A model generated the notes under the pieces. The model was not told the origin of the DNA and did no database searches. It worked only from the letters and a program-made list of their open reading frames with translations. Position numbers and translations under genes: made by a program. Positions 1 through 64,000 of a stretch of 64,000 nucleotides of DNA are shown piece by piece (positions within the stretch are counted from its first letter, which is position 1; each line of letters opens with the position of its first letter). Where the stretch lies: the IMG/VR virus record IMGVR_UViG_2890725172_000001, positions 1 to 64,000 of that record; one strand, given 5' to 3'. Origin of the DNA: a virus. Its lineage: Duplodnaviria > Caudoviricetes.

Positions 1-75
1 GCGCCGTTGATAAGTTGGCAATATTAAACGGCAGGTCAACGTGTGGTAGAAGGATCTTGACCCATTGAAAATCCA

Positions 76-96
76 TCGCCGCGACGTCGCCGCGAC
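76..96. repeat. Tandem TCGCCGCGAC direct repeat upstream of int; possible integrase arm-type sites
   Basis: tcgccgcgac-g-tcgccgcgac seen directly; the att role is inference. Confidence 0.4.
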
Positions 97-144
97 CAAG
101 GAATCCATCCCCATCGAACCCATCACACACCCCCGAAGGAGGGG

Positions 145-1413
145 TTGACCATGGCAACTACACGGCCTCGCGCGGGCGGCAGCGTCCGCAAGGTTACCTC
201 CAAGAACGACCCCTGCCCACACGGCAAGGGCGCCAAGTGCGACTGCCGCTGGCGCGTCCAGTACGTCGACGGATCAGGCAGGCAGCGCGAGCGCAAGTTC
301 GACACCAAGGCCCAGGCCGACGCCCACCTCACCGAGGTCAACAAGGCCAAGATCACCACCGGCTCGGTGCCTGGCCACCTCACCGGCGACTCGCCCACGG
401 TCGAGCAGCTGTGCGACAAGTGGTTCGCCCACCGGGCCGACTTCACCCCGGGCACCGTCCGCAACTACCGGAGCAAGTGCCGGTGCCACATCGTGCCCTT
501 CTTCGGCGCCACAACCATGGTCTCCAAGATCACCAACGACCAGGTGGAGCAGTTCAGGGATCACCTGTATGCGGAAGAAATCTCCCCCGGCGAAGTGATC
601 ACGATCATCTCCAGCGTCCTGAAGGGAATGCTCGAATACGCCCACGAAAAGGGCTGGGTCGGCCGCAACCCCTGCATCGGGGTCCGCTTCAAGCCGGTTC
701 CCGAGAACGAGGTGTACCTTCCCACCCGTCAGAACGTGCTCGACATGGCGGAGAAGATCGATCCCTTCTACCGGCTGACCATCTTCCTCCAGGCCCTTCT
801 CGGCCTGCGGGCAGGGGAAGTCATGGGCGGCTCATGGGACTGCATCCGGGACGGCTACTTCCGCGCCTACCGGCAGCTCGACACGGCAGGGGAACTCATC
901 CCGCTCAAGGGGAAGAAGGAGGGCGAGTACCGGGACATCCCCATCCCCCCGCAGATGGCCGAGGAATTCGAGCGGCACGGACACCTGTACGGGCGGGAAG
1001 GCTGGTTCTTCCGCTCCCCGCGCAGGCCTGGGTACCCCATCGGGCGTACTGCCCACACCACGGCGTTCAACACCGCGCGCCTGATGCTCGGGTTCCACGA
1101 CGGAAGCTTCGTCCCTCAGTGCCTGCGGCATTACTTCTGCACCAACATGGTGCGGGTCACGCAGAACATTGCACTGGTCGCGGTGTGGGCTGGGCACGCG
1201 AGTGTTCAAACGACCTACGACAATTACTTCCACTACGTCGACGAGGACATCCGAATCGGCGCCGCCGCGTCCGCGCTTTTCCTCCGCCCCGACTTTATCG
1301 AGGCGGCGGAAGCCGGAAAGCCGGTAAATGACTTGGTCATTTCACCGCTGCGGGAGCCGGGAAAGAAGCCGCGAAGGCGGCATTTAGCGGGTGTGGCAGC
1401 CGGTCCGCTTTAA
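145..1413 (+). CDS. int: Phage tyrosine integrase
   Basis: N-terminal arm-binding motif WRVQY..G..RERKFDTK; catalytic GLRAGE, QCLRH (HxxR position), GHAS and YDNY. Confidence 0.92.
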   Translation: MTMATTRPRAGGSVRKVTSKNDPCPHGKGAKCDCRWRVQYVDGSGRQRERKFDTKAQADAHLTEVNKAKITTGSVPGHLTGDSPTVEQLCDKWFAHRADFTPGTVRNYRSKCRCHIVPFFGATTMVSKITNDQVEQFRDHLYAEEISPGEVITIISSVLKGMLEYAHEKGWVGRNPCIGVRFKPVPENEVYLPTRQNVLDMAEKIDPFYRLTIFLQALLGLRAGEVMGGSWDCIRDGYFRAYRQLDTAGELIPLKGKKEGEYRDIPIPPQMAEEFERHGHLYGREGWFFRSPRRPGYPIGRTAHTTAFNTARLMLGFHDGSFVPQCLRHYFCTNMVRVTQNIALVAVWAGHASVQTTYDNYFHYVDEDIRIGAAASALFLRPDFIEAAEAGKPVNDLVISPLREPGKKPRRRHLAGVAAGPL

Positions 1414-1637
1414 GCGGCCTGCTGCTCCAGCCATTCGGCGAGATCGGTCGGGAAACAGCGCAGCTGGTTCCCGACCTTTGTCATGGGGATGCCGACCGTC
1501 TTCCAGTTGTTCTGGAGCCAGCGGTGCTTGACGTTGAGGTAGGTCGCCACGTCCTCAAGGGTCCACATGGGCTCGGTCAGCTCAAGCGTGCGGCGAGCGG
1601 GGCGTCCGGGCCCACGGCGCGGGGTGGCGGCGGTCAT
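1410..1637 (-). CDS. Excisionase-like HTH_17 DNA-binding protein
   Basis: WTLEDVATYLNV...GIPMTKVGNQLRCF..DLAEWLE; adjacent to int. Confidence 0.8.
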   Translation of the reverse strand: MTAATPRRGPGRPARRTLELTEPMWTLEDVATYLNVKHRWLQNNWKTVGIPMTKVGNQLRCFPTDLAEWLEQQAA

Positions 1638-1835
1638 GGGCTCAACGATGCCGGGGGTGTGGCGCGGGAGGAAGAGTTTGCCAACTCAGGTACAAGTGCG
1701 ACCGATCCCTGTTTTGGTTGCACTCCTGGAGGGGTTGCGTAACTCCCGGAGTCGGGCGTAACGTTCCTGCTGCACCTCCTGCTGCGCCGCGACCCAGACG
1801 CACCCGCACCCGCGTCCAGGCCGCAACTGATCTCG

Positions 1836-2014
1836 GGAGGGGCCCGACAACTCCATAGCCTGCGCCCCAGAGGGGGGCGGGGAGCCTGAGCCCCTGACGG
1901 CACAGTCCCTCCTTAACGTCGTACCGGGAGAGTCGACGAGGAGATGCTCCGCCACCACGCTGACGTCCCCCTCTGTGGCACAGGCTATGGAGTTCGTCAT
2001 TTCTGAGCCCCTCC
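1836..2014. ncRNA. Candidate structured RNA closed by a long terminal stem (Y RNA-like)
   Basis: ~45-bp imperfect inverted repeat (1836-1879 / 1964-2014) plus an internal hairpin; directly upstream of TROVE. Confidence 0.45.
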
Positions 2015-2035
2015 GCATGAAGACGGAGACCCCCC

Positions 2036-3784
2036 ATGATCGACATTCAGCCTCGGGGCCTGTTCGAACCCAAAGTTCCCGGCGTCCTTCCGCCGCTTCC
2101 GTTCGCGCCCAAGCCGGTGATCAAGACATCGCCGGGCCCTGCCCAGCGCGGCTGGCTGTACAGCCAGGCCGTCATCATCGCCACCAGCTGCCTGCTGGGA
2201 CGCAGCTCCCTCGCCCCAGCCGGGGCCAGCCGCAACGACGGCTTCCGCAAGGTCGTGCGCCAGCTCGCCGTCCATGATCCCGAGTGGCTCACCGACCTCA
2301 TCTCCTGGCTGCGCCGGGAGAACGCATCCAAGACCGCGATCTTCGTCGCGGCGGAAATGGCGTACGCACGCCAGCGCGCCGGGCTCACCGGCCACACCGC
2401 CTACGCCGTCGCGACGGCCCTCAAGACTCCGTCAGATCCTGCGGAGCTGCTCAACCACTGGAAAGAGGTCTACGGCATGAAAACCCTGCCTCGCGCGATC
2501 ATCCGGGGGATCGCCGCCCGGCTTCCGCACCTGTACACGCAGGACGCGTTTCTGCACGACAACCCGACAGGCGGGGAGTTCACCTGGGCGGACGTCCTCA
2601 ACCTGACCCACCCTCGGGTCCGGCCGGAAGACTTCGAGGTGGGGCCGGAGATTCGCGCCCAGAGCCTGACCACCACCCAGCTCGCCGAACGTGCGGAGCT
2701 GTGGATGATCCTTCAGCAGACGCTCTTCAGGCACGTCCTCGACACCCAGTACCAGGCGAACGTCCCTACGCCCATCAGCCTGCGAACGATCTATCACTAC
2801 AGGTCGCTGATGCGCACCCCGGAGATCATCCGCGCTGCCATACTCCAGCGCCGTGGCGCCCCGAATGGGTTCGTAACGGCCGGGTTCACGCCCCAGGACA
2901 TGGCGCGCTGGCTGCCCGGCGCCTGGACGCACGCGAAGTGGGCTGCCGTCGTCGGGGGGATGACGTTGGCCGACAAGCTCGCACACCTCGCCGCCTTCGA
3001 CGAGGCCGGGCTGGAGGATGAGGTGGCCGAGGTGATCGCGGGGGAGATCTCGGACCCGGCTCTCATCGCGGCTAACCGCATCGGCCCGATGGCGGTCCTG
3101 GCCGCCGCGCGCAACGCGGGTAGCCGCTGGAAGCCCTACCTGACGACGGCCCTCGCCCAGTCCCTGAACAACGTTCCGATGCTCCCCGGCCGGACGCTGA
3201 TCTTGGTCAACATGGCCCCGGCGATGTTCCTGCCGACCGAATCCAGCTCGCGTGTCACGCGGGCCGACATGGCAGGTGCTATCGGCGCCATCTTCGGCAA
3301 GAGGTCGGAGATGGCGACCATCGTCGGACTCACCCCCCGGTCGCCGGAGATTCTCTGGCGACCGGGGGACAGCGTCGCCGACATCGTCGGCAGGTTCCTG
3401 CCTCACGGTCCGGCCGACGTCGCCGGAGCGCTGGCCGCTCATTACCGGGGCCACGACCGTGTCGTGATGGTGACCGGATCGCTCGACCACGACATGCTCT
3501 ACCGCAACCCGTTCCCGGGTAACAAGGCCTACCGGAACCCTTACGCCGGGCGCGGTGTGGAGCAGCTGCCGCCCACAGTGCCTCTGTACACCTCGCTGCT
3601 CGACCCGCAGGCGGCCATTCCGCAGCCGTCCGGCACTGACCTCGACAGGGCCGCCGACCTCAGGCGTGTGGTCTCCGTCTGGAGCGGCGACATCGGGTTC
3701 GGTCTCCCGCTCATCCTGGAGAACGCGCGCAACAGCCGGTGGCCCTGGCTGGGTCGTCACGCGCAGGAAGCGGGAGTGGCCTGA
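2036..3784 (+). CDS. TROVE-domain (Ro60/Rsr-like) protein with degenerate vWA domain
   Basis: VRQLAVHDPEWL..L..WLRRE, ADVLNLTHP and LPGRTLILV match actinobacterial TROVE proteins; MIDAS DxSxS replaced by NMAPA. Confidence 0.8.
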   Translation: MIDIQPRGLFEPKVPGVLPPLPFAPKPVIKTSPGPAQRGWLYSQAVIIATSCLLGRSSLAPAGASRNDGFRKVVRQLAVHDPEWLTDLISWLRRENASKTAIFVAAEMAYARQRAGLTGHTAYAVATALKTPSDPAELLNHWKEVYGMKTLPRAIIRGIAARLPHLYTQDAFLHDNPTGGEFTWADVLNLTHPRVRPEDFEVGPEIRAQSLTTTQLAERAELWMILQQTLFRHVLDTQYQANVPTPISLRTIYHYRSLMRTPEIIRAAILQRRGAPNGFVTAGFTPQDMARWLPGAWTHAKWAAVVGGMTLADKLAHLAAFDEAGLEDEVAEVIAGEISDPALIAANRIGPMAVLAAARNAGSRWKPYLTTALAQSLNNVPMLPGRTLILVNMAPAMFLPTESSSRVTRADMAGAIGAIFGKRSEMATIVGLTPRSPEILWRPGDSVADIVGRFLPHGPADVAGALAAHYRGHDRVVMVTGSLDHDMLYRNPFPGNKAYRNPYAGRGVEQLPPTVPLYTSLLDPQAAIPQPSGTDLDRAADLRRVVSVWSGDIGFGLPLILENARNSRWPWLGRHAQEAGVA

Positions 3785-4077
3785 TGGCATGGTGGGGCAA
3801 GTTACGGTGGTGGCGGAGCCCGCGCTATTCAGGCTTCTCCGTCGATCCCGAGAAGGTCCACATGCTGATGTTCGACCTGCGGAGCCTGTGGGAGCTGGAC
3901 GCGCGTGAGGACTACTTCCCCAAGCAGGATCTCCGCTACAGCTGGGATCCACGAACCCGCTGCTTCCGGGTCTACCTCACCCCGTTGCAGATCACACGGC
4001 TGAAAGCCCGTGGCTTCTGGGAGAACAAGTTCGGCCGCTACGGCAAGGATCGCAACTATCCCGCCAGCAGCGCATGA
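3784..4077 (+). CDS. Hypothetical protein
   Basis: ATG overlaps the TROVE stop; followed by a terminator. Confidence 0.65.
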   Translation: MAWWGKLRWWRSPRYSGFSVDPEKVHMLMFDLRSLWELDAREDYFPKQDLRYSWDPRTRCFRVYLTPLQITRLKARGFWENKFGRYGKDRNYPASSA

Positions 4078-4078
4078 C

Positions 4079-4110
4079 AAAGCCCCCGCCGCTTCCCCGG
4101 CGGGGGCTTT
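4079..4110. terminator. Bidirectional intrinsic terminator
   Basis: aaagcccccgccg...cggcgggggcttt between convergent genes. Confidence 0.75.
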
Positions 4111-4118
4111 CGTGTGTG

Positions 4119-4418
4119 TCAGGCTCGATCGCCGTCCGGCGAAGGCTCGGCCGATTTCACGTTCAATACGTCCACCAGGCCCTGAAGCGTCGACAGCTGG
4201 ACGTTGAGCTCGTCGAGCATCAACGGACTCCCATCGGCCTGATACCTGTCGTAGGCCTTCCAGGCGGCGCCGAAAGCGCCGTCGACGGCGTCGGCCAGCA
4301 AGGTGCCAGGCCAGTTACGGAAGCGGGTGTAGGCCCGCCTGCGGGTCTGGTCACGCTGGGCGTGGTTGGCCGTCACCGGCAGCCGCCGGTTGAACAGGTT
4401 GAGCAGAAAGTCGATCAC
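4119..4418 (-). CDS. Hypothetical protein
   Basis: Coupled ORF (ATGA overlap). Confidence 0.65.
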   Translation of the reverse strand: MIDFLLNLFNRRLPVTANHAQRDQTRRRAYTRFRNWPGTLLADAVDGAFGAAWKAYDRYQADGSPLMLDELNVQLSTLQGLVDVLNVKSAEPSPDGDRA

Positions 4419-4819
4419 ATCAGCCCCAGCATCTGGTTGAGCTCCAGCTCGTCATCGGCGTCATGGGCCTGGCTGGCGACGACCGTTCGGGCCTGGACGG
4501 CTCGCATCAGCGCCTGTTCCTCGTCGGCCTCGCGGCCGGTCCAGCGACCGACGACGATCGCTCCCAGCCACGGCCACAGCCGGACGACAAGACTGGTTCC
4601 GACGCGGAACGGGTACTCGATCTCACGCGTCGGCGCCGTATGGAAAACAGGACTACCCTTTTCAAGCTTCAAAGTATGGGCGTAGAAGCCCGCGAATTCT
4701 TTTAATTGCGGCACAAAGACGACCCTATAAAAGAATCGTCCGTATTTATGTACGCGCTGGCTTCTTCCGCATGCTCTTGTATTGCCGGTCGGGGTGCGTC
4801 GGGGCCGTTTCCTGCTCAT
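4415..4819 (-). CDS. Hypothetical phage protein (start uncertain)
   Basis: TREIEYPFR motif typical of large actinophage ORFs; coupled to the downstream gene. Confidence 0.55.
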   Translation of the reverse strand: MSRKRPRRTPTGNTRACGRSQRVHKYGRFFYRVVFVPQLKEFAGFYAHTLKLEKGSPVFHTAPTREIEYPFRVGTSLVVRLWPWLGAIVVGRWTGREADEEQALMRAVQARTVVASQAHDADDELELNQMLGLM

Positions 4820-5285
4820 AGGCGTAGAACGGGATCACCTCGGAGTCGAGGAATTCACCAGGCGAGTGCGTCGCCTTGAACTCCTCCCAGATCTCCGGCT
4901 CGACGTCGAAATAGACATACCGCGACCCATTGCGGAACCTCACCCGCAGCTGCCTGGTCCGCTGGTTGTAGCCAGCAGCTTTGGTCCGGGGACGCTCATG
5001 GTTGGTCGTCGCGGTCGGCTGATAAGGCAGCAGATCGATGTCGCTGCCGTCTGATGCGTCCTGGAGCTGACGACGGAGCCACGGGTCACGTGCCTCGTCC
5101 AGGTACCAGAACGGGTCGGGTCGTAGATCCCGTCGCCGACGCCTGAACGTGCGCTTCTCGGGACCGTAGTTCTTGCCGTTGTCGTAGTCCTTGTCGAGGA
5201 CCGAGCTCGCGAAGTTCTCGCCCTGGCCGGAGTCTCGACCGGCGATGTCATCCCAGGACGGTACGTTAGGGCGCTTCGGCGCCAT
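4746..5285 (-). CDS. KTSC-domain protein
   Basis: AGYNQRTRQLRVRFRNGSRYVYFDVEPEIWEEFKATHSPGEFL. Confidence 0.85.
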   Translation of the reverse strand: MAPKRPNVPSWDDIAGRDSGQGENFASSVLDKDYDNGKNYGPEKRTFRRRRRDLRPDPFWYLDEARDPWLRRQLQDASDGSDIDLLPYQPTATTNHERPRTKAAGYNQRTRQLRVRFRNGSRYVYFDVEPEIWEEFKATHSPGEFLDSEVIPFYAYEQETAPTHPDRQYKSMRKKPART

Positions 5286-5378
5286 ATGTCTTCTCCCAAA
5301 GGCCAGCCGCGACCACGTTGATCGGCTAAGCTTTTCTACGAATGGCGGACATTATCCGCAGTTCTTGGTATGTCACCA

Positions 5379-5456
5379 TCCGGCCGCCCTAGTAAGCACT
5401 GAGGGCAGAAACCCGAGCCGACTTCGGCACAGTGACCGAAGGACGGGGCGGCCGGA
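5379..5456. ncRNA. Candidate small structured RNA
   Basis: 11-bp closing stem, AGUA/GAA loop-E-like motif, three-way junction. Confidence 0.35.
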
Positions 5457-5463
5457 CCAACCA

Positions 5464-5658
5464 CTAGTCGATGACCACGAGGCCGAGACGGGCCCACGAA
5501 TCGGCATCAATACCGTTCGCCCGCTGAACCTCGGCGTCTGGCAACTCGGCCGAGGTCACGGTGTTACCCACGAGATAGTCGACGTCGATAGGCTTCGGCT
5601 CCGGGGACTGAACAGTCCAGCCGAGAGAAGCCTCAGACGCGTCAATGGTGTTGTTCAC
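5464..5658 (-). CDS. Small hypothetical protein
   Basis: ORF with RBS; contains GWTVQ. Confidence 0.55.
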   Translation of the reverse strand: MNNTIDASEASLGWTVQSPEPKPIDVDYLVGNTVTSAELPDAEVQRANGIDADSWARLGLVVID

Positions 5659-5716
5659 GGAATTCGCCCTTCAGGAATTCTTTATCTGAATTCCATTATT
5701 GCGGCGAATGCCGAAT

Positions 5717-5848
5717 TTATTGCTGTTGGACGGTCCAGCCCTCGTCCATTACCGGGCCCATTTCATCATGCTTCTCGCCGTGCGGGCAGTAATAGCCGGG
5801 GTAGTGGACACCTTCGTGGTTGTAGCAGGTGTCGATGGCGATGTTCAC
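5717..5848 (-). CDS. Small hypothetical protein (43 aa, not in ORF track)
   Basis: GAGG RBS, GTG start overlapping the upstream stop; MNIAIDTCYNHEG...GWTVQQQ. Confidence 0.5.
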   Translation of the reverse strand: MNIAIDTCYNHEGVHYPGYYCPHGEKHDEMGPVMDEGWTVQQQ

Positions 5849-5997
5849 ACTGACACCTCTTCCCTTTGGGGGAAGCTCAACGACCGGCTCTCAGCTGCGA
5901 GTTCATGTGAATCCCGCGCCGATTGCGCCATGGACTTGCGGGCATCGGCCAGGATGGCGGACGCGGCCTCGTAGAAGGGGTCGTCGAGGAAGTTCAT
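5845..5997 (-). CDS. Small hypothetical protein (50 aa, not in ORF track)
   Basis: Translational coupling at both ends. Confidence 0.5.
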   Translation of the reverse strand: MNFLDDPFYEAASAILADARKSMAQSARDSHELAAESRSLSFPQREEVSV

Positions 5998-6302
5998 ATG
6001 GTGCGCCTCTTTGGTCGCGGCGGACTGTCGTTCAGAAGGTCCTCAACCGCTGTTACGACCCGGGCCAGCGTGGTGTTGTTGGTCTCCAGGACCTTGGCCA
6101 TCTGGGCGGCGAGCGGGAGGAGCTGATCGACGACGGCCCGTGCGGCATCGCGCTCTGCGACCACACGCCGATAGGCGCGTCCGGAGACGATGATCTCGAA
6201 GACGAAGGCCACGAAAATGAACGCCGCCACCGGCCCGAGGACGCGGGGGTCCGTCAGCGCGAGATCAACACTCGGCGCCGGAAGGGGGGTGGGAACGTTC
6301 AC
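5994..6302 (-). CDS. Small membrane protein
   Basis: One TM helix followed by a coiled coil. Confidence 0.65.
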   Translation of the reverse strand: MNVPTPLPAPSVDLALTDPRVLGPVAAFIFVAFVFEIIVSGRAYRRVVAERDAARAVVDQLLPLAAQMAKVLETNNTTLARVVTAVEDLLNDSPPRPKRRTI

Positions 6303-6368
6303 TGAGGGAAAACCGCCGATCGTTAGTTACTAATTCAACGATACGACGTGGAACGTTCTCGATATAAA

Positions 6369-6462
6369 GGGTGGTGGTGAGGCCTCCGCTGTAATCAACC
6401 GTGCCAGCGCACCGCACGGAGTGCTACGGATGTCGTCTGTGCCATCTGGCGCACCACCACCC
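6369..6462. ncRNA. Candidate small structured RNA
   Basis: gggtggtggtg / caccaccaccc closing stem with inner ccgtgc/gcacgg helix. Confidence 0.3.
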
Positions 6463-6528
6463 ATGAGGATCTTAGCGTAAAACACGGCACCCGCCCCGGT
6501 AACGACAGGGCGGGCGCAGTTTGAAGCA

Positions 6529-7086
6529 CTAGAACGAGCCGCCGTATTTCTCGGCGAACGCGGGGAACGGTATGGACCGGCCAACCGCCATGTCGCGCCA
6601 GAAATTGGCCTGGACGATCCGCTCGGCGTCGTCCACGACCTCGGCCGCCTCGAACGTGCCTCCGTCTCCGTAGTGCATCATTACCAGGGTGGCTGAGTCG
6701 AAGAGCCAGTAGTCATGATGAGGCAGCCCTGTCGGCCACTCGCCGGGTGACACCGGAAGGAGCCTCACGTCTTCACCGGCCCGCACAGTGTGCGTATAGG
6801 CCCATGCGCATTCGAAGCGGACGTAGTCCGACAAGGGTTCTTCCACGACATGCACGCGGTGCAGAAGCTTCCCGGCAGCACGCGCCGGTCTGACGGTCTC
6901 TTCTATCCATCGGGCGATGCCCGGGAACTCACCGCGCTGCTGCCCGCCCAGGAAGAGATCGAATTCCGCCTTTTCGTAGGACACGTCATAGCGCTGCAAC
7001 GACTCCAAACGGTAGGCGGTGAAGCGGAAATCGGTGAAGAAGCGGTTGAACTCCGCGTCGTCGAGGGACTTGAAAGTCTGTCCCAC
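6529..7086 (-). CDS. DUF6879-family protein
   Basis: AYRLESLQRY, RVHVVEEPLSDYVRFE, DYWLFD. Confidence 0.85.
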   Translation of the reverse strand: MGQTFKSLDDAEFNRFFTDFRFTAYRLESLQRYDVSYEKAEFDLFLGGQQRGEFPGIARWIEETVRPARAAGKLLHRVHVVEEPLSDYVRFECAWAYTHTVRAGEDVRLLPVSPGEWPTGLPHHDYWLFDSATLVMMHYGDGGTFEAAEVVDDAERIVQANFWRDMAVGRSIPFPAFAEKYGGSF

Positions 7087-7115
7087 TACTAACCTCCGTT
7101 AGTTAGGTTAGCTTT

Positions 7116-7781
7116 CTACACTTCTGCGGGTTCGGCTTCGGCGATCTGCCGGGTGAGCTCTACCAGCTCGTCGTCCGTCACACGGAGCGTGCGGTGCCGG
7201 AGATTCCAGATGAGGGCCCTCAACGCGCGGAAGAAGGTGACCGTCCTATCGATCTTTTCCTGCGCCTCCAGGTCCATCTCTAGTTCCTTGTTCTCGTCGA
7301 ACCTGTAGACGAGGCTGCCGAAATGCCTGACGACGAAACGGTCTGCCAGAACGTAGAAACGCTCATGAGGCAAGGAGGCGACTTGGTTACCCATGTTGAG
7401 GTCAGAGTGGGTTTCCTTGAGGTCCTCGATTTTCTGTCGCACGATTTCCCGGCCTGTGCCGTGTCCGGCATAGGAGACGATGCCGAGGAAGACTTCATCT
7501 GCCTTGTGGACGAAGATTCCCGCCTTCGTCGACTTGGGGAGGACCTCCACCAGCTTCTTGATGACGCGGCGCCGGGGCCGGGAGGTTCCGTGCCACAGAC
7601 CCCAGGTGCCAAAGGCGTTCACGACGGTGATCACGAGTCCCTTAAGGATCCCGATGACACTTCCGGCGGCGATGCCCTCAGCGAGGTCCGAGACGCTAAG
7701 AAGCACCATGACCCCTGACCAATAAAGCGCGAGGACGAACTTGGCAACGCTCATGATTAAGCGATAGGCGAGGGCTGTCAT
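7116..7781 (-). CDS. Membrane protein, hypothetical
   Basis: Two N-terminal hydrophobic helices. Confidence 0.65.
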   Translation of the reverse strand: MTALAYRLIMSVAKFVLALYWSGVMVLLSVSDLAEGIAAGSVIGILKGLVITVVNAFGTWGLWHGTSRPRRRVIKKLVEVLPKSTKAGIFVHKADEVFLGIVSYAGHGTGREIVRQKIEDLKETHSDLNMGNQVASLPHERFYVLADRFVVRHFGSLVYRFDENKELEMDLEAQEKIDRTVTFFRALRALIWNLRHRTLRVTDDELVELTRQIAEAEPAEV

Positions 7782-7854
7782 CTCTGTTCTTTCATGTCCT
7801 TAGATACGACTAAGGCCACCAGGCGTCTGTGTGAACACCTGGTGGCCTTGGGGA

Positions 7855-8157
7855 TCACGTGCCGGATTCTACCGGTCCGTCATAGTTGGTACACCGGCAA
7901 TCGGCCAGCTGGTAACCCTTGAATCCGCCGTCTTTGAAGATCGCCTCTTCGTGCTTACCGGTGCATACCTTCTTCTTGGCGTCGTGGTAGGCGAGGGTGT
8001 GCCGACAGCTGCACCGGTTTGCAGTGGTCATCCATCGCTGCCGCTCTTTTCGAACGCCGCTATCGAAAGCGATGCCGCCGGTGATGAGCATGAGGGCGGT
8101 GATGGCCAGTCCTCCGGCGAGGCCGACGATGAGCAGGGTGTTTATGGACTGGTTCAT
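7855..8157 (-). CDS. Membrane-anchored Cys/His-rich protein
   Basis: N-terminal TM; CSCRH...H...C...CRC. Confidence 0.65.
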   Translation of the reverse strand: MNQSINTLLIVGLAGGLAITALMLITGGIAFDSGVRKERQRWMTTANRCSCRHTLAYHDAKKKVCTGKHEEAIFKDGGFKGYQLADCRCTNYDGPVESGT

Positions 8158-8249
8158 GCGTCTCCTACCGTGTGCTTCCAGATCGCCAGGGCTTCCTCCC
8201 GGAGGTTCACTCCTAGACCTTCGTGGCAGCGCAAGTCGTGAACTCCACC

Positions 8250-8936
8250 TCAGCGCTCGACGGGGTCGGGAACCAGGGCGCGGGAGAGGACCGCGACCCA
8301 GTCAGGGGCTACCCAATCTGCGGGCTTGAGGACCTTACCCAGCTCGTTGCGATGCACCCGGCCGTCCGGCCAGCGCTTGCGCAGGTTGGCCTCGTGGACG
8401 GCTTCGAAGAAGACCTCATCGTGGATGCGGTACTCCCGCAGGGTCCTGTGCATCGCGGCGATCAGGGCGACGAGTGCGTAGGCCAGCTTGTTGCGCTCGA
8501 CCATCTCACCGGTAGACCCGGGCGTGGTCTTGCGGAGGAAGTCGAAGGCGTTGACCAGACGCTCGACGCAGTCGATGACGCTTCCTGGTGTGACCTCGTC
8601 GGGGTCGGGAGCGTCCAGCTGCAAGGCGATGATCGCGTAGGCGCACGTGTACTCGACGTCGACGCCCTCTTGAGCCCAGTGAGCCAGGGCGGTGCGCTGT
8701 TCCTTCTCGGCGTGCGCCAGCCCGAAGGAGCGGGACAGGTCATCAAGTGCGTCGAAGTACTCCTCGATCTCGCTGTAGATGAGTCCTTCGCAGGTGGAGA
8801 TGACCGCGTTGCGGTTGTCGGCGCCGGGTCCGGCGGTCGGCTGTTCGTAGGCGTCGATGAAGTGGCTGAGGCAGCGCAGACGCCATTGATGCTGGTCAGC
8901 AGGCATGGGGGGGACTGTGAGGACGGTAGTCACCAC
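8250..8936 (-). CDS. MazG-like / PRA-PH NTP pyrophosphohydrolase
   Basis: LIYSEIEEY, EGVDVEY, VHEANLRK..DG...GKVLKPADWVAPD. Confidence 0.8.
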   Translation of the reverse strand: MVTTVLTVPPMPADQHQWRLRCLSHFIDAYEQPTAGPGADNRNAVISTCEGLIYSEIEEYFDALDDLSRSFGLAHAEKEQRTALAHWAQEGVDVEYTCAYAIIALQLDAPDPDEVTPGSVIDCVERLVNAFDFLRKTTPGSTGEMVERNKLAYALVALIAAMHRTLREYRIHDEVFFEAVHEANLRKRWPDGRVHRNELGKVLKPADWVAPDWVAVLSRALVPDPVER

Positions 8937-8946
8937 GCCCTCCTAA

Positions 8947-8984
8947 CGTGAGGAGTTTCTAAACTAGTTCAACAACTCATCACG
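8947..8984. promoter_or_regulatory. Palindromic copy of the repeated CGTGAnGAGTTnntrAACTAGTT motif
   Basis: cgtgaggagtttctaaactagttcaacaactcatcacg; related copies at 11139, 20881 and 14915. Confidence 0.55.
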
Positions 8985-9047
8985 ATAGCGGAAGAGCGCG
9001 CCCGCCGATCCATGTGATCGACTGACGCGCTCTTCTATAACGTTGTT

Positions 9048-9500
9048 TCAGTTGGCCGACCGGCGAGCCCTCCCGATGGGGATGACGTCGGCGGCGGGCC
9101 GGGCCGCCTCGTCGTCCAGAACTTTGTTACGCTCCAAAGGCACGTCGCCCAAAATCCGCCGGACGACGTCCAGGCCCCCATGTGCCATGAGCACCGGGGC
9201 CAGTAACTGTCCGATGATCGGCGCGAGATCGTGTGTGGAACCAGCCGTCGTCATCATGGCGATGACCTCCCGACATATCACAACCTTGGCCTGTGCAGGG
9301 TCCAGGTCTGATCGATAGAGGACGAAGTCCTGCCCCACTGACCTCACCCAGGCCCCGTCATCGCCGGAATCAACCGGAAGCTCGCAGAGCTCGTAGGGGA
9401 GAATATGTGTGGCTCGCCCACGAATTTTCGTCAGCTCGCGGGCGAAGGTGGTGAGGTCAAGAGGGATGAGTCGCCCAGCGAGGGCGTTCGGGACTGTCAC
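9048..9500 (-). CDS. ImmA/IrrE-like partner of XRE regulator, HExxH lost
   Basis: RGRATHILP, GAWV...DFVLY; REVIAM at the HExxH position. Confidence 0.55.
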   Translation of the reverse strand: MTVPNALAGRLIPLDLTTFARELTKIRGRATHILPYELCELPVDSGDDGAWVRSVGQDFVLYRSDLDPAQAKVVICREVIAMMTTAGSTHDLAPIIGQLLAPVLMAHGGLDVVRRILGDVPLERNKVLDDEAARPAADVIPIGRARRSAN

Positions 9501-9571
9501 AGGCGCCTCTGGAACAAGTCGTAACAAAGAGCATCCTGAGTACCACGTCCCCCTACGGCCTGGCAAACACC

Positions 9572-10069
9572 TCACATAGTTTCCCCAGGAACAGGCACCA
9601 GCTCCCGATCTACGGAAAGTACATGGAGTACCTGGTCACCAGCGGAATGCTGACCGGCATGACCCCTTGTCAACATTTCGGGTGTCATCTGTTCAACCGA
9701 CATCGGCGCTGTGAGCACGAGCAGTGCGATGCTGGCCGCGCCCTCGCGGGCCGCGTCGCTCAGGGCTCGAAGCTCGTAGTACATGGCCTGGCCGGTCGCA
9801 TCGGACAGGAAGTAGGCCGCCGGGACGCCCCAGAACGTGGCCAGCTTCGCGATCGTGCCGATGGTCGGATTGTCCATCTCACCGCTCAGGATGCGGCGGA
9901 TGTTGCTCCGGGAGACTCCCGATGCCTTGGCGACGTACTGCTCGTTGTAGGCGACGCGCTTACTGGGATCCTCATGGGAGTCTGGGTCGAGAAAGATCTC
10001 GAAGCACAGCTGGAGCCGGTCTGCGAGGGATGGTGCCCCCTCAAGGTGTGTCTGGTACTCCATGAACAT
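9572..10069 (-). CDS. XRE-family (EspR-like) HTH regulator
   Basis: VAKASGVSRSNIRRILSGEMDNPTIGTIAKLATFWGVPAAYF. Confidence 0.85.
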   Translation of the reverse strand: MFMEYQTHLEGAPSLADRLQLCFEIFLDPDSHEDPSKRVAYNEQYVAKASGVSRSNIRRILSGEMDNPTIGTIAKLATFWGVPAAYFLSDATGQAMYYELRALSDAAREGAASIALLVLTAPMSVEQMTPEMLTRGHAGQHSAGDQVLHVLSVDRELVPVPGETM

Positions 10070-10348
10070 CTGGCCCTCCTCAAGGCAGGACCCACGGTAC
10101 TCGTCCCCGGTCGCCGAAGAACCGTGACGGTCAAGTAGACCAAACTGTGACCTAGTCGGGTAAACCAGACGTCATACGTATGCGTCAGCGCCTCTGACCG
10201 GCTGGAACGTGGCAGGCGCTCATGTTGACACCGGACATGTTGGACTGGCAGGTTTAGCCCGTGCCTTATATGGCACGGGCGCGTGAGGGGGAGCAGTGGT
10301 GCTGAGCGGAACAAAAAGCCCGGGGCTGGTCTGCCCCGGGCCGCGTCC

Positions 10349-10810
10349 TCAGCCTGCCAACCGCACTAATGCGCGCAGGCTGGGCGCTTCGTCGAACACG
10401 CCACGCTCCAGCTGCTCCCAATACCACTTGACCACCACGTCCGGCACAGGGCCGAACGGCTTCAACGCCCTGACGTCGTCCGAGCTGATGCGACCCGCAG
10501 AAACGCCCCAGGCGATATCGGTCCGAATTCGAGCGGCGAGACTTCGCTTTTCCCGGCCGAGCAGCTGCTCCGCGATGTCTAGCGGAACCTGGGTTACGCC
10601 CGTCTGAGTTGCCTGACTCTGATTCCAGGGCTCTTCCTTGGTTACCGGATGCCCATCGCAACTCCACCAGGCCAGCTGCACTCTGCCACCACTGTTAAGC
10701 GTGCAGAGCCACACGGGATCAAAGGGAACGCGAACACCACATATTCGCCCTGAACCAATGATGATATTGCAAAGCGGCAATAGTTTCTGAGGCGCCATGT
10801 TGCCCTCCAA
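10349..10810 (-). CDS. Hypothetical protein
   Basis: ORF with GGAGG RBS and downstream hairpin. Confidence 0.5.
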   Translation of the reverse strand: MEGNMAPQKLLPLCNIIIGSGRICGVRVPFDPVWLCTLNSGGRVQLAWWSCDGHPVTKEEPWNQSQATQTGVTQVPLDIAEQLLGREKRSLAARIRTDIAWGVSAGRISSDDVRALKPFGPVPDVVVKWYWEQLERGVFDEAPSLRALVRLAG

Positions 10811-11160
10811 TAGCCAGGGCCGGGTATTCCCTGCGTTCTTCCCATTGTCCCGTATACATTACGAGACCGTCAAACACCAGGCTAAAAAGCCGAAATAACG
10901 TTGAGCCATTTTGCTCATTTCGGCTCAACCGTCTGGATGCCTCTGTGCACGTTCTGTGCAGGTTCGGCGCAGGACGGATGTGGCGGGTAGCTTACCGACG
11001 CCTTCCACTCAGGATCAACACCCGTGTGGGCAACGCCACACCCAGCCACGTTGCGAGTCTACATCTTCCCAGCTCAGGTATCTGATACGACACTGGCGCC
11101 ACGGCTACGACGCTCGCTACGGTCGAGGAAAGATTCAGAACTAGTTATGAAAGTCGTCAC

Positions 11161-12138
11161 GTGATCAGCAAGCCTTACCCGGCTCCCCAGACCATCGCCC
11201 CCACGACCTACCAGCCGAAGTTCCTCGAACCTCTCCCCGTTGGCAACGCCACGCCGATCAGTACGTTCACCTCCAAGACGCACGTCCTGGAGCTCGTCCA
11301 GATGGACGAGATCATGATCGCCCAGCTGCTGTCCCGCCAGCCGGACTTCCAGCGCCCGATCGACTGGGGCCGCGTCGCCCACTACGCCAGCCTGATCGAG
11401 AACGACCAGCTGATCGCCAGCCCCGACCTCGCCCTGTCCTTCACCACAGACGGCTACGTGCTCCAGGGCCGACACCGCCTCCTGGCCGCCGAGCGCGTCC
11501 TGCGCAAGCGCGGCTTCGGCACTGTCGCCTTCTACGTCAACTGGAACGGCAAGATCGAGCACTTCCCCTTCCTCGACCTCGGCAAGCCCCGCACCGGCCG
11601 CGACATCCTCGCCATGAGCGACGTCGAACACCCCGCCAAAGTCGCCGCCGCACTCAACGTCGTCTACAGCTTCGACTCCATGAACGCCAACCGCGAGTGG
11701 CGCAGCCTGCACGTCGACCCCTCACGCATCGACGAGGTCCTCAAGGCCTCCTACAAGGACCTGCCGCTCCACGTCACCGGCGGCTCGGAGATCGCCCGCC
11801 GCCTCGGCCTGCGCCACGCCGCCATCATCGCCGGGCTCTACATCACCAGCCGCGTCGACCAGGCCGCCGCCGTCGCCTTCGCCGAGCCCCTCGTCACCGG
11901 CGCCGGGCTCACAGTCGGCTCGCCGCAGCTGGTCTTCTCCGACTGGTCGCTGCGCCGCAAGACCACCCGCGTCCGGCTCAAGAACCTGCTGCCCGTCACC
12001 GCCCACCAGCTGCGCGCCTACATCGTGGCCTACAACGCCTCGATCACCGGCATCAAGCTGTCGGCCCAGAACTTCACCGGCGCGGCTCGCATGCCCAAGC
12101 CGATCTCGGCCGGAAAGCTGGAATCCCAGGCGGCGTAA
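11161..12138 (+). CDS. ParB/DGQHR-like domain protein
   Basis: FQRPID..RV..YA, LQGRHRLLA (DGQHRL-like), DLGKPRT. Confidence 0.65.
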   Translation: MISKPYPAPQTIAPTTYQPKFLEPLPVGNATPISTFTSKTHVLELVQMDEIMIAQLLSRQPDFQRPIDWGRVAHYASLIENDQLIASPDLALSFTTDGYVLQGRHRLLAAERVLRKRGFGTVAFYVNWNGKIEHFPFLDLGKPRTGRDILAMSDVEHPAKVAAALNVVYSFDSMNANREWRSLHVDPSRIDEVLKASYKDLPLHVTGGSEIARRLGLRHAAIIAGLYITSRVDQAAAVAFAEPLVTGAGLTVGSPQLVFSDWSLRRKTTRVRLKNLLPVTAHQLRAYIVAYNASITGIKLSAQNFTGAARMPKPISAGKLESQAA

Positions 12139-12282
12139 CCCGGCCGACCGCCTCGCTCGATCTGTACTGTCTGCGTCACAGGTTGTGTGGATTTCGGCGA
12201 AATCGACCTCGTTGACTCGGCCCTGGCAGCACAGAGGGCAGAGACACGAACTTTCCCCGACGTAGCTCGGATCCACTCACTG

Positions 12283-12314
12283 GAAAGCCCCTCAGTCCGG
12301 ACTGAGGGGCTTTC
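12283..12314. terminator. Bidirectional terminator
   Basis: Perfect palindrome gaaagcccctcagtccggactgaggggctttc. Confidence 0.7.
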
Positions 12315-12421
12315 GTCATTGTCGGGCAATAAAGAAGGCCGGTGGGGCGTCAATCTCCCACCGGCCTTCAATGCTCCCGCGAGGAGCCTGGAATGAACTT
12401 ACACCGATCCAACGCCGGGTT

Positions 12422-12646
12422 CTAGAGGTCGAACTCTCCGCCCTTGACCCCGTGGACGAACGCGTCCCACTCGCTGGGAGTGAAGACGAGGACCGGGCCG
12501 TTCTCGTCCTTGGAGTCGCGGACGCCGACCGCGTTCCCCACCGTCGCTCGCGCCACCTTCACGCACTCGCCGCCATTGTCGGCGGACTTCTGCGCCTTCC
12601 GCCATACGGCGCCGTCGAAACTCACCGGAACGCCTGCTGCTGCCAC
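12422..12646 (-). CDS. DUF397 (BldB/Scr2-like) protein
   Basis: WRKAQKS...CVKVA...GVRDSKD..GPVL.F...EWDAFV. Confidence 0.92.
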   Translation of the reverse strand: MAAAGVPVSFDGAVWRKAQKSADNGGECVKVARATVGNAVGVRDSKDENGPVLVFTPSEWDAFVHGVKGGEFDL

Positions 12647-13461
12647 TGCTCTGCCTTCTCCCTGATGATCTTCATCGATTCGACGACGGATAGCGCGTGG
12701 CCCCGAAGGAGGTGATACCTCTCCTCAAGCTCTGCGATCTCCGCCTGTTCACGGAGGACCCGGCCTCTGCTGACCGAGTCTTCATACCCAGTTTGGGCCC
12801 CGGATCGAGTCCGTGCGAGTCCGAATGCCCCACCATAACCAACCATAGTGGTTGCGTCGGCGGGCAGGACCTGAAGGGTAATCGACCTGTGAGCAGAGTA
12901 AAGATCCACCAGGTAGGAGAGTTGTCCCGACATGACCTCAGGACCGCCGATGTGCCGGTCGAGGACGGACCAGTCCAGCACAGCGGAATAGATGGGCGCA
13001 TCGTCGCCGACAAGCAGCTGGCCGCGTCGAACACGGGCCGCGATGGCTCGCTCGATACCCTCGACCGGGGTTCGTGGACGGCCGAGGAACACCGCTCGCG
13101 CGTAGGCCGCAGTCTGAAGTAGGCCAGGGAACAGGGTCGGGGCCCATTGGGACAGAACGGATGCGGCCTGCTCCGCGTCGATCCACCCACGAAACCACTC
13201 CGGGGAGCCGGAACGCTCGACCAGCTCCCATACCGCAAGCAGCGCACCTCCCGCGTCAAGGAAGGCGTCGATCGCCTCTACAAAGGTACGTGTGGGCTGC
13301 CGTCGCGCATTCTCAAAGTGACTGACAAGCGCCCGGGTGACGTTCGCATGACTAGCCAGGTCGTCTTGCGTCTTCGTGCGACGCTGCCGCCATTTACGCA
13401 GCTCGACGCCGAAATGTGCAAGGGCACTCGCGTTTGGATCTAACTCAACGGGAGCAGGCAC
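12622..13461 (-). CDS. XRE-HTH + DUF5753 (WhiJ/Scr1-like) regulator
   Basis: FGVELRKWR, PGLLQTAAYARAV, ALSVVESMKII; paired with DUF397. Confidence 0.9.
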   Translation of the reverse strand: MPAPVELDPNASALAHFGVELRKWRQRRTKTQDDLASHANVTRALVSHFENARRQPTRTFVEAIDAFLDAGGALLAVWELVERSGSPEWFRGWIDAEQAASVLSQWAPTLFPGLLQTAAYARAVFLGRPRTPVEGIERAIAARVRRGQLLVGDDAPIYSAVLDWSVLDRHIGGPEVMSGQLSYLVDLYSAHRSITLQVLPADATTMVGYGGAFGLARTRSGAQTGYEDSVSRGRVLREQAEIAELEERYHLLRGHALSVVESMKIIREKAEQWQQQAFR

Positions 13462-13676
13462 GCTACATACACTCCGTGACGCTACGTCAGCCTCGAAACT
13501 GCGTGATACACCATGATACAGAAGCTGTATCACGACCGTCGACCATGATGACCTAGCAAAGTTCGGCCGTTGGCGTGCATGCTGTTACACAACAGCAGCC
13601 CGCGAGTAGCGAATGGAGCACCAATACCGGACCCTGCTCTCCCTGTCTGGTTGGTGGCCGAAAAGGACGAAGACCT

Positions 13677-14078
13677 ATGTCAACACCGATCAAGCCCTTA
13701 CCTCCGGTAGGGACTGCCAGAGGCTTCTCGTTCCAAGAAGCCCAGGAACGCTGTGCCAGTGAGGTGAACGCTCTTCTCGTCGTACACGGCCAGAAGACGT
13801 CACTGGACGGCTCGACCCTCGTGTGGCGCATGTCGGACGGCAGGACCTTCCAGATGCTCTTCGCCCGCGACGGGATCGACTGGGCGATCTACCCACCTCA
13901 GGCGATCACCAGTCAGGGGTCCTACCCGGCCGCGCTATTCACAGGGAAGTACGGCCCCCCGAACTACCCCGGCAACCGCTTCGATCCGCATAGGGTCATT
14001 GACTTCCTGCGTAGTAAAACTTCCACTCAGGAGGTAGGTCGTTGCACCGACAAGTGCATGCGGCCGAACACCCTCTGA
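13677..14078 (+). CDS. Hypothetical protein
   Basis: AAGGA RBS; divergent from the XRE gene. Confidence 0.55.
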   Translation: MSTPIKPLPPVGTARGFSFQEAQERCASEVNALLVVHGQKTSLDGSTLVWRMSDGRTFQMLFARDGIDWAIYPPQAITSQGSYPAALFTGKYGPPNYPGNRFDPHRVIDFLRSKTSTQEVGRCTDKCMRPNTL

Positions 14079-14383
14079 CTCCTGACGTAAAGTCAGCCAA
14101 GTCACCATAGACAGGCCCACCGTCGCGACGCCTGGTACTCCATGCCATCCTCAAGGCGTCTAGGCGGTGGGTCACTAAACGGTCCTCGGCGGTCGTATGA
14201 CCGCCTCACTTCATCACCGCATCGGCCCCCCGCCCCGTGGTTGAAGTGAATCTGCCTACCCAGCGGTCGAGCGTGGGGCTCCGATCGTCGAGGACCCACC
14301 AACTCCCCCCAATTCCACCTGGCTCCGGCGGAGATGATCTTGGTCCCTTCCGGGGCCGGAGGCAGGAAGCGAAGGGGGAGCCC

Positions 14384-14449
14384 GCCCCCGCTCGCCAGCG
14401 TGAGACCTCTCCCAAAGACGTGAGAGGCTCATCGCTGGCGAGCGGGGGC
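14384..14449. repeat. Long inverted repeat / possible terminator
   Basis: gcccccgctcgccagcg...cgctggcgagcgggggc, 17-bp perfect arms. Confidence 0.6.
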
Positions 14450-15019
14450 ATTGTTCTTCCGTACGCCGTCAGCTATCGCTTCGGTGTCGCACAATGCCGG
14501 GCCGGGCATTACTCCGGCCCCAGGGCGGGGTGTGTCGCAGATCTAACGCCAGGTCGACCCTCCCGCGTGCGCGCGGACTCCGAGGAATCGCTGTCATCCG
14601 TAGCGCGAGGGCTCTGCGCCCTCCCAGTTTGAGCCTGCCGTGTTCCGGACCCCGGCCTCGCGGCAGCTCACACCAACGGCTCCGCACGCACGCACGGCCA
14701 CACTGGTGTTCACGGGATCCAACGACTGGTCGTCTACGACTTCAGCTGCCCATCTTGCTTTCGCTCTCACTACACCCGGTGGGCAAACCGGTGGCCGGTA
14801 CTCATTCCGCCTTATCCGACGTGGCGGGCATAGCGAAGCTCACGCGTTTGCGCAGCTCAGATGATGTGTCCGGCCTTCGCCGAGATCACTTTGTTCGACG
14901 GGTTGGACTCTACTACGAGTTTAACAACTCGTGCAAGAGTGCAACTGCCCGGAGCTAGCAACATGCACCCTGACCAGGGCATACGTCACCCACTCCGGGC
15001 AGAAATGTGTAACTGACGA

Positions 15020-15550
15020 CTAGTCGTGGTCGTACTCGTCGACCACGATGCGGTCCTTGTGGACCGTGATCTTGGCGTGGTCACCGAACAGCCGCAGCAA
15101 CGCGTGATCGAACTTGCCGCTGGTGACGGCCTCGCTCAGGGCCATGCAGTGGTCGTAGCGGGCCTCGTCCGGCCCGGAGTAGTCGCCGTAGATGTACTGG
15201 CGGGCCTGGTAGTCCCACGTCCTGGGACGCTTACCGAGGGAGTCGTTCCAGGAGACGGCGAAGTCGTCGTAGTCGACCTCGTCCTCCGGCACACCCTCTT
15301 CGTCGAGCTCGGACTTGTTCTGCTCGGTGAGGAACCACACATCCCCGGCCGAGAACTCGCAGACCTCGCCGTCGTTGAAGTAGGGCGTGTACTGCGTCCA
15401 GCCGTAGCGGAGGATCGTCGGATCGTCCTGAATCGCCTGGAACAGCGGCGCCAGCTGCTCGACCGGAAGCTGGTCGACCTTCTGGACGCTGTAGACGTAC
15501 CCCTCGATAGGGACGCCGATGAAGCTCTTCTCTGTGGTGCTGTTAGTCAC
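15020..15550 (-). CDS. Conserved hypothetical protein
   Basis: GWTQYTPYFNDGEVCEF...FGDHAKITV..DEYDHD; coupled to DUF6915 gene. Confidence 0.75.
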   Translation of the reverse strand: MTNSTTEKSFIGVPIEGYVYSVQKVDQLPVEQLAPLFQAIQDDPTILRYGWTQYTPYFNDGEVCEFSAGDVWFLTEQNKSELDEEGVPEDEVDYDDFAVSWNDSLGKRPRTWDYQARQYIYGDYSGPDEARYDHCMALSEAVTSGKFDHALLRLFGDHAKITVHKDRIVVDEYDHD

Positions 15551-15924
15551 GTGTTGCTGTCCGAAATGTTGAGCATGGATAGGGGGTATTCCTTCTTGAC
15601 GGCGCCAGACATCCACGTGTGGATCGGCATGTCTTTGATGTAGTCGGCCGGAGAAGGTAGCCAGCCGAGATCCTCGATAATGTGCTGCTCGGCGATCAAC
15701 CGGACCGGCACCTCGACCGACCCGTGGGTCCTCTCGACCGTGATCGTCACGCCGAAAATCTGCTCGGCGAGATAGCACCCGAGGGTGTGGTGATACAGCG
15801 AGCGATGCCGGACGTCGCCGATGACCGCCTTGCTGCTGTCGATGAACCTGTGAATCAGGAGGTAGTCCTCCGGCTTGCCGCCCCACCGCTTGGCACTCGA
15901 CTTAGCGTGGTAGTAGGAGTTCAC
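15547..15924 (-). CDS. DUF6915-family protein
   Basis: HAKSSAKRWGGKPEDY..IH.FIDSSK....DVRHRSLYHH, AEQHIIEDLG. Confidence 0.8.
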   Translation of the reverse strand: MNSYYHAKSSAKRWGGKPEDYLLIHRFIDSSKAVIGDVRHRSLYHHTLGCYLAEQIFGVTITVERTHGSVEVPVRLIAEQHIIEDLGWLPSPADYIKDMPIHTWMSGAVKKEYPLSMLNISDSNT

Positions 15925-15926
15925 GA

Positions 15927-16160
15927 CTACCCCAGCTCGTCCAGCAGCTGGCGCAGCAGATTGACGTCGTAAAGGAACTCGAAGTCCTTCTCGGAGTCGG
16001 CCTCGGCCGCCGCCAGCTTGATACCCAGCCAGTCCCGGACGACCTCGAAGATCTCGTTCGTCGTCTCGTACGAGCCGTCGCAGCAACCGCAGATGTAGGG
16101 CTCGGTGATGGCTTCCAGGACGATCTCCTGGACCCGAGTCTTGAGCTCAGAAGCGAGCAT
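15927..16160 (-). CDS. Hypothetical protein
   Basis: Operon ORF with RBS. Confidence 0.6.
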   Translation of the reverse strand: MLASELKTRVQEIVLEAITEPYICGCCDGSYETTNEIFEVVRDWLGIKLAAAEADSEKDFEFLYDVNLLRQLLDELG

Positions 16161-16572
16161 CTTCGTCGTCCTCCGACCAGTCCTCGTCCGGCCAGATGAT
16201 GCGCGGCTTAATCTGAACCGCCTGACCATCCTTGACCATCAGGCGCCAGAGGTCACCGGGATCTTCGCCCTCGGCTTCGATGAAGCCGATGAAGCGCTGG
16301 CCCTCCGCGTGGCAGTTCAGAAGCGACTGGAGTTCCTCGACGATCCGGTAGCCCTTCATAGGCTCGGTCGTCACCGGCGCGATGGCGATGCCCCGGCGCC
16401 GGATCAACGTTCCATCGGAAGTCTCCTCGGTCGTCTCGTCGAGCACGATCTTCAGGTCGCGACCGTAACCGCGCTGGCCGGGCAGGCAGACGAACGGACT
16501 GTCCTTGATCTCGCTCCACGCCAGCGGAGGGACGATCGAGATCTCGCCGGTGTGGCGGGTGTAGTAGCCCAT
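16147..16572 (-). CDS. Hypothetical phage protein (DUF6205-like)
   Basis: MGYYT...G.I.I.PPL.W.EI, GEDPGDLWRL. Confidence 0.65.
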   Translation of the reverse strand: MGYYTRHTGEISIVPPLAWSEIKDSPFVCLPGQRGYGRDLKIVLDETTEETSDGTLIRRRGIAIAPVTTEPMKGYRIVEELQSLLNCHAEGQRFIGFIEAEGEDPGDLWRLMVKDGQAVQIKPRIIWPDEDWSEDDEDARF

Positions 16573-16973
16573 CAGGGCCTCACCACCCCGAGGCTCTGGG
16601 CGATCTCCTTGTCGAAGACCTCCTGAAGGAGCGTGTTGGCCTTCGGGACGTACTGCGGCCAGCTGTCGTCGGTGTCGATGTTCATGTGATCGCCCTGGTG
16701 GCCGAGCTTCCGGTCACAGGTGATCCCCACGTGCTTCGTGCCCTGGTTGTCGTCGCCGCAAGGGATGTCGACGCCCGCCGCCACGAGGACCTTGACGATC
16801 GCTGGGTTGTGCCTGAAGGCCGCCAGCGACTCGTCCTCGGTGTCCCAGTCCTCATCCTGGAGATAGGCGACCAGGGGAGTGAGGACAGCCACGACGGTCT
16901 CCTCAGTGGCGAACGCGTCGTCGAGCGCCTGGGCGACGATGTCGAAAATCTGACCGCCGGTGTTCCAGCCCAT
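16572..16973 (-). CDS. Hypothetical protein
   Basis: Coupled operon ORF. Confidence 0.7.
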   Translation of the reverse strand: MGWNTGGQIFDIVAQALDDAFATEETVVAVLTPLVAYLQDEDWDTEDESLAAFRHNPAIVKVLVAAGVDIPCGDDNQGTKHVGITCDRKLGHQGDHMNIDTDDSWPQYVPKANTLLQEVFDKEIAQSLGVVRP

Positions 16974-17554
16974 CAGTCAGCGCTCGGCATGCCGGACCGG
17001 ATCAACGCGAGGCGCTGCTGCTCGGCCCGCTCGTCGAGCCAGAGCTTGGTCTTCAGGTTCCACTGCGCGTCGGCCAGCGCGTGATGCTCCAGGTTGTTGT
17101 TGTCCGGCAGCACCTTGATGCCGAGATCGAACGCCTGCTGCTTGATGTCGTACAGCCACATCGGGATCTCGTCGGGCTTGTCGACCATGACGCCGAACAT
17201 CCACGCGAGTCGAACCGTGTCGAAACCGCTGTAGTAGCCGACGAGCAGCGGGTCAGGTGTGTTCTGGATGAAGCGCCTGATCTCCCAGGCGATCCGGTCG
17301 AGACCCTTGACGTCCCGGTGGTCCTGGTTGAGCCACTGGAACTCGTTCGGAGCCTCCCGCAGCGGAAGGTGAGGCACAACGTTGTGCCGGAGCCAGAGAT
17401 GCTGCCAGACGGCGATGTACGGCATCTCGGCGTTGACGGCGTAGTACGTCCGGCCGTCCTCGGCCACCAGGCCGACAGAGATGAGGTGGATGCCGCCGGT
17501 ACCGTTGTCGCGGTCCCAGGTCTCTAAGAATTCGAAGTCGATGCCTACAAGCAC
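16973..17554 (-). CDS. DEDDh 3'-5' exoribonuclease (RNase AS/Rv2179c-like)
   Basis: IDFEFLE, LISVGLVAEDGRTYYAV, HHALADA. Confidence 0.85.
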   Translation of the reverse strand: MLVGIDFEFLETWDRDNGTGGIHLISVGLVAEDGRTYYAVNAEMPYIAVWQHLWLRHNVVPHLPLREAPNEFQWLNQDHRDVKGLDRIAWEIRRFIQNTPDPLLVGYYSGFDTVRLAWMFGVMVDKPDEIPMWLYDIKQQAFDLGIKVLPDNNNLEHHALADAQWNLKTKLWLDERAEQQRLALIRSGMPSAD

Positions 17555-17614
17555 AAAGATCCCCTGTCGGGTGAGAACCGGTTAGGTCCCTCACGACAGG
17601 GGATCTGGCGAAGA

Positions 17615-18007
17615 CTAGATCGCGGCTGCGCGTACGAGGTCGACGACCGCCCAGTGACCAAGCTCGGCCTCTCTGCGGTTCGCCCACCCGAAGGCTCCCA
17701 CAGATCTACCGTCCCTGAACACCCTGGTCTCGTAGTCGGTATCGATACCGAGCCCGATCGCCTGCATGATCGCCTTGGTCCACGCGCTCGCCACCTCTTC
17801 AACCCAGGGGTCACGCGTCGGACGCCACTTCTTCCGGAGCGATTCCGGCCGCAAGATCGTCGAGATCCATGTCTCACCGAGAGTGGTGTTGCCGACCCGC
17901 ACCGTGTCCGATATCCGGAGCGACTCCAAGAGCAACTGCTGCTGGAAAGGGGTAAAGCCGATGGAGGAGTCCATCACCCACGCCCGCATCTCGTCGATGT
18001 TGCTCAT
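17615..18007 (-). CDS. Hypothetical protein
   Basis: Coupled operon ORF. Confidence 0.65.
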   Translation of the reverse strand: MSNIDEMRAWVMDSSIGFTPFQQQLLLESLRISDTVRVGNTTLGETWISTILRPESLRKKWRPTRDPWVEEVASAWTKAIMQAIGLGIDTDYETRVFRDGRSVGAFGWANRREAELGHWAVVDLVRAAAI

Positions 18008-18174
18008 AAAGACTCCTCGTCCATTACGGCCTTCGCCAACGGGCAGAACGACGCCGGGACCAACATACCTGCCTCGACGTCGCTACACCCACCACAGATT
18101 TCGGCTGGAACACTGTGCCTGCTCTCGCCATCTGGCCGGTAGAGGATCGGACGATGGGTGAGTGGTTCGCTCAT
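18004..18174 (-). CDS. Small hypothetical protein (56 aa, not in ORF track)
   Basis: Fills the operon gap with coupling at both ends. Confidence 0.5.
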   Translation of the reverse strand: MSEPLTHRPILYRPDGESRHSVPAEICGGCSDVEAGMLVPASFCPLAKAVMDEESL

Positions 18175-18690
18175 TTAGTCACCCCAGTCCACAACCTTCT
18201 TAGGCTTTGCTCGGAGATATTGGTTGTGCTCCTCCGACCTCAGCAGCCGATAGGACAGAAGCTCGTTCTTTCGAATCACCCGATCGATATCTGAGCCCCT
18301 GGCGCGCAGCTGCTTCTCCAGCCGGTCGATCTCCTCACCGCGCCTGCGCAGCTCTTCGTACGCAGCTTGTATGTTGGCCTGGGAACAGGACAGCGCGCTT
18401 CTGAGGAACATCACGTTCTCGATCGACACGCCGTCATCCTCGTCGCCCGGCGGCCGGAGCTCGTCGACGAGATGCTCTATGACCACCCGACCCCACAGGA
18501 TCGGTGCCACGAGCGGCCACGTCAGGGCGTACGCGGTAACCCAGGCCTGCACAGTTCGCCGCCGCTGCGCCTCAGAACCCTGAGACCACCGCCAGAAGTG
18601 CCTCACCATGGGCCGTGCGACATAGATACCACCACCGAACACGCCGGTGACGAAGCTAAACCCGATCACCATCTGTTCGACCAGGTTCAT
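18175..18690 (-). CDS. Membrane / coiled-coil protein
   Basis: Two hydrophobic segments. Confidence 0.65.
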   Translation of the reverse strand: MNLVEQMVIGFSFVTGVFGGGIYVARPMVRHFWRWSQGSEAQRRRTVQAWVTAYALTWPLVAPILWGRVVIEHLVDELRPPGDEDDGVSIENVMFLRSALSCSQANIQAAYEELRRRGEEIDRLEKQLRARGSDIDRVIRKNELLSYRLLRSEEHNQYLRAKPKKVVDWGD

Positions 18691-19388
18691 CAGGAAGCCA
18701 GGTATCTCTTGGCAGCGCTACCGTTCCTGAGGAACTTGCTCACATCAGACGGATGAATGCCCCAACGTTCAGCAGCCTCGGCCTGACTCATTCCAGAATT
18801 GACGTCGTCCGCCATAATCTCGACGTGCTCATCGTAGAACTGAAGTGCGGGAGGGATCTTCTGCGCGACGGCCTCATAGTACTTCCGATATAGCGCCAGA
18901 TTCGAGGCACGAAGAAGCGTAAGCGCCTTGGCTCGCGCGTTAGCCGACAGCTGTTGTCTCGTCCGATCCGGACGCTTCGACACGTACTCGTCGAGCTGCT
19001 CGCCGTAGAACACCTTGTAATCCTCCGGAAGAGCGTAGGCAAGCACCCGCAGCGCTAAGTTCTTTGCACGTTCGGCGGTCTTGGGAAGCAGATGTTCAGG
19101 AAGGGGCCTTCCCGACTCAATGATCTCGTAGACCGTGACCAGGACAGGGTCAGGCTTCTTGGCGTAAGGCCTCTTGGCCCTCGTTACCCAGCGCTTATCC
19201 AGCTCCCTCTGGAAATCATTCGGATACTTGTCCCTGAGAGCGGATCGCGCTTTCCAGGACGCAAGGCTGTATGAGTGTCCGGCAGCGCGGTACTTCTGAT
19301 AAAGGGCCCGATACTCGGGAAGATACTCATTGATAAGGGCAGTGAACGCCGCATGGTTGGCAGACGACTGACTGGTGTACTCGGTCAT
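18690..19388 (-). CDS. Helical-repeat protein with C-terminal HTH
   Basis: Four AxxxLxxxyxxxYxxxY repeats; SQAEAAERWGIHPSDVSKFL. Confidence 0.7.
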   Translation of the reverse strand: MTEYTSQSSANHAAFTALINEYLPEYRALYQKYRAAGHSYSLASWKARSALRDKYPNDFQRELDKRWVTRAKRPYAKKPDPVLVTVYEIIESGRPLPEHLLPKTAERAKNLALRVLAYALPEDYKVFYGEQLDEYVSKRPDRTRQQLSANARAKALTLLRASNLALYRKYYEAVAQKIPPALQFYDEHVEIMADDVNSGMSQAEAAERWGIHPSDVSKFLRNGSAAKRYLAS

Positions 19389-19397
19389 GTGGTATAC

Positions 19398-19811
19398 CTA
19401 AACTTCTGTAGAACTCAACGCCCTGCGGCGTACGTGCTCACCCCGACCACGGAGCGGGATACCGGCCTGCACGATCACCGCGCGCACCGCGTGCTGGTTG
19501 ACGTGGCCGACACGTGCCAGCAGGGTCACGCCGTACCCAGCCTTGTACAGCAGGCGGATGGCGGCCTGCTTCGCCAGCGTCATGCCGCCCGCGTGACCTC
19601 TAGGCGGGGCGATCAGGAACTTCAGACAGTGATACTCCGCCTTATAGGCGTTGCGTAGCAGCACCATCGCCTTCTCGCTCGCCCGCACAGGCCCGCCAGG
19701 AAGCAAACGCGCCTCGTTGTAAAAACGGGAGTAATCCACCCTGTGCTTGTCGTAGAGCAGCTGCGTCGCCCGCTCCTTCGGCGTAAACGACTCATCGCGT
19801 GGCGCCGCCAT
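19398..19811 (-). CDS. Helical-repeat protein with C-terminal HTH
   Basis: Two repeats; LYKAGYGVTLLARVGHVNQHAVRAVI. Confidence 0.7.
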   Translation of the reverse strand: MAAPRDESFTPKERATQLLYDKHRVDYSRFYNEARLLPGGPVRASEKAMVLLRNAYKAEYHCLKFLIAPPRGHAGGMTLAKQAAIRLLYKAGYGVTLLARVGHVNQHAVRAVIVQAGIPLRGRGEHVRRRALSSTEV

Positions 19812-20125
19812 TATTCGTCCTCACGTCCAGTCCCACGCCACGCGCGAACCTTTACCCCACGTGCCGTCGCGAATAAGCGATACATGATGATGTACTCGTC
19901 GTAGTACTTCTTCTTGAGCCCTGACAGCGCTTTCGAGTAGAGCTTGGAGTGAGACGCCTCAGGGCCGAGCTCGTTCTTCGCGTCTGTGATGAGCGCCCAG
20001 TACTCGATCTTGTGATTATTCTTGAGCGCAGTGATGGCGTCGTTCTTCGCCTGATCGTGTGGACGCATCGGGTGTTTCGCTCGCCGTTTAGTGGTAGTGC
20101 TCATGACTCCCCTTGGACATGACAA
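19811..20125 (-). CDS. Helical-repeat protein
   Basis: AITALKNNHKIEYWAL / ALSGLKKKYYDEYIIMY. Confidence 0.7.
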   Translation of the reverse strand: MSCPRGVMSTTTKRRAKHPMRPHDQAKNDAITALKNNHKIEYWALITDAKNELGPEASHSKLYSKALSGLKKKYYDEYIIMYRLFATARGVKVRAWRGTGREDE

Positions 20126-20173
20126 ATAAGCCGAACGGCACCCAGCCGTCGACTAAATGGTTTCAGTTATGGG

Positions 20174-20839
20174 CTAGCTCTGCGACCTCTCGGCGAAATC
20201 GCTCACTGCCCTTGCCAGAAGGACAGGCGGAAGGTCCTCGTCGTCGTCATAAGACGGCGCCAGCCCCAGACCAAGTCTGAGAAAGACCTCAAGCCGTTGC
20301 GCGTTCGCATCCGTCGAGATCGACTCGATCAAGAACTCGACCATGCCAATCAACGCGTCGTAGAACTCCGGCGCCTTTTCCTTCGCCTCCTTCTCGGTCT
20401 CGATCGCCGTGATCAGCCAGGCCGCGAGGTCACGGAGCTTCTCCGGGTCCTTGCCCTGCGCGATGGCCTCGATCAGCCGCAGCTCTTCAGCGAGGCCTTC
20501 CGTCGTCCGGACGACGTAATGCCACCGGTGCTTCGGAAACCCGAACGTCTTCGCAGCGGCGGTCGGCGTCATGCCGGAAGCGACCAGTCGCTTAATGGCA
20601 GGGATCTTCGCGCGGATCGGGCTCCGACCCTCGGCGACGGCCGCGTCCCACTCCTTCTTCCGCTCCTCGAAGCTGGTGATCAGCCATCGCCAGTCCTTGT
20701 GCTCGACCCCGAGCTGCGCCCAGGCCGCCTCCTTTGTGGTGCCAGATCGCACCAACTCCAGCAGTGGTTCCCACCATGAAGGGCGGCTGAGGTCGCTGAC
20801 CTTCTCAGCCGTCGTCGTGTCGTTGTCCAGGAGAGTCAT
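20174..20839 (-). CDS. Tandem-HTH DNA-binding protein
   Basis: LVRSGTTKEAAWAQLGV and LVASGMTPTAAAKTFGF. Confidence 0.65.
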   Translation of the reverse strand: MTLLDNDTTTAEKVSDLSRPSWWEPLLELVRSGTTKEAAWAQLGVEHKDWRWLITSFEERKKEWDAAVAEGRSPIRAKIPAIKRLVASGMTPTAAAKTFGFPKHRWHYVVRTTEGLAEELRLIEAIAQGKDPEKLRDLAAWLITAIETEKEAKEKAPEFYDALIGMVEFLIESISTDANAQRLEVFLRLGLGLAPSYDDDEDLPPVLLARAVSDFAERSQS

Positions 20840-20880
20840 ACGAGCAGGGTACCTAGGTGTGCGACCCGATGGAAAGGCAC

Positions 20881-20903
20881 AACTAGTTTAAGAACTCGTC
20901 ACG
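20881..20903 (-). promoter_or_regulatory. Repeated motif copy upstream of the leftward operon
   Basis: CGTGACGAGTTCTTAAACTAGTT on the minus strand. Confidence 0.55.
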
Positions 20904-21557
20904 GTGAACTAGACAAACCGACCAGCGCCCTGGCATTATCACGACCTGGCAGTGCCGTCAACTTCATAATGGCATGCTCACGCGGCCTGCCGGTGCCGAA
21001 AATGACAGAGCGTGATGTATATCCATGCAGCCGCTCCCGGTGACACTGTCTCCCGGCTCACGGGGCATTTTCGCGCGGGTCACCAGGCACGGCAATGGTT
21101 GTCATTTTCATTTAAGGGTGGGGGGGTGTTATCAAATCGAAATGTCCGAGCCATTTACAAAACTGCTCGGCTGTGCATTGGGCCTGTGCGCGTGCATTAG
21201 TTGTGAGAATCAACATTCTCAAAGTTACTAGCCAGTTGGCTAGGGAGTGAGTGTTCACTCCGCTTCGCCGACACTGTTATGGTTTTGTGACTTCCCGCGT
21301 GGGGCCGTGGCCTGGCTACAGGGGCGTAGGGGCGCGGAGGTAGTTGGTACGCGTGGCGCGGACCGACATTCATGGCATTTATGCAGGTCGGAGCGATAAA
21401 TGTATCAAAATGCATATCATGCCATTTACATGCAACGCCCTGACCTGGGAAAACGCCATAACGTGAGATCTCCATGATCAAATAGGCGTTACTAACCCGT
21501 TATATAACCTGTCCTGGTATGTCCTATTATCCACCCATTTTGATAACGGATTGGCTA

Positions 21558-21586
21558 TAGACGACTACGTGAAAACCACGTAATGT
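21558..21586 (+). promoter_or_regulatory. Sigma70/HrdB-type promoter with a palindrome in the spacer
   Basis: TAGACG-N17-TAATGT; ACGTG-N5-CACGT at 21567-21581. Confidence 0.65.
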
Positions 21587-21590
21587 TCTG

Positions 21591-22287
21591 GGTGTCGGGC
21601 AACACGGACCGGCACGCAGGGCAGTAAGGGTTCTTCAGAAGTCGCCCGGGTTGAGCAGAGCTCCCCACGCGATCGGACCTACTTACTGGGTGTGCGTGCG
21701 AGACGGGATGGTTCCGCCTGGGCCGAATTGTCAACGGCCGGACACAGCTTCATCGACTCTGATTGGCGCACGGGTGAGAAAGCCCTAAAGGCTGACACGA
21801 ACGCGCTAGGTGCATGACCAGACCTGTAACTGGCATGTGCGAGACGGGAACGTCGCGGGACTCTGCGAACACCAGAGATGCGGCGGGAACTAGGTACGCG
21901 TGGAATGCGGCAATCCATTGGCAACCGCAGATCGCCTAGGTACGGGCTTGGTAGTGCTTGTCGGGTACTGAGGAATGGCGATCACCGGACATCGGGCCGA
22001 AATTTGGCCTGGTGATCGGGTAGGCGTAAACGGTGCGCAATCAAGTCGGGTGTATAACGCTCTGGCCCATATCGCGGATTGGGGAACGGAAACCGTGAAG
22101 GTCTGTCAGTAGGACGGTCGGATGTGTAGTTGGCATCCGAACGAGGGCAGAAACCACACGAGGAACGGGAACTGACTCTTAGGAGGTCTGCGGCTTGATA
22201 GCAAGACCGTCGTCTACGAAATGACAGGATGTGGCGCTCCCGGCAGTTGTTAGGTCACACCGGAACAAACGCTTATTGCCTGTCAAC
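21591..22287 (+). ncRNA. Candidate large (~700 nt) structured non-coding RNA
   Basis: No plus-strand ORF in the track; more than 12 helices identifiable by eye; bounded by a promoter and a tRNA mimic. Confidence 0.6.
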
Positions 22288-22357
22288 GCTCTGCTCTGGC
22301 AATTAGAGTAAGGCCGAATTTTGGCCGATTGGGGTTCGATTCCCTGACAGAGCGCCA
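22288..22357 (+). ncRNA. tRNA-like element with encoded CCA
   Basis: GCTCTG/CAGAGC-G-CCA acceptor, CTCT/AGAG arm, GGCC/GGCC arm, GGTTCGATTCC T-loop. Confidence 0.7.
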
Positions 22358-22387
22358 ATTCAGGACAACTGGTTAACCGAAAGAGAG

Positions 22388-22687
22388 ATGACCATGATCA
22401 TGCACGACCGTAGGCACACGTTTGTCTACACGCCCATTCGATTCCGCCGGTTGGAGCGCCGCGCGAACGGCGTGCATATCCGCTTCACCGGCGACCGTCA
22501 CACGTGCAAGTGCGCCTACGTGTGGCTGTACCACAAGTACAGCAAGCCCAACACGGCGCGTGCTTGCACGCGAAACGGCAAGTACGCGGCTATCGCGATG
22601 TACTGGAGTGCGCGCTTCAACTGGAACGGCAAGAACACCATTCGATACAACGGCACCAGTAAGCCGCTGTGGTTAACGCACGTCTAA
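22388..22687 (+). CDS. Basic hypothetical protein
   Basis: First ORF of the rightward operon. Confidence 0.55.
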   Translation: MTMIMHDRRHTFVYTPIRFRRLERRANGVHIRFTGDRHTCKCAYVWLYHKYSKPNTARACTRNGKYAAIAMYWSARFNWNGKNTIRYNGTSKPLWLTHV

Positions 22688-22709
22688 CCACAACCCTAAG
22701 GAGAGAACT

Positions 22710-22862
22710 GTGAAGATCCGAATCGTCAAGTGCCCGAAGCGTACGATCAGCCACGTCATGTGGAACATGACGCCGGTGTTCCTGTGGGCCGGTCCCGAAA
22801 ACGGCTACGACGGACACGTGGTCAAGTTCCGTGGGAACGGACAGTACAACTACGCGATCTAG
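22710..22862 (+). CDS. Small hypothetical protein (50 aa, not in ORF track)
   Basis: AAGGAG RBS, GTG start. Confidence 0.5.
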   Translation: MKIRIVKCPKRTISHVMWNMTPVFLWAGPENGYDGHVVKFRGNGQYNYAI

Positions 22863-22924
22863 GCCGTTGGCGATCAGGGCCGAATTCCATAAGGGGTTCG
22901 GCCTTAGGTCATCTCGGATATGTC
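22859..22924 (+). repeat. Intergenic hairpin family A, copy 1
   Basis: ctaggccgttgg...gccgaattcc-N4-ggggttcggcc...gtcatctcggat. Confidence 0.8.
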
Positions 22925-22945
22925 GCATCAATAGGAGGAATCTCA

Positions 22946-23467
22946 ATGAAGTTCACGACGGTTGACCCACAGCCGGAGGACGACAAGATCATTCCGACGC
23001 ACCGGATCAAGCTCTACGGATACGGCTGGACGCGGTTCCGGCTGATCAGTTTCGAAGCGGACACGGATTATGGCTTCTGGTACGGCAGGGCCCGTGTACA
23101 GGCGATGAACGGCGACGTTCGGTGGATTGACTTTGGTAAGTACAACTACACGAACATCGAATCCCTGACCGAAAACGACAAGGGTGCGTTCCCGTTTCAC
23201 AAGGATGCGCCGCGCGTGGGTGGCGGATACGACAAGGCGGTTCTCGGAGGAACGACGTTCTGTCCTCGTCTCGGAGAGATGACTATTAACGCTATCGCGC
23301 ACACGGACGAAACGTGGGCGGCCGTCGTCATGCAGCCAAAGGAAGGGGACGAGTGGGTGTGTTACATGGTGAACACGAAGACGGGTGAACTGTCGAATGG
23401 CGTGTTCGGTGACATGACAAACGTGTTCGTTCGCTTTGCGGAGCGTGTGAATCCGGCCGCATTCTGA
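22946..23467 (+). CDS. Hypothetical protein
   Basis: AGGAGG RBS. Confidence 0.7.
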   Translation: MKFTTVDPQPEDDKIIPTHRIKLYGYGWTRFRLISFEADTDYGFWYGRARVQAMNGDVRWIDFGKYNYTNIESLTENDKGAFPFHKDAPRVGGGYDKAVLGGTTFCPRLGEMTINAIAHTDETWAAVVMQPKEGDEWVCYMVNTKTGELSNGVFGDMTNVFVRFAERVNPAAF

Positions 23468-23532
23468 CTAGGCCGTTGGTGATTGGGCCCGAATTCCGCC
23501 AGGGGTTCGGGCCTTAGTCATCTCGGATGTGT
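23468..23532 (+). repeat. Intergenic hairpin family A, copy 2
   Basis: Near-identical to 22859-22924. Confidence 0.8.
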
Positions 23533-23552
23533 CATATAGCGAGAGGACAAGC

Positions 23553-23771
23553 ATGGAACTCAAGTTGGGTCAAACGCTTCACCACAACGCCACGGGAGAC
23601 GCCTTGCTGTTGGCTATGGCGTTCACTAGAACGGGACGCACGGTCATCGTTCTATGCGGTGGAAGCGAGTCGGTCTGTACGTTCATCGACGACAACGGAG
23701 AAATGGACGCTGGCATATACGGCACTTTGGGGTGGACCATGGAATGGTTCGCCCGTCGTGTCACTGAGTAA
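23553..23771 (+). CDS. Hypothetical protein
   Basis: GAGG RBS. Confidence 0.6.
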   Translation: MELKLGQTLHHNATGDALLLAMAFTRTGRTVIVLCGGSESVCTFIDDNGEMDAGIYGTLGWTMEWFARRVTE

Positions 23772-23786
23772 GCCGTAAGGACTCGT

Positions 23787-23839
23787 CTAGGACTCGCATC
23801 GGGTCTAGCTCTAGTAGCTAGGCCCCATTGCATGGCTAG
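23787..23839 (+). repeat. Intergenic hairpin family B, copy 1
   Basis: ctaggactcgca-[hairpin]-attgcatggctag. Confidence 0.7.
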
Positions 23840-23994
23840 CCAGTCATGTGTTGGACGCCGATTTTGGAAGGTGTCGCATGTACATGCAGTTCCTTAAGGT
23901 CACCAACACGCGTCGCCTGTTCTACGGCTACAGGATGACGCGCGCCACGTGGCGCAAGTACAAGTAGCCCAACTAGTCAACTCAAGGGAGAGAC

Positions 23995-24300
23995 ATGCAG
24001 ACCACGATTCGTCAGGTCATCCGGCATAAGCGCCGTCCGCGCCGTGAGCCGTCCAAGTCGTACGTCAAGAAGACACGCATGGTCCCGATCAAGGAATGCA
24101 CGGTGAAGGACATCCGGGAACACCTGGCGAACTGTGACCGGTGCATGTCTCCCGGAAGCCTGGTCATCTTCTATCTCGACCGGGAAAAGGCCGCGATTCT
24201 CGCGAATGATGCGAGTGAGGCGCGTTACTGGGGACTCAAGGTGGACAACCAGATTGCCGCCCACCACAAGGGTTGGCTTGAGTTCCCGATCGCGGGCTGA
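23995..24300 (+). CDS. Hypothetical protein
   Basis: GGAG RBS. Confidence 0.65.
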   Translation: MQTTIRQVIRHKRRPRREPSKSYVKKTRMVPIKECTVKDIREHLANCDRCMSPGSLVIFYLDREKAAILANDASEARYWGLKVDNQIAAHHKGWLEFPIAG

Positions 24301-24373
24301 AAAGCCGAAACGCGCAGTGATGCGCGTCGTGTTGGGTGTGGTGCCCAATGCCTGACGACTGGTAGCCGTCAGC
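24296..24373 (+). ncRNA. Type II hammerhead ribozyme (2-nt insertion after the core)
   Basis: GAAA-stem III-GUC-stem I-CUGACGA in order, with all three stems pairable. Confidence 0.7.
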
Positions 24374-24401
24374 TCCGCGCCGAATTTCAGGAGGTAGCAG
24401 T

Positions 24402-24584
24402 ATGACGAACAAGGTCAAGAAACTCGCGCTCTTCTACATCTGGGATTGGAAGCGCCGGGGGTTCTGGCTGTGTCCCACGATTTACGCGGAAGCTATCGCT
24501 GACGCCAAACTCATGGTCGAGTTGTACGGAGACACGGAAGCCGTCAACCGTCGTCTGCGTGAAATGAAGACGTACACCATCTAA
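24402..24584 (+). CDS. Small hypothetical protein
   Basis: AGGAGG RBS. Confidence 0.65.
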   Translation: MTNKVKKLALFYIWDWKRRGFWLCPTIYAEAIADAKLMVELYGDTEAVNRRLREMKTYTI

Positions 24585-24602
24585 GAGCTAGGAGATACGT
24601 AC

Positions 24603-25001
24603 ATGGGTGACCTTGAGTTGGTCATGGCTGATGTCACGCGCTCGCACCGTAGCCAGACGCCGATTTACGACGGCACGGCAAAGGTGATCGCGTCGTGGTG
24701 GTACGGAGGACACAGCCACGCTTTTACTGGCCTCAACATGTCCGGGCGTATCTACATGCCTGAACTCTTGGCGGAAATCGATGGCGCAATTGAGTACGTT
24801 CGAAAGAGCCCTGCAAATCATTGGGACGCACACAAGCGGGTCAACGATCAGGGAACGCGTAGGCACAACCTAGCGGCCTTAGAGGCCCTTAAGGTCTACG
24901 TCCAGTACCACAAGAACCGGGGGCCGCAAGAGGGATGGGGGCGCGTGTGGGTGGATGTGCTCACGCCCGAGGACGAATACAGCATCTTGGAAGGTGAATA
25001 G
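24603..25001 (+). CDS. Hypothetical protein
   Basis: AGGAG RBS. Confidence 0.7.
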   Translation: MGDLELVMADVTRSHRSQTPIYDGTAKVIASWWYGGHSHAFTGLNMSGRIYMPELLAEIDGAIEYVRKSPANHWDAHKRVNDQGTRRHNLAALEALKVYVQYHKNRGPQEGWGRVWVDVLTPEDEYSILEGE

Positions 25002-25003
25002 TC

Positions 25004-25261
25004 ATGTGCCGAAATGACTCGCCTATGGTGACCGTGTACATGCCGTCTAACGGTCTCTATCAGGTGGTACCAAGCCGCCTGGCCGCGATTGAAGCGCGGT
25101 ACCTACCGAACACGCTAGATGATCTCAAGGCGCACGTCCGGCGCATTCTGCGCGACGACTACGGCAACCCTGATGGCGCGATCGTCGCGCACATGGAAGG
25201 AATCGAAACAATCACTCAGTGCCTTGTCGTGCTCGCCGAATTACACGGCATGGGGAGCTAG
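25004..25261 (+). CDS. Hypothetical protein
   Basis: Operon ORF. Confidence 0.6.
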   Translation: MCRNDSPMVTVYMPSNGLYQVVPSRLAAIEARYLPNTLDDLKAHVRRILRDDYGNPDGAIVAHMEGIETITQCLVVLAELHGMGS

Positions 25262-25263
25262 TC

Positions 25264-25318
25264 CTAGGACTCGCAACGCGGGCACCGGTCACGTACCGGT
25301 GTCCTATTGCGTGGCTAG
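25264..25318 (+). repeat. Intergenic hairpin family B, copy 2
   Basis: ctaggactcgca-[hairpin]-attgcgtggctag. Confidence 0.7.
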
Positions 25319-25335
25319 TACAGCACGTTAGTTAG

Positions 25336-25644
25336 GTGCCGAAATATCAGGAGGTCCCGCTAGGCATGGGATTCCAGTACAGCAGTCACATCGCGGCTCT
25401 GGGGGCTCTGCGAACGCTGGCAGACAAAGAGGGGCTTTGGAGTCATCGCGACTTCAGAAGTTCCGGCCCGCAACTGTTGATCGGTGAGCCGGAAACCGGG
25501 AAGTACATCCGCGTGTTCTGCTTCCGCAACAACTACAAGGTGTTCATCCCCGGTGCGCCGGATGACGCACAGGGGATCGTATTCCGGGAAGAGCCGCAGG
25601 AAGTGTTAGACGCACTTCCCGCACTACTCAAGAATGTGACATAA
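25336..25644 (+). CDS. Hypothetical protein
   Basis: Operon ORF; may start at internal ATG after AGGAGG. Confidence 0.6.
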   Translation: MPKYQEVPLGMGFQYSSHIAALGALRTLADKEGLWSHRDFRSSGPQLLIGEPETGKYIRVFCFRNNYKVFIPGAPDDAQGIVFREEPQEVLDALPALLKNVT

Positions 25645-25864
25645 CATGATGGCCGATGAAGACGTAGACGTCGATTTCGAAATCCCGTGGTACGTAGACG
25701 ACGAATTCGATCCCGACCACTGCACGGAACACGGTCACAGTATCGACCTGTGCCGCCATCTCGACTGATCATCTGATCAAGGCCGCACACGTACCACTTC
25801 TCCGGAACGTGTGCGGTCTTATTCATGTGATCCCCAACCATCTAGCCGAAAGGCCGAATTCACC

Positions 25865-26320
25865 ATGCACGAATTCAGCGAGTACCCCAAAAAGGCAGCC
25901 AACGGTAGGGACATGTATTGGGCGTGTTGCGTCTCGACCATTGGCCCGACTTGCGGTCACAAGGCCTTGCCGCAGGATGACTCCATGACGCTCTACCCGC
26001 GTACCGAGCCTCTCAACGTCAACATGCCTAAGACGTACTTCGGTCGCAAGCCTGAAGATCTCACCCATGGTCTGGGGTGGGTGCGTGCCTGCCCGATTTA
26101 TCAGGTGCCGAGTTCTCCCGGCTCTACGCGCCCGGAAGTCGGTGAATACGCATTCTCCTGCTACGTGGTCGAAACGTTCGGCAACGACATGGTGAAAGTG
26201 CGGTTCGACTGGGACGGAGTGCCCGGCCAGCGTGAACAGATCGTCTACCCTCACGAAATTCACGCTCCCAAGTGTCAGTGCCGCGCCTGTAAGACCGACC
26301 ACATTTACAACGTCGACTAG
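25865..26320 (+). CDS. Hypothetical protein
   Basis: Operon ORF, Cys-rich ends. Confidence 0.6.
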   Translation: MHEFSEYPKKAANGRDMYWACCVSTIGPTCGHKALPQDDSMTLYPRTEPLNVNMPKTYFGRKPEDLTHGLGWVRACPIYQVPSSPGSTRPEVGEYAFSCYVVETFGNDMVKVRFDWDGVPGQREQIVYPHEIHAPKCQCRACKTDHIYNVD

Positions 26321-26350
26321 ACCCAAATCCATCGAAACGGAGAGCGCGTC

Positions 26351-27001
26351 ATGATGTTTAATCTCGAAGAGGAGACGGGCTACCGCTGCGCGGTGGACGG
26401 TCGCGACTTCTACACGGAAGAGATGAGGCTCTTACTCAAGGTCAGGTTCCGAATTTCGGTGCCCCTGAAGAACCCCGAGATGTTCGACTACCTGAATGGT
26501 ACGGTGTTCCTCTGCGGGCCGTGCCGTCGTGATTTCGAGCACATCATCGCGCCTCACATCATCAAAGAACGGGAGCACACCTGTCGTGAGCCTGAAGGCG
26601 AACAGGCCAACGAGTGTGAAGCGAACGGGCACCAGGAATACACCGAATATGAGGTGTTGTGGATCGAGGTGTGCGAGTTCGACACTGACGTCAACGGCAA
26701 TCCCAAGTCCATCTATGAGGTCGCGGCAGAGGACATGACGCGTGACTGCGGGTGGCCTCTCACGGACGGATACGACTGGTTCTCTTGGGAGCCCTACCAG
26801 GAATACCGAACCAGCGCCGACACCTGTTACACGCAAGACAAGGCGTTCTTGCGCGGTCAGTGGCCTGATGGTGATCACTACGAGGCTCACGGCCGAATCC
26901 GCGACGTGTTCGACCGCTGGGAGACCAAACGGCGTACCGAGTGGGACGACTACCAGGCGCGCACCGCTGCCCATCAGGCTCGGATGAAGACCAACGCGTA
27001 A
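26351..27001 (+). CDS. Hypothetical protein
   Basis: GGAG RBS. Confidence 0.7.
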   Translation: MMFNLEEETGYRCAVDGRDFYTEEMRLLLKVRFRISVPLKNPEMFDYLNGTVFLCGPCRRDFEHIIAPHIIKEREHTCREPEGEQANECEANGHQEYTEYEVLWIEVCEFDTDVNGNPKSIYEVAAEDMTRDCGWPLTDGYDWFSWEPYQEYRTSADTCYTQDKAFLRGQWPDGDHYEAHGRIRDVFDRWETKRRTEWDDYQARTAAHQARMKTNA

Positions 27002-27087
27002 CGCTGGACGTGGGGCCTGAGATTCGGGGATCAGGCCCTAGCGTCGAACGGACGCGTTAACCTACAAGGCTGCCTACACACCAAAGG

Positions 27088-27522
27088 ATGATCATGACTG
27101 AGACTCGACCGCACCACTGGCACATCGCGCATGGCCTGGCGGGCTACGGACCGGACGGCGCGGACGGCTACAACACCGCTACGGAGATCAGCGGGTCTGG
27201 TGGTCTCGCCGACCAGATCAGCGACGAACTCGACCGAGACGCCGAATCGGCTCACGGTCTGATCAGGACTGAAGGTGAGGCGGGCAACTTCAAAGAGGCC
27301 TTCGAGGCGTGGGAGCTTCACGACAAGCTGACTACGCTGTCCCTCAACTTCAGCATCAGGCGAGAGGACGCGCCTCTCTACAAGGATGATAAGCCGCTGT
27401 GGGAGAGGACCGTTCTCCGGCTGGTGGCCGAAAACTTCCCGCTGGACGTGTCGGACAACTCGCGGATGTACGTGTGGGAGTGCACGGAGCCGGAATGCGA
27501 GCATCTCACCGACGACGAATAA
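27088..27522 (+). CDS. Acidic hypothetical protein
   Basis: AAGGA RBS. Confidence 0.7.
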   Translation: MIMTETRPHHWHIAHGLAGYGPDGADGYNTATEISGSGGLADQISDELDRDAESAHGLIRTEGEAGNFKEAFEAWELHDKLTTLSLNFSIRREDAPLYKDDKPLWERTVLRLVAENFPLDVSDNSRMYVWECTEPECEHLTDDE

Positions 27523-27751
27523 GCTTCCCCGCCGAAATCTCGGGCCCTGGCGAAATCGCTAGGGCCTTTGTCATACATAGGAATAGGAACGCGGATGTCA
27601 AGCTACACACCCACCACATGTCCTCAGTCAGGTTGTGGGCAGCAGGGAACATTCCTGTCGAACTACGGAACCGGCAATGAGGCCCTGTACATGTGTCCGA
27701 ACAACCACCAGTGGACTGCCAAGAAGAAGTAACCCACCAGAAAGGTAGAAC

Positions 27752-28075
27752 ATGAACACCGAGCGATTCACGCCGGAATACTTCAAGCCGCGCGTTGCCA
27801 AAGGCGTCGACAAGCTCGACGAGAAGAACCCCGGATGGTTCCACGATGTCAATCCGGACCTGTTAGAGATGGACTCCGCCGACGCCTGTATCCTCGGCCT
27901 GCTCTACGGCTGGTACTTCAGTGGGCTCCGAGCCTTGTCTGTCACGGACGGTACAGAATTCGGCTACAACATCGACTTCGAAGAGTCCGACTGCGATGAG
28001 GTCCGGTCGGAGGCCTGGCACACGCTTCTAGTCCTCTGGCTGGACGTCATCGATGAGAAGAGGAAGGCATCATGA
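27752..28075 (+). CDS. Hypothetical protein
   Basis: RVAKGVDKLDEKNPGW...CILGLLYG. Confidence 0.7.
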   Translation: MNTERFTPEYFKPRVAKGVDKLDEKNPGWFHDVNPDLLEMDSADACILGLLYGWYFSGLRALSVTDGTEFGYNIDFEESDCDEVRSEAWHTLLVLWLDVIDEKRKAS

Positions 28076-28347
28076 CCACCGTGACCGATGGTTGGCGCGT
28101 CGGCGACGTCGTCAGGCTCCCGGCCGATCAGACCGTGTGGGAAGTCGATAGCGTCTACCGGCGTCAGGGTGAGGTGGTCGAACTGATCCTAGGCCGCTCG
28201 GATGCAAACACCACGGATGATGGTGCCCGGTGGGCTCGCGGAACCGTGAGGGCTGTGTCTCCGGATCGCGTCACACGGGTCAAGCACTGGTACGAGCGCA
28301 CGCTCTACGGCTTGGATGAAGAGTCCCGTTGGGGCGAGCCTGCCTAG
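28072..28347 (+). CDS. Hypothetical protein
   Basis: ATGA-coupled ORF. Confidence 0.65.
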   Translation: MTTVTDGWRVGDVVRLPADQTVWEVDSVYRRQGEVVELILGRSDANTTDDGARWARGTVRAVSPDRVTRVKHWYERTLYGLDEESRWGEPA

Positions 28348-28378
28348 CTTCTGCCAAATCTCCTAGACAAGGACACTC

Positions 28379-28789
28379 ATGGACACGGGATTACTTCTCT
28401 GGCGCGTAACTCTGCAATGGCAGAAGAAGATTACGGCTGCTCTTAAGCCCTTGGGCCTGACCCACGTGCAGTTTGCTCTTATGAGTGAGCTGGAGCGCGT
28501 GAGGTCCGAAGACGGGCAGGTCAACCAGAAGCAGCTAGCCAGGCGAGCACGCACAGACGAGATGATGACCGGGCAGGTCCTGCGGGTTCTCGAAACGCGG
28601 GGGCTGGTCATCCGGTGGCGCGCTGAGAGCAACCGGCAAAGCATTCTGGTTAGGCTGACGGACCTTGGGCACGAGCGCCTGACCACGGCTACACCTGTCG
28701 TCAAGGCCGTCGATGACACGTTCTTCGGGGCTGCCGAGCCGGACCTGAGAGACCTCTTTACCCTGCTGGGTGAGAGCGAGACTGCCTAG
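28379..28789 (+). CDS. MarR-family transcriptional regulator
   Basis: GLLLWRVT..WQ.....ALKPLGLTHVQF, VLRVLETRGLVIR, VRLTDLG. Confidence 0.9.
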   Translation: MDTGLLLWRVTLQWQKKITAALKPLGLTHVQFALMSELERVRSEDGQVNQKQLARRARTDEMMTGQVLRVLETRGLVIRWRAESNRQSILVRLTDLGHERLTTATPVVKAVDDTFFGAAEPDLRDLFTLLGESETA

Positions 28790-28867
28790 CCTGGCCCGAA
28801 AATCGGCCCCCTGTCGTAGGGCCCCACTACCCTGCACCTGATACATAGAGCGAGAGGACACACCGGC

Positions 28868-29140
28868 ATGGGTGCCGAGATTGCCGAACCCCCAGACGGC
28901 TTCAAGGTCGGGGACATCCTGATTCTCTTCCGGACTGGTCCCGGGGATGACGGGGACTACGCGAGCCCCGCCACGACCCGTCACGCGATCATGGCTGCTC
29001 TCAGCAAGGCTGGCCTACGACCTTCTGAGGGGTCATTGCGTGACCATGAGGACATCATGGCGTTCCGGGAGCGTGGAACTCTCCTTGAGCCCATGATCCT
29101 CACCCTAGGCCGTAGCGGCTGGAACCCGCCCGGCCGCTAG
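28868..29140 (+). CDS. Hypothetical protein
   Basis: GAGG RBS. Confidence 0.6.
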   Translation: MGAEIAEPPDGFKVGDILILFRTGPGDDGDYASPATTRHAIMAALSKAGLRPSEGSLRDHEDIMAFRERGTLLEPMILTLGRSGWNPPGR

Positions 29141-29166
29141 CCCGACCAACACCGAGAGGACACGAT

Positions 29167-29631
29167 ATGAAGACTCTGCGTGAGCGCATCACCGACGACG
29201 GTATCCACATCATCTTCGAGAACCCGGACGGCACCGGCGACGACCTGTCAGAGCTCGTCGCCGAGCCCACGCCAACCAGCGGTGCCAAGTGGAAGGTCTG
29301 CCTCAAGCATCACAATCACGGCGGCCTGCTCTGGGTCGACTTCGGTAACTCGATCGCCGCCGGTCTCGACCAGCCCGACGTCAATGAGGTGGTGTTGGGG
29401 CTGGTCGGCAACGCGATCCCCTTCCTCAACAGCGAGCCGTTCCCGGAGTGGGGACGGAATTACTACGGCCTGTCGGTCCGCGACTTCGAGGACAGTGTGT
29501 CCCTGTGGAACTTCGTGGAGAGGGCGTACACCTCCTACGTGGAGAACGAGGAGAAGACGCGCGAACTGATGGAGTGGTTGGGGCCTGACCGGCTGCGAAC
29601 GTACGCCTTCGAGACCGAATTCGACGTCTGA
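29167..29631 (+). CDS. Hypothetical protein
   Basis: GAGG RBS. Confidence 0.7.
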   Translation: MKTLRERITDDGIHIIFENPDGTGDDLSELVAEPTPTSGAKWKVCLKHHNHGGLLWVDFGNSIAAGLDQPDVNEVVLGLVGNAIPFLNSEPFPEWGRNYYGLSVRDFEDSVSLWNFVERAYTSYVENEEKTRELMEWLGPDRLRTYAFETEFDV

Positions 29632-29643
29632 GAAGACCAACGA

Positions 29644-29705
29644 CTGAACGGCCTGTACCCGACTACCCCTCACGTCAGGTGGTGGGTAGTCCGTAGAGGT
29701 TTCAG
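29644..29705 (+). repeat. Intergenic hairpin family C, copy 1
   Basis: ctga...cctgtac-[hairpin]-gtagagg...tcag. Confidence 0.65.
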
Positions 29706-29742
29706 CCGGAACCCATTCCCGCCGATTTCTGAGAGGCTACAT

Positions 29743-29913
29743 ATGCAGTTCGATATCAACTTTCAAGTGGATAGTAACGGCAGCGGTCCCGGTGAGGCTG
29801 CCTATTCGAAAGACGAGGTGTTCGCCGCGCTCAAAGACGTGCTGTTCTCGACACCCATCCCGATGAATGACGGCGGCGTTCTGATCATCACCCGTATCAG
29901 TCCGATCAACTAG
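29743..29913 (+). CDS. Small hypothetical protein (56 aa, not in ORF track)
   Basis: GAGG RBS following GCCGATTT. Confidence 0.55.
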   Translation: MQFDINFQVDSNGSGPGEAAYSKDEVFAALKDVLFSTPIPMNDGGVLIITRISPIN

Positions 29914-29924
29914 GAGACCAAGCA

Positions 29925-30173
29925 ATGGAACGTAAGCCCAGTGAGACCATGCGGATTCTCACGATCGACACACTTGAGCGCCTGAACCTCAGCAGTGCGG
30001 GCAACCCCCGATTCAAGGTGACGTTCACCAACGGGGAATCGGCGCAGACGCAGAGTGACGCCTCCGTCAACTACGGAATCGAGAACTCCGAATATCGGGG
30101 CGTCCCTCTTAAGGTCACGTTCTCGCCCAACGGTCGCATCACATACATCGAAGTGGCGAAGTCGCAGCCCTGA
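29925..30173 (+). CDS. Hypothetical protein
   Basis: AGGAG RBS; LERLNLSSAGNPRFKVTF. Confidence 0.7.
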   Translation: MERKPSETMRILTIDTLERLNLSSAGNPRFKVTFTNGESAQTQSDASVNYGIENSEYRGVPLKVTFSPNGRITYIEVAKSQP

Positions 30174-30211
30174 CTGTACGACATATCAGGCTGCGACAAA
30201 GGTAGGCGCAC

Positions 30212-30868
30212 ATGTCAATCGTCAGACGCGGATACGTCCGCCCGTTCGAAGTCACATATAGGCTCGCGGACGGCACGCGGAGAATGCGGGGCTTCGATTC
30301 GCGAGAGGAGGCTGACAAATGGGCGGACGAGTGCAACAGGCTCGATCCCGGTAGCCTCGTACGTGAGGAATTCGCCGTGGAGAACACGGAAGACGGTGCC
30401 ATCTCCGTGCACATCCCAAGGGTTAACGTGAGCGTGCAGACGGCCAAACGTGTTGAGGCCGCAATCAATCGCATACTCAACACTCAGGTCATGCACGTTG
30501 CGTATCACTCTGGGACGGACAACGGGAACGACGAAGAGCTCTACCAGATCATTTTAGAGATGTTCGACAACGAAGAGTGGTTACGCGAGTCGTACACTGA
30601 CGATCCCCGTCTGCCTGAGTCGGATAACATCACCCTCACGTTGTTTTCTGTGGTTCGTGACGACGTTGAGTTCTGGGTACTCGTCAGCGAAAACCCGGAA
30701 AGTTTCGTCCTGTACCAGTACCCCGACCATGGGGCCGCGATCACTGACTATGAGCAGAGCGTTCGCAACCTCGTCGTGGTCGGTGCTGTGCTGGAAGCCG
30801 ATTTCGAGGTCCCCGGGTTCGAGTACAAGAGTTCCGAGGGTGGTTACTTCCGGTACAACACCCTCTGA
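30212..30868 (+). CDS. Hypothetical protein
   Basis: Operon ORF. Confidence 0.65.
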   Translation: MSIVRRGYVRPFEVTYRLADGTRRMRGFDSREEADKWADECNRLDPGSLVREEFAVENTEDGAISVHIPRVNVSVQTAKRVEAAINRILNTQVMHVAYHSGTDNGNDEELYQIILEMFDNEEWLRESYTDDPRLPESDNITLTLFSVVRDDVEFWVLVSENPESFVLYQYPDHGAAITDYEQSVRNLVVVGAVLEADFEVPGFEYKSSEGGYFRYNTL

Positions 30869-30881
30869 ATTCTGACCCACA

Positions 30882-30942
30882 CTGATCACTGCGTTCGCCT
30901 CCCCTCCTATCGGGGGTAGGGGAGGCTTGCGGAGAGGTTTAG
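30882..30942 (+). repeat. Intergenic hairpin family C, diverged copy
   Basis: ctga..ctgcgt-[hairpin]-gcggagagg.ttag. Confidence 0.5.
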
Positions 30943-30985
30943 CAGGGCCATACTCCGGGCCGAAATTCACAGACAAGGAATCAAT

Positions 30986-31555
30986 ATGACTGAGAGCACC
31001 ACGCCGCGCCTGCACATCAAGGTCACGGACACTCAGGACCGGTACATCGGGGAGAACTGGTTCGACGCGACCGACTATTACGCCGTAGACGAAGGGCTTG
31101 AAGAGATCGTCAGTGAAGCGAGTGACGTCCTCACGTACAAGACGGAGATCATCGGCTCCGAGGGGTTCGGCTGGTTCGCTGACAAGCTCTCCGGCCTGTC
31201 GGTCGAGAAGGCATGCGGCATCGGCTACCTGATCGAAGAGAAGGGGCTCGACGTCGTCACCGAGTGGCACAAGCTTCGTGGCCCCATCGAGTACTTCCCC
31301 GCCGACGCGATCGACGCGGAGCGGAAGTTCGACGCCGAATACCAGGGAGAGTTCAGCTCCGCTGGCGCGTTCGCCAAGGACTACGTTCCCCAGCAGCACG
31401 CCGAAATGTTTGAGACGGTGCCGAGAAACATCGTCGAGAACATCAACTGGGAGGGTGTGGCCGAGAGTCTGCACGGCCATTACGGCGTCACGGTGGTAAG
31501 CAGGGGTCCTGGTCAGTGGGACGGCGTCGTGGTCTTCCGTCTGGAGAACGAGTAA
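30986..31555 (+). CDS. ardA: Antirestriction protein, ArdA family
   Basis: Acidic; IGENWFD, EGFG, YQGEFSS...FA, INWEGVA. Confidence 0.8.
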   Translation: MTESTTPRLHIKVTDTQDRYIGENWFDATDYYAVDEGLEEIVSEASDVLTYKTEIIGSEGFGWFADKLSGLSVEKACGIGYLIEEKGLDVVTEWHKLRGPIEYFPADAIDAERKFDAEYQGEFSSAGAFAKDYVPQQHAEMFETVPRNIVENINWEGVAESLHGHYGVTVVSRGPGQWDGVVVFRLENE

Positions 31556-31557
31556 CC

Positions 31558-31872
31558 ATGACTCTGATCAAGTTCGGGTCGTGGAACAACGACCCCGACG
31601 TACACAAACAGCACATCACCCTCATGGGCGAGCGCATCGCAATCATCACGCTTGAGCGCGGTGCCAACGACATCTGGGGTATGCGGCTGCTGGGTGCCAT
31701 CAGGGAGGGGTCTGGTGGAGAGCGGGACAAGATCGGCCCGCCGGTGGGGTTCCCTGCCGATTACGACGTCGACACCGTTCGGAGCGCGGCCATGGCCACT
31801 GCCGCCGCGCTGCTCTCCGACTGGTTGAAGGGGCAGGTCCTAGAGGGGCTGGAAGAGGCGAAGCGGTCATGA
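31558..31872 (+). CDS. Hypothetical protein
   Basis: Operon ORF. Confidence 0.6.
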   Translation: MTLIKFGSWNNDPDVHKQHITLMGERIAIITLERGANDIWGMRLLGAIREGSGGERDKIGPPVGFPADYDVDTVRSAAMATAAALLSDWLKGQVLEGLEEAKRS

Positions 31873-32141
31873 CGGCACCGACTCCCGAACCCGGCGAGCT
31901 GAGAGACGACATCGGGCAAGCACAGGTCGTCCATGTGCTCTCACCTCCTGAGCGTATCCCTATCAACGAGGACGGAGCCCCGGCTGTCGGCCTGCCTGTG
32001 ATGCTCTACGAGCCGAACTACGCCAACCCCGGTGCCGGGCCGATAAAGCGTCAGGTGGTTCTGATGCTCCCCTGGGATGAGGCGAGTCGCCTCGTCATCG
32101 ATATCACACGGCTGATCGTGGAGGATTCGAGTGGCGTCTAG
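31869..32141 (+). CDS. Hypothetical protein
   Basis: ATGA-coupled ORF. Confidence 0.6.
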   Translation: MTAPTPEPGELRDDIGQAQVVHVLSPPERIPINEDGAPAVGLPVMLYEPNYANPGAGPIKRQVVLMLPWDEASRLVIDITRLIVEDSSGV

Positions 32142-32240
32142 ATCTCAGGCGATGTTACTTGATCTGATCGAGAGGATCATCCGGGACATCCTCCGTAGTC
32201 GTCAGCGCCGAAATTCCCGACAGAAAAGGAGAGGAGACTC

Positions 32241-32606
32241 ATGAACAGCGTTGAGTTCGAATCTGGTGATGTCGCGAGGTTCTATCTGGGAACGGAGGAG
32301 ATTCGCTACACCTTCGTCTCTGACGGGGCGGCCGGAACGATCACCGCCAAGTCCGCGTTCTTCGGCGAGCCCAAAAAGATGGCCGTCATGCTTCAGCTCT
32401 CGGACAACACTGAAATTGGCGACTGGGGAATTATGGGGGTCGTCCTCTGTGACGGGCACCAACTCACGGCGCGGCCTCATTTCAACGCGGCCGACAAATA
32501 CCCGCTCGACGGCGTCGACAACGAAGAGGCGCGTGCGAGCATTTCGCGCCTCTTCTCCGAAATCGCATGGCATTACTACGAGATCACGAACTGGAGAAGG
32601 AGCTAG
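32241..32606 (+). CDS. Hypothetical protein
   Basis: AGGAG RBS. Confidence 0.65.
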   Translation: MNSVEFESGDVARFYLGTEEIRYTFVSDGAAGTITAKSAFFGEPKKMAVMLQLSDNTEIGDWGIMGVVLCDGHQLTARPHFNAADKYPLDGVDNEEARASISRLFSEIAWHYYEITNWRRS

Positions 32607-32607
32607 C

Positions 32608-32901
32608 ATGATCGACGAGAGGGAGATTCTTGAGGCCCTTCGCGCGACTGACGAGCGACTGGTGGCGGAGCAGGATCTCACACCCGTTCAGCTGATCCTT
32701 CGGGACAGGCCTGAGACGGGTGTCACCGTTCTTCGCCGGGCCTACGAGATGGGCGGCGACATCCTTAACGCGTGGGATGTCCTGGCGTCGGCTCTGACCA
32801 TTCAGAAGAGCGTGGAAGCGGTTCTCGAACACCTCGGCCACGACCTCGGAATGACGATCCTCAGGAAGGTCGCTGAGCTCAAGTACAACGCCAAGCTCTA
32901 A
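32608..32901 (+). CDS. Hypothetical protein
   Basis: AAGGAG RBS. Confidence 0.65.
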   Translation: MIDEREILEALRATDERLVAEQDLTPVQLILRDRPETGVTVLRRAYEMGGDILNAWDVLASALTIQKSVEAVLEHLGHDLGMTILRKVAELKYNAKL

Positions 32902-32931
32902 CGTCGGACCAACATCAAAGAGGAATAACCC

Positions 32932-33495
32932 ATGTCAGCGCCGGAGAGATATTTCATCGACTTCGCCACATCGGAAATGGCGTCATGGATCGCCAGCATG
33001 CCGGAACTGGCGGACGTACCTGCCGCCACCGTCGCTGGGTGGCGCGTGACCATGTACAGCGCTGCCCTCGACGTCCTCAAGGAACTGGACAACGAGCACG
33101 ACGGCTTCTACGACGGCACCAGCATCTGGGTTAGCGGTGACGAGTTCACCGTGCATGCCCTCACTGAGACCGTCGACCTGTTAGAGCGGGTTCTCTACGA
33201 CCTCGCTGTGAGGGCGAAGAGTCGCATTTTCCAATTCGGCTCCGATTATCTGGCGCTGCACCCGGAAGACGCCCAGGCCGGGGAGAAAGAAGACGACCCG
33301 TTCGACACGCTTCTGAGCGCGGAGCTGATGCGGATCGAAGGAATCGCAGAGGCCATGGAACTGGTCCTCGGCTTCGACGACAAGGGGCGTCCCTCCCGAG
33401 CGGTCCGGGTCAAAGACCTGATCAATACGTCTGAAGTGACCGCGCTCAAGGAGAGGGTCAACGCCCGAGCAGGCCGACCGATCTTCGACATCTGA
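32932..33495 (+). CDS. Hypothetical protein
   Basis: GAGG RBS. Confidence 0.7.
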   Translation: MSAPERYFIDFATSEMASWIASMPELADVPAATVAGWRVTMYSAALDVLKELDNEHDGFYDGTSIWVSGDEFTVHALTETVDLLERVLYDLAVRAKSRIFQFGSDYLALHPEDAQAGEKEDDPFDTLLSAELMRIEGIAEAMELVLGFDDKGRPSRAVRVKDLINTSEVTALKERVNARAGRPIFDI

Positions 33496-33542
33496 CCTGG
33501 GTCATCGTCCCTTTGAGGGGTGTACCACCAACAGACCCGTAG

Positions 33543-33863
33543 ATGGAGAAACACATGGACATAAGAGACGAGAAGACACTCATCCCGGTCGCCGAGCTTC
33601 TCGCGAAGTGGGCCGTCGCCGATGCTGACGGTCCGGTGGCTCGGCTGACGAGGCTGTACGAGAACACCGAAGAGACGGCGACCTTTCGGACCATCCTCAT
33701 GAACGCCTCGGTCGAGGTGGGCGGCGCGATCTCGGAGGCCGCCTACGACCTGATGTTCAGTACCGACCCCGCCGACGACGAGAGCTGTTCGGTCCGGCGC
33801 GGCTGGGTCGTCAACTCGGCGATCAACCGGGTATCCGAGTCGCACTCATGGATTCGCCCCTGA
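33543..33863 (+). CDS. Hypothetical protein
   Basis: Operon ORF. Confidence 0.6.
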   Translation: MEKHMDIRDEKTLIPVAELLAKWAVADADGPVARLTRLYENTEETATFRTILMNASVEVGGAISEAAYDLMFSTDPADDESCSVRRGWVVNSAINRVSESHSWIRP

Positions 33864-33981
33864 TTCGCTGCGCACTCTCTCACCTCCCGGCTTCGGGGAC
33901 GGAAGGTGAGGGACTCGCTGGAATCAGTCCAGCACAGTTGTAGGGGCCGAAATTCGGAGAGGACATGAGGAAGAGAGACGC

Positions 33982-34647
33982 ATGAGTAAGAGCATCGAGA
34001 TTGGCACCGTTCACATCACCGAGAAGTACGAGGAGAGGGAACGGGCGTTCCAGACGGCATCCTGGTGGCGTGACAACGACGTGGCGCCGCAGTCGGTGGC
34101 ATTGATGGGTGAGTTCTCCGGCGGCCAGCTCATCGACTGGTGGTACACGCTGGACACGGTGATCACGGCCGATTATTTCGCATCGTCCGGGTTCGGTATC
34201 ACGCTGGACTACGACACCGCACAGAACGCGGGCAAGCCCAACAAGATCACGCACCGCACGTACTGCTACATCCTGGCCGAGCTGCTCGCGGTGAAGAAGG
34301 GTGAGCTCAAGCACGGGTTCATCGTGCTCGACCCGAACCTGAAATTCCGGATCAGTACCTTCGAGGGCTCAGGGCATCGCATGTCCCGGCTACACAACCC
34401 GGTCTGCATGGACTGTGCCGCGCCGATCCGTATCGCGACCGAGTACGAGCGCTGGGCCGGAGTCGACCGTCTGAAGAACCCACATGCGTTCCCGGCGCGT
34501 GAGTACATGCACGTCACCGACACGGACGGTGAGCCACACAACGGTCGGCCGACGAAAGAGAGCTGGCTCGACTACACCATCCCCAACGTCCAGTACCGGC
34601 TGCACCTCGTCGAGGACGGGGCCGAAATCAAGGAGAACCAGGCATGA
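33982..34647 (+). CDS. Hypothetical protein
   Basis: Operon ORF with RBS. Confidence 0.7.
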   Translation: MSKSIEIGTVHITEKYEERERAFQTASWWRDNDVAPQSVALMGEFSGGQLIDWWYTLDTVITADYFASSGFGITLDYDTAQNAGKPNKITHRTYCYILAELLAVKKGELKHGFIVLDPNLKFRISTFEGSGHRMSRLHNPVCMDCAAPIRIATEYERWAGVDRLKNPHAFPAREYMHVTDTDGEPHNGRPTKESWLDYTIPNVQYRLHLVEDGAEIKENQA

Positions 34648-34979
34648 CCGAGTACACGCCCTACGGCTGGGTCATCACCGAGGACCTGATCACCAATGGC
34701 GAGTACAACGGGGTGATGGGGCCGCGCACGATGGACCCCGAACTTGAGGCGCGTCTTGAAGCCGGAGAGGGCACGGAGTTCCGTCTGCTCGACGACGACG
34801 GCGAGCACTACGCCACTGGCCGGATCATCGGCCCGGCCGACCCCGACTGGGGGAAGAAGGCGAAGGAGTACGAGATGGTCGAATGGGAGTTCGCTCCGCT
34901 CCACGAGTTCGGCGCGAGGAACTGGGGCTGCACCGACGTGCAGTACAAGAACGACGCCGGTGAGTGGAAGAACCTGTAG
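34644..34979 (+). CDS. Hypothetical phage protein
   Basis: FRLLDDDGEHYATG...FAPL.EFG..NWGCTDVQY. Confidence 0.75.
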   Translation: MTEYTPYGWVITEDLITNGEYNGVMGPRTMDPELEARLEAGEGTEFRLLDDDGEHYATGRIIGPADPDWGKKAKEYEMVEWEFAPLHEFGARNWGCTDVQYKNDAGEWKNL

Positions 34980-35027
34980 GACCGTAACGAGAAGCGCAAC
35001 AAGTTAACCAATTAAGGAGACAATCAC

Positions 35028-35561
35028 ATGGACTTCGAGATCACCCTCATCGACCTCAACCCCGAAGGCAACGTCGACCACGTGTTCAACCTGCTCGACG
35101 ACGACCTGATGAACGACGTCAACGCCGCCTTCGGTGACGAGGGCAGCAACGAGGACGCGAAGGAGGGCGTGCATTTCAAAGTCGGCCCGGTCAACGGGAT
35201 GGAGCCGCTGTACGACGAGGGCGAGGTGCCTGATGCCTCCTTCGCCGAGATTCTTCGCGCCGCGCGGCTGGCCGCGCAGGCTAAGGACGAGTCCTGGGAG
35301 GGGTTCCTCGCCTGGGTCGACGACACGGGCGGCGGTCTTCGGTTCTACCCTGACGACGACGAGGCGCTGAAGACCTTCCGGAAGCAGTTCCGGGGCGAGT
35401 ACGAGGACCTGGAAGAGTACGCGAAGGAGTGGGCCGAGGACCAGGGCGCTCCCGAGGCGATGTTCGGCTACATGGACTGGGACGGCTTCGGCGTGTGGCT
35501 CGCGACGGACTACAACGTCATCGACCTGCCGAGCGGTAACATCGCGATCTTCACGAAGTAG
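35028..35561 (+). CDS. ardA: ArdA-family antirestriction protein
   Basis: Highly acidic; FRGEYEDLEEYA, YMDWDGFG..LATDY. Confidence 0.75.
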   Translation: MDFEITLIDLNPEGNVDHVFNLLDDDLMNDVNAAFGDEGSNEDAKEGVHFKVGPVNGMEPLYDEGEVPDASFAEILRAARLAAQAKDESWEGFLAWVDDTGGGLRFYPDDDEALKTFRKQFRGEYEDLEEYAKEWAEDQGAPEAMFGYMDWDGFGVWLATDYNVIDLPSGNIAIFTK

Positions 35562-35630
35562 ATCAGCTCCGCCCGAATTTTCAGGCTCGGCACACACGGT
35601 GTCGGGCCTTCGTCATGTCTGGAGGTACTT

Positions 35631-36167
35631 ATGGACTTCGATCCTTATATCACTCTCGTCAGCCTGGACGGCTGGGCGAGTACGCGGATGCGCCTGCTGG
35701 ATTGGGACGACGAGCGCGCCAAAGAGATCAGGCTGCTGTTCGGCGAGAACGCCAAACAGGGGAGCCACTTCAACATCGAAAGCATCGATGGGATGGAGCC
35801 GCTCTGGCACCCAGTCGGAGACACCTACAGGGATCTGGAGCTGCGTCACATCGTAGTGATCGCTCGGCGAGCGAGGCTGTGCAAATCACCACAGGCGTTC
35901 CTTGCGTGGATCAAGCTGATCCGGTCCGACCTCATCGGGAAAGAAGGCCTTTCCTTCGATGCGGTCACGTCGTACTTCCAGGCGTCCTTCCGAGGCGAGT
36001 TCGCCAGCCTGGCCGGATACGCGCGACAGTGGGCTGACGGTCAGCGGTGGCATCCCTACGTGCGCCTGCACATCGACTGGGACGGGCTCGGCCGGTCGCT
36101 CACAGAGGATGCCGTGGTCGCTGAGCTCCCGAACGGCAAGATCGCGGTACTCACGTACAACACCTGA
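35631..36167 (+). CDS. ArdA-like paralogue with reduced acidity
   Basis: FRGEFASLAGYA, HIDWDGLG; shares MDF, GMEPL and ELPNGKIA-type motifs with the upstream gene. Confidence 0.65.
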   Translation: MDFDPYITLVSLDGWASTRMRLLDWDDERAKEIRLLFGENAKQGSHFNIESIDGMEPLWHPVGDTYRDLELRHIVVIARRARLCKSPQAFLAWIKLIRSDLIGKEGLSFDAVTSYFQASFRGEFASLAGYARQWADGQRWHPYVRLHIDWDGLGRSLTEDAVVAELPNGKIAVLTYNT

Positions 36168-36350
36168 TCACCACGGCGAGCGGAAGGTCACCGGCGACGG
36201 CGGGATCACCGCTCAGGGAGGATCCGACCAGCATCGGTCGGGCGCAGGCCAGTACGGGCTGTGTCCGGCCGTTTTTGTTTGGCCCCTCACGACGGCTCTC
36301 CACAGCGGGTGGGTGAGCTATACCTACACGAGTAAGAAAGGAGCCTACTC

Positions 36351-36731
36351 ATGGGGACTGCGATCTTGGTCAAACGGAAGCCTGTTCGCATCAACTACTC
36401 GGTGAACACTACGGTGTATGAACGTGCGATTGAGCTGGCCGCCACGATGAACCTGACGGTGCCTCAGGTGCTCACACACCTCATCCCTCAGGTGCTGGCG
36501 CGGCCGGAGCCGCAGTGGCGGCCGACGCTGGCGGTTCTGCGGATGCATGGCCCGCAGAACCGTCAAGAGTTCGCGAACGTGCCTGAGGACCTTCTCAAGG
36601 ACGGAGAGGAGAATTTCCTGCCGGGCGCCGAAACTCCGCTAGAGCGTGGACGGCTGGCGGCGATGGTACTGAACTACTACGTGGCTGGGGTGATCACGCT
36701 CAACGTCAAGGTGGAGCTCAATGAACCGTGA
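36351..36731 (+). CDS. Hypothetical protein (possible ribbon-helix-helix)
   Basis: RINYSVNTTVYERAIELAATMNLTVPQVL. Confidence 0.6.
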   Translation: MGTAILVKRKPVRINYSVNTTVYERAIELAATMNLTVPQVLTHLIPQVLARPEPQWRPTLAVLRMHGPQNRQEFANVPEDLLKDGEENFLPGAETPLERGRLAAMVLNYYVAGVITLNVKVELNEP

Positions 36732-37383
36732 AGACGTCCTTCGCCGAATTCGAGCAGCCCTAGATCAGGCTAACCACCGGAGTACACCGCGCGGTCAGGC
36801 CATCTCGGCGCTGGCGGTGGCGACGAAGCTAGCACAGCGCCTCGGTCTCGACGATCCCCGCCAGGCCGTGGTCGACGTCGCCTGGTACGAGATCAGCACA
36901 CGCGGCCAGCATCACCCCGAACGCGGCGAGGCTCTGTGGGAGGTCAGTGAGACTCTCGGCTGCCGTGCCGTGCTACATGGTCACCGGCGCCGGGATCGAC
37001 CGGCGCACCTGGAGCTGATCGGCCAGCCGCCGACGCTGGAATGGCTGTGTGATCGACTGCTTCCCTCGGTCTCCTTTCAGATGGAGATGCGCTTGATGGA
37101 GGAGCTTCTCCAGCGTCGTGGACAATCCCGTACCGACCGTACCGATTTTGTACGAGGATGGTATGGCGGCTGGGGGAGCGAGGTCGCCGAAGTGCTCCGG
37201 CTACGGGGCAGGGCTCGCGAAGTGACCGAGCTTGTCGACGCCGAATTTCGCAGGCGCCACCCACAGCTGCACCCCAACAGAACGATCTATTTCTCCCCCC
37301 AAGGGCATGCCCTCGGCCGACAGGCCGGTCAGGTGGTGGACCTCGGGGATCGAGTTCTCATAGAAGGCGACAACAGTGAGTGA
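36721..37383 (+). CDS. DUF2786-like protein
   Basis: VLRRIRAALDQA...A.KL..RLGL N-terminus; G..AG..VDLG C-terminus. Confidence 0.65.
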   Translation: MNREDVLRRIRAALDQANHRSTPRGQAISALAVATKLAQRLGLDDPRQAVVDVAWYEISTRGQHHPERGEALWEVSETLGCRAVLHGHRRRDRPAHLELIGQPPTLEWLCDRLLPSVSFQMEMRLMEELLQRRGQSRTDRTDFVRGWYGGWGSEVAEVLRLRGRAREVTELVDAEFRRRHPQLHPNRTIYFSPQGHALGRQAGQVVDLGDRVLIEGDNSE

Positions 37384-37780
37384 ATCGGAGCGGGAAAGGC
37401 CCGACGAATACAGGACGCCGATTGATGAGTTCATCGACAAAGCTCGTCGCGCTCAAGGGTTGAGCTGGAACGAACTCGTCGAAAAAGCAAGGATGACAAA
37501 ATCGGGCTTGATGTCCGTCCGCAATGGCGATACTCGATCCATTAGGCCGAAGACCTCTACTGGGCTCGACGATGCACTCGGCCTGCCGCGCGGAACAATC
37601 GAAAAGGTCTTTAAGGGAGACACTGCTATCGACATGAGTCCGAAGATCCTTACCGTACACTCCTCTGCGCGCATCAGCCCCGAAATGGCAATGCAGCTTC
37701 TAGAGCTCGCCAACAAGCACGGTCACGCTCTGATCATCAAGGACAACGCCAACACTGAGGAAGAGGGTCGAAATGAGTGA
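37376..37780 (+). CDS. XRE-family HTH protein
   Basis: RRAQGLSWNELVEKARMTKSGLMSVRNG...LDDALGLPRG. Confidence 0.8.
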   Translation: MSESERERPDEYRTPIDEFIDKARRAQGLSWNELVEKARMTKSGLMSVRNGDTRSIRPKTSTGLDDALGLPRGTIEKVFKGDTAIDMSPKILTVHSSARISPEMAMQLLELANKHGHALIIKDNANTEEEGRNE

Positions 37781-38060
37781 CGAGAAGAAGAAGTACACCA
37801 CGGTCGCCGGATCCGAATTCGACATGGCGTTCACGGTGGTGGTCCGCGTCAGGCAGACGGACGTGACGGGAGTCGACCGTCCGCATTACGAGATCGCGCA
37901 AGCGGCCCTGAATCACTTCAAGCACGCCCGGACCCTTCAGGTCGCGGCCCGCGCCGGAGAGAACATGCACCACGCCGGTTTCTACGAGATCGAGACGGTC
38001 GCGGTCCGCGCGGTTCAATTCCTTGATCTTCGGCGCGAGCTCCGAGAGGACGGGATGTAA
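37773..38060 (+). CDS. Hypothetical protein
   Basis: Coupled ORF. Confidence 0.6.
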   Translation: MSDEKKKYTTVAGSEFDMAFTVVVRVRQTDVTGVDRPHYEIAQAALNHFKHARTLQVAARAGENMHHAGFYEIETVAVRAVQFLDLRRELREDGM

Positions 38061-38064
38061 TTAC

Positions 38065-38418
38065 ATGGGTAAGGACCTGAGAAAGGACGCCGACGACTAC
38101 GCCCACGACTTCGTCGCGATCCTGAAGGAACGTATTCCCATTCTTCGTAGCGACGGTGGCTTGGCTCGGACCCTTCGCGATGCGGTGGAGAAGCACTACC
38201 TCGATCCCAACCCTGATCCTGACGCCATTATCGCCCTTCCCGAAGGCGGGTACGGCGTGTGGCAGGTAAGGACATTGCTGGAGGACGACGATAAACGACG
38301 TCTGAAAGTACTGGCTCAGGACTCAGAGGGCTGGCCGGTGCGACATGCTGACGAGCGCTACCTCAACGACGAGCTCGCGTATCTATGGAGCAAGATCCGA
38401 TCGGACGATCCGACGTGA
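38065..38418 (+). CDS. Hypothetical protein
   Basis: Operon ORF. Confidence 0.6.
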   Translation: MGKDLRKDADDYAHDFVAILKERIPILRSDGGLARTLRDAVEKHYLDPNPDPDAIIALPEGGYGVWQVRTLLEDDDKRRLKVLAQDSEGWPVRHADERYLNDELAYLWSKIRSDDPT

Positions 38419-38594
38419 GTACCCACGACAAGTGCAAGACGATCGCTGAGAATCCTGAAGGCGGCTATCTGATCTGTTATAAATCGCCTCACCCGAATAA
38501 CCCTGAGCACTATGATCCGAGCGAGGAAAAGCGGTGGACCGACGCCGAGATTCCCCCACTCGTCAAGAAGACAAAGAGACTGAGGAATCGATGA
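38415..38594 (+). CDS. Small hypothetical protein
   Basis: GTGA/ATGA coupling. Confidence 0.55.
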   Translation: MSTHDKCKTIAENPEGGYLICYKSPHPNNPEHYDPSEEKRWTDAEIPPLVKKTKRLRNR

Positions 38595-39064
38595 CCGATG
38601 ATCTGAGCCCTGGCTCCCACGCTTTGGCTGAAATTCTCAGCACCATGCCGGACAGCAGCGTTGAGGATGGACACGAGTACGTGTTCGTCTACAAGAAGAG
38701 AGGCCATGACCGGCTGCAACTCCTGGAGTCCGGCGAGAGCGGAGCTCAAGCTGTTTGGGCCCGTAAGGGCCGTAAGGGCCAGGGGCTCATTCTCCGGCGC
38801 CGCAAAACCATCGCCACGGTGTACGGGGAGTGGGAGACCGCTCCCCTAAACGATCTCGGGGAGATCGCCGACGACGAGGCCGCCGACAGGGTCGAGCTGT
38901 TCCTCCAACGACGAGCGGAGATGTCCGAGAGCGGTGCCCTCGACAAGAACCTCATCCACTCCCTCGACGGAAAGCCGGGCGACGACACGATATACGAGCT
39001 GACCATGGAAGATCTGTGGACGCTCGTGAATCGGAGCCGAGGAAATTGGGAGGTGTCTGAATGA
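38591..39064 (+). CDS. Hypothetical protein
   Basis: Coupled ORF. Confidence 0.65.
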   Translation: MTDDLSPGSHALAEILSTMPDSSVEDGHEYVFVYKKRGHDRLQLLESGESGAQAVWARKGRKGQGLILRRRKTIATVYGEWETAPLNDLGEIADDEAADRVELFLQRRAEMSESGALDKNLIHSLDGKPGDDTIYELTMEDLWTLVNRSRGNWEVSE

Positions 39065-39193
39065 TTGGCTGCAAATGCGGCGCCCGAACCTACAAGGGCC
39101 ACCTGAAGAAGTGCGCTGATGGTTACCCGGACCACGTCTACAAGGGAACCGATGTGTTTCGCATCAAGTTCGAGTACAAGGAGGACTAACCAA

Positions 39194-39670
39194 TTGACTG
39201 AGTGGATCAACGTCAGGGTCGTAACAGACAACAGTGTGGACTCGACGCACAGCTTCGAGCTCGACGTGCATCAGCGCCTCGTCGTTCATCGTGGAGGCAA
39301 ACTGCTGTTCACCATCCACGGCGCCATGCAGCAGCCGATCGTCCCGTTACGGCAGGACGAGAACGCCGGAGAATTCCGCACGATGGAGACCTTGTACCTG
39401 GTCAACCTCGTCACGGCGTTCGCCCTCGGCCTGTGGCGGGAAGAGCTCCAGGCCGCCAAGGCAGAACGGCCTGCCGACGTCAAGCCGACTCTGCTCGCGC
39501 AGGATGTGGTGGACAACCTGGAGCTTCGGCTGATGGAGGTCGCTGAGAAGTCTCAGGACATCGAAGAGGTTCGGCTGGCTTCCCGGATCCTGCCTCTGCT
39601 GGCGCCGAAAACCCGGCTCTACTGGCCCGCCGTCGCCGACGCGTTGGTCACCAACCTCAAGGAGAACTGA
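39194..39670 (+). CDS. Hypothetical protein
   Basis: GGAGG RBS, TTG start. Confidence 0.6.
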   Translation: MTEWINVRVVTDNSVDSTHSFELDVHQRLVVHRGGKLLFTIHGAMQQPIVPLRQDENAGEFRTMETLYLVNLVTAFALGLWREELQAAKAERPADVKPTLLAQDVVDNLELRLMEVAEKSQDIEEVRLASRILPLLAPKTRLYWPAVADALVTNLKEN

Positions 39671-39671
39671 C

Positions 39672-40037
39672 ATGCATCACAATCACGCCAGCTTCCCTCG
39701 CGACGACAAAGAGCCACTGATCATGCGGACCACCGACAAGGTCTGTGAGGTGCTCACCTGGTACAAGCTCGTCGAGGATTACGTCGAGACCATGAACGAC
39801 ATCTACGACGGCGTACGCGATGAGCACGACGTCCCTCGGTGGACGTACATGGCGCTGTTCCCCGGACCCGACGTCCTGCCGATTCTGTGCACCTTCGAGG
39901 GGCGCGAGCCGGTCGGCGACCACCCGGTCGGCACCCGGGACTTCTATCTGATGGGTCTGGTCGGCGGCCAGCACAAGGAGATGGCCGACCCGAACGGCAA
40001 GCCCATCATGTTCAGCTACATTCCCGCTGACGTCTGA
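39672..40037 (+). CDS. Hypothetical protein
   Basis: AAGGAG RBS. Confidence 0.6.
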   Translation: MHHNHASFPRDDKEPLIMRTTDKVCEVLTWYKLVEDYVETMNDIYDGVRDEHDVPRWTYMALFPGPDVLPILCTFEGREPVGDHPVGTRDFYLMGLVGGQHKEMADPNGKPIMFSYIPADV

Positions 40038-40090
40038 TCGCCTGTACCACTCCCGGGGCTTCGGTCCCGGGACACAGTAGAGGGATTCAG
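40034..40090 (+). repeat. Intergenic hairpin family C copy
   Basis: ctgatcgcctgtac-[hairpin]-gtagagggattcag. Confidence 0.65.
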
Positions 40091-40113
40091 CCGGAATTTC
40101 GAAGGGAGGCATT

Positions 40114-41184
40114 GTGCGTGATTTAGCGCTGGCAGCTGCCGAAGCGCGGCATGAACTGATTGTGCAGTACGGCTCCAGAGATGGCGTCTTGGACATGATG
40201 TCTCAGACGGGGGAATTCGTCACCAAGGGTGGCAAGGTCTACATCATGCGGGAGGCGTACGAGGCTGCCGAAAGGCTGGCGAAGGCTTATCTCCAGCATT
40301 TGTCGCTGGCTCAGCTGGTAGTCATCGATGATGACGTGTGCCAGCTTCTTGATCTGGCTGCGGGATCTATGCCCGATCAAGTACTGAACAGGCAGATGCC
40401 ACTCTTCCCGTACGGGTTCGCCTGGTTCGCTGATCCGCTGATCGGGCGCGACATCATCGTCATGGACGTCGAGAAGGAGGTTCCTGTTCGAGGAACAATC
40501 CCCCTTGAGGCGATGTCCTGGTCTTACATCAACGGTGATCACCTGATTACCGCCGCGACCGACTGTGGCCCTTCCATGGTGCTCACGACCTATGCGAGAA
40601 GGTCGGCCGTTGAGGCGATTCTGGATTCGGTTCCTGGCGCGAATACTCCGGTTGATGAGTACGCGGATGGTCTTCAGAGCGTGTCCACAACCGTCTGGTC
40701 GTTCGGTACGCCGACCGGGACTGCGTTCGGGAAGCGTCTTTCTGAGCTAAGCCACAATTTGACTATCGAGGAGCTGAGGGAGTCCGACATGGCCTTCACT
40801 CAGCGCCTGGCAGCAGCCATCTGGGCGCTTGGAAAGCAGCCGATCACCAGCACTGAAGAGGAAGTGCTGCCGCGTCACATGCGACGGCGGGCAGCACGAA
40901 TCGGCGTGACGGAATCCGAACGCCCCGTACAGATTCTCAAGCTTCGACAAAAGATGCCTGCGAAGGGTCCACGAACAGAGGGCAAACGCCACGTCGACTG
41001 GAAATCGCGCTGGCCGGTCAGCCTGCACTGGCGCAAACCGCGCGAAAACCAGAAGATTCAGGAGCCGACACTGATCTGGCCTTACATCAAGGGGCCGGAG
41101 GGTCTACCCATCAAGGGCTCTAGAAGGACTTTCGTACTGGACAACCCAGACGGCCTGACATTAGAAGATCTCAACGCAGAATGA
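40114..41184 (+). CDS. Hypothetical phage protein
   Basis: RWPVSLHWR...IWPYIKGPEGLPI C-terminal motif typical of actinophage proteins. Confidence 0.75.
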   Translation: MRDLALAAAEARHELIVQYGSRDGVLDMMSQTGEFVTKGGKVYIMREAYEAAERLAKAYLQHLSLAQLVVIDDDVCQLLDLAAGSMPDQVLNRQMPLFPYGFAWFADPLIGRDIIVMDVEKEVPVRGTIPLEAMSWSYINGDHLITAATDCGPSMVLTTYARRSAVEAILDSVPGANTPVDEYADGLQSVSTTVWSFGTPTGTAFGKRLSELSHNLTIEELRESDMAFTQRLAAAIWALGKQPITSTEEEVLPRHMRRRAARIGVTESERPVQILKLRQKMPAKGPRTEGKRHVDWKSRWPVSLHWRKPRENQKIQEPTLIWPYIKGPEGLPIKGSRRTFVLDNPDGLTLEDLNAE

Positions 41185-41969
41185 GTAGAAAGGTAGTTTC
41201 GGTGACCGATCCGAAAGATAATCCGACCCACGATAAGGACGTCGTCGTCCCCGTGGTCATGTCCAGCCGGGACTTCGAACTCCTGACCATGCAGTCCACA
41301 CTGTGGGCGACGAGTTACGAGGACACGTGGGCTGATCAGATCGAAGATGGTCGCTTCGAGGTCGTGATGGCTGAGGGGGAGGAGCCGCAGGCGCATTGGG
41401 AGACGGCCTTCTGGGTCGAGAACAACTGGGCCAATGTGCTGCTCGCCAAGTCGTGGCTGGCAGCCAACGGGTACGGCTATGAGGTCCTGGGGGACCTCAG
41501 GGATATCGACGAGGGGCATGCGCCGTTCGTCATCCTGTCGGACTTTGTGCCGGAGATCTGGCGCGAGGACCTGGCAAAGGTCAAGTCGGATCCGGTGCAA
41601 CAGTTCAAGGTCACCTACGTTCTCATCGACGGCCGAGAGAAAGCTCATGGAGTTCGCCGCCAGACCATCGAGGCCAAGGAATCGAAAGTCCCCTCGACGT
41701 TCTGGGATCAGTCGGACGAAACTCCAAACTCGGCTCGGCTCGTGGCGTGGCAGCCGGTCACGGACGGTGCTTTCCCTAGCGACCAGGATGTCTTCCAGAT
41801 CGCCTTCTCCTTCAAACAGGGCGGTCAGTTCGCGTGCGGGCATCCGAAGGTGAGTCATCTGTGGATGCTCGGCGACAATCCTGACGACGCCCTGGGAGCC
41901 TTCTGGCAGAAGGTGCGTACGGATCCGGCGCATGTCGAGATCCATGAGGTTTCTCGTGTCGGCGCCTAG
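41181..41969 (+). CDS. Hypothetical protein
   Basis: ATGA-coupled ORF. Confidence 0.65.
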   Translation: MSRKVVSVTDPKDNPTHDKDVVVPVVMSSRDFELLTMQSTLWATSYEDTWADQIEDGRFEVVMAEGEEPQAHWETAFWVENNWANVLLAKSWLAANGYGYEVLGDLRDIDEGHAPFVILSDFVPEIWREDLAKVKSDPVQQFKVTYVLIDGREKAHGVRRQTIEAKESKVPSTFWDQSDETPNSARLVAWQPVTDGAFPSDQDVFQIAFSFKQGGQFACGHPKVSHLWMLGDNPDDALGAFWQKVRTDPAHVEIHEVSRVGA

Positions 41970-42387
41970 TGCGCGGCAAGCGCCGAAGACTGCTGATGAC
42001 GTACGCCGGGTGCTGAACCAGCTTGTCGAGGATGCGCCGGAACGGACGGACTTCCGGCCGCCTGGCGCCTTGAGTGCTCGCTACGTAGACAACTCACGGC
42101 CTCACTCATTAGTGGGGCGCATCCTCCATTCGCTGGGTGTCTCGATCTCGACTCTGCGGCAGCTCGACCGCGAGCGAGAGGGCAACGACGTGACGCTGGT
42201 GGAGTCGAGGCACGCGATCAAGAACCACTTCACGCGGAGCGCCTGGCTGCTGCTGGTGCATCTCCAGCGGCTCAGCGACCAGGGCCTCAGGTGGGTCAAC
42301 ATCAAGGACGAGGCGCTCCAGCAGTTACCTGCCTCGGTCGGCGCCTCGACCATCGCGATCACGAGGCCGTGGCTGGTCGAGCCGTAG
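41932..42387 (+). CDS. Hypothetical protein (start uncertain)
   Basis: Operon ORF followed by a terminator. Confidence 0.6.
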   Translation: MSRSMRFLVSAPSARQAPKTADDVRRVLNQLVEDAPERTDFRPPGALSARYVDNSRPHSLVGRILHSLGVSISTLRQLDREREGNDVTLVESRHAIKNHFTRSAWLLLVHLQRLSDQGLRWVNIKDEALQQLPASVGASTIAITRPWLVEP

Positions 42388-42414
42388 CAATCGTGATCTA
42401 AGGGACATACCCTG

Positions 42415-42456
42415 AGCGCCCCCTGACCATATATGGTCAGGGGGCGCTTGGTTTTT
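42415..42456 (+). terminator. Perfect 34-bp palindrome, probable terminator
   Basis: agcgccccctgaccatatatggtcagggggcgct followed by tggttttt. Confidence 0.65.
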
Positions 42457-42479
42457 CACAGATGCTGAGGAGGCTTCTG

Positions 42480-43466
42480 ATGAGCGACCTTGCCGTTGTG
42501 ACGGAACCCGGGATCAGGATCACCGCGAGTCCGGCGCGGCTGTACCTCGCCAACCTGAACACCTACCAGTCCAGGCGGACCATGGAGGGGTGTCTTGAGG
42601 CGCTGGTGCGGATCTTCTCCGATGGCCAGCCGGTCGTGTACACGATCGATGACTTCCCGTGGGCTGATCTGGGTTACCAGGAGACCACGGCGGTGCGGGC
42701 TCGTCTGATCGAGCTCGGCCTGAGTCCCTCGACGGTGAACAAGTACCTGTCGGCACTGAGAGGAGTTTTGAAACAAGTCACGCTTCTCAATCCGAAGTCG
42801 CCTCAGGTCGCGGTGATCTCGGCGGCCCGTGAGGTCAAGAGCCTCCCGGTCAAGAAGCTCCCGGTCGGCCGTTACGTGCCGGTCGAGGAGATGGCGCTGC
42901 TGCTGGGGTCGTTCCTCGCTGAAAAGCGCCGGAAGGCTGTGCGAGATCTCGCTCTGGTCTCTCTGCTGTACGCGACAGGGGCGCGAGCAGCCGAGGGCGC
43001 CGGTATCGAGCTCGACGACTACGACCCTGCGACCGGCCACTTGCTGATTAATGGCAAGGGCGGCAAGGAGCGTGAGGTTCGTCTCCATCCGACCGCTATG
43101 GAGTACGTCGGCACGTGGCTGGAATTGCGCGGGGACATGCCTGGGGCATTGTTCCCGCAGGTGACCTACCACGGTGCCGTGGAGCTCTCCAGAGGCCGCG
43201 CTTTGGCATTCACGGGTCAGACGACCTGGGATATCGTGTCGAAGCGCAGCAGGCGTCTGGGCATCTACATGACGCCTCACGATATTCGGCGGACGCGGAT
43301 CAGCGACTTGTTCTTCCAGGGGGTTGACCCGGCGCTGATTATGAAGATCGTCGGTCACGACGACTTCAAGACGCTGATGGGTTACGACATGAGGCCGTTC
43401 GAAGCGGCGGCCGAGGCGATGGCGCAGCAGATCTGGGTCACGCCGATTCTGCCGATCGCGGCTTAG
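42480..43466 (+). CDS. XerC/D-like tyrosine recombinase
   Basis: TGARAAE, GKGGKER, PHDIRRT, VGH, GYD: complete R-K-HxxR-H-Y set. Confidence 0.9.
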   Translation: MSDLAVVTEPGIRITASPARLYLANLNTYQSRRTMEGCLEALVRIFSDGQPVVYTIDDFPWADLGYQETTAVRARLIELGLSPSTVNKYLSALRGVLKQVTLLNPKSPQVAVISAAREVKSLPVKKLPVGRYVPVEEMALLLGSFLAEKRRKAVRDLALVSLLYATGARAAEGAGIELDDYDPATGHLLINGKGGKEREVRLHPTAMEYVGTWLELRGDMPGALFPQVTYHGAVELSRGRALAFTGQTTWDIVSKRSRRLGIYMTPHDIRRTRISDLFFQGVDPALIMKIVGHDDFKTLMGYDMRPFEAAAEAMAQQIWVTPILPIAA

Positions 43467-43650
43467 GGGAGAAGTGGACAAGGAAGAAGGTGAGCCAGCC
43501 GTGGAACCGGATGATGAAGTCCACGGCTGTGGCCCGCAAGGCTGTCCAGAGTGCTACCGCAAATGGGAAGCATCCATCTACACGAAACGTGCAGTAAAGG
43601 AAAGCAGTACAGATGAAGGCTGTTAAGGCGGCTTTAGCGATCTGAGACGC

Positions 43651-43705
43651 AAAAAGGCCCACTGTCTGACCCTTGTTTCGGCAAGGACGGACAGTGGGCC
43701 TTTTT
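43651..43705. terminator. Bidirectional terminator
   Basis: aaaaaggcccactgtc...gacagtgggccttttt at the convergence of two operons. Confidence 0.8.
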
Positions 43706-43733
43706 GTGTTTCGGAGTCTTTCCGCGCGGAATT

Positions 43734-45197
43734 TCAGGCGGCGTATTTGATATCCTCGCCGACCACTTCGCCGTCGACGATACCGAGCTGTGCGGCCACG
43801 TCCTCGTCGCGGACGGGTTCGATCGCGCGGGTGGCGGCGGCGGCCTTCTCGCCGAACATACGGCTGAAGTAGCCTGCCTCGGCCGTGGCGCTCGGCATAT
43901 CGCCCTCGATGGTGATCTTGAAGGTGCTGCGGGCCTTGAGCATTCGCTGGAGCCGGTCGATCTCCGCGCTCACGTTCGGGTCGGGGTATCCGCCACCTGC
44001 GACTTCTTCGGTGAATCGGCCGTAGAGGACACGCTGGGTCTGTATTTCGATAAGGACGTCCTGGATCCGCGTGAGCTGTTCCTTGGTGCGCGCCGACACC
44101 GGGAGGTCGAAAGCGCATGTGCTGTCCGGCTCGTACTCGGGGCACTTCTCGCGCAGGAAGCAGGTGTCGCACTGGCGTTGCGATTCCGCTCGGTTGGAGA
44201 TGAGCGGAAGCGGCTGGAAGGTCTTGTTGCCGTCCTCGTCGAATGTCGAGATTTCCCGTGTTTCGACGCCGATTCCGGGGAGCAGACGGGTCTTCTCGCG
44301 ACGCTTGAGAGCGACGACATTTCCGTGTTCCGGCGCCGTCGTATCAAACGACTCAGAGGCGTTTTCCGTGTTAGCGCGTTGCGGGCTTTTCGGGGGTGTA
44401 TTTGATACACCGTTGATGCTGTTCATGTATTGGGTCCAGCTCCAGATGGAGAGCTTGAGGACCTCGGTCGTGTCGTCGGCGTTGATGAGCTCTGGGTCGA
44501 GGCCGAGGTCGAGGAAGAGGGCGCGATGGCGGGTTCGGGCCTGGTCCTTGTACTTGCGGGGGTAGCGCTTCAACTCTCCGGCGGCCCACACGATCGTGTC
44601 TCCGTACTGGCTGGGGCTTAGCCAGCTGGTCGAGGAGATCGACGACCAGGGGAGCGCGGCGATCGTCGTCGGCTTGGTCATGGCCAGGCCGTGAAGCTGT
44701 GTGTGGGCGGCGAGGGTGCGCAGCCTGTGCGTGATGTCCTGGCCATTGACGACCGTCGCGGTGACGCCGACACGCTGATGCTGCTCGGCGAGCTCGTAGA
44801 GCTTGTCCAGGCCGTCTTCGGGATGCCACACCGGCATGAACCGGTCCCCGGCGATCTGACGGAGGTTGGCGCTGGTTTGAGGCACGGAAGGAACGTCGAA
44901 ATCGACGACGATCTGTAGGTCGCCGACGTTCTTGGTGACGAAGTCGGTGTAGCCGATGGCGAGGTCGAGGACCTGCTGCTCGGTGTAGGCGTCGGGGTTC
45001 TTCCGGATGGTGTAGCCGCCGGAGTCGAGCAGGACCATGGTTTCGGCCGAGTATTTGTCAGCAACCAGCCAGGGCTTCTTGAAGGTGACGCGGCGGGCCA
45101 GGCCGAGGTAGCTGAGCGCCTGGTGGCGCACTCCCTGGTCAGTCAAGAGAGTGCGCCACGCGTTGAGTTCGGTGCCGCTGTAGTACAGGTCGGTCAC
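43734..45197 (-). CDS. TGT/DpdA-like transglycosylase-fold protein with C-terminal Cys4 domain
   Basis: LLDSGGYT, VDFD, MPVWH, LHGLA, SSTSW; CDTC...C...C. Confidence 0.6.
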   Translation of the reverse strand: MTDLYYSGTELNAWRTLLTDQGVRHQALSYLGLARRVTFKKPWLVADKYSAETMVLLDSGGYTIRKNPDAYTEQQVLDLAIGYTDFVTKNVGDLQIVVDFDVPSVPQTSANLRQIAGDRFMPVWHPEDGLDKLYELAEQHQRVGVTATVVNGQDITHRLRTLAAHTQLHGLAMTKPTTIAALPWSSISSTSWLSPSQYGDTIVWAAGELKRYPRKYKDQARTRHRALFLDLGLDPELINADDTTEVLKLSIWSWTQYMNSINGVSNTPPKSPQRANTENASESFDTTAPEHGNVVALKRREKTRLLPGIGVETREISTFDEDGNKTFQPLPLISNRAESQRQCDTCFLREKCPEYEPDSTCAFDLPVSARTKEQLTRIQDVLIEIQTQRVLYGRFTEEVAGGGYPDPNVSAEIDRLQRMLKARSTFKITIEGDMPSATAEAGYFSRMFGEKAAAATRAIEPVRDEDVAAQLGIVDGEVVGEDIKYAA

Positions 45198-46486
45198 GGA
45201 GTAGTGCCTCGGCGCTGCTTGATCCGGGCCGAATCTTCCTCGCGGGTCGGGATGCGCTCGCCTGGCAGACGGTCCATGCTGCGCTGGGCGACGGAGCGCT
45301 TGTCCCAAGACGCCCGCGCGGAAACGTGTTCGTGGTTCTCTGACGCGGGGACGTAGACGCCACGTGGCGAGTCGGTGGCTCGGGGGAGTGGACGGATGTT
45401 CCCTGCACGTCCCTGTGGCGCAGGCGCCGGGCTGGCGCTCTTCGCGGCAGCAGGCTGATTGACCTGTGGTGCCTGTACAGCTGCTGGGGTGGCGGCTGGC
45501 GCGGCCGAGGCGGCGACAGGCGGAGGCGAGGCGGACGGCGCGGCCTTGGCGACCGAGGGCTTCCGCTGGGCCCGCGCAGGTGCGGCCTTGGTCGTCGCTG
45601 GTGCGGCTGGCGGAGTGGCTGCGGGCGTATCGGTGTAGTTGGAGGGGTCGGTGAGGAAGGCCATCGCGCCCGCGATACCACTTGCTGGTGGGGTTTTCTT
45701 GGGTGTTCTGGCTGGTGTGGGGGCTGGTGCGGCTGTCTGAGGAACGGAGGCTGGCGTGGCGACATTGCCCGCACGAGCTCGGCTGGCTGGCGCCTTGGGG
45801 GCGGCGGCCGGTGGGTTGTACGGCTGGCCGTATGGCGAGTCGTACCAGTCGGGGAGGTGGGCGCCCGGCTTGGGTACGCTCATGCCGGAGTCGACCCGAT
45901 CCCAGTGGTGCCTAATCTTCTGCCGGTTGGCTTCGTCCGCCAGGCGCATGCTCTGCTGGTGTGTGTCGACCTCTCGCTGACGATCCTGGTTGTCCCAGGC
46001 CGTCAGGTTGCTCCGGCGGTAGTTCTCGCCGACGACCTTTCCTCGCGCGGCGCCTTCCTCTTTGGCGTACGCCGCCTTACCGGCGGCCGAGGCCGCGTCG
46101 TCGCCGATCCGCTTCTTGGCCGCCTCGTCGACATCGGACATGTCTCTGTGTAGAGCCAGCTTCACCTTCGAGGCCCTGGTGGCTTCGTTGATACGCTCGT
46201 CAGTCCGGGCTACCGCCTCTCGGCGGTTGGCGTTGTAGCGGGAGTCGTTGCGGTAGTCGGTGATGGCCTTCTGGCGGTCGTGCCGGGCGATCTCCTTACC
46301 GAGCTGTGTATCGGTGGCAACCTTGTGGCGGCGGTCCCACTCGGCGTTGCGCCGTTCGAACTCGGTGTTCCGCTGGCGGTTCTGAATGGTGGTGTCGACG
46401 ACGCGGGCCAACACGTCGAACATGCCGGTGCGGCTGCCGCTGCTTTGGTTGATCGCGGCAGAGATATTGCTGAACTGGATACTCAC
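45194..46486 (-). CDS. Coiled-coil plus Ala/Pro-rich low-complexity protein
   Basis: GTGA coupling at both ends. Confidence 0.65.
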   Translation of the reverse strand: MSIQFSNISAAINQSSGSRTGMFDVLARVVDTTIQNRQRNTEFERRNAEWDRRHKVATDTQLGKEIARHDRQKAITDYRNDSRYNANRREAVARTDERINEATRASKVKLALHRDMSDVDEAAKKRIGDDAASAAGKAAYAKEEGAARGKVVGENYRRSNLTAWDNQDRQREVDTHQQSMRLADEANRQKIRHHWDRVDSGMSVPKPGAHLPDWYDSPYGQPYNPPAAAPKAPASRARAGNVATPASVPQTAAPAPTPARTPKKTPPASGIAGAMAFLTDPSNYTDTPAATPPAAPATTKAAPARAQRKPSVAKAAPSASPPPVAASAAPAATPAAVQAPQVNQPAAAKSASPAPAPQGRAGNIRPLPRATDSPRGVYVPASENHEHVSARASWDKRSVAQRSMDRLPGERIPTREEDSARIKQRRGTTP

Positions 46487-46938
46487 GAGTCCTCGATCTC
46501 GTCTGGCAAATGGGCAAGCGCACGGTCGTGATCGGCTTCGATCGCCGCGACGAGCTCGGCCCACTGAGGTGCTGGGGGGAGGGGTGTGTAGGCGCGGGGG
46601 TTGATCCACAGCAGGTGGGATTGGCCGATGCTGAACAGCGGATGGGCCAAGCTGGGATCCCCGATGACGACGAGGTCGAGGGCTCCGGTAGCGCGCAAGG
46701 TGCGGATCTGCTGAAGCCGGTCAATGTCCGGCGTGGGGTTGTAGGTGACGTTCGCGTGGCGGTGGAAGCCTTCACGAGTCAGCCAACTAGTCGTGAAACT
46801 CTTGTCGTGGTCGGCAAGGATGGTGACCCGGTAGTTGTTGACGAGGGCGTTGTAGAGGGCCTTGCCGTCGTCGTCGGGCAAGCCAGTGAGGGTGTCCCGG
46901 AGGATGCCGTCGAGGACGAGCGCGATGTGTCGGCTCAT
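46483..46938 (-). CDS. HAD-superfamily-like protein
   Basis: IALVLDGILRD (degenerate DxDG motif I). Confidence 0.55.
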   Translation of the reverse strand: MSRHIALVLDGILRDTLTGLPDDDGKALYNALVNNYRVTILADHDKSFTTSWLTREGFHRHANVTYNPTPDIDRLQQIRTLRATGALDLVVIGDPSLAHPLFSIGQSHLLWINPRAYTPLPPAPQWAELVAAIEADHDRALAHLPDEIEDS

Positions 46939-47918
46939 GTGGTTGCTCCGTGTGTGAGTTGGGCCGAAATCCGTGAAGCGGCGGCGTCCGGGAGGATGTG
47001 GCCGTAGACGTTGCGCTGGTACATGGCGTTCGCGTCGGCGCCGATTTTGGTGATCTTCTGGAGTGCGCCGACGACGCCGTTGGCCTTGTGGCTCTGCCAC
47101 CTGTAGTTGTGCCAGTCGCCGTAGCCCTGGCCGCCCTCGGCGAAGGCGTTGCGGCGGCCGAGATGGATACCCTCGTACAGGCTCTCGGCCTGGGCGACGG
47201 CGAGCTTGGCGATCGACAAGGCGTTGGTCCAGGCGCCGGAGCCGGGGACGGCTCGGCTGGCCTGAGTCGCGGCAGTGTTGTAGCGGTCGACGACGTCCTG
47301 GGCGAAGCGCTGCTCGCGGACGATCTGGGATCGCCAGTCGGCCGGGTAGAGCTTGGCCGGGTCGTGCGGCAACTTCGGCGGCCGAACGGTCCAGGTGTCA
47401 GAGATCAGGTCGTACGCGGCGTACGGGTGGATTGTTCGGATGTCAGTGGAGTTCTGGTTGAGGTAGTAAGTGACCTCGTAGGATTGGCCGTGGAAACGCG
47501 TCAGCGCGGTTTGCGGCCACAGGTGGTCGCGCAGCTCGGTGTTGATCACCGTGGCGATGTCGGCGTTGTCCATGTCGCTGAAGACCGGATTGAGCTTGCG
47601 CAGCTGAACCCAATCGGCGCCGAGCAGAACGTCGAGGTCACCGTTTCCACGGCTGGCCGACCATTGGTAGGTGATACCCGAACCGGCCAACCAGCAGCGA
47701 GCCCAGGAATGAGGGGCGTGCCAGCGGGTTGCCATGAAGGCGAAGAGAGTGCTAACCAGGTGTACCCGGACGTCACCCTTGAGCCTGTCACCGTTGAAGA
47801 GGTGAGGGTCAAGAGTTTTCTCAGGGGCCGAGAAATAGCCGGAAGCTCCCGTTTCGATTCGAATGGGGTCGTGCCCCATCGACTTGCGGAGATAGAAATT
47901 CGCGGCGCTTTCTGGCAT
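46935..47918 (-). CDS. Pol-beta-superfamily nucleotidyltransferase
   Basis: AGS...GDLDV and YEVTYY third acidic residue. Confidence 0.7.
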   Translation of the reverse strand: MPESAANFYLRKSMGHDPIRIETGASGYFSAPEKTLDPHLFNGDRLKGDVRVHLVSTLFAFMATRWHAPHSWARCWLAGSGITYQWSASRGNGDLDVLLGADWVQLRKLNPVFSDMDNADIATVINTELRDHLWPQTALTRFHGQSYEVTYYLNQNSTDIRTIHPYAAYDLISDTWTVRPPKLPHDPAKLYPADWRSQIVREQRFAQDVVDRYNTAATQASRAVPGSGAWTNALSIAKLAVAQAESLYEGIHLGRRNAFAEGGQGYGDWHNYRWQSHKANGVVGALQKITKIGADANAMYQRNVYGHILPDAAASRISAQLTHGATT

Positions 47919-47991
47919 AACTCCAGAATATCGTCGCTGTGATCAGTAATCAGAATGCTAGTGAATCAGCACCGGAAAGGGCTGTCAATAG

Positions 47992-48300
47992 ATGCTCACG
48001 ACCACCGTTATCGTCGCGCTAGTCGTCCTCTGGACCTCGATTGCGTTTTGGCACGCACACCTGAGCCTCGTGGATTCGAAGAAGCTACAAGCCGCAGACC
48101 CGTTAACTCTCTGCGATACCTGCCGAAAGCATCGACGGGACACATACCCCCTTACCAAGATGTCGCCGACATTCGTCGCCCTATGGTTTTATCTCACGAG
48201 CATCTTCGTATGGTGGGTCGATGCGGTCCCTAGGGCCATCGAATACATGCGAGGAATACCGCAACACTCATGTGGTCGTAGCAGGAGGAGGAGCTCATGA
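47992..48300 (+). CDS. Membrane protein
   Basis: Two hydrophobic segments. Confidence 0.55.
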   Translation: MLTTTVIVALVVLWTSIAFWHAHLSLVDSKKLQAADPLTLCDTCRKHRRDTYPLTKMSPTFVALWFYLTSIFVWWVDAVPRAIEYMRGIPQHSCGRSRRRSS

Positions 48301-48575
48301 AGATCAAACAGCGTAAGACCAAGCACCCTGCCGCCTATGACCTCGTCACTGAGGATGGGGATGTCTGGTACTGCTTTCAATTCGCCTACGAAGGTCTGAT
48401 CAATCGTGGTGACCGGAAGGACGTTCCCACCTGGTACTGGGATCACCGCCGTGAGATCGATCTGTATGACTTCTGGCATCTCATGCGTCCTGATGGCAAG
48501 TGGGAGAAGTCTTTCACGCACCTCTCCAAGGCGAAGCAGTACCTGGCCGAAAAACTAGGAGGACAAGCGAAGTGA
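48297..48575 (+). CDS. Hypothetical protein
   Basis: GGAGG RBS, coupled. Confidence 0.7.
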   Translation: MKIKQRKTKHPAAYDLVTEDGDVWYCFQFAYEGLINRGDRKDVPTWYWDHRREIDLYDFWHLMRPDGKWEKSFTHLSKAKQYLAEKLGGQAK

Positions 48576-49303
48576 CCACCGAAAAGCGAGCAGAAGAGAT
48601 TGGTAAGGTCCTCGCCGCCCACATCGAAAAGCTGTCGGCGGACCCGATGCAGCTGCTTTCGAAGCAGGATGCCCTCAGGAGGGTAGCCCGGAGGTACAAG
48701 GCGAGGATGCACGAAGTGGAGACCCCTCTCTACGACGCCGTCTACTACGGGCACCTGGTCATGCTTCAAAGTGCGGTGCAGGGGCGCCATCTCTCACGCC
48801 TCCGCCGCCACCCAAAGCCGGAAATCCATCGATTCCAGTGGGACGGCTTGGTGGACGACGAAAACGACGCTCCAAAAAACGCTGACTTCATCCTGGATAG
48901 CACCGGGTACATTCATCGGGGAAAGGAGACCCGACTAACTTATGATCTTCCAGACGGGCATGTTCATGCCGACGAAGACTCCGTGTGGGTCACCACTCCC
49001 GCAAGGTTCCAAGAGATCCTTCAGGCTCTCCGTGAGATGGGCTGGGATCGATCGGTCCGTCAGGGTGCTGAGCGGCTTACTCGCAATGCCTTGATCGAAG
49101 CCCTCAGCGACGACATCGATCAGATTGCCGGACTGCTGTGGCTGGCGGGCATCAAGAATCCGGGGTCGGTGTGGGTATGGGCCAACGAAAAGGGAGTTCA
49201 GGTGGATCTCAGCACGAAGGGTGAAGAGCAGATTCGCGCTCTCGCCGAGATCCTGCGTAAGGCCGGAATTCCGACCGACACCAACTGGCGTAAGTTCGTC
49301 TAG
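48572..49303 (+). CDS. Hypothetical protein
   Basis: AGGAGG RBS, coupled. Confidence 0.7.
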   Translation: MTTEKRAEEIGKVLAAHIEKLSADPMQLLSKQDALRRVARRYKARMHEVETPLYDAVYYGHLVMLQSAVQGRHLSRLRRHPKPEIHRFQWDGLVDDENDAPKNADFILDSTGYIHRGKETRLTYDLPDGHVHADEDSVWVTTPARFQEILQALREMGWDRSVRQGAERLTRNALIEALSDDIDQIAGLLWLAGIKNPGSVWVWANEKGVQVDLSTKGEEQIRALAEILRKAGIPTDTNWRKFV

Positions 49304-49359
49304 GAGGCCCGACATGGATGGGTTGGAACTTCCGCCGCTTGAAGGAAAGGAGAATCGAA

Positions 49360-49647
49360 ATGGATTTCACGGATCTTGAAACATCTCTCCAGATGGAGAA
49401 GGTCAAGTACACCAAGGAAGAACTCAGGGACGGCACTCAGCTCACGGTGCCCGCGCGAGACGACGTGGACATCATCATCACGGCGTACGACCGGCACGCA
49501 GAGGAAGGGCTGAAGTACCACATCGCCTGCTTCTGGGACGGCGGGGTGGAAGCGGTACCAGTAGCGATCATGAGCAATGTGAAGATGCTGGCCCGCTACG
49601 TGAGCAGCCTGATCGACGACGACACCCTCGACCACTGGATGGACTAG
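49360..49647 (+). CDS. Hypothetical protein
   Basis: AAGGAG RBS. Confidence 0.65.
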   Translation: MDFTDLETSLQMEKVKYTKEELRDGTQLTVPARDDVDIIITAYDRHAEEGLKYHIACFWDGGVEAVPVAIMSNVKMLARYVSSLIDDDTLDHWMD

Positions 49648-49649
49648 CC

Positions 49650-49952
49650 ATGGAAACTGACTACAAACCCGGCGACGAGCCGATTCCCATCGGCTCTGTC
49701 GTCGAGTACTTCGGCAGTCCAAGCCCTGGTCGATATCGGGTCGACGACCACGCCGACCCGGCCAAGCATCCCTTCCCTCAAGTCTTCAGGGAAACGGACA
49801 TGGACAAGGCCTATCCGGACAGGACTGCCTACCATCTGTGGCCAGTTGGAGTACCACACAAGATAGGTAATCGACACCGCTCGGTTAGCTGGGTGCGGCG
49901 CACGTCCTTCACCGTGATCTCACGGCCGACAAAAAGCAGCAGCACTTCTTGA
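49650..49952 (+). CDS. Hypothetical protein
   Basis: Followed by a terminator. Confidence 0.65.
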   Translation: METDYKPGDEPIPIGSVVEYFGSPSPGRYRVDDHADPAKHPFPQVFRETDMDKAYPDRTAYHLWPVGVPHKIGNRHRSVSWVRRTSFTVISRPTKSSSTS

Positions 49953-49957
49953 GATGT

Positions 49958-50000
49958 AAAAGCCCCCTCTCCAGCCAATTGGCTGGAGAGGGGGCTTTTT
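49958..50000. terminator. Bidirectional terminator ending the tRNA operon
   Basis: aaaagccccctctccagccaattggctggagagggggcttttt. Confidence 0.85.
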
Positions 50001-50093
50001 GTGTTTCTGGCGTACGGCGCCAACGCAGTGATCGCCATCGTGCTGTACCTTTTGTCCGGCTCAAGGGACAGAAAGGTGAGTCGAACTATACAG

Positions 50094-50167
50094 TACCGAC
50101 GCAGGGACTTGAACCCTGAACCTCCCGATTTTGAGTCGGGCACCTCTGCCAGTTGGGCTACGTCGGC
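50094..50167 (-). tRNA. tRNA-Leu(CAA), short variable arm
   Basis: Cloverleaf; CCCGA-CTCAAAA-TCGGG. Confidence 0.9.
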
Positions 50168-50171
50168 CGGG

Positions 50172-50243
50172 CTCCCCATGGAGGGTTCGAACCTCCATTA
50201 CCAGAGCCAAAATCTGGCGTCCTGCCGATTGGACGAACGGGGA
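50172..50243 (-). tRNA. tRNA-Gln(TTG)
   Basis: CCAGA-TTTTGGC-TCTGG. Confidence 0.9.
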
Positions 50244-50244
50244 A

Positions 50245-50320
50245 TGGCTGACCATCCTGGACTCGAACCAGGGATGGGCGGATTAACAGTCCGCTGCTCT
50301 GCCAGCTGAGCTAATGGTCA
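50245..50320 (-). tRNA. tRNA-Asn(GTT)
   Basis: GCGGA-CTGTTAA-TCCGC; CCA encoded. Confidence 0.92.
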
Positions 50321-50325
50321 TTGCG

Positions 50326-50399
50326 TGCCGGTGCGAGGACTCGAACCCCGACTGGCCCGATCCTAAGTCAGGTGCCTCTTCCAATTGGGCTACACCGGC
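50326..50399 (-). tRNA. tRNA-Leu(TAG), short variable arm
   Basis: CCTGA-CTTAGGA-TCGGG. Confidence 0.88.
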
Positions 50400-50400
50400 G

Positions 50401-50475
50401 TGCCGACACAGGGACTCGAACCCCGGACCCGCGCGATTAAAAGTCGGCTGCTCTAACCAGCTGAGCTATGTCGGC
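50401..50475 (-). tRNA. tRNA-Lys(TTT)
   Basis: CGA-CTTTTAA-TCG; irregular anticodon stem. Confidence 0.88.
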
Positions 50476-50593
50476 AAATTTTGTGGCGCAGAAACCTATT
50501 GAGAATGCTTCCCCTCAGGGGGCCTCGACACGATTTCTACCTACTGCGCATCAGTTAAAGGTGTCATAAGCCTACTCAAGTAAGTCGAACACG

Positions 50594-50665
50594 TACCGAC
50601 GCGGGGATTCGAACCCCGATTTTCCTGACCCCATGCCAGGCGCCTCTACCATTGGGCACATCGGA
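50594..50665 (-). tRNA. Atypical tRNA, TGG (Pro) anticodon on a Leu-like body
   Basis: CCTGG-CATGGGG-TCAGG (A33), T1:T72 mismatch. Confidence 0.6.
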
Positions 50666-50666
50666 G

Positions 50667-50742
50667 TACCGCCAGCGGGAATCGAACCCGCGCCTTCGAG
50701 ATTGAAAGTCTCGCGACCCTAACCAACAGAGTCCATGGCGGC
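50667..50742 (-). tRNA. tRNA-Glu(TTC)
   Basis: CGAGA-CTTTCAA-TCTCG. Confidence 0.9.
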
Positions 50743-50743
50743 T

Positions 50744-50819
50744 TGGAGCCGTAGGGGGGATTCGAACCCCCAACATGCTGCTTGGAAGGCAGCCACTCTA
50801 CCAATTGAGTTACTACAGC
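50744..50819 (-). tRNA. tRNA-Gly(TCC)
   Basis: GCTGC-CTTCCAA-GCAGC; CCA encoded. Confidence 0.92.
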
Positions 50820-50820
50820 T

Positions 50821-50897
50821 TGGAGCCGGGACGGGGATTTGAACCCCGAACCTGCCGCTTACAAGGCGGCTGCTCTATCCAGTTGAGCTATCCCGGC
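50821..50897 (-). tRNA. tRNA-Thr(TGT)
   Basis: GCCGC-CTTGTAA-GCGGC; CCA encoded. Confidence 0.93.
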
Positions 50898-50898
50898 G

Positions 50899-50971
50899 TG
50901 CCAACGCGAGGAATCGAACCTCGGACCTGTCCCTTTTCAGGGGACCGCTCTTCCATCTGAGCTACGATGAC
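50899..50971 (-). tRNA. tRNA-Phe(GAA)
   Basis: GTCCC-CTGAAAA-GGGAC. Confidence 0.9.
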
Positions 50972-50972
50972 G

Positions 50973-51045
50973 CACTAGCGACGGGACTTGAACCCTCATC
51001 AATCTCATCGACAATGAGCCTCCCAGCCAATTGGGCGACGCTAGC
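50973..51045 (-). tRNA. tRNA-Asp(GTC), divergent
   Basis: CTCA-TTGTCGA-TGAG; G73. Confidence 0.75.
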
Positions 51046-51046
51046 T

Positions 51047-51124
51047 TGGTTGCGGGTGCCGGATTTGAACCGGCGATCCCGGACTTATGAGGCCCGTGAG
51101 GACTCCGAACTCCTCTAACCCGCA
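51047..51124 (-). tRNA. tRNA-Met(CAT), initiator-like
   Basis: CGGGC-CTCATAA-GTCCG; CCGCAACCA end. Confidence 0.9.
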
Positions 51125-51125
51125 G

Positions 51126-51198
51126 TGTGAACGAGCGGAATCGAACCGCCTCAAAGGGAGTCACATTCCCTTGTGCTAACCATTACACCACATTCACC
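51126..51198 (-). tRNA. tRNA-His(GTG)
   Basis: AGGGA-ATGTGAC-TCCCT; encoded G-1. Confidence 0.88.
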
Positions 51199-51199
51199 A

Positions 51200-51274
51200 T
51201 GGATAGTCGGCGGGATTCGAACCCGCGTTTCCGCTTTTGCAGAGCGGCGTTCTTGGCCTCTGAACTAGCGACTA
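51200..51274 (-). tRNA. tRNA-Cys(GCA)
   Basis: CCGCT-CTGCAAA-AGCGG; TCCA end; irregular acceptor stem. Confidence 0.85.
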
Positions 51275-51334
51275 CGTAAAACTTAGCAGGCGTCGATCAT
51301 CCGACGCATCTGATTTACGGCGAGGTATCGATAC

Positions 51335-51667
51335 CTAGTCGACGACGTACCAGTCCTCTTCCAGGAGGTCGGTCTGGGAGACGACCCAGGGGACGAACGA
51401 ACCGTCCGCCGTCCGCATCATGAGGTAGGACCTGAAGACACAGACGGTGCCCTCGGCGAGGCCTGTGGCCTCGGCCGTGTTCTTGTTGATGGCGATGCCG
51501 TCCGGGTAGCCGTTCTGGTGGACGATGAACATGTTCACGCCGTTCCAGCCCTCGCGGGCCAGCTTCTCGCCGTCCTTGAGGTACTGAAGAGCTTCGCTGA
51601 AGGTCAGCTGGATTCGATCGTCGCAGCCGCAGGAGCAGGCTTCTTGGATCCACTCGTCGTCTTCCAT
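51335..51667 (-). CDS. DUF2829 protein, Thoeris anti-defence Tad2-like
   Basis: TFSEALQYLKDGEKLAREGWNG..MF...VPWVVSQTDLLEEDW. Confidence 0.85.
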   Translation of the reverse strand: MEDDEWIQEACSCGCDDRIQLTFSEALQYLKDGEKLAREGWNGVNMFIVHQNGYPDGIAINKNTAEATGLAEGTVCVFRSYLMMRTADGSFVPWVVSQTDLLEEDWYVVD

Positions 51668-52005
51668 CAGGAGCCCCTCAGGCCGGTCGCGGCGAGGATC
51701 TGGGCGTTGCGCTGCTGCTCGGCGGCGGCCTGGGCGGCGCGGATCATGATCGCATGGGTTGTCATGGCGATCTCCTGGGCTTGGATCCGGCCGATGCCGA
51801 TGTGCATGGAGGACAGGACCTCTTCTGGGGTGACGTCGCGCTCGGTGATGATGGCGTTGGAGTCGAGCAGGCGCCGGTCGGAAGTGGTGACGGCGTGACC
51901 GTCGTGGTCGATGTAGGTGACGTAGGCGGTTCTGGCGACGACGGGACCGTGGTCGCCGGTGCCGAGGTCGCTCTGACCGAGGTCAGTTGCGCCGGAGGCG
52001 TTCAA
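51667..52005 (-). CDS. Hypothetical protein
   Basis: Coupled operon ORF. Confidence 0.65.
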   Translation of the reverse strand: MNASGATDLGQSDLGTGDHGPVVARTAYVTYIDHDGHAVTTSDRRLLDSNAIITERDVTPEEVLSSMHIGIGRIQAQEIAMTTHAIMIRAAQAAAEQQRNAQILAATGLRGS

Positions 52006-52015
52006 GTTCGTGTTC

Positions 52016-52537
52016 CTAGTTGGTGTAGTCGTATGTGCCAGCTGCGGCGCGTTGGCGCTGCATGACGATCGAGTGGTAGGGGCAGAAATCGCACAGGAAG
52101 GTGTTGGAGACTGGCCGGGTCGATAGCCCGGCTTCCTTGCGCAATTCCTTGGTGTCGGGGATGAGCTTCTTGCGGTCGGATCGGTAATCGCCGCAGTTCT
52201 TTGTCCGGCCGTGGTATTTCCAGCAGGAGTGGGCGTCGGCCGAGAATGTGTTGCGGGTGTCGTAGAACTTCGTGCCGAGTCCGTCGCTACCGCCCGCTGC
52301 CATTACCTTGTTGGCCTCGTCGAGAATGGCCTTGCGGTAGGTGGGGTTTTCCCACTCGCTCTTGGCGATGATCCCGAGCGGCAGGGCGGCGATGTGTGTC
52401 TGTCCGCTCTCGGTGGTGTGCCGGGAGGAGATCAGGTATTCGAGTGTGGTGTCGTATTCGGCGGGACCGTCGTAAAAGGGGAGTTCATCGACGGTCCCGC
52501 AGGTGCCACAGAAAAGAAGCCGGATTTTCTCGCTCAT
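52016..52537 (-). CDS. Cys-rich hypothetical protein
   Basis: CGTC, C..H.....C, LCDFCP. Confidence 0.75.
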   Translation of the reverse strand: MSEKIRLLFCGTCGTVDELPFYDGPAEYDTTLEYLISSRHTTESGQTHIAALPLGIIAKSEWENPTYRKAILDEANKVMAAGGSDGLGTKFYDTRNTFSADAHSCWKYHGRTKNCGDYRSDRKKLIPDTKELRKEAGLSTRPVSNTFLCDFCPYHSIVMQRQRAAAGTYDYTN

Positions 52538-53343
52538 AGGGTGAGAGCCGCCCAGGTGATGATTCCGGCTTCGCCGTCCGCGACGATTCCGGCCTTCGTC
52601 TGGAAGTCGATGACGGCCTGCTTGGTCTTGGCTCCGTAGATGCCGTCGACGGTGAGCTTGGCTCCGGCGGTGTTCAGCAGCTGCTGGAGCTGCTTGATCT
52701 TGAGCTGGTCGTCGGGGTTGGTGCCGGAGTGGTTGCGCGGGTCGTCGGACTTGATGCCGAACCAGTGGTCGGGCGCCAGCGGGAACTTCGGCCGGGTGCT
52801 GCCGGGCTTGGTCGGCTTGGATGGCGTGGTCGGTGCCGGGGTCGCCTTGGTGGCCCAGCGTGGGTAGCCGAAGCCGACGAAGACGTTGTCGTACCTGGCG
52901 CAGACGGTGACCTTGTTGGAGATGTTGCCGTCAATGGTGACGACGCGGCCTTGCTTGTCGCGGCCGAGGACGACGCCGACGTGGTCGACTCCCGCGACGG
53001 TGTCGGTGCGCTGGTAGTCGACGAAGGCGATGCTGCCCCGGGTGGCGGTGTTGCCGAGGCGGCCGTTGCTGGCGAACCATCGGGCGTGGGATGGCGTCCA
53101 GGCGAAGCAGCCGACCTGTGCGAGCGCGGCTTCGGCGGCGTCCAGGCCGCCCTTCTTGCGTCCGGCTTCCCAGGCGGCCCAGCCGGTGAACACGTCGCAC
53201 CAGGCGGCCTTGTCGAATCCGCTGTCCTTGACGCGGTCGCCGTACCAGATGCCGTAGGTGCTGGCGCCGTTCTTTTCGCCCTTGCCTTCTTGTGAGAGAA
53301 GGACGGCGATGTATTCCTCGGCGGTGATGATCAGGTCGCTCAC
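52534..53343 (-). CDS. Endolysin: CHAP domain plus peptidoglycan-binding domain
   Basis: AWCDVF, DHVGVV, TIDGN; VDGIYGAKT..AV..FQ...GIVADG. Confidence 0.88.
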   Translation of the reverse strand: MSDLIITAEEYIAVLLSQEGKGEKNGASTYGIWYGDRVKDSGFDKAAWCDVFTGWAAWEAGRKKGGLDAAEAALAQVGCFAWTPSHARWFASNGRLGNTATRGSIAFVDYQRTDTVAGVDHVGVVLGRDKQGRVVTIDGNISNKVTVCARYDNVFVGFGYPRWATKATPAPTTPSKPTKPGSTRPKFPLAPDHWFGIKSDDPRNHSGTNPDDQLKIKQLQQLLNTAGAKLTVDGIYGAKTKQAVIDFQTKAGIVADGEAGIITWAALTL

Positions 53344-53474
53344 CGGATCTCCTCGAACTCCGGGAGCTCTACGAGCTCGACCTCGGCGAGGCTGGCGGGC
53401 TGCGGACCGTCTTCGGGGCGGATGGCTCCGCCTACGGGTGGGGTGGGGTAGCTCACGTGCGAAGTCCTGATGGG

Positions 53475-53630
53475 TTAGCGGAGGGATTCGGCGCGGCGGG
53501 CGGCGCGGAATTCGGGCGCGGTGGGGGCCGAGACGTTTCCGCCGCGATCTGGGGTGTCTGTGCGGACGCCCTTTTCGGTCATTCCCTTGCGGAGGTCCGC
53601 GTTCATTGACCGTGGGGCTGGTAGAGCCAT
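53475..53630 (-). CDS. Small hypothetical protein
   Basis: AGGAG RBS. Confidence 0.55.
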   Translation of the reverse strand: MALPAPRSMNADLRKGMTEKGVRTDTPDRGGNVSAPTAPEFRAARRAESLR

Positions 53631-53643
53631 GGGGGGTCTCCTG

Positions 53644-54147
53644 TTAGCGCCAGGAAGGCAGTAGCTTGCGTGCCTGCCCGGCTGCGATATTGAGGGGTTC
53701 GCTCGATCGGACGCCGTATTTGACGGCGAGGTCGGTGAGCTCTTCAGGGGACATGTCGATGTTCTTGCCGTCATTCACCAGACGTTCGGCCGGAATTCCC
53801 TTGGGCGCGAAGCGCTTCCCTTGGGCTTGGAGCCGAAGTGAGGTCTGCGGGTTGAAATCTTCAGGCCATGAATAGTCCTCGGATGGGACTCGTTCGCCGA
53901 CGTGGACTCCACGCTGGTAGCTGCGCTTGTTGAGGCTTTGCTTGACCGCGTTGAGCAGCCGGTCTTCGCGCCGCGATCGGACGGTGCCGAGATATCCGTC
54001 TGGGTATTCGGCGTATGGCGCCGCGTTTCCTGTGCGGCGGGCGTCCAGTTGGTTTCGCCACGGCACGACCGGGACATTGGGGGAGCTGCCGATCGTGCCG
54101 GGCTGGCCTTGGGGGGCGTTGTAGGACCAGTCGCTGTATCCGGGCAT
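53644..54147 (-). CDS. Conserved hypothetical phage protein
   Basis: AEYPDGYLGT..SRR.DRL...SYQRGVH.GER. Confidence 0.75.
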   Translation of the reverse strand: MPGYSDWSYNAPQGQPGTIGSSPNVPVVPWRNQLDARRTGNAAPYAEYPDGYLGTVRSRREDRLLNAVKQSLNKRSYQRGVHVGERVPSEDYSWPEDFNPQTSLRLQAQGKRFAPKGIPAERLVNDGKNIDMSPEELTDLAVKYGVRSSEPLNIAAGQARKLLPSWR

Positions 54148-54153
54148 GACGTC

Positions 54154-54372
54154 CTACAGGGAGACGGTGGTGGGGTTCCGTCGCGGTTCGTTGTCGACGG
54201 CGACCGGTTGGCGGTCTTGGGTTGCTCGGTTGGCCAGGGCTCCGCCGACAAAGGCTCCGTAACGGCCTGCTGTCCCTGCGCTCGCGGCGCTGGCGCCCAG
54301 CTCGGTGGCAGCGCCGCGAGCGACGGCGCTACCGGCGGCGCGGGCGGCGACGCCCAGCAGGAGGGGGAGCAT
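54154..54372 (-). CDS. Small Ala/Gly-rich protein
   Basis: GGAGG RBS, coupled. Confidence 0.55.
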   Translation of the reverse strand: MLPLLLGVAARAAGSAVARGAATELGASAASAGTAGRYGAFVGGALANRATQDRQPVAVDNEPRRNPTTVSL

Positions 54373-54683
54373 TAGTTGCCTCCGCCGAGCCGACGCCGGG
54401 CGTCGAGGAACTCGCCGGTTCCCTTGGCGCTGGGGACGCGCCGGGTGTTGCGGAGATTGGCCGAGGCGGCTGGGTCCTCCATGGGGGCCCATCGCGAGCT
54501 CGGGGCGTAGCAGGCGCCCAGGCGCTCGTTGACGTTCCGCTTGTGGCCGCCGGTGAGGTCGACCATGGCCGAGCCCTTAGGCCCGCCCTTGGGGCGAGAG
54601 GCAGTCGAGGGCTTGCCGGAGGTGTTGGTGGCCGTCGCGTGAGCGGTGCCGACCTTCGGGAACGTGGTTGTGGTCTTGTCCAC
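54372..54683 (-). CDS. Hypothetical protein
   Basis: AAGGA RBS. Confidence 0.6.
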   Translation of the reverse strand: MDKTTTTFPKVGTAHATATNTSGKPSTASRPKGGPKGSAMVDLTGGHKRNVNERLGACYAPSSRWAPMEDPAASANLRNTRRVPSAKGTGEFLDARRRLGGGN

Positions 54684-54733
54684 TGGGTTTCCTTTATTGT
54701 GGCCGGGGCCGAATTAAGTCCAGTGGCGCGTGT

Positions 54734-55015
54734 TTAGTAAAAGACTTGGAAGACGAGGCCGGTTACTTCGCCGTCGTCCATTTGGATGATGGTGAATGCC
54801 GGTCGGAAGGTGAGCGAAAGTCCTCGTGGGCCGACGTAGCCTTGTGCGATGGCCATGGCCTTGCAGGTCTGGTTGACCGCTCCGGCGCCGATGGCGCGGA
54901 TGAAGACTTCCTTGCCCTCGTAGATGGCGTGGCTGATGGCCGATGCCAGCTTTGGTGCGTCGCTTTTGCCTGAGACCTTCAAAAGCATGGTGTTTGAGGC
55001 GGTCTCGGTATCCAA
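54734..55015 (-). CDS. spoVS: SpoVS-family protein
   Basis: LKVSGKS...LASAI...AIGAGAVNQ..KA.AIA.GY. Confidence 0.88.
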   Translation of the reverse strand: MDTETASNTMLLKVSGKSDAPKLASAISHAIYEGKEVFIRAIGAGAVNQTCKAMAIAQGYVGPRGLSLTFRPAFTIIQMDDGEVTGLVFQVFY

Positions 55016-55091
55016 TGGTTCCCCTAATTACGTGTCTAGTTCCGGTAGTTTTCCGGGTTCTATTTCACGTTAAGGGAATTGCGTCCTGAGT

Positions 55092-55688
55092 TTATAATGC
55101 CGGGACCGGTATGGATGATTTCCAGTGCGCGGGGAGGTCCGTGTGCTTGGTCAGGCCCTGAATAACCTTGAATTCCTCGGGAAGATCGCTTCTTCCCCTA
55201 TGTAAGTCACAGGCCATTCGTGCCAACACGTAGGCGTCTGCCTCGTTGTCATTCTTTGTGACGAATCCCCACTTTTCCTTGCAGAACTTCATCACCTTCT
55301 TCTTGTCGGCGTTTCCCTTACCGGTCGCGTACTGTTTCAGTTCGCTTGGGCTGACGATCGTCGGATATCCGGCCTGACTGGTGTAATAGCTCAGCAGGCG
55401 CAGCCGTACGGCGGCCGATATCTCCCCGACTTCCTCGCGGCGGAAAGCCCGTCCTCGCGCATACCCTTCCATTGCGATGTGCATGACCGATGCCGGGGGG
55501 TGAATTCCACCCCAGCGGCCGAAGAGCTCGTCGAGCCATTCCTGCACGGCGATCAGGCGTCCCACACCCTTACCGAACTTGGCTGGCGGGAAGGCCTTGC
55601 GGTGGACCGCCGGAGCTTCTCCAGGTGCGTAGGCGACTACCGCGAACCCGGAGAAGCTCTGGTCGATGCCGATGTACCGGCCGATCAC
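55092..55688 (-). CDS. RuvC-like Holliday junction resolvase
   Basis: IGIDQS, AMEGY, LKQYATGKGNADK, DNEADA. Confidence 0.88.
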   Translation of the reverse strand: MIGRYIGIDQSFSGFAVVAYAPGEAPAVHRKAFPPAKFGKGVGRLIAVQEWLDELFGRWGGIHPPASVMHIAMEGYARGRAFRREEVGEISAAVRLRLLSYYTSQAGYPTIVSPSELKQYATGKGNADKKKVMKFCKEKWGFVTKNDNEADAYVLARMACDLHRGRSDLPEEFKVIQGLTKHTDLPAHWKSSIPVPAL

Positions 55689-56392
55689 TGCTCTCCTGAG
55701 AGGTGCTTCCAGGCCCCTCGCTGCGCAGATGCCATCGCCGCGACCGCTCCGGGAGAGTAGTTGGTTCCCATGACCTTGGCCGCGACCTTGAGCGCGCTCT
55801 CCTTCTCGATCTGGTTGGCACGGTCGCGCCAGTGCCTCTCTGCCCGATCGACCAGTTCAGCCGCGACCTTAGGCATGCCCTCAAGGGAACACTCACTGAG
55901 GTCGATCACGATGTCGGGCACCCAGTCGGCTGCCTTCTCAGAGATGTGCTGGTTGACCGGCCCGACACCTTCGCGGATGACATGAACGGACACGACATGG
56001 GAGTGTGCGTCGACCAGGGCCTTGAGCTCGTTGGGATAGCGCAGGTCGGTGATGACGACCTTCTCCCGGTTGTTGGCGATCTTGAGGGGCTGTGTGAGCC
56101 ACACGTCCTGGTCGATGACCGTGCGTGCGCCTTCGCCGAGATCTTGGAGCAGTTTGCGGACCTCGGGGAACATGCGCTTGGCCAGGTCCCAGCCCAGCTC
56201 ATAGACCACTTCATTGAGGTGGATCGACTTGCCGTCCGCGTCCTCGATGACCCGTGGGTTCACGGCCTTGGCGAGCTCGCGAACCTGATTGGCGAAAGCG
56301 ATGCGGTGGTATCCGTGCTGGAGCTTCAGCAGGGAGGCGAGGGTGTCCTTTCCGACGCCTCCGTAGCCGTAGAGCGCGAGGACCTTGCTCAA
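55685..56392 (-). CDS. Deoxynucleoside monophosphate kinase
   Basis: GYGGVGKDT, VRKLLQDLG, VITDLRYPNE, HISE. Confidence 0.88.
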   Translation of the reverse strand: MSKVLALYGYGGVGKDTLASLLKLQHGYHRIAFANQVRELAKAVNPRVIEDADGKSIHLNEVVYELGWDLAKRMFPEVRKLLQDLGEGARTVIDQDVWLTQPLKIANNREKVVITDLRYPNELKALVDAHSHVVSVHVIREGVGPVNQHISEKAADWVPDIVIDLSECSLEGMPKVAAELVDRAERHWRDRANQIEKESALKVAAKVMGTNYSPGAVAAMASAQRGAWKHLSGEQ

Positions 56393-56661
56393 GCCGTGAC
56401 CTTGACGATGTTGTTCCAGCGCCGGATGGTGACGGTCTTTCCGAGCAGCTGGGGGAACTCAGGGGCGATCACCCGGAGATCGACGAGGTAGCTGTGTCGC
56501 CAGTGGGTCTGGACGATGCGGACGACCTTGCCGACGAGCTGCTCGGTGGTGTTGCCGACGCGGAAGGGGAAGACGACGGTGTCCCCCTCGGTCACGACCT
56601 TGCCGAAGATGTCGGTGAGACGAATCTCGATAGCCGGGGTGACCGTCTGAATGGTGGTCAT
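56389..56661 (-). CDS. Hypothetical protein (SH3-like)
   Basis: DIFGKVVTEGDTVVF. Confidence 0.65.
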   Translation of the reverse strand: MTTIQTVTPAIEIRLTDIFGKVVTEGDTVVFPFRVGNTTEQLVGKVVRIVQTHWRHSYLVDLRVIAPEFPQLLGKTVTIRRWNNIVKVTA

Positions 56662-56684
56662 TTGTTGTTCTCCGTGTAGGGGAT

Positions 56685-57863
56685 TCAGGCGGAACGACGG
56701 ATCGTGTCGTTTCCGAATGGCTGGTTGGGAAAGTCGCTGAAGCTGTTGGGGGCGACCCGGCGGAGGATTGTGAGGAGTTCTCCGGCGAGTTCCCGGATTT
56801 CCGCGTCGGCGGCGATGTGGTAGCGCTTGGTCAGCACTTCGCGCCAGGCCCGGAGATTTCCGGTGACGACCATGGAGACCGGCTGAGAATTGAGCAGGAC
56901 GCTGCGGGCGGCCTCGCGGATTTCCTTCTTGGTGAGCTTGTCGCCGTCCGCCTGCCGCGCCATGAGCGCGGTGATGATCTCCTCGTAGTCGCCGATGGAG
57001 GCCTTGTGTGCGCAGATCAGGACGTCCGTGATGGCGGGGTACTTACGCAGCAGCGGAGGGATGACCGGTTCACCTTCGTCTTGAGGGACGTAGCGCTGGC
57101 TCTCGACACTGAGTGACAGGTGCCGGTGGCGGGAGAGTTCGGCCAGGAGGCTCCGGGAGACGCCGGTGATCAGGAACGTCGCGCTGGCGTGTTCTAGAAC
57201 ACTGAAGTGTTGGTGGTCGATCACATTGCGCAGGTATCCGGCGTTGGTTGCCGTCTCCGGGTTGGGCTTCGACCAGCTCTGGTAGCACGTGCGACCGGCG
57301 TACTCGGCCAGGATGTCAGCGTCCATGTAGCCGACGTTGGTCGGGTCGTCCTGGTGGTCGAGCTTGTCGTACACCTCGGCCGAGACGAAGGTCCAGGCGA
57401 TCAGCTGCACCCGCGAGGGGGTCTCGTCGACGGTGACGGTGCTGGCCTGCGGAGGCGGAGGGAAGACGGTGTCCTCGGAGACGATCGTCAGCTTGGGCCG
57501 TGGGATGCAGCAGCCATCACAGTCGTGCTCCTGCCACTGGTCGGCGTCGCTGTACTGGTCGATGAAGTAGGCGAGGCTGTCAGGGTCGGTGTGGGCCTGG
57601 TTGTGCTGGCAGATCCGGTAGCCGAGGTAATGCCGGTCGCTCCGGAAGACCAGCGGCCACTCGATCATGTGATGGTTGGACGGGTTGTGCAGGACGCAGA
57701 TCTCTCCGGCGCCGCGAATGGTGTTTCCGCACACGAGAGCGCTGTGGGTGCGGAGGACCTTGTCGTCCCCGAGGGAGTGGTGTTCAGTCTGGCGTGCGGC
57801 GAGCTTCCGCAGTTCGTCTTCGAACTCCTGGAAGAGGTCACTGGTGGCGATCATGTTGTCCAT
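56685..57863 (-). CDS. thyX: Flavin-dependent thymidylate synthase with N-terminal Cys/His domain
   Basis: [37 protein letters not shown]. Confidence 0.9.
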
Positions 57864-58372
57864 CGATGTCTCCGGTTGAGGTCGGGTGTGTCAGTGCGGC
57901 GGGTGAGCTCGCGGGAGAGGTAGGCGGCCCGGCCGGAAGCCGATTTCGCGATGGGCTCGATCAACTTCCGCAGGGCGTAGCACTCGGTCTGGAGTGCGGT
58001 GGCCTCGGCTACGAGAGGGTCGTCGGCCGCTCCGGCTTTGAGCGCCGTGGCGGTCTTGCCGGTGCCCTTGACGATCGCGGCGGCGCGGCGGCGGCCGAGC
58101 TCTTCCTGAACCCACTGCTCGCGGATTTCCGCGAGGGCGAGCTGTCCGCTGGCGTACTCGCTCCAGGCGATCATTTGCTGATAAAGCGACATCAGCTCCG
58201 GGCCGTCGAGCTCGGTGACGTCGTCGGGGAGGCCGGGGAGTGATTCGGCTGGCCGGTCAGGTGGGGCGATCCCGCTCCGGCGCAGCTGGCTGACGGTCGC
58301 GTCGACGAAGTCTTCGAGTTCCGTCTTGAGGGTGGGCTTGGAGGTCAGTGACCTGCGGTGCAGGGTTCGCAT
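57851..58372 (-). CDS. Hypothetical helical protein
   Basis: LPDDVTELD...LSRELTRR. Confidence 0.65.
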
Positions 58373-59309
58373 CAGGTTCGGGCCAGCAGGTGGAGAGGAA
58401 ATGGCATGAGGTACATGCCTTGGAGGTGAAGACGTGGGCGCGGTCCGGTGGCGGGGCGTCGTGGTGGATCGCGTTGAAGATCTGGGTGGCCTTGTTCAGC
58501 AGATCGTCGAGAATTAACCGGGTCGCTTTATCGAGGCGAAGGCTGAATTCCTTTGTTTGCTGATTGGCCTTGAACTCGTACAGGAAGACGATCCTGCTGA
58601 CCTCGTAGCCGAGCTGCTGTGCCATCCACAGGTAGATGGCCCCCTGCTTTACGTGTGAGGGAAGTGGCGCCTCTAGCTGCCGCCAAATCTCGTCGAGGTC
58701 TGGGATCTTCTTACCGTCCGGCCTTTCGGCCGTGTATTTCCGCACCAACGATGGTGCGTCGATCCGGATGGTCCCAAGCCCGATGCTCTTGATCTCGATC
58801 AGACAGTGTTTGCTGGGGACGAATCCGTCTGTGTGGCCTGCGATCAAATGTGAGTCTTCGGCCGATAGCGGAAGCTCCGCATACTCAAAGGTGCGGGTTT
58901 CACAGAACGGGCACCAATGGGGTTCGGGGCCGACTTCTGTGGTGACGATGCACTTACATACCAAGCAGCGCCAATGGCCGGACAATAGACCAAGCTCGGC
59001 GAGCCAACCCTGCCACTTGCTGTGGATCGAATGACCTTCGGCGAAGATGTTCTCCGTGACCCACGAGTGGACCTCCGGCGGGATTGTTTCGCCGCGTCGA
59101 ACTGCGTCGATGCGGTAGTAGGTCTGCCGGGGGCACCAGTCGTCGTGGGCCATTTCGGAGGGGTGAATGATGTCCTGGCGCCGGTCGTCGGGGAGGCTGG
59201 CCTTGTGCTGAACGTGACCGACGATCGTGCCCAGGAGAACCGTGGGCTGCTTGGTCGCGGCGGCGATCTCCGCGAGTGAGCCGGTCAGTTTAACGTTGGC
59301 CATTGCCAT
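58257..59309 (-). CDS. Cas4/RecB-like PD-(D/E)xK exonuclease
   Basis: HPSE...WCPR, G..IH, GHTDG, IEIKS, Q..IY, C-terminal CTSCHF..C. Confidence 0.85.
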   Translation of the reverse strand: MAMANVKLTGSLAEIAAATKQPTVLLGTIVGHVQHKASLPDDRRQDIIHPSEMAHDDWCPRQTYYRIDAVRRGETIPPEVHSWVTENIFAEGHSIHSKWQGWLAELGLLSGHWRCLVCKCIVTTEVGPEPHWCPFCETRTFEYAELPLSAEDSHLIAGHTDGFVPSKHCLIEIKSIGLGTIRIDAPSLVRKYTAERPDGKKIPDLDEIWRQLEAPLPSHVKQGAIYLWMAQQLGYEVSRIVFLYEFKANQQTKEFSLRLDKATRLILDDLLNKATQIFNAIHHDAPPPDRAHVFTSKACTSCHFLSTCWPEPDANPAPQVTDLQAHPQDGTRRLRRRDRQPAAPERDRPT

Positions 59310-59617
59310 TCCGATCGGGGCGCCAGGTCCGGCCGGAGCCGGTATCGGTGTTTGACTTCCTGGCGCATTGCGTGTCGTTCTTCGGGGGTCTTTCCACCCC
59401 ATACGCCGTCGCTTTCGTTGTTGACGGCGGCGTATTCGAGGCATTTATCGCGGGTCGGGCAGACCACGCCGTCCCAAGTGCCGTTGCAGATGTCAACGCA
59501 GTCCTGCTCGTCGGCTGGCGTGAACCAGGGGTCACAGTCGCGTCGAGGTTCGAACTTGATGCACTTGGCTCCCCGGGCTATCCAATCGGGGGCGTGCAGG
59601 CGTAGGTGCATGACCAT
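59285..59617 (-). CDS. WhiB-family transcription factor
   Basis: C...C..(insert)..CP....C, GVWGG.TPEER. Confidence 0.88.
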   Translation of the reverse strand: MVMHLRLHAPDWIARGAKCIKFEPRRDCDPWFTPADEQDCVDICNGTWDGVVCPTRDKCLEYAAVNNESDGVWGGKTPEERHAMRQEVKHRYRLRPDLAPRSEWQWPTLN

Positions 59618-59931
59618 TACTGAGGGTCTTCCTCCAAATCGAGTTCGGCGATGAAATCCTCTTCGGCGAGGAGGATCCAGTTGCGTCCGCCGATTTCGAT
59701 TCCGAAGAGCATCGTCCGTCCGTCGAGGAGTGCGTGCTTTTCGGCTTGGAGTAGTTCGTCTTTGGTGATGCGGTAGCTCTTGGCGCCGGTGGTTTTGTAT
59801 TCGATGCTGAACTTTTTGCTGCGGACGTCATTTTTTCTCCGCCACTGGTTCCCGCTTCCGGCGTTCACGGTGCCGCCGAAGAGCTTGGCACCGCGTTTCT
59901 CCTGTCGGCGGGAATCCTTGTAGCCACTCAT
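59617..59931 (-). CDS. Small PD-(D/E)xK endonuclease (Hjc-like resolvase)
   Basis: QEKR.AK..GG....GSGN...KNDV...IEYK. Confidence 0.75.
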   Translation of the reverse strand: MSGYKDSRRQEKRGAKLFGGTVNAGSGNQWRRKNDVRSKKFSIEYKTTGAKSYRITKDELLQAEKHALLDGRTMLFGIEIGGRNWILLAEEDFIAELDLEEDPQ

Positions 59932-60107
59932 TAAGGGACGAGTGCCATGGTGTACTTCGCGGAGTGCCAGCGGCCGGAGGTGAAGACGCCGAGGAGCTCG
60001 TCCTTCTCGCCAAGAATGTGCAGGGTGCCTATGTTGACCACCTCGAACCTTTCTCCGATGAAGAGATCGTGGCTGCCACCGGGCAGGTCAACCTTGATTA
60101 CGCGCAT
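59931..60107 (-). CDS. Small hypothetical protein
   Basis: Coupled operon ORF. Confidence 0.55.
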   Translation of the reverse strand: MRVIKVDLPGGSHDLFIGERFEVVNIGTLHILGEKDELLGVFTSGRWHSAKYTMALVP

Positions 60108-60108
60108 T

Positions 60109-60693
60109 TCATGCCGCCAATGCTGTGGTGTCGTCGATGACGTGGGCGTCGGGGGTTTTGTCGAGGATGACTTTGTAGATGCGTCGGTCTGCTCGTCCGA
60201 AGATGCAGATGCCTTCCGGCTTGTCGAAACCCGGTGCCGCAACTGATCCATCACGACGCAGATTTTCAAGTGCAGAAGCCACAGCACGGTCGCTCCAGAT
60301 GCCGTCGTAGAGTTTGGGGACGACGCCCAGCTCCGGGAGAGGGCTGTCGAACTCCAGAAAGCCGAATCTATCGACATTGAAAAGCGAGAAGCGCTTGTCG
60401 CCGTTCTTGAGACCGTAGCCTCGCTGGATTCCGTTTCCCCACCATTCTCCGAAATGGTGGCCGGGGCCGAGGACTTCGATCAGGGTTTCGTAGTTCTGTT
60501 CGACCCAGCGGGCGAAGCCGTGGTTGTCGGCGTCGGGGGTGATGAGCCTCTTACGGGACTGTGCGCCTACCTGCCCGTCGTCGGTGATAATGACGGCGGC
60601 ATTTGTTCCGTCGAGCTTCTCGGTGATGCAATAGCCCTTGGGGTCGTACAGCCGGGGGGTTTTCGGCCAGGGCAAGAAGGTGATGTTGTCCAT
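60109..60693 (-). CDS. RNA ligase, Rnl2-like adenylation domain
   Basis: TEKLDGTN, QSRKR, GEWWG, PEGI. Confidence 0.85.
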   Translation of the reverse strand: MDNITFLPWPKTPRLYDPKGYCITEKLDGTNAAVIITDDGQVGAQSRKRLITPDADNHGFARWVEQNYETLIEVLGPGHHFGEWWGNGIQRGYGLKNGDKRFSLFNVDRFGFLEFDSPLPELGVVPKLYDGIWSDRAVASALENLRRDGSVAAPGFDKPEGICIFGRADRRIYKVILDKTPDAHVIDDTTALAA

Positions 60694-61598
60694 TAGAAGT
60701 TTCCTTCGGCGACCTGGAAGCAGGTCAATCCGAGCGTGCGCCACATCTGAACAACTTGATCGCGGTCGTCGAATACGCCGAGGATGTTGTAGTGGTTGCG
60801 GATTTCGTTGTCGAAGATTTCGGACTTGACGATCCAATCGGTCCGGAAATCTCCGTGCTTTCGCATGTGAAGGGCGATGGGTTCGAAGTCGAGGTGCTCG
60901 ACGAGCCAGGTCCAGGTTTCGCGCTGGCAGGAGTCGTCTCGGCCGGAGACGAAGATCAGGTCGTTGCCGGTGCGGTAGAGGTCGTTGAGGACCCTGATCA
61001 CCGGCCAGTTGGGGCGGTCCTCGACGACGCGGGTCATGTCGAAGGGGCTCCGGTCGCCGCGTAGGGCCACGGTGCCGTCGATGTCGACGATGTAGGCCTG
61101 CGGCTTGGACTCGTCGGCGAGGTAGTAGTGGAGTAGGTCAGGGGCCGGTTCCCACGGCAGCTCCGGCACGGGGAGCGGGGAGCCCTTACCGCGCACGTAG
61201 CGGTCGTGGTAGTCGCGGATGGTGGGTCCGCCGACCGGATTCGGCCGGGCGGCGTCACGGGCGATGCAGACCTCAAGGGGGATGTGAGTGAGGTCGACGA
61301 TCCTGACTTCGGCCTTGTGCCGCTTGGCCAGGGCCTTGAGCTCGCGGACGGTGCGGGAGGGGAGGTTGGTGTCGTCGACGACGACGCTGACGCCGCGTCC
61401 AAGCAGGTCGGAGATGATGGCGTCGCGGAGGAAGATGACGCGGCGCTCCACGTCGCCGTGGTAGCCGGAGTGGGCCATGGCGCGGATGTCGTCGCGATTG
61501 ACGCGGGCTCGGTGCTGAACGTCTTCCGAGACCCAGCCGTGGGCCCAGGTGGACTTGCCGGAGCCTTGGATGCCTCGGAGGATAACGAGAGTGATCAT
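60693..61598 (-). CDS. Polynucleotide kinase / 3'-phosphatase (T4 PseT-like)
   Basis: GIQGSGKST, RDDIR, DIDGT, SGR, FDDR. Confidence 0.92.
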   Translation of the reverse strand: MITLVILRGIQGSGKSTWAHGWVSEDVQHRARVNRDDIRAMAHSGYHGDVERRVIFLRDAIISDLLGRGVSVVVDDTNLPSRTVRELKALAKRHKAEVRIVDLTHIPLEVCIARDAARPNPVGGPTIRDYHDRYVRGKGSPLPVPELPWEPAPDLLHYYLADESKPQAYIVDIDGTVALRGDRSPFDMTRVVEDRPNWPVIRVLNDLYRTGNDLIFVSGRDDSCQRETWTWLVEHLDFEPIALHMRKHGDFRTDWIVKSEIFDNEIRNHYNILGVFDDRDQVVQMWRTLGLTCFQVAEGNF

Positions 61599-62278
61599 TC
61601 GGGCTTGAGCATTCTGGTTCGGGTGCGGATTAGCCATTGCTCTACGAGCGCGGCGTCCGGCTGTTGTGGAATGGCCGGGGTTGCGGTGTCGAAAATGTCG
61701 CGAGCGCGGGCGATGAGGTATTCCGCCTTGACGATCTGCCCACTGGCGATGTCTTCGCCGAATTGCAGGTAGTTCTCCGGGTTCTTCAGCCGGACGGGAA
61801 GAAAACCGGTGGTGTAGAGCGTGGTTCCTTGATGGACCAGGCGCATGAGGTGCCTGGCGTGTTTGGCGGTTCTCTTGCGGGTATCGGCGCTGAATGAGCC
61901 GTCACCGCGACGCTTCAGCTTGTTGAACTGCTGGACGGCGTAGCCGAGATAGGCGTCACGGACGCGTTCCGCAGAGAGGAATGCTGTGCGAATGTCAATC
62001 AGCTCTTGGCCGAGTTCGGTCTTCTCGGTGTAGAGGTCATCGGGCAGCCACATGAGTTCTTGGAGTGTGGGGTTGCCGTTGAGGGCCAGGCCGACGTATT
62101 TACGGACCTCATGGATGGTGCAGTCGAGATCTGTGGCGTTGATCGTCGCCGGAGGCGAGCTGAGGCCGAAAAACGTGCTGGGGTGTGCGGCGTAGACGCC
62201 GAGGTAGTCCAGATCGCTGTCCGGCCCTGCCAGGCCGTAGGCCGTGGAGCCGACGACACCCTTAAGCAGAATGTTCAT
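61595..62278 (-). CDS. RlaP-like (NTP_transf_8) nucleotidyltransferase
   Basis: VGSTAYGL...SDLDYLG, GNP..E, KHARHLMRL. Confidence 0.85.
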   Translation of the reverse strand: MNILLKGVVGSTAYGLAGPDSDLDYLGVYAAHPSTFFGLSSPPATINATDLDCTIHEVRKYVGLALNGNPTLQELMWLPDDLYTEKTELGQELIDIRTAFLSAERVRDAYLGYAVQQFNKLKRRGDGSFSADTRKRTAKHARHLMRLVHQGTTLYTTGFLPVRLKNPENYLQFGEDIASGQIVKAEYLIARARDIFDTATPAIPQQPDAALVEQWLIRTRTRMLKPE

Positions 62279-63468
62279 TCGGTGCTAGCCCACGCGCGGC
62301 TGGCAGGCGGGTAAACGGCCTTCCAGCAGTACGGGAGGAGGTTCTTGTCGTCGAGGGAGGCGAAAATCCCGGCCTTGTGCGGGTGGTCCTTGATCTCCTC
62401 GGCGATCTCGGCTCGGGTCTTTCCGGAGCCGAAGTATCCGGCCTCGACATCGTCGATTTCGTCCCAGACGGCGAACATCTGCGCTTGCAGGCTCCTGGCG
62501 GTGTCGCACAGCCAGTCGGAGAAGTCCTTCGGCATACTCTGCACGAAGATCTCCAGCCAGTTGGGGCCGGTCGCGAGAATCCCTGCTGCGCGCTTGGGGT
62601 CGATTCCGAGTTTCGATCCCCAGTGCTTGGGGTCGTGGATGATGTGCTGGCAGGAATTGACGGCCAGATACTCCCAGATGACTCGCGGATTGGTCCGGGT
62701 GACAATCCGATGTTTTGCGACGTAGTCCTGCTGCTTGATCTTCACCTGCTGATTGGAGAAGAGGTCGAGCACGACCACTCCTTCAGCGTTTTGCCGGTCG
62801 ACGAGCGCGAGGGCGTCAGCGAAGGTGTCGGCCGGAAGTGTGGCGGCTACAGGTCCGGTCCACTCGGGGATGGCTTCTTGGCTGAAGATCAGGCCGCTGA
62901 AGTTGGCGACCGCGCCGAGAAGGATCAGGTCGTCCAGCGCCCCGTAGTCGACGACGATGCGGTTCTGCGGGTAAACGATTTCCACCAGGACGGTAACCCC
63001 GTCCGGAGGCCGGAAAGTCGGGTACTTCTCCCGCAGAACCTTCGTCGCGTGGATAGCCTGGGCGGAGACGAAGCTGCCTCGGGTGGCGATGTATGTTTCG
63101 CCTTCCCAGACATAGATAACGCCTAACGAGCCGTCGAGCTTATCCGTGACACGCACAGTGTTCGCAGGATGAATGCTCGGGGCGTGCGCCTCGTTGTGGT
63201 TGAAGAACTTGGGGAAGGGCCGGGCGATAACTCGACCGGTGTTGTCGATGATGAGTCCCCTAGACGCGCGAACCGCCGGGCTCCACGCAGCGTCCTGCAC
63301 CGCCTTCTCGGTGTAGTTGAAAATGGCCAGAGGAAATTCGGGGTGGTAGCTGACTCTCACATAGCCTTGGCTGATGGCCTCGACGAGCTCGTCGAGCTTG
63401 ACGACCTTGTTCTGGTAGGTCTCCAGCAGCTCAGTGACGTGTGCGAGCTCGGTAATCTGCATGGTCAT
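62275..63468 (-). CDS. T4 Rnl1-like RNA ligase
   Basis: IFNYT, RGLI, RPFPKFFN, KLDGSLG, ATRGSF, EGVV, VKIK..DY. Confidence 0.92.
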   Translation of the reverse strand: MTMQITELAHVTELLETYQNKVVKLDELVEAISQGYVRVSYHPEFPLAIFNYTEKAVQDAAWSPAVRASRGLIIDNTGRVIARPFPKFFNHNEAHAPSIHPANTVRVTDKLDGSLGVIYVWEGETYIATRGSFVSAQAIHATKVLREKYPTFRPPDGVTVLVEIVYPQNRIVVDYGALDDLILLGAVANFSGLIFSQEAIPEWTGPVAATLPADTFADALALVDRQNAEGVVVLDLFSNQQVKIKQQDYVAKHRIVTRTNPRVIWEYLAVNSCQHIIHDPKHWGSKLGIDPKRAAGILATGPNWLEIFVQSMPKDFSDWLCDTARSLQAQMFAVWDEIDDVEAGYFGSGKTRAEIAEEIKDHPHKAGIFASLDDKNLLPYCWKAVYPPASRAWASTE

Positions 63469-63704
63469 CGCTTGGTGCTCTTCGGGGGGCTGTAGGGGAT
63501 CGGCTTGGGGTTCGGGTAGGCGGTTCGGGGTCGAGGGGGGATGTATCGGGTGACGTTCTTACCGGGGTCCGGGATTTTGATCTCGATCTGCACCGGCCGG
63601 TTACGCCAGGTCCCCATGTTGTGTATGGCGTTGTAGGCGATCAGGCCGAAGACGATGAGAACCGCGATGACGATGGTGATTTCCATGAGCTTGATGCGGT
63701 TCAT
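63465..63704 (-). CDS. Small membrane protein
   Basis: N-terminal TM. Confidence 0.6.
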   Translation of the reverse strand: MNRIKLMEITIVIAVLIVFGLIAYNAIHNMGTWRNRPVQIEIKIPDPGKNVTRYIPPRPRTAYPNPKPIPYSPPKSTKR

Positions 63705-63835
63705 CAGAAGCCCAGGAACAAGCCGATGGTCTGCCCGAGAGCGAAGGCGAAGAGCCAGAGGCCTATGACGATGAAGACCGCGCCGAGCAGTTTCGGCCAG
63801 GAGATGTTGTAAAAGTCGTTGTTGTTCTTACTCAT
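63704..63835 (-). CDS. Small membrane protein
   Basis: Coupled; one TM. Confidence 0.55.
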   Translation of the reverse strand: MSKNNNDFYNISWPKLLGAVFIVIGLWLFAFALGQTIGLFLGF

Positions 63836-64000
63836 GCGGCGTCTCGCAGTCGTTCGCTGTCCGGGCGGCTCGCCTCGGCGAGGATCCTTTCCCGGAGTTC
63901 TTCTTGGAGGTCGACTTCTTCGCGAAGGCTGGCCAGGAGTTCTTCCTTGCCCTTCCACTTGCGGTCGCCGTAGCTGTAGATGGAGCCGCCACGGCGGATG
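63832..64000 (-). CDS. C-terminus of a RecA-like recombinase (partial)
   Basis: IRRGGSIYSYGDRKWKGKEELLASLREE..LQEELRERI resembles the RecA C-terminal domain. Confidence 0.6.
   Translation of the reverse strand, partial: IRRGGSIYSYGDRKWKGKEELLASLREEVDLQEELRERILAEASRPDSERLRDAA

What the first reader, a model, noticed from the sequence alone, without database searches (positions are those of the whole stretch)
21558..22357. Unannotated ~700-nt highly structured RNA heading the early operon
Seen: a TAGACG-N17-TAATGT promoter is followed by ~800 nt with no plus-strand ORF in the track, in an otherwise densely coding genome. Nested helices include GCACGCA/TGCGTGC (21612/21693), CAGTAAG/CTTACTG (21622/21682), GGCCG/CGGCC, ACGCG/CGCGT (21801/21897), CGTCGC/GCGGCG, CTCTG/CAGAG, TGCGG/CCGCA, CGATCACC/GGTGATCG, TCGGATGT/GCATCCGA and GTCAGT/ACTGAC. 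GTGCGAGACGGGA occurs twice (~21696, ~21837). Known: phages carry giant ncRNAs such as GOLLD and ROOL, but I recognise no hallmark of those or of group I/II introns, RNase P or tmRNA. Inference: a new large phage ncRNA class expressed first on infection or induction.
Basis: partly seen in the sequence, partly recalled or inferred. Interest (0 to 1): 0.88.

Follow-up and report, generated by a model that had tools for sequence, protein, structure and literature searches.

The report
Untranslated leader of phage early operon
The gene-free 0.8 kb is most likely the untranslated leader of a temperate actinomycete phage's early operon, ending in a tRNA-shaped cutting signal; nothing tested shows it folds into one large ornate RNA.

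Summary
The window is the left 64 kb of a 110-kb temperate myophage contig (integrase, sheath, baseplate, 14 tRNAs) in a 70% GC actinomycete assembly. Its relatives are Nonomuraea prophages and, more distantly, Streptomyces phage BRock.

The gene-free stretch is real and longer than reported (20840-22387). No frame shows the strong GC3 bias of the neighbouring genes. The promoter is credible: two related phages (G301, G302) have an alignable promoter with a small inverted repeat in the spacer and a similar 5' hairpin. Each is followed by a 680-860-nt non-coding leader, then early genes punctuated by type II hammerheads.

"Highly structured" is not supported. Whole-leader MFE z is -1.29, sliding windows average about -0.4, and short stems are only marginally above shuffles. 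There is no Rfam match and no homologue of this leader anywhere searched.

The solid local elements are a 70-nt cloverleaf with a tRNA T-loop and GCCA 3' end (22288-22357, 30 nt before the first start codon), two near-palindromic GGCCGAAWTTTGGCC hairpins, and an exact 13-mer repeat.

Best reading: a transcribed early leader, cut at the tRNA-like element. The closest precedent is the ~500-nt non-coding Pleft RNA of mycobacteriophages L5/D29. This scan has noted tRNA-like-capped early phage leaders on other DNA.

The parts
20840..21557 (.). Divergent non-coding control region between the leftward genes (ending at 20839) and the early rightward promoter. Lower GC, with repeated GCCATTTACA boxes and a conserved box CATTTAAGGGTGGGGG at 21109-21124.
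   Evidence: No coding signature. The box matches exactly. It is also present in G301, G302 and G308, and near the left end of phage BRock.
21558..21586 (+). Putative early promoter: TAGACG, 17 nt, TAATGT, with inverted repeat ACGTG/CACGT (21567-21571 / 21577-21581) in the spacer. This repeat is a candidate operator.
   Evidence: Sequence. It aligns with the TTGACA/TTGAC promoters of G301 and G302, which also carry a 4-bp inverted repeat (CTCG/CGAG) in the spacer. The generic sigma-70 scan did not list it.
21592..21615 (+). 5'-proximal hairpin of the predicted transcript: GUGUCGG, a 10-nt loop, CCGGCAC.
   Evidence: Read from the sequence. The matching positions in G301 and G302 form GUGAGGCC/GGCCACAC and GUUCGGCC/GGCCGGAC hairpins. 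Similarity in the first ~35 nt is the only alignable part.
21591..22287 (+). Body of the untranslated leader (about 697 nt). G-rich and purine-rich (G 33%, purines 57%), with CGGGA repeated 5 times on this strand only.
   Evidence: No Rfam family matches at E <= 10 apart from one chance-level snoRNA hit (sR60, 15 bits, E 6.3). No homologue found.
21696..21708 (+). First copy of the exact 13-mer GTGCGAGACGGGA, directly 3' of a hairpin.
   Evidence: The flanks are not significantly alike.
21837..21849 (+). Second copy of the 13-mer. Its last bases form the GACG-GGAA-CGUC hairpin, which has a GNRA-type loop.
   Evidence: sequence.
21979..22018 (+). Strongest local hairpin of the leader (CGATCACC...GGTGATCG). 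At its tip is the near-palindrome GGCCGAAATTTGGCC (21995-22009).
   Evidence: -23.5 kcal/mol, z -3.17. It is a 93% repeat of the element at 22312-22326 and resembles CCCCGAAAATTTGGGCTGGTTGACCGGG in the G302 leader.
22288..22357 (+). tRNA-like element: 6-bp acceptor, 4-bp D-like arm with GG in the loop, GGCC-GAAUUUU-GGCC arm (no usable anticodon loop), 6-bp T stem with loop UUCGAUU, discriminator G, and encoded CCA.
   Evidence: The isolated 70-mer folds as this cloverleaf at minimum free energy (-26.3 kcal/mol, pair probabilities 0.5-1.0). GGTTCGAWTCC occurs in the contig only here and in 6 tRNA genes. T-arm-like hairpins are rare outside tRNAs. ARAGORN and the Rfam tRNA model do not call it at normal thresholds.
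22358..22387 (+). 30-nt spacer with a weak ribosome binding site (AAGAGAG) before the first early gene (22388-22687).
   Evidence: the gene has GC3 0.84.
24303..24371 (+). Type II hammerhead ribozyme between early genes. This is context: the same operon carries a self-cleaving processing site.
   Evidence: Rfam RF02276, 43.9 bits against a gathering score of 37. Three copies each in the early operons of G301 and G302.

Best explanation
The stretch is the long untranslated leader of the early lytic operon of a temperate actinomycete myophage.

Inferred: transcription starts about 21592 from a probably repressor-controlled promoter that has an inverted repeat in its spacer.

Shown: the first ~800 nt carry no gene, and they end 30 nt before the first start codon in a 70-nt tRNA-shaped element with an encoded CCA end.

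Inferred mechanism: host tRNA-processing enzymes (RNase P at 22287/22288, and 3' trimming after the CCA) cut the primary transcript at this element. That would release a ~700-nt non-coding RNA and a short-leadered early mRNA. The type II hammerhead further downstream would cut the same operon transcript in a similar way.

The body of the leader is best seen as a string of local elements: a 5' protective hairpin, two GGCCGAAWTTTGGCC hairpins or operators, a duplicated 13-mer, and CGGGA repeats. These are separated by fast-evolving spacer. It is not one large, globally folded RNA. What the released RNA does is unknown. By analogy with the abundant, stable Pleft non-coding RNA of mycobacteriophages L5/D29, it may accumulate early in infection.
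For: Non-coding: flat codon-position GC in all frames, against GC3 0.67-0.88 in flanking genes.

Temperate phage context: integrase, sheath, baseplate, polymerase and tRNAs.

Promoter and 5' hairpin are alignable with G301 and G302. Both relatives have 680-860-nt ORF-poor leaders followed by early genes with three hammerheads each.

In G301/G302, conserved islands include hairpins with compensatory changes. One has 4 of 9 pairs changed on both sides around an invariant loop. The other is a long hairpin with G-U pairs that would be A-C mismatches on the other strand, which favours + strand RNA. The module ends about 29 nt before the start codon, the same place as the tRNA-like element here.

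The tRNA-like element is the minimum-energy cloverleaf, with a T-loop consensus that is otherwise tRNA-specific in this contig, and a GCCA end.

Precedent: the L5/D29 Pleft RNA is ~500 nt, has no ORFs, is the most abundant early transcript and is processed to 100-400-nt species (PMC5712189).
Against: There is no RNA evidence. No RNA run was available, so transcription, the start site and the cleavage are all inferred. The promoter is weak by consensus (TAGACG) and was not picked up by the generic scan. The tRNA-like element is below threshold for ARAGORN and the Rfam tRNA model, and RNase P cleavage is untested. Apart from ~35 nt at the 5' end, the c45 leader shares no detectable sequence with the G301/G302 leaders, so the architecture may be analogous rather than homologous. 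The near-palindromic GCCGAAWT sites could act on DNA, not RNA.
Confidence: 0.55

Rival explanations
1. A genuinely new large structured non-coding RNA: one ~700-nt molecule with a defined global fold, in the manner of GOLLD, ROOL or OLE, made first on infection.
For: Length, lack of ORFs and G-rich composition. GNRA-type hairpins are present: GACG-GGAA-CGUC here, and CUCGC-GAAA-GCGGG / CCCC-GCAA-GGGG covarying in G301/G302. There is a duplicated 13-mer. The G301/G302 alignment folds better than column shuffles (z -4.2).
Against: MFE z is -1.29 and window z averages about -0.4. Stems are near chance. There is no Rfam hit. In G301/G302 the number of compensatory pairs is not above shuffles (34 against 28.8 +/- 4.1), and the reverse strand scores almost as well (z -3.9). 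The middle of those leaders is unalignable with indels of 30-50 nt. No homologue of the c45 leader was found in any collection searched.
Confidence: 0.12
2. A DNA-level regulatory spacer. The region holds operators (stoperator-like sites) for the prophage repressor and perhaps other DNA signals, and the RNA made from it has no function of its own.
For: The phage is temperate, with an integrase and an XRE/DUF5753 regulator to the left. GGCCGAAATTTGGCC and GGCCGAATTTTGGCC are near-palindromes. The GCCGAAWT core recurs about 17 times on the + strand of the early operon, often as CCGAA(A)TTCGG or GAATTC palindromes in intergenic spaces. This resembles the oriented intergenic stoperators of cluster A mycobacteriophages (established knowledge). 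The promoter spacer holds an inverted repeat.
Against: Only three such sites lie in 800 nt, which does not explain the length. The tRNA-like cloverleaf with a CCA end and the G-U-containing hairpins in relatives make sense only as RNA. The strong G over C skew on the + strand is unexplained by DNA binding.
Confidence: 0.2
3. Non-functional remnant (decayed genes in a hypervariable region), or a carrier of very small translated ORFs.
For: The whole 8.6-42 kb arm is hypervariable among relatives. Flanking genes are orphans. GGAGG at 22181 is followed after 8 nt by a 9-codon TTG ORF (sequence). Three ATG ORFs of 41-45 codons exist.
Against: A leader of similar length at the same position is kept in three phages whose sequences have otherwise diverged beyond recognition. 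There were no translated-similarity hits to related genomes in 20840-22387. The small ORFs lack ribosome binding sites and a coding GC3 signature. Phage genomes rarely keep 0.8 kb of junk.
Confidence: 0.08

Closest known systems
Pleft non-coding RNA of cluster A mycobacteriophages L5, D29 and StarStuff (Dedrick et al. 2017, PMC5712189)
   Same: Both are temperate actinobacteriophages. A ~500-nt stretch with no conserved ORF lies directly downstream of the repressor-controlled early lytic promoter and ahead of the first early gene. In L5/D29 it is transcribed first and processed into smaller species, its function is unknown, and its sequence evolves fast.
   Different: No sequence similarity: blastn against the phage collection found nothing. 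L5/D29 are siphoviruses of Mycobacterium. There the RNA ends mainly by termination, and no tRNA-like 3' element has been described. Abundance and stability are shown for L5/D29 and untested here.
tRNA-like processing signals in long transcripts (tRNA punctuation): MALAT1-mascRNA in mammals, t-elements of plant mitochondria, and tRNA-mRNA co-transcripts such as the E. coli tufB operon
   Same: A cloverleaf without decoding capacity lies at the junction between two functional RNA segments. The acceptor-plus-T stack is 12 bp, the length that RNase P and 3' processing enzymes measure. The upstream RNA would gain a defined 3' end.
   Different: Those examples are eukaryotic, organellar or true tRNAs. 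Cleavage here is inferred only. The element here has an encoded CCA and an arm carrying a phage-specific motif.
RNase III site R0.3 in the phage T7 early leader; type I-III hammerheads between phage genes (Perreault et al. 2011, PMC3088659)
   Same: A structured processing site sits about 30 nt upstream of the first early gene, after a long promoter-proximal leader. The early polycistronic RNA is cut into units. A hammerhead is present in the same operon here (24303-24371).
   Different: The element here is tRNA-shaped, not a ~20-bp duplex. G301/G302 have a long hairpin at that position instead.
P4 CI RNA and P1/P7 c4 RNA (immunity RNAs cut out of early-operon leaders by RNase P)
   Same: A small tRNA-like RNA is embedded in the untranslated leader of a temperate phage's early operon. 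Short sequences related to its exposed arm are repeated nearby and in front of genes.
   Different: No homology. Here the complementarity is only a ~9-nt A/U-rich near-palindrome, which a DNA-binding protein explains equally well. No evidence of trans action.
Large phage-associated RNAs GOLLD and ROOL (Rfam)
   Same: Size range, phage location and proximity to tRNA-like sequence.
   Different: No match to any of 4227 Rfam models. No thermodynamic or covariation signal of a large fold.

Membership tests
Any Rfam family (GOLLD, ROOL, OLE, HEARO, raiA, group I/II introns, RNase P, tmRNA, riboswitches) | Score at or above the family's gathering threshold with its covariance model | tested here: not met
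   cmscan of the whole window at gathering thresholds, and of 21200-24600 at E <= 10. Only Hammerhead_II at 24303-24371 reached threshold. Inside 21558-22357 the only hit is a chance-level snoRNA match (15 bits, E 6.3).
tRNA (for the 3' element 22288-22357) | Detected by ARAGORN or the Rfam tRNA model at normal thresholds, with a 7-nt anticodon loop carrying U33 | tested here: not met
   Not called by ARAGORN at default settings or by RF00005 at E <= 10. It appears only at 80% thresholds, where 110 calls are made in 64 kb. The loop GAAUUUU has A at position 33 (sequence).
tRNA-like structure (processing mimic) | Cloverleaf fold, T-loop consensus, a 12-bp acceptor-plus-T stack, discriminator plus CCA | tested here: met
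   The MFE of the 70-mer is the cloverleaf, with pair probabilities 0.5-1.0. GGTTCGATTCC is otherwise found only in tRNA genes of the contig. The 6+6 bp stack and GCCA end are read from the sequence.
tRNA-like structure (processing mimic) | Cleavage by RNase P and 3' processing in vivo or in vitro | not testable with these tools
   No RNA data; no RNA-holding sequencing run was listed.
tmRNA | tRNA-like domain formed by the 5' and 3' ends, G3:U70, and a tag reading frame; detection by ARAGORN | tested here: not met
   ARAGORN found no tmRNA at default settings. The acceptor has U3-A at the third pair, not G-U (sequence). Low-threshold calls are abundant noise.
L5/D29-type early (Pleft) non-coding RNA | ORF-free stretch of about 0.5 kb or more directly downstream of the early lytic promoter of a temperate actinophage | tested here: met
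   The position of the promoter is inferred from sequence and from alignment with relatives.
L5/D29-type early (Pleft) non-coding RNA | Sequence homology to the L5/D29 region | tested here: not met
   blastn (word 11) of 21400-22500 against 50,697 phage records: no match.
L5/D29-type early (Pleft) non-coding RNA | Very abundant, stable transcript early in lytic growth | not testable with these tools
   No RNA run holds the sequence.
Thermodynamically structured RNA | MFE significantly below dinucleotide shuffles | tested here: not met
   z -1.29 for 791 nt. 150-nt windows run from -1.7 to +1.8 inside the leader.
Evolutionarily conserved RNA structure | Significant covariation across homologues | tested here: inconclusive
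   No homologue of the c45 leader exists in the collections searched. In the analogous G301/G302 pair, individual hairpins covary, but the total number of compensatory pairs is not above column shuffles. Two sequences give no statistical power.

The most novel reading that the evidence does not exclude
RNase P releases both a ~700-nt early RNA and a stable 70-nt tRNA-shaped RNA, and one of them acts in trans. The tRNA-like RNA's non-anticodon arm (GGCC-GAAUUUU-GGCC) can pair, with one G-U, with the GCCGAAWU boxes that sit just upstream of the ribosome binding sites of about 15 early genes. That would make it an immunity or timing RNA in the manner of P4 CI or P1 c4, but with many targets. Alternatively, the long RNA, with its repeated CGGGA and 13-mer motifs, titrates a host or phage RNA-binding protein.
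Probability: 0.1. Interest if true: 0.8.

Novelty: new variant of a known kind. Interest (0 to 1): 0.42.

Why it matters
Long gene-free leaders behind early promoters are turning up in many temperate phages, and one (L5/D29) is the most abundant early transcript and toxic to the host, yet none has a known function. This case adds a lineage (Nonomuraea-type myophages) in which the leader is kept in position and length while its sequence turns over. Here its 3' boundary is marked by a tRNA-shaped element, and the same operon also uses hammerhead ribozymes. That makes one idea directly testable: that phages cut early polycistronic RNA with interchangeable modules (tRNA mimic, ribozyme, long hairpin) and thereby release a separate early non-coding RNA. 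It does not, on present evidence, add a new class of large ornate RNA.

Tried and rejected
Searches for homologues of the c45 leader, all empty:
- blastn against the phage collection.
- DNA search of 300 genomes of the host's family.
- DNA search of five IMG/VR relatives and two Nonomuraea genomes.
- nhmmer against G301, G305 and G308.
- A pattern for the tRNA-like element in viral, genome and metagenome collections.

Flanking proteins as anchors:
- The 221-aa left neighbour and the 99-aa first early gene are singletons among 5.8 billion proteins, and absent from the phage and IMG/VR collections.
- The first gene of G301/G302 has only those two copies.
- A 15-mer from the conserved G301/G302 loop gave 13 chance hits.

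Sequencing runs: no RNA holder was listed. DNA contigs of one run span the region without a break, and three other runs hold short identical pieces.

Rejected readings:
- Genome terminus or packaging site inside the finding. The contig ends lie elsewhere, next to the integrase, and assembly is continuous. However, a box conserved with BRock's left end lies at 21109, outside the finding.
- attP fragment of a host tRNA. No host match of 16 nt or more was found, and the integrase is 21 kb away.
- CRISPR-repeat mimic. No CRISPR array was found in the host assembly.
- Internal duplication around the 13-mer. The flanks are not significantly similar.
- tmRNA.
- A low-threshold ARAGORN call at the 3' end of the G301 leader, judged to be noise.

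The hammerhead search of whole Nonomuraea genomes scored only 150 of about 14,000 candidates, so it says nothing.

Full report
Context. The window is bases 1-64000 of contig C45 (110,447 bp, 62% GC) in an 8.3-Mb, 70% GC actinomycete assembly. C45 is a phage genome. It carries a tail sheath, baseplate wedge, minor tail and tail fibre proteins, DNA polymerase I, ribonucleotide reductase, a helicase, a queuine tRNA-ribosyltransferase-like gene and 14 tRNA genes. A tyrosine integrase sits at its left end, so the phage is temperate. The nearest named phages are the Streptomyces phage BRock group, at 41-43% sheath identity. Closer relatives (53-63%) are IMG/VR contigs and Nonomuraea prophages or phage-sized contigs. 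Genes left of 20839 run leftward and genes from 22388 run rightward, so the finding lies in a divergent control region.

The observation. The gene-free stretch is real and is in fact 1548 nt long (20840-22387). Flanking genes show GC3 of 0.67-0.88 with GC2 near 0.4, while all frames of the leader are flat. The 41-45-codon ORFs have no ribosome binding site and no coding signature. The 13-mer GTGCGAGACGGGA is present exactly twice, 141 nt apart, and nowhere else in the window. Its flanks are not significantly alike.

The list of nested helices, however, is about what a 60% GC sequence gives. Perfect 7-bp stems number 11 against 4.8 +/- 2.8 in shuffles (p about 0.05), and 6-bp and 8-bp stems are not enriched. 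The MFE of the whole leader has z = -1.29, and the reverse strand does better at -2.61. Sliding 150-nt windows inside the leader range from -1.7 to +1.8, whereas the hairpins between downstream genes reach -3.3 to -4.8. No Rfam family matches at E <= 10 apart from one chance-level snoRNA hit (sR60, 15 bits, E 6.3).

Comparative evidence. No sequence homologue of the c45 leader was found in the phage collection, in 300 genomes of the host's family, in related viral contigs or in Nonomuraea genomes. Both flanking proteins are singletons.

The architecture does recur. In the complete relative G301, a non-coding region of about 1.9 kb separates leftward genes from a TTGACA promoter. An ~860-nt leader follows, then a small first gene, and three type II hammerheads lie further down the operon. 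G302, a provirus in Nonomuraea sp. SYSU D8015, has the same layout with a ~680-nt leader and three hammerheads.

The promoters of c45, G301 and G302 align. The alignment covers the -35 box, a small inverted repeat in the spacer (ACGTG/CACGT here, CTCG/CGAG in the others), the -10 box, and the first ~35 transcribed bases, which can form a 5' hairpin in all three. Upstream, a box CATTTAAGGGTGGGGG (21109-21124) is shared with G301, G302, G308 and, nearly, with the left end of BRock.

What the G301/G302 pair shows. The two leaders are alignable only in islands of 76-79% identity: the 5' ~100 nt, a central patch, and the 3' ~110 nt. The middle is unalignable with indels of tens of bases. Within the islands there are real RNA-type signals. 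A GNRA hairpin keeps its shape with a different stem (CUCGC-GAAA-GCGGG against CCCC-GCAA-GGGG). A 9-bp hairpin around an invariant CCUAGCGAA loop has 4 pairs changed on both sides. A long hairpin contains G-U pairs that would be A-C mismatches on the other strand. This 3' module ends about 29 nt before the start codon.

Globally the signal is weak. The consensus fold beats column shuffles (z -4.2), but so does the reverse strand (-3.9), and compensatory pairs are not more numerous than in shuffles (34 against 28.8 +/- 4.1). This is the pattern of a modular leader with a few constrained elements, not of one large constrained fold.

The 3' element in c45. At the same place, 30 nt before the first start codon, c45 has a 70-nt element (22288-22357). 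Folded on its own, its minimum-energy structure is a four-arm cloverleaf (-26.3 kcal/mol, pair probabilities 0.5-1.0). Its T arm carries GGTTCGATTCC, a motif found in the contig only here and in six tRNA genes, and 38 times in the 8.2-Mb host. T-arm-like hairpins are otherwise rare outside tRNAs. The acceptor (6 bp) and T stem (6 bp) together make the canonical 12 bp, followed by G and CCA. It cannot decode, because the loop is GAAUUUU without U33. Standard tRNA finders reject it. It is not a copy of a host tRNA. I read it as a tRNA mimic that recruits tRNA-processing enzymes. That is inference from established knowledge of RNase P substrate recognition, and it is untested here.

Other local elements. 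The strongest hairpin (21979-22018, z -3.2) carries at its tip GGCCGAAATTTGGCC, repeated at 93% in the 'anticodon' arm of the tRNA mimic and resembling a hairpin in the G302 leader. Its core, GCCGAAWT, recurs about 17 times on the + strand between 21.7 and 37.3 kb, often 10-35 nt before start codons, against about 1.5 per 100 kb per strand in the host. Many copies extend to palindromes such as CCGAAATTCGG or GAATTC. These sites may therefore be DNA operators of a dimeric regulator, comparable to the oriented intergenic stoperators of cluster A mycobacteriophages, rather than RNA sites. I cannot decide between the two. CGGGA is repeated on the + strand only in all three leaders: 5, 7 and 4 copies against about 1.3-1.7 expected. 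All three are G-rich and purine-rich.

Interpretation. The best-supported reading is a transcribed, untranslated early leader with a 5' hairpin, a few protein- or RNA-recognition motifs, and a 3' tRNA-like processing module. The hammerhead at 24303-24371 continues that processing further along the operon. It would be a leader-derived RNA of modest and local structure.

The closest documented case is the ~500-nt non-coding RNA made from Pleft of mycobacteriophages L5, D29 and StarStuff. That RNA lies directly downstream of the early lytic promoter, has no conserved ORFs, is the most abundant early transcript, is processed into 100-400-nt species and is toxic when expressed. Its function is unknown (PMC5712189). 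T7's R0.3 RNase III site, and the P4 CI and P1 c4 RNAs cut out of early leaders by RNase P, are mechanistic relatives (established knowledge). Notes from this scan on other genomes describe tRNA-like-capped early phage leaders, and hammerheads or tRNA look-alikes punctuating phage operons. I treated those as leads only.

Verdict. The finding is real as a non-coding early leader and is ordinary in kind, with one attractive feature: the tRNA mimic at its 3' boundary, in an operon that also uses hammerheads. The claim of a new large, highly structured RNA class is not supported by thermodynamics, stem statistics, Rfam or the limited comparative data. It cannot be formally excluded without RNA data or more homologues.

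Noticed in passing
window 145-1413, and both contig ends (C45:1-6 and 110442-110447): A tyrosine integrase is the first gene of the contig. The two contig ends share GCGCCG. The related contig G301 ends in a shared CCCCCAGTC, and G301 and G308:C24 begin at the same gene order. The contig ends therefore look like attachment-site cores of a temperate myophage, not arbitrary assembly breaks.
   Followed up: partly
window 21109-21124: The box CATTTAAGGGTGGGGG is conserved in the control regions of G301, G302 and G308, and, as CATTAAAGGTGGGGGG, about 35 nt from the left physical end of Streptomyces phage BRock. It may be a packaging, replication or regulatory signal.
   Followed up: partly
window 21722-40100, + strand: The GCCGAAWT motif is strongly oriented and lies just upstream of many early ribosome binding sites. 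Many copies are parts of palindromes (CCGAAATTCGG, GAATTC), so a DNA operator (stoperator-like) role is as likely as an RNA role. G308 carries GTGTGCCGATTTC in the equivalent intergenic positions.
   Followed up: partly
window 24303-24371; L040 7874-7953, 10581-10651, 12378-12458; G302:C1 5675-5749, 6453-6531, 8710-8779: Type II hammerhead ribozymes punctuate the early operons of c45 (one copy) and of the relatives G301 and G302 (three each; one G302 copy is below the gathering score).
   Followed up: partly
window 2036-3784: A 582-aa protein matches PHROG 850 ('RNA-binding protein') with no Pfam hit. BRock has a counterpart (gp191) among its tRNA genes. It may be a Ro60-like protein, which would suggest a partner Y-like RNA nearby.
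   Followed up: no
C45:65174 (+), beyond the window: A T-arm-like hairpin gcaggTTCAAATcctgc lies outside the tRNA array, on the strand opposite to the surrounding genes. G301 has a real tRNA with an almost identical T arm at L039:1640-1714.
   Followed up: no
window 14079-15019: A second stretch of about 940 nt has no ORF with a coding GC3 signature. It lies between a rightward and a leftward gene in the putative immunity region.
   Followed up: no
window 22850-22925, 23400-23530, 23700-23850, 24200-24350: Intergenic hairpins in the early operon have much stronger folding z-scores (-3.3 to -4.8 on the + strand) than anything inside the leader.
   Followed up: partly
window 19875-22608 (pieces): Short pieces (151-229 nt) with no or one mismatch to this region occur at low depth in three other public runs, one labelled freshwater metagenome. 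Either the same phage is present there or there was carry-over between libraries.
   Followed up: no
host contig C29:52702-52940: A 59-nt tandem repeat (4 copies) in the host contains a GGCCGAAGGCC hairpin. It is not a CRISPR array.
   Followed up: no

Follow-up and report, generated by a model that had tools for sequence, protein, structure and literature searches.

The 64-kb window analysed here is part of a 110-kb myovirus-like contig (C45) of 62% GC, carried by an actinomycete genome of 70.6% GC. Its early block (20840-43466), of which 3,825 nt (~3.8 kb) are non-coding, contains ORFan genes whose proteins are almost without homologues in the relatives. Besides a 1.5-kb non-coding leader region, it holds a tRNA-like element (~22288-22357), called by neither ARAGORN nor Rfam, two ArdA-like genes (30986-31555 and 35631-36167) and a type II hammerhead ribozyme (24303-24371, plus strand), the only match to Rfam RF02276 in 20500-41500 up to E=10. 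Most early gene cassettes open with the same short word, GCCGAAWT or a close variant.

The window holds 29 exact copies of GCCGAAWT, where dinucleotide shuffling leads one to expect 3.4 (sd 1.6) and never gave more than 7 in 100 rounds. Of these copies 24 are on the plus strand and five on the minus strand, which bears out the impression of an earlier note on this DNA that the reverse complement is the rarer form. The enrichment persists against codon shuffles and synonymous-codon shuffles, and thus exceeds a codon-derived background. The degenerate form GCCGAWWT is found over the whole contig 45 times on the plus and 14 times on the minus strand; in the early non-coding DNA there are 13 plus-strand copies, against 0.22 expected from composition, and one minus-strand copy, a density about 10 times that of other non-coding DNA. 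Copies are spread fairly evenly through the arms (1-5 per 10 kb), and the strand bias is strongest from about 20 to 90 kb, where the plus strand is G-rich. The rest of the host genome has 136 and 108 copies of GCCGAAWT on its two strands in 8.2 Mb, which by simple arithmetic is near the composition expectation and corresponds to about 1.5 per 100 kb per strand, versus 31 per 100 kb on the plus strand of the contig. Alignment of 18 early copies gave the consensus T..gGGCCGAAWTTc (~15 bits); upstream of it no position is conserved. A partial dyad is also apparent: TTC follows the word after 0-2 nt in 10 of the 18 copies, compared with 4.7% by chance.

All plus-strand positions previously listed for the motif exist. 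They are exact, except that 23487, 28794 and 35571 read GCCCGAAW, 23857 and 29721 read GCCGATTT and 40090 reads GCCGGAAT; exact copies at 25008, 25235, 25338, 31400, 36743 and 37240 were absent from that list. In the leader region three copies are borne on the tips of hairpins: at 21722-21729 the GCCG is paired and AAUU occupies the loop, at 21996-22003 the tip of a long hairpin forms the near-dyad GGCC-GAAATTT-GGCC, and at 22313-22320 the word sits in the arm of the tRNA-like element that replaces the anticodon arm. In the hairpins at 21996 and 22313 pairing with the right arm is kept only through G-U pairs, which favours a single-stranded reading there.

The junction copies, all on the plus strand, have two placements. 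In the first group the word follows closely on the stop codon of the preceding gene, with a hairpin downstream. The copy at 22879-22886, 16 nt past a stop codon, supplies the 5' arm to a strong hairpin, downstream of which come CCTTnGTCAT, a ribosome binding site (RBS) and a start codon; the variant at 23487-23495 lies in a paralogous hairpin whose other arm has an extra G matching its extra C. The copies at 27531-27538 (8 nt past the stop codon) and 35571-35579 (9 nt past it) are likewise followed by a hairpin and CCTTnGTCAT, the latter ahead of the second ArdA-like gene, and that at 28794-28802 forms a small dyad, GGCCCGA-AAA-TCGGCC, 4 nt past the stop codon. In the second group the word directly precedes the RBS, as had been noted: the Shine-Dalgarno tract begins 1-5 nt after it in six of eight spacers, or at seven of nine sites if the gene-internal copy at 34621 is included. 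These copies are found at 23857-23864 (1 nt before the tract, 3' of a hairpin), 24379-24386 (8 nt past the end of the hammerhead, with AGGAGG 2 nt downstream), 25338-25345 (3 nt before AGGAGG, 3' of a hairpin), 29721-29728 (2 nt before GAGAGG, 3' of a hairpin of -35 kcal/mol), 30959-30966 (3' of a hairpin, ahead of the first ArdA-like gene), 32207-32214 (RBS 11 nt downstream) and 33946-33953 (in the near-perfect dyad CCGAAATTCGG, 2 nt before GGAGAGG). The variant at 40090-40097 lies 5 nt before AGGGAGG, 3' of a hairpin; the copy at 25853-25860 is separated by 4 nt from the ATG at 25865 and has a GAAAGG tract directly 5' of it; and the copy at 34621-34628 belongs to the 3'-terminal part of gene 33982-34647 and has the RBS of the following gene 2 nt downstream. 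The remaining exact copies of the block (25008, 25235, 31400, 36743 and 37240) are in, or at the edges of, plus-strand genes. Several spacers are paralogous, such as that of 23857 with 25262-25345, and the spacer of 40090 is related to 29632-29742; the junctions are therefore non-independent events.

A hairpin may precede the word, overlap it or follow it, with RBS and start codon at the 3' end. This order of hairpin, word, RBS and genes, with a hairpin of variable position as in the PeSL cassettes discussed below, could indicate a phage-specific promoter or initiator without a -35 box that opens each cassette after a terminator-like hairpin, and from whose copies within genes of the opposite strand antisense RNAs would arise. 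A promoter scan found fewer sigma-70-type promoters in the 20-kb block than chance would give (2 versus 5.4 expected), and the promoter-like sites at 20910-20939 are overlapped by no copy of the word. Promoters of the sigma-28/FliA/WhiG type have the -10 element GCCGATAA with a TAAA -35 box about 15 nt upstream; the GCCGA core matches the first five bases of that element, with A/T following in both, and GCCGAAAT appears in a paper on FliA promoters. However, TAAA or another conserved -35 is present at none of the 18 sites, a transcription start 6-8 nt downstream would, at five of ten sites, fall within or beyond the Shine-Dalgarno tract, and C45 carries no sigma factor gene that we could find (the host has 70 matches to Sigma70_r2, the contig none) and no RNA polymerase gene among the proteins examined. 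A promoter is consequently improbable, the more so as one promoter orientation could not serve the minus-strand genes of the sister phage described below.

The earlier note had offered, as one of two proposals, an RNA-binding translational regulator that recognises GCCGAAWU beside the RBS and is titrated by the non-coding RNA, by analogy with CsrA/CsrB. The descriptive part of this proposal stands: the word adjoins the RBS, three copies are displayed on hairpin tips of the leader, and AAWU is predicted to be unpaired at most sites. The hammerhead and the tRNA-like element in the same transcript suggest an RNA built for processing, and in a variant of this explanation the word would be an endoribonuclease cleavage site punctuating the operon; yet the hammerhead shares its spacer with the copy at 24379, which would make a second cleavage site redundant there. 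The word is not itself a hammerhead core (GAAA after stem II), which would have a CUGANGA box and a GUH cleavage triplet around each copy: the ribozyme at 24303-24371 is the only such match in the region scanned, and either the invariant A15.1 or the G12-A13-A14 core is missing from the AATT and ATTT variants. The ribozyme is context, outside the word. The regulator and its sponge do not hold up. The RNA context is inconsistent, since folding predicts a fully base-paired word in the strong hairpins at 22879 and 23487 and an exposed one elsewhere, an observation we count in favour of a duplex reading. A search with PF02599 for CsrA came up empty in the 100%-complete genome, a scan of about 80 proteins revealed no RNA-binding domain, and a 16S complement was not found either. 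Moreover, unlike in the CsrA/CsrB system, the motif is not GGA and just three copies of it are in the leader.

The word is also in excess inside genes. Plus-strand copies among minus-strand genes, to which the earlier note had drawn attention, number 13 versus 3.1 expected by synonymous shuffle (P<0.001), and are therefore not a codon by-product; such an excess at synonymous sites of opposite-strand genes is not what an RNA-level regulator would leave. Outside the early block the plus-strand copies (5710, 7317, 10889, 13408, 46963, 54708 and 61757) are mostly antisense within minus-strand genes, as NAW-TTC-GGC codons; the copy at 54708 precedes the start of a minus-strand gene by 24 nt. The choice of NAW before TTC-GGC is the most extreme among 196 codon contexts, and at conserved X-Phe-Gly peptides C45 has GAT or CAA where a relative has GAC or CAG. 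The effect was found neither in host genes nor in phage BRock, from which the word is absent. We propose that the extra copies within genes are kept by weaker selection. The five minus-strand copies are at 10917, 12191, 18098, 27957 and 33233, the first of which and the plus-strand copy at 10889 pair to form a terminator-like hairpin stem.

Related phages, whose tail sheath proteins are 56-59% identical, are enriched in the word as well, and two from Nonomuraea have the same coding-region excess as C45. The sister phage G401:C24 has 46 copies on the plus and 16 on the minus strand, with 21 in its 20-40 kb stretch against 2.3 expected; its synonymous-site excess is 21 versus 6.2 in minus-strand genes and 7 versus 1.6 in plus-strand genes. 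In a further relative, G403, the corresponding values are 10 versus 4.2 and 7 versus 1.5; there the intragenic excess is present and junction copies are absent, so that two different pressures may act. One orthologous junction, that at 34621 of C45, is conserved at 39633 of G401:C24, and the word is retained while the flanking early genes differ between relatives. Before at least six minus-strand genes of G401:C24 the reverse complement AAATCGGC stands directly 5' of the Shine-Dalgarno tract, in the slot that the word has in C45, and its plus-strand genes have GCCGATTT. A single RNA-binding protein cannot read both orientations in this slot, and we give the RNA-level regulator very little credence. 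Such an arrangement does fit a site on duplex DNA.

The strand lock, irrespective of gene direction, is common to three related phages. It upholds, in its general form, the second proposal of the earlier note, that of a polar DNA signal; as to the specifics suggested there, the word does not follow the orientation rule of stoperators and nothing indicates a translocation role. The lock could reflect a DNA-metabolism signal read on one strand by a directional machine, for nicking, lagging-strand priming or translocase orientation. Site-specific nicking occurs in T5-like phages, and Chi and KOPS are orienting signals. The fairly even spread of copies, kept by synonymous-site selection, the specificity to phage and the peak of the C45 bias in its G-rich part would all agree with this. 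Conversely, in G401 the bias persists with a flat GC skew, and neither the concentration of copies in early non-coding DNA nor the tight RBS spacing would be accounted for; the word is not a host Chi or KOPS, being too rare in the host chromosome, and we know of no primase or nickase with such a word. We regard this explanation as unlikely, less so than the other alternatives. A complementarity code, in which GCCGAWWU of rightward RNAs pairs with AWWUCGGC of leftward mRNAs near the RBS so that one set of transcripts damps translation of the other, would cover by one rule the strand lock, the placement next to the RBS in both orientations, the display in leader loops and the complement selected in opposite-strand genes; in C45 the leftward leaders at 54708, 82556 and 107542 do carry the complement 8-16 nt before the RBS. 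Only 8 nt would pair, however, the flanks show no extended complementarity, stem-buried copies would be unavailable, G403 has intragenic without leader copies and, to our knowledge, such mRNA-to-mRNA control is without precedent. Its chances seem small to us.

We tentatively prefer a lineage-specific word that is read on duplex DNA at swappable gene junctions and is probably regulatory; for this phage lineage we consider a docking site on DNA likelier than a signal by which a translation regulator would recognise RNA. GCCGAWWT, extended as in the consensus, may represent one half of a GCCGA-W2-3-TCGGC dyad; the partial dyad and the ~15 bits of information suit a DNA-binding protein. Recognition would take place on double-stranded DNA and not, through a translation factor, on the mRNA; its most likely agent would be a sequence-specific DNA-binding protein encoded by the phage. 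Copies in the stop-to-RBS junctions of the hypervariable early cassettes would then probably form a network of operators or roadblocks, and may be short conserved sequences beside which genes were exchanged. A symmetric dimer does not account for the intact half-site being nearly always on the plus strand, and a duplex-DNA site would not be expected to keep so tight a distance to the Shine-Dalgarno tract unless that spacing were inherited via cassette duplication. No reader protein was found: the MarR-like gene 28379-28789 and the HTH gene 37376-37780 are not conserved in the phage DNA of the relatives, and the conserved SpoVS-like and WhiB-like genes occur also in BRock, where the word is absent.

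The word resembles start-associated sequences, stoperators and PeSL cassettes, and belongs to none of them. The SAS/ESAS of Cluster K mycobacteriophages are short asymmetric words in 11-19 copies directly upstream of start codons, confined to the non-structural genome part, almost all in one orientation and missing from the host; inverted repeats precede about half of them, and their function is unknown (Pope et al. 2011, PMC3203893). Like them, our word is asymmetric, phage-specific and oriented near starts. All of its junction copies fall in the early block and face one direction, and the host is not enriched in it, but further copies are under selection in structural genes. The SAS has 13 bp, includes the Shine-Dalgarno core and is placed 3-7 bp from the start codon (PMC3203893). 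The present word, by contrast, has 8-11 bp, lies 5' of the RBS or past the previous stop codon, leaves the Shine-Dalgarno tract outside and has 13-28 nt between its end and the start codon; selection acts on it within genes as well, and its reverse complement precedes opposite-strand genes in the sister phage. Stoperators are 13-bp sites oriented with transcription in both arms and bound by the immunity repressor, the same site serving as its operator at the early lytic promoter. Those of Cluster A (L5 gp71 sites) are dozens of asymmetric sites spread over the genome, mainly in short intergenic gaps of temperate actinophages (PMC3203893). The many dispersed asymmetric copies recall them, but here orientation is fixed to the genome and not to the gene, as the minus-strand genes of C45 and G401 indicate, the word is shorter, and neither a repressor nor a match to an early-promoter operator was found. 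The PeSL cassettes of T4-type phages precede small ORFan early genes, have a stem-loop of variable position relative to the motif and RBS and start codon at the 3' end, and are tied to gene shuffling; their motif is a full sigma-70 consensus promoter of proven activity (Arbiol et al. 2010, PMC2839356). The sites described here differ in having neither a -35/-10 pair nor conserved upstream positions. They share with PeSLs the variable stem-loop, the RBS and start codon at the 3' end and the ORFans of a plastic region, and the word stays while the genes differ between relatives, which is the pattern of conserved regulatory cassettes.

The motif that the earlier note had described as enriched and oriented is indeed both: GCCGAAWT occurs 29 times in the window against 3.4 expected, with 24 of these copies on the plus strand, and the positions listed there as close variants carry one-base variants of the word, written GCCGAWWT below. 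The non-coding DNA (3,825 nt) of the early block, the rightward small-gene region at 20840-43466 with its leader, holds 13 plus-strand copies (0.22 expected) and one on the minus strand, and this is the top non-RBS word 5' of rightward genes. Aligning 18 copies yields T..gGGCCGAAWTTc (about 15 bits), and upstream of it no further box is conserved. The word is partly dyadic. Ten of the 18 copies have a TTC 0-2 nt after them (4.7% expected by chance), and when the right half is matched to TTCGGC the best fit averages 3.9 of 6 positions, compared with 2.7. The AdpA box was set aside; only the extra-C variants look like it. An inverted pair of the 8-mer at 10889-10924 forms a terminator-like hairpin stem between convergent genes, with an A run on one side and a T run on the other.

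The contig carrying the word, C45, whose first 64 kb make up the window, measures 110,447 bp (62.2% GC) and belongs to a genome of 8.3 Mb with 70.6% GC. It codes for a tail sheath, baseplate proteins, ribonucleotide reductase, DnaB- and SNF2-type helicases, ThyX, an Rnl1-type RNA ligase, a polynucleotide kinase-phosphatase, two integrases and 14 tRNAs (minus-strand array, 50093-51275), a content that marks this actinomycete element as large, temperate and myovirus-like. A tyrosine integrase at 145-1413 was recognized with Pfam, whereas for the 582-aa protein at 2036-3784 Pfam gave nothing at E<0.01. Genes (GC3-based calls made in this analysis, some small genes being missed) run leftward to 20,839; beyond 1.5 kb of non-coding DNA come about 44 small genes in the rightward direction, reaching to 43,466, after which the direction is mostly leftward. 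The rightward genes include one MarR-like gene and three ArdA-like anti-restriction paralogues (30986-31555, 35028-35561 and 35631-36167), two of them directly preceded by the word; the remainder have no family. The AT-richer stretch at 20840-21560 is a divergent control region with repeated GSCATTTAY-type words; it contains the sole sigma-70-like plus-strand match (20910-20939) and the GC-skew minimum of C45, the maximum lying near 90 kb. Leftward genes at 44000-64000 of the window and 64-90 kb of the contig have a C-rich coding strand (plus-strand GC skew +0.1 to +0.18), the reverse of the usual coding-strand bias.

Two spacer layouts recur in the early block. In group 1 (22879, 23487, 27531, 28794 and 35571, plus strand) the word comes 4-20 nt after the stop codon and precedes a hairpin, behind which stand another word, CCTTnGTCAT, and then the RBS. 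This second word (CCTT-N1-2-GTCAT) is itself oriented, with five plus-strand copies in the window and none on the minus strand, four of them directly 3' of group 1 hairpins (22902, 23512, 27565 and 35607, plus strand). In group 2 (23857, 24379, 25338, 29721, 30959, 32207, 33946, 34621 and 40090, plus strand) a strong hairpin (-14 to -38 kcal/mol) follows the stop codon, then about 30 nt, the word and the Shine-Dalgarno tract, which begins 1-5 nt past the word at seven of the nine sites. Binomial figures for this RBS adjacency (about 5e-6 to 5e-4) are rough and overstate significance, since several spacers are paralogous, so that not every junction arose independently; one such pair, 25262-25345 and 23785-23864, can be aligned over about 100 nt, the two arms of its hairpin having changed together. 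A position ahead of genes would also suit a promoter, a reading that we consider improbable. The sigma-28/WhiG/FliA type was rejected, as there is no -35 and a start 6-8 nt downstream would land in the RBS at half of the sites; no sigma factor is recognizable among the C45 genes. A role in enhancing translation by pairing with 16S rRNA was likewise discarded, no complement being present in the 16S gene or the following 3.6 kb.

Three more copies (21722, 21996 and 22313) lie at hairpin tips of the non-coding leader, which is closed by a plus-strand tRNA-like element (22288-22357) with a T arm GGGGTTCGATTCCC, an acceptor-like stem and a GCCA end; the copy at 22313 sits in the arm that occupies the anticodon-arm position. 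The element receives no ARAGORN call, and Rfam has no match to it up to E=10. Viral and metagenome contigs, scanned for the pattern of its arm, revealed no relatives, and the fold of 21558-22360 has a z-score of only -2.1. Mimicry of the tRNA-Phe anticodon arm was dismissed, the arm of the phage tRNA-Phe being unrelated to the word. A type II hammerhead ribozyme (24303-24371, plus strand; Rfam RF02276, 43.9 bits) lies between early genes. Two others (42.8 and 37.1 bits; 11402-11480 and 13659-13728 of L066, an extract of G403:C1) occupy the early block of a related Nonomuraea prophage, so intergenic hammerheads are a trait of this phage lineage. A hammerhead core as the identity of the word was rejected: C45 has a single hammerhead here, and the AATT and ATTT variants lack core bases.

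The orientation extends into genes. Plus-strand copies among minus-strand genes, already seen by eye, are borne out over the whole of C45: there are 13, against 1.8 expected from a codon shuffle and 3.1 from a shuffle keeping protein sequences and each gene's codon usage (P<0.001). On the coding strand, most of them appear as NAW-TTC-GGC. Of the 14 codons just 5' of TTC-GGC, 10 have A or T as their last base, compared with 20% overall and 27% before TTC plus other codons; this is the most extreme of 196 codon-pair contexts, and ATTTCGGC ranks eighth among all 8-mers by excess on minus-gene coding strands. The effect was found neither in host genes nor in the Streptomyces phage BRock. The codon-derived background that the earlier note weighed against its motif does not explain it: the excess survives both the codon and the synonymous shuffle which, with the host control, rule out such an artefact. 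Host Chi or KOPS was rejected, the word not being enriched in the host. A strand-specific signal of DNA metabolism (for nicking, for priming or for orienting a translocase) would account better than a regulatory network for the strand lock and for the spacing inside genes, but less well for the RBS spacing, and we regard it as rather unlikely.

The closest deposited phages to C45 are the BRock group (sheath identity 43%). BRock is without the word, and CTGACAAC, the word of another phage of about 112 kb, is absent from BRock and C45 alike. No relatives were found by DNA in the phage collection, through two early proteins in IMG/VR, among 5.8 billion proteins or in genus genomes, and a family-wide sheath search gave only distant prophages. 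Closer relatives came from a scan of species genomes: G401:C24, a 112-kb contig of Nonomuraea roseoviolacea (sheath 56% identical), a prophage integrated in G403:C1 of Nonomuraea sp. SYSU D8015 (about 635.5-746.5 kb; 59%) and one prophage in N. typhae. In the first two, homologues exist for 56 core genes of C45 but for hardly any of its early proteins. The core GCCGA is kept, with an A/T part of AAAT or AATT in C45, ATTT in G401 and AATTC in G403. G401:C24 has 46 copies on the plus and 16 on the minus strand; its 20-40 kb stretch holds 21 against 2.3 expected, nearly all GCCGATTT, and the junction 5' of C45 gene 34644 is kept there, with the word, CAAGGAGAA and ATGACCGAG. Junction copies are missing from the G403 prophage, in which the start-associated leader is another one, CACACAGAAAGGCGG, before at least eight early genes, and a second repeat, TCTCYCWAACCGGGAR, stands at three junctions (L066 and L067; G403:C1 660-676 kb). 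The synonymous-site excess of the plus-strand word recurs in G401 (minus genes 21 versus 6.2, plus genes 7 versus 1.6) and in G403 (10 versus 4.2 and 7 versus 1.5); the other orientation is raised too in G401 (11 versus 4.0). Conserved X-Phe-Gly peptides use GAT or CAA in C45 and GAC or CAG in G403, so the word copies are made by codon choice.

At 24.8-29.5 kb, G401:C24 has a run of small minus-strand genes with the plus-strand word in their leaders. At six or more junctions, with clean ORFs, these read AAATCGGC, 3-6 nt, a GAAAGGA-like tract, 6-8 nt and ATG; the reverse complement therefore fills the same pre-RBS slot. This excludes a single RNA-binding protein, which cannot read a word and its complement, and with it the earlier proposal of a translational regulator with the leader RNA as its sponge (CsrA/CsrB logic), which also leaves antisense selection and stem-buried copies unexplained; CsrA was not found in the genome. 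An RNA-protein or cleavage model is very improbable. If rightward and leftward transcripts were linked by a code of 8-nt complementarity, one rule would cover strand lock, two-strand RBS adjacency, loop display and intragenic complements: GCCGAWWU beside rightward early RBSs and on loops of the tRNA-tailed leader RNA, its complement beside leftward RBSs and at synonymous sites inside those genes. Transcript sets would then mutually silence translation without any protein, helping to set timing or the lysis-lysogeny decision. Such a code has no precedent known to us, and we think it unlikely.

We tentatively prefer, at less than even odds, to see the word as a network of regulatory binding sites at swappable early junctions, the simplest reading being that a protein belonging to the phage lineage recognizes it on DNA. 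Among candidate readers, MarR and HTH_3 proteins are not conserved in the relatives. The SpoVS-family (54734-55015, minus strand, 83.5 bits) and WhiB-like (59285-59617, minus strand) proteins are core products common to the Nonomuraea relatives, but are also present in BRock, which lacks the word. A plus-strand copy at 54708 lies just downstream of the SpoVS gene. The predicted structure (Atlas) of the first early protein is uninformative (pLDDT 0.36).

Two constraints emerge: it is the genome, not the gene, that fixes the orientation, even right before ribosome-binding sites, and selection at synonymous sites maintains the word in three phages with otherwise unrelated early genes. Together they argue against the usual assumption of action in translation and in favour of a reader at the DNA level, or of complementarity between RNAs. 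Pull-down and reporter assays are feasible because the word is exact and short and because the 110-kb phage contig and an integrated relative reside in Herbidospora-like and Nonomuraea strains that can be cultured. Oriented junction motifs such as SAS and stoperators are common in actinophage early regions, and to our knowledge most have no known reader. Although by the tests of membership in those systems it falls outside them, the C45 word has a layout resembling that of SAS, stoperators and PeSL.

Follow-up and report, generated by a model that had tools for sequence, protein, structure and literature searches.

Judged by its sequence, the element at 24303-24371 on the + strand of this phage DNA is a genuine type II hammerhead ribozyme and a new member of the Rfam family Hammerhead_II (RF02276), ordinary in its build and odd in a few details. 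It fills the space between the stop codon of one small gene and the ribosome-binding site of the next, within a gap of 101 nt between the two ORFs. The ribozyme is encoded in sense orientation among small phage genes of a polycistronic series, and we consider it probable that it cuts the transcript between these two genes. The window, by which we mean the whole stretch of DNA that was analysed, covers the opening 64 kb of a contig of 110,447 bp (62% GC), and this phage contig sits within an 8.3-Mb assembly of 70.6% GC. Encoded on the contig are two integrase-like genes, an array of 15 tRNAs, a homologue of thymidylate synthase, an exonuclease and a cassette for RNA repair; we take the contig to be a temperate phage, or else a phage-like replicon, of an actinomycete. 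The PNKP of the cassette is only 41-44% identical to the PNKP of large Streptomyces phages such as Circinus, BillNye and Angela.

Family membership and anatomy

The match to RF02276 scores 43.9 bits, compared with a gathering score of 37, and has an E-value of 1.1e-5 when the whole window is searched with all 4227 Rfam families. The initial annotation had called a type II hammerhead at this place and had suggested a search with the type II covariance models; the score above the gathering threshold and the layout of the strands bear this call out. Some of the phage copies that we found by pattern, members of the second phage class described below, score 39-52 bits with the same model, so that 43.9 bits is typical of real members. 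The match is the sole Hammerhead_II match of the entire 8.3-Mb assembly. Rfam gave no second ribozyme match elsewhere in the 110-kb phage contig, and a relaxed search with E up to 5 over 20.5-42.5 kb, covering 22 kb of the operon, returned no other hammerhead-like match.

The element has the type II permutation, in which stems I and III are capped by loops and both chain ends lie in stem II. The strands follow in the order stem II 5', GAAA, stem III hairpin, GUC, stem I hairpin, CUGACGA and stem II 3' (Table 1). The invariant core is complete, comprising C3 U4 G5 A6 N7 G8 A9, G12 A13 A14, the A15.1-U16.1 pair (A24310-U24327) and H17, which is C24328. Beyond the three pairs of stem II, UCAGC at 24369-73 pairs with GCUGA at 24296-300. 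The elements named in the initial annotation (GAAA at 24307-24310, the stems, the GUC triplet, the core, and the GGU/GCC and UCAGC/GCUGA pairings) were all found where it had placed them, and the two-nucleotide insertion that it had seen after A9 falls in insert columns of the Rfam alignment.

We would also like to mention an observation on the Rfam model itself. The structure line of the RF02276 consensus pairs positions 2-3 (gG) with the Gc that follows CUGAUGA, which places a G opposite a G. The expected G10.1-C11.1 pair suggests that this annotation is off by one position; the score is unaffected.

Table 1. Positions in the window of the hammerhead, the structures that compete with it, the genes on either side and the RNA repair cassette.
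Feature	Position	Strand	Basis
Upstream ORF, 101 aa, ORFan; UGA stop at 24298-24300	23995-24300	+	ORF list; third-position GC 0.78
Closing helix, 5' strand CGCGGGCUGA; last three codons and stop codon of the upstream ORF	24291-24300	+	constrained folding
Alternative hairpin GGCU-GAAA-AGCC, which sequesters the stem II 5' strand	24295-24306	+	minimum-free-energy folds
Stem II, 5' strand GCC (positions 11.3-11.1); pairs with GGU 24361-63	24304-24306	+	sequence, Rfam alignment
Core G12 A13 A14	24307-24309	+	sequence, Rfam alignment
Stem III: A15.1-U16.1 and six more pairs; arms CGCGCA/UGCGCG at 24311-16/24321-26; GUGA tetraloop at 24317-20	24310-24327	+	sequence, Rfam alignment, folding
GUC triplet	24326-24328	+	
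Predicted self-cleavage site, C17 (24328) / G1.1 (24329)	24328-24329	+	position in Rfam alignment
Stem I hairpin, 9 bp; arms GUGUUGGGU/GCCCAAUGC at 24329-37/24343-51; loop GUGGU at 24338-42	24329-24351	+	sequence, Rfam alignment, folding
Core C3 U4 G5 A6 C7 G8 A9 (CUGACGA)	24352-24358	+	sequence, Rfam alignment
CU insertion between A9 and G10.1	24359-24360	+	insert columns of Rfam alignment
Stem II, 3' strand GGU (positions 10.1-10.3)	24361-24363	+	sequence, constrained folding
Tail AGCCG	24364-24368	+	AGCC aligns to the conserved AGCC of the Rfam model
CGUCAG of the core-masking hairpin, complementary to core CUGACG (24352-57)	24367-24372	+	minimum-free-energy fold
Closing helix, 3' strand UCAGC-U-CCGCG; mutually exclusive with the mask hairpin	24369-24379	+	constrained folding
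GCCGAAUUU motif (24379-87) and Shine-Dalgarno GGAGG (24390-94) of the downstream gene	24379-24394	+	
Downstream ORF, 60 aa; ATG at 24402	24402-24584	+	no Pfam or PHROG family
RNA repair cassette: Rnl2-like ligase, PNKP, RlaP nucleotidyltransferase, Rnl1-like ligase	60109-63468	-	Pfam, PHROGs

The small-gene operon and hammerheads of other phages

The hammerhead and both flanking ORFs share the + strand, and the third-position GC of both ORFs is of the coding type. The upstream ORF has no Pfam or PHROG match, and in a search of 5.8 billion proteins it matched itself only. As the initial annotation had indicated, the hammerhead lies directly upstream of a start preceded by GCCGAAUUU-AGGAGG. No promoter-like or terminator-like site was seen on the + strand beside it. 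A divergent region at about 20.9-22.4 kb is followed downstream by an extended series of small + strand genes, to which these two belong; that these are early genes, as they have been labelled, is an assumption.

Intercistronic hairpins are abundant throughout this operon, and several repeated signals accompany them. The motif GCCGAAWT has 29 copies in the window, compared with 3.4 expected by shuffling. Of these, 20 fall within the small-gene operon on its + strand (21722-37247, e.g. 24379-24386), many of them directly before ribosome-binding sites according to the initial annotation. The copy at 24379 abuts the closing helix, and the hammerhead contains a GCCGAAAC of its own (24304-11) that has one mismatch to the motif. 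A composite element, CTAGGACTCGCA followed by a hairpin that differs between copies and by AUUGCRUGGCUAG, is present at 23787-23839 and at 25264-25318, flanking a four-gene block that includes the hammerhead; Rfam has no family at either of these hairpin copies. We also noticed that CUCC at 24373-24376 is able to pair with GGAG at 24390-24393 of the downstream Shine-Dalgarno sequence, with a predicted probability of at most 0.17, and that the active fold of the ribozyme ties up the same CUCC in the closing helix. The hammerhead suggests that these small genes are punctuated by RNA-processing signals of several kinds.

Relatives of the locus itself were searched for in several ways. A blastn search with 800 nt of the locus found no match in the phage collection, and neither flanking ORF had a relative in viral contigs. 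The next-but-one gene (ORF 24603-25001) has relatives of 53-56% identity encoded on two Logan contigs, and a search with this ORF and the two relatives aligned found no locus in genome or viral contigs. A 112-kb contig with several hammerheads (L013) was considered as kin of this phage and rejected, as it is unrelated by PNKP.

Comparators were collected by two pattern scans of IMG/VR. Their sequences are interrelated, so all counts made across them describe the sets and do not amount to independent tests. The closest match to the present copy is a GC-rich subclass (L139-L258) of more than 120 loci, 97 of them unique, with the layout AAG-CCGAAAC ... GUC ... loop UGGU/UGGUU/UGGC ... CUGAYGA-U-GGC-AGCC. 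UGGU is the most frequent stem I loop motif of this subclass, and GGU variants of the stem II 3' strand occur in it too. A second phage class (L011-L128) has more than 118 loci, of which 69 unique copies were analysed. Its layout is a stop codon, AGC-CGAAAC, GUC, a loop YGGC(U) and CUGAYGA-U-GGC-A-AGCC; its stem II covaries from GGC/GCC to GAC/GUC, and a stop triplet stands 1-6 nt ahead of stem II in 64 of the 69 copies. In a number of GC-rich viral contigs (L139, L140, L170, L175, L177 and others) no more than about 1 kb separates the hammerhead from a gene whose product is some 37% identical to a deoxynucleotide monophosphate kinase-like protein of the phage (Pfam DNMK). The gene for that protein is at 55685-56392 (-) of the window, far from the hammerhead.

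Hammerheads are also found in actinomycete genomes of the host family. Of 150 genomes sampled across the taxonomic order, four, all of the host family, have Hammerhead_II matches, two of them above the cut-off, and all four (L134-L137) keep the order of stop codon, hammerhead, ribosome-binding site and start. The matches score 26.7-47.8 bits (L134 1501-1587; L135 1501-1586; L136 1501-1579 and 1762-1842; L137 1501-1568). One genome has two copies 260 nt apart, and the pseudoknots of L134 and L135 have 6 bp and 4 bp, respectively, with sequences other than AGCC. The six other genomes of the host genus gave no Hammerhead_II match. Our literature search returned no paper that pairs hammerhead ribozymes with actinobacteriophages.

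The A9/G10.1 junction and the competing folds

An unusual feature of the present copy is the CU between A9 and G10.1, a junction that in hammerheads is a metal-binding site. All 97 unique copies of the GC-rich subclass have one base at this place (U in 86, A in 7 and C in 4), and the joint here is neither the direct one nor the one-base form that is normal in phage copies. When the two-base pattern was searched for, viral contigs gave seven stretches, all of them stemless chance matches within coding sequence, metagenome contigs gave one stretch without stems, and genome contigs gave none. The form NN-GRC-A-AGCC, which would combine two inserted bases with the class-like layout, was not found either. 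The pseudoknot is also weak. Loop I UGGU (24339-42) can pair with the tail GCCG (24365-68) by two G-C and two G-U pairs, with a duplex energy of -3.0 to -3.2 kcal/mol, which is among the weakest 8% of the subclass (median -4.9). In the majority of type II hammerheads, loop I forms a pseudoknot of at least four pairs with the tail 3' of stem II (PMC3088659).

Folding predictions add two further features. Once the hammerhead pairs are enforced, a 10-bp helix between 24291-24300 and 24369-24379 emerges, which prolongs stem II across an internal loop so that the ribozyme is closed on all three arms. This closing helix has an energy of -18.0 kcal/mol, a value attained by 15 of 3444 (0.4%) segment pairs with matching geometry across the window, and in the subclass 2% of the copies have a closing helix of -15 kcal/mol or stronger. 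The minimum-free-energy folds, on the other hand, contain two hairpins that hide parts of the ribozyme. The hairpin over the stem II 5' strand has a pair probability of 0.6-1.0, and position 11.2 is paired 5'-ward with a probability of 0.74, compared with a median of 0.04 in 67 phage comparators. The hairpin that masks the core has a pair probability of 0.65-0.99 in all transcript contexts tried but one (0.21). Its duplex energy of -9.0 kcal/mol is reached by 2.7% of shuffled tails and by 5% of the 31-mers of the window, and 1% of the subclass masks are as strong. Nearest-neighbour folding assigns 0-35% of the predicted ensemble to a cleavage-competent stem II; these models also miss stem II in most comparators.

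It is conceivable, and we think unlikely, that this copy is a crippled or very slow relic, inactivated by its additional base at A9/G10.1 and its weak pseudoknot, with hairpins that are generic intercistronic structure of the same sort as the operon's other hairpin families. No other real copy that we found has the two-base insertion, the copy is single and without relatives found, and insertions and deletions around the pseudoknot reduce the rate by orders of magnitude (Perreault et al., PMC3088659), all of which agrees with a relic. Prolonged neutral decay, however, would not leave all invariant core bases and three well-paired stems intact. The distance from A9 to AGCC is 5 nt, the same as in the U-GGC-A-AGCC of the second phage class, and the closing helix could make up for the weak tertiary contact. 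The active and the alternative fold lend themselves to a refinement of the main reading that is possible at best, namely a gated or bistable ribozyme whose cleavage depends on translation of the upstream gene. In such a switch the active fold needs the 10-bp helix, the alternative hides the stem II strand and the core, and ribosomes that stop at the UGA would open the closing helix and sit over GCC-GAAA. The near-equal energies of the active and the alternative fold (-43.0 and -44.1 kcal/mol, pseudoknot excluded) are consistent with gating, as is the rarity of the closing helix both by chance and in the subclass. The mask taken alone is marginally beyond chance, even though it equals the strongest 1% of the subclass. 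Tails able to pair with the core or with G8-G10.2 are present in part of the phage family (32 of the 97 tails have CCAUY), and in an N7 swap test 22 were better and 9 worse, but these counts overstate the support since the comparators are interrelated. Masking is, moreover, heterogeneous in both comparator sets, with the GC-rich subclass no better overall than shuffled tails (-5.19 vs -4.82), and the region is GC-rich and full of hairpins. As there is one sequence without relatives, no covariation is demonstrable. A switch in which the completion of upstream translation governs if, and at what time, the RNA is cleaved before the following gene strikes us as quite unlikely. A general rule of self-masking tails was also considered and set aside, its support being partial and heterogeneous across the comparator sets.

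Two other explanations were weighed. That it resembles a hammerhead by chance, in an intergenic region rich in G, C and hairpins, is scarcely credible. The operon does abound in intercistronic hairpins, but the E-value against all Rfam families, the failure of a relaxed search (E up to 5) over 22 kb of the operon to find a second hammerhead-like match, and the agreement of the AGCC tail and the UGGU loop with the subclass all argue otherwise. It is very improbable, in turn, that the ribozyme works with the PNKP and RNA ligases of the phage, its products being healed and sealed or 5'-phosphorylated and so led to re-ligation, circularisation or controlled decay. Hammerhead cleavage leaves ends of the types that PNKP heals and ligases then join, and the enzymes are encoded by the same phage. 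The initial annotation had placed a PNKP and an RNA ligase at 60-63 kb, and Pfam (HAD_PNKP with an AAA_33 kinase domain, RlaP, RNA_lig_T4_1 and RNA_ligase) and PHROGs confirm them. The functional link that it had implied fares poorly. A distance of 36 kb separates the cassette from the ribozyme, and the two are on opposite strands; the cassette is about 9 kb from the 15-tRNA array (50094-51274 on the - strand), and cassettes of this sort usually serve in tRNA repair. Circinus and Angela, both Streptomyces phages, encode PNKP and a ligase but gave no Hammerhead_II match (best score 14.6 bits). Conversely, PNKP and Rnl1 occur together in none of the five large hammerhead-bearing phage contigs, one of which has a weak PNKP-domain match and another an Rnl1; these co-occurrence samples are small, and the negative evidence is weak and not proof. 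A single ribozyme also leaves no excised segment to circularise. A further tRNA, beyond the array, lies at contig position 65117-65193 (L002 1117-1193).

Probable transcript cleavage and comparison with known hammerheads

We return to a hammerhead that probably cuts the transcript between two genes, a reading in keeping with the family score, the complete core, the strand shared with both ORFs and the layout of the GC-rich subclass. The order of stop codon, hammerhead, ribosome-binding site and start recurs in many phage copies and in the four host-family genomes. Type II hammerheads with this pseudoknot cleave fast, and for prophage genes flanked by hammerheads Perreault et al. (2011) proposed a role in processing long phage transcripts into shorter messages (PMC3088659). 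In the present phage, stems I and III would form after transcription, GCC and GGU would make a 3-bp stem II, and the AGCCG tail would contact loop I. The RNA would then be cut between C24328 and G24329, parting the 101-aa gene from the 60-aa gene. At its 3' end the upstream message would then carry the GC-rich stem III hairpin and a 2',3'-cyclic phosphate, and the downstream message would start at the base of the stem I hairpin with a 5'-OH, leaving 73 nt ahead of its start codon. The new ends may be expected to alter the stability and the translation of each half independently.

Self-cleavage in vivo, which we infer from family membership and layout, is likely to be real. What weighs against it is a stem II that is in the minority of the predicted ensemble, a core that is mostly predicted to be masked, an insertion at A9/G10.1 shared with no other real copy found, and a pseudoknot with just two G-C pairs beside two G-U pairs. 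Because of the two inserted bases, the weak pseudoknot and the competing hairpins, this copy may cut slowly or only under some conditions. It is the odd junction and the competing folds that keep us at a likely cleavage and leave some room for a crippled copy.

The element adds a hammerhead from a high-GC temperate actinomycete phage, and it opens no new class of system. Its unusual junction is a natural test of how far the A9/G10.1 joint and the pseudoknot can relax, and the closing helix together with the weak pseudoknot likewise offers such a test. Like RF02276, it has a full core, capped stems I and III, an open and short stem II, and an AGCC tail able to pair with loop I, and like members of that family it is positioned between genes of a phage or prophage. 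It departs from the norm of the family by two bases at A9/G10.1, two G-U pairs in the pseudoknot and a 10-bp extension of stem II.

With the GC-rich subclass it shares the AAG-CCGAAAC 5' junction, the loop I motif and a GGY stem II strand followed directly by AGCC, and many copies of that subclass have, as here, a stop triplet nearby upstream and a Shine-Dalgarno-like motif within about 25 nt downstream. It differs from them in having CU instead of one inserted base, a pseudoknot of -3.0 as against a median of -4.9, and a strong closing helix and mask. The 5-nt distance from A9 to AGCC and the order of stop codon, hammerhead, ribosome-binding site and start are as in the second phage class, which reaches that distance with one inserted base and a linker A, whereas here there are two inserted bases and no linker. 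Hammerheads of the second class and of the host-family genomes are without a closing helix (-4.0 vs -3.8 for shuffles). Outside phages, the hammerhead of the CChMVd viroid tolerates one extra base between A9 and G10.1; there it is a single base in a type III hammerhead of a circular RNA replicon, whereas here two bases are inserted in a type II hammerhead of a phage mRNA.
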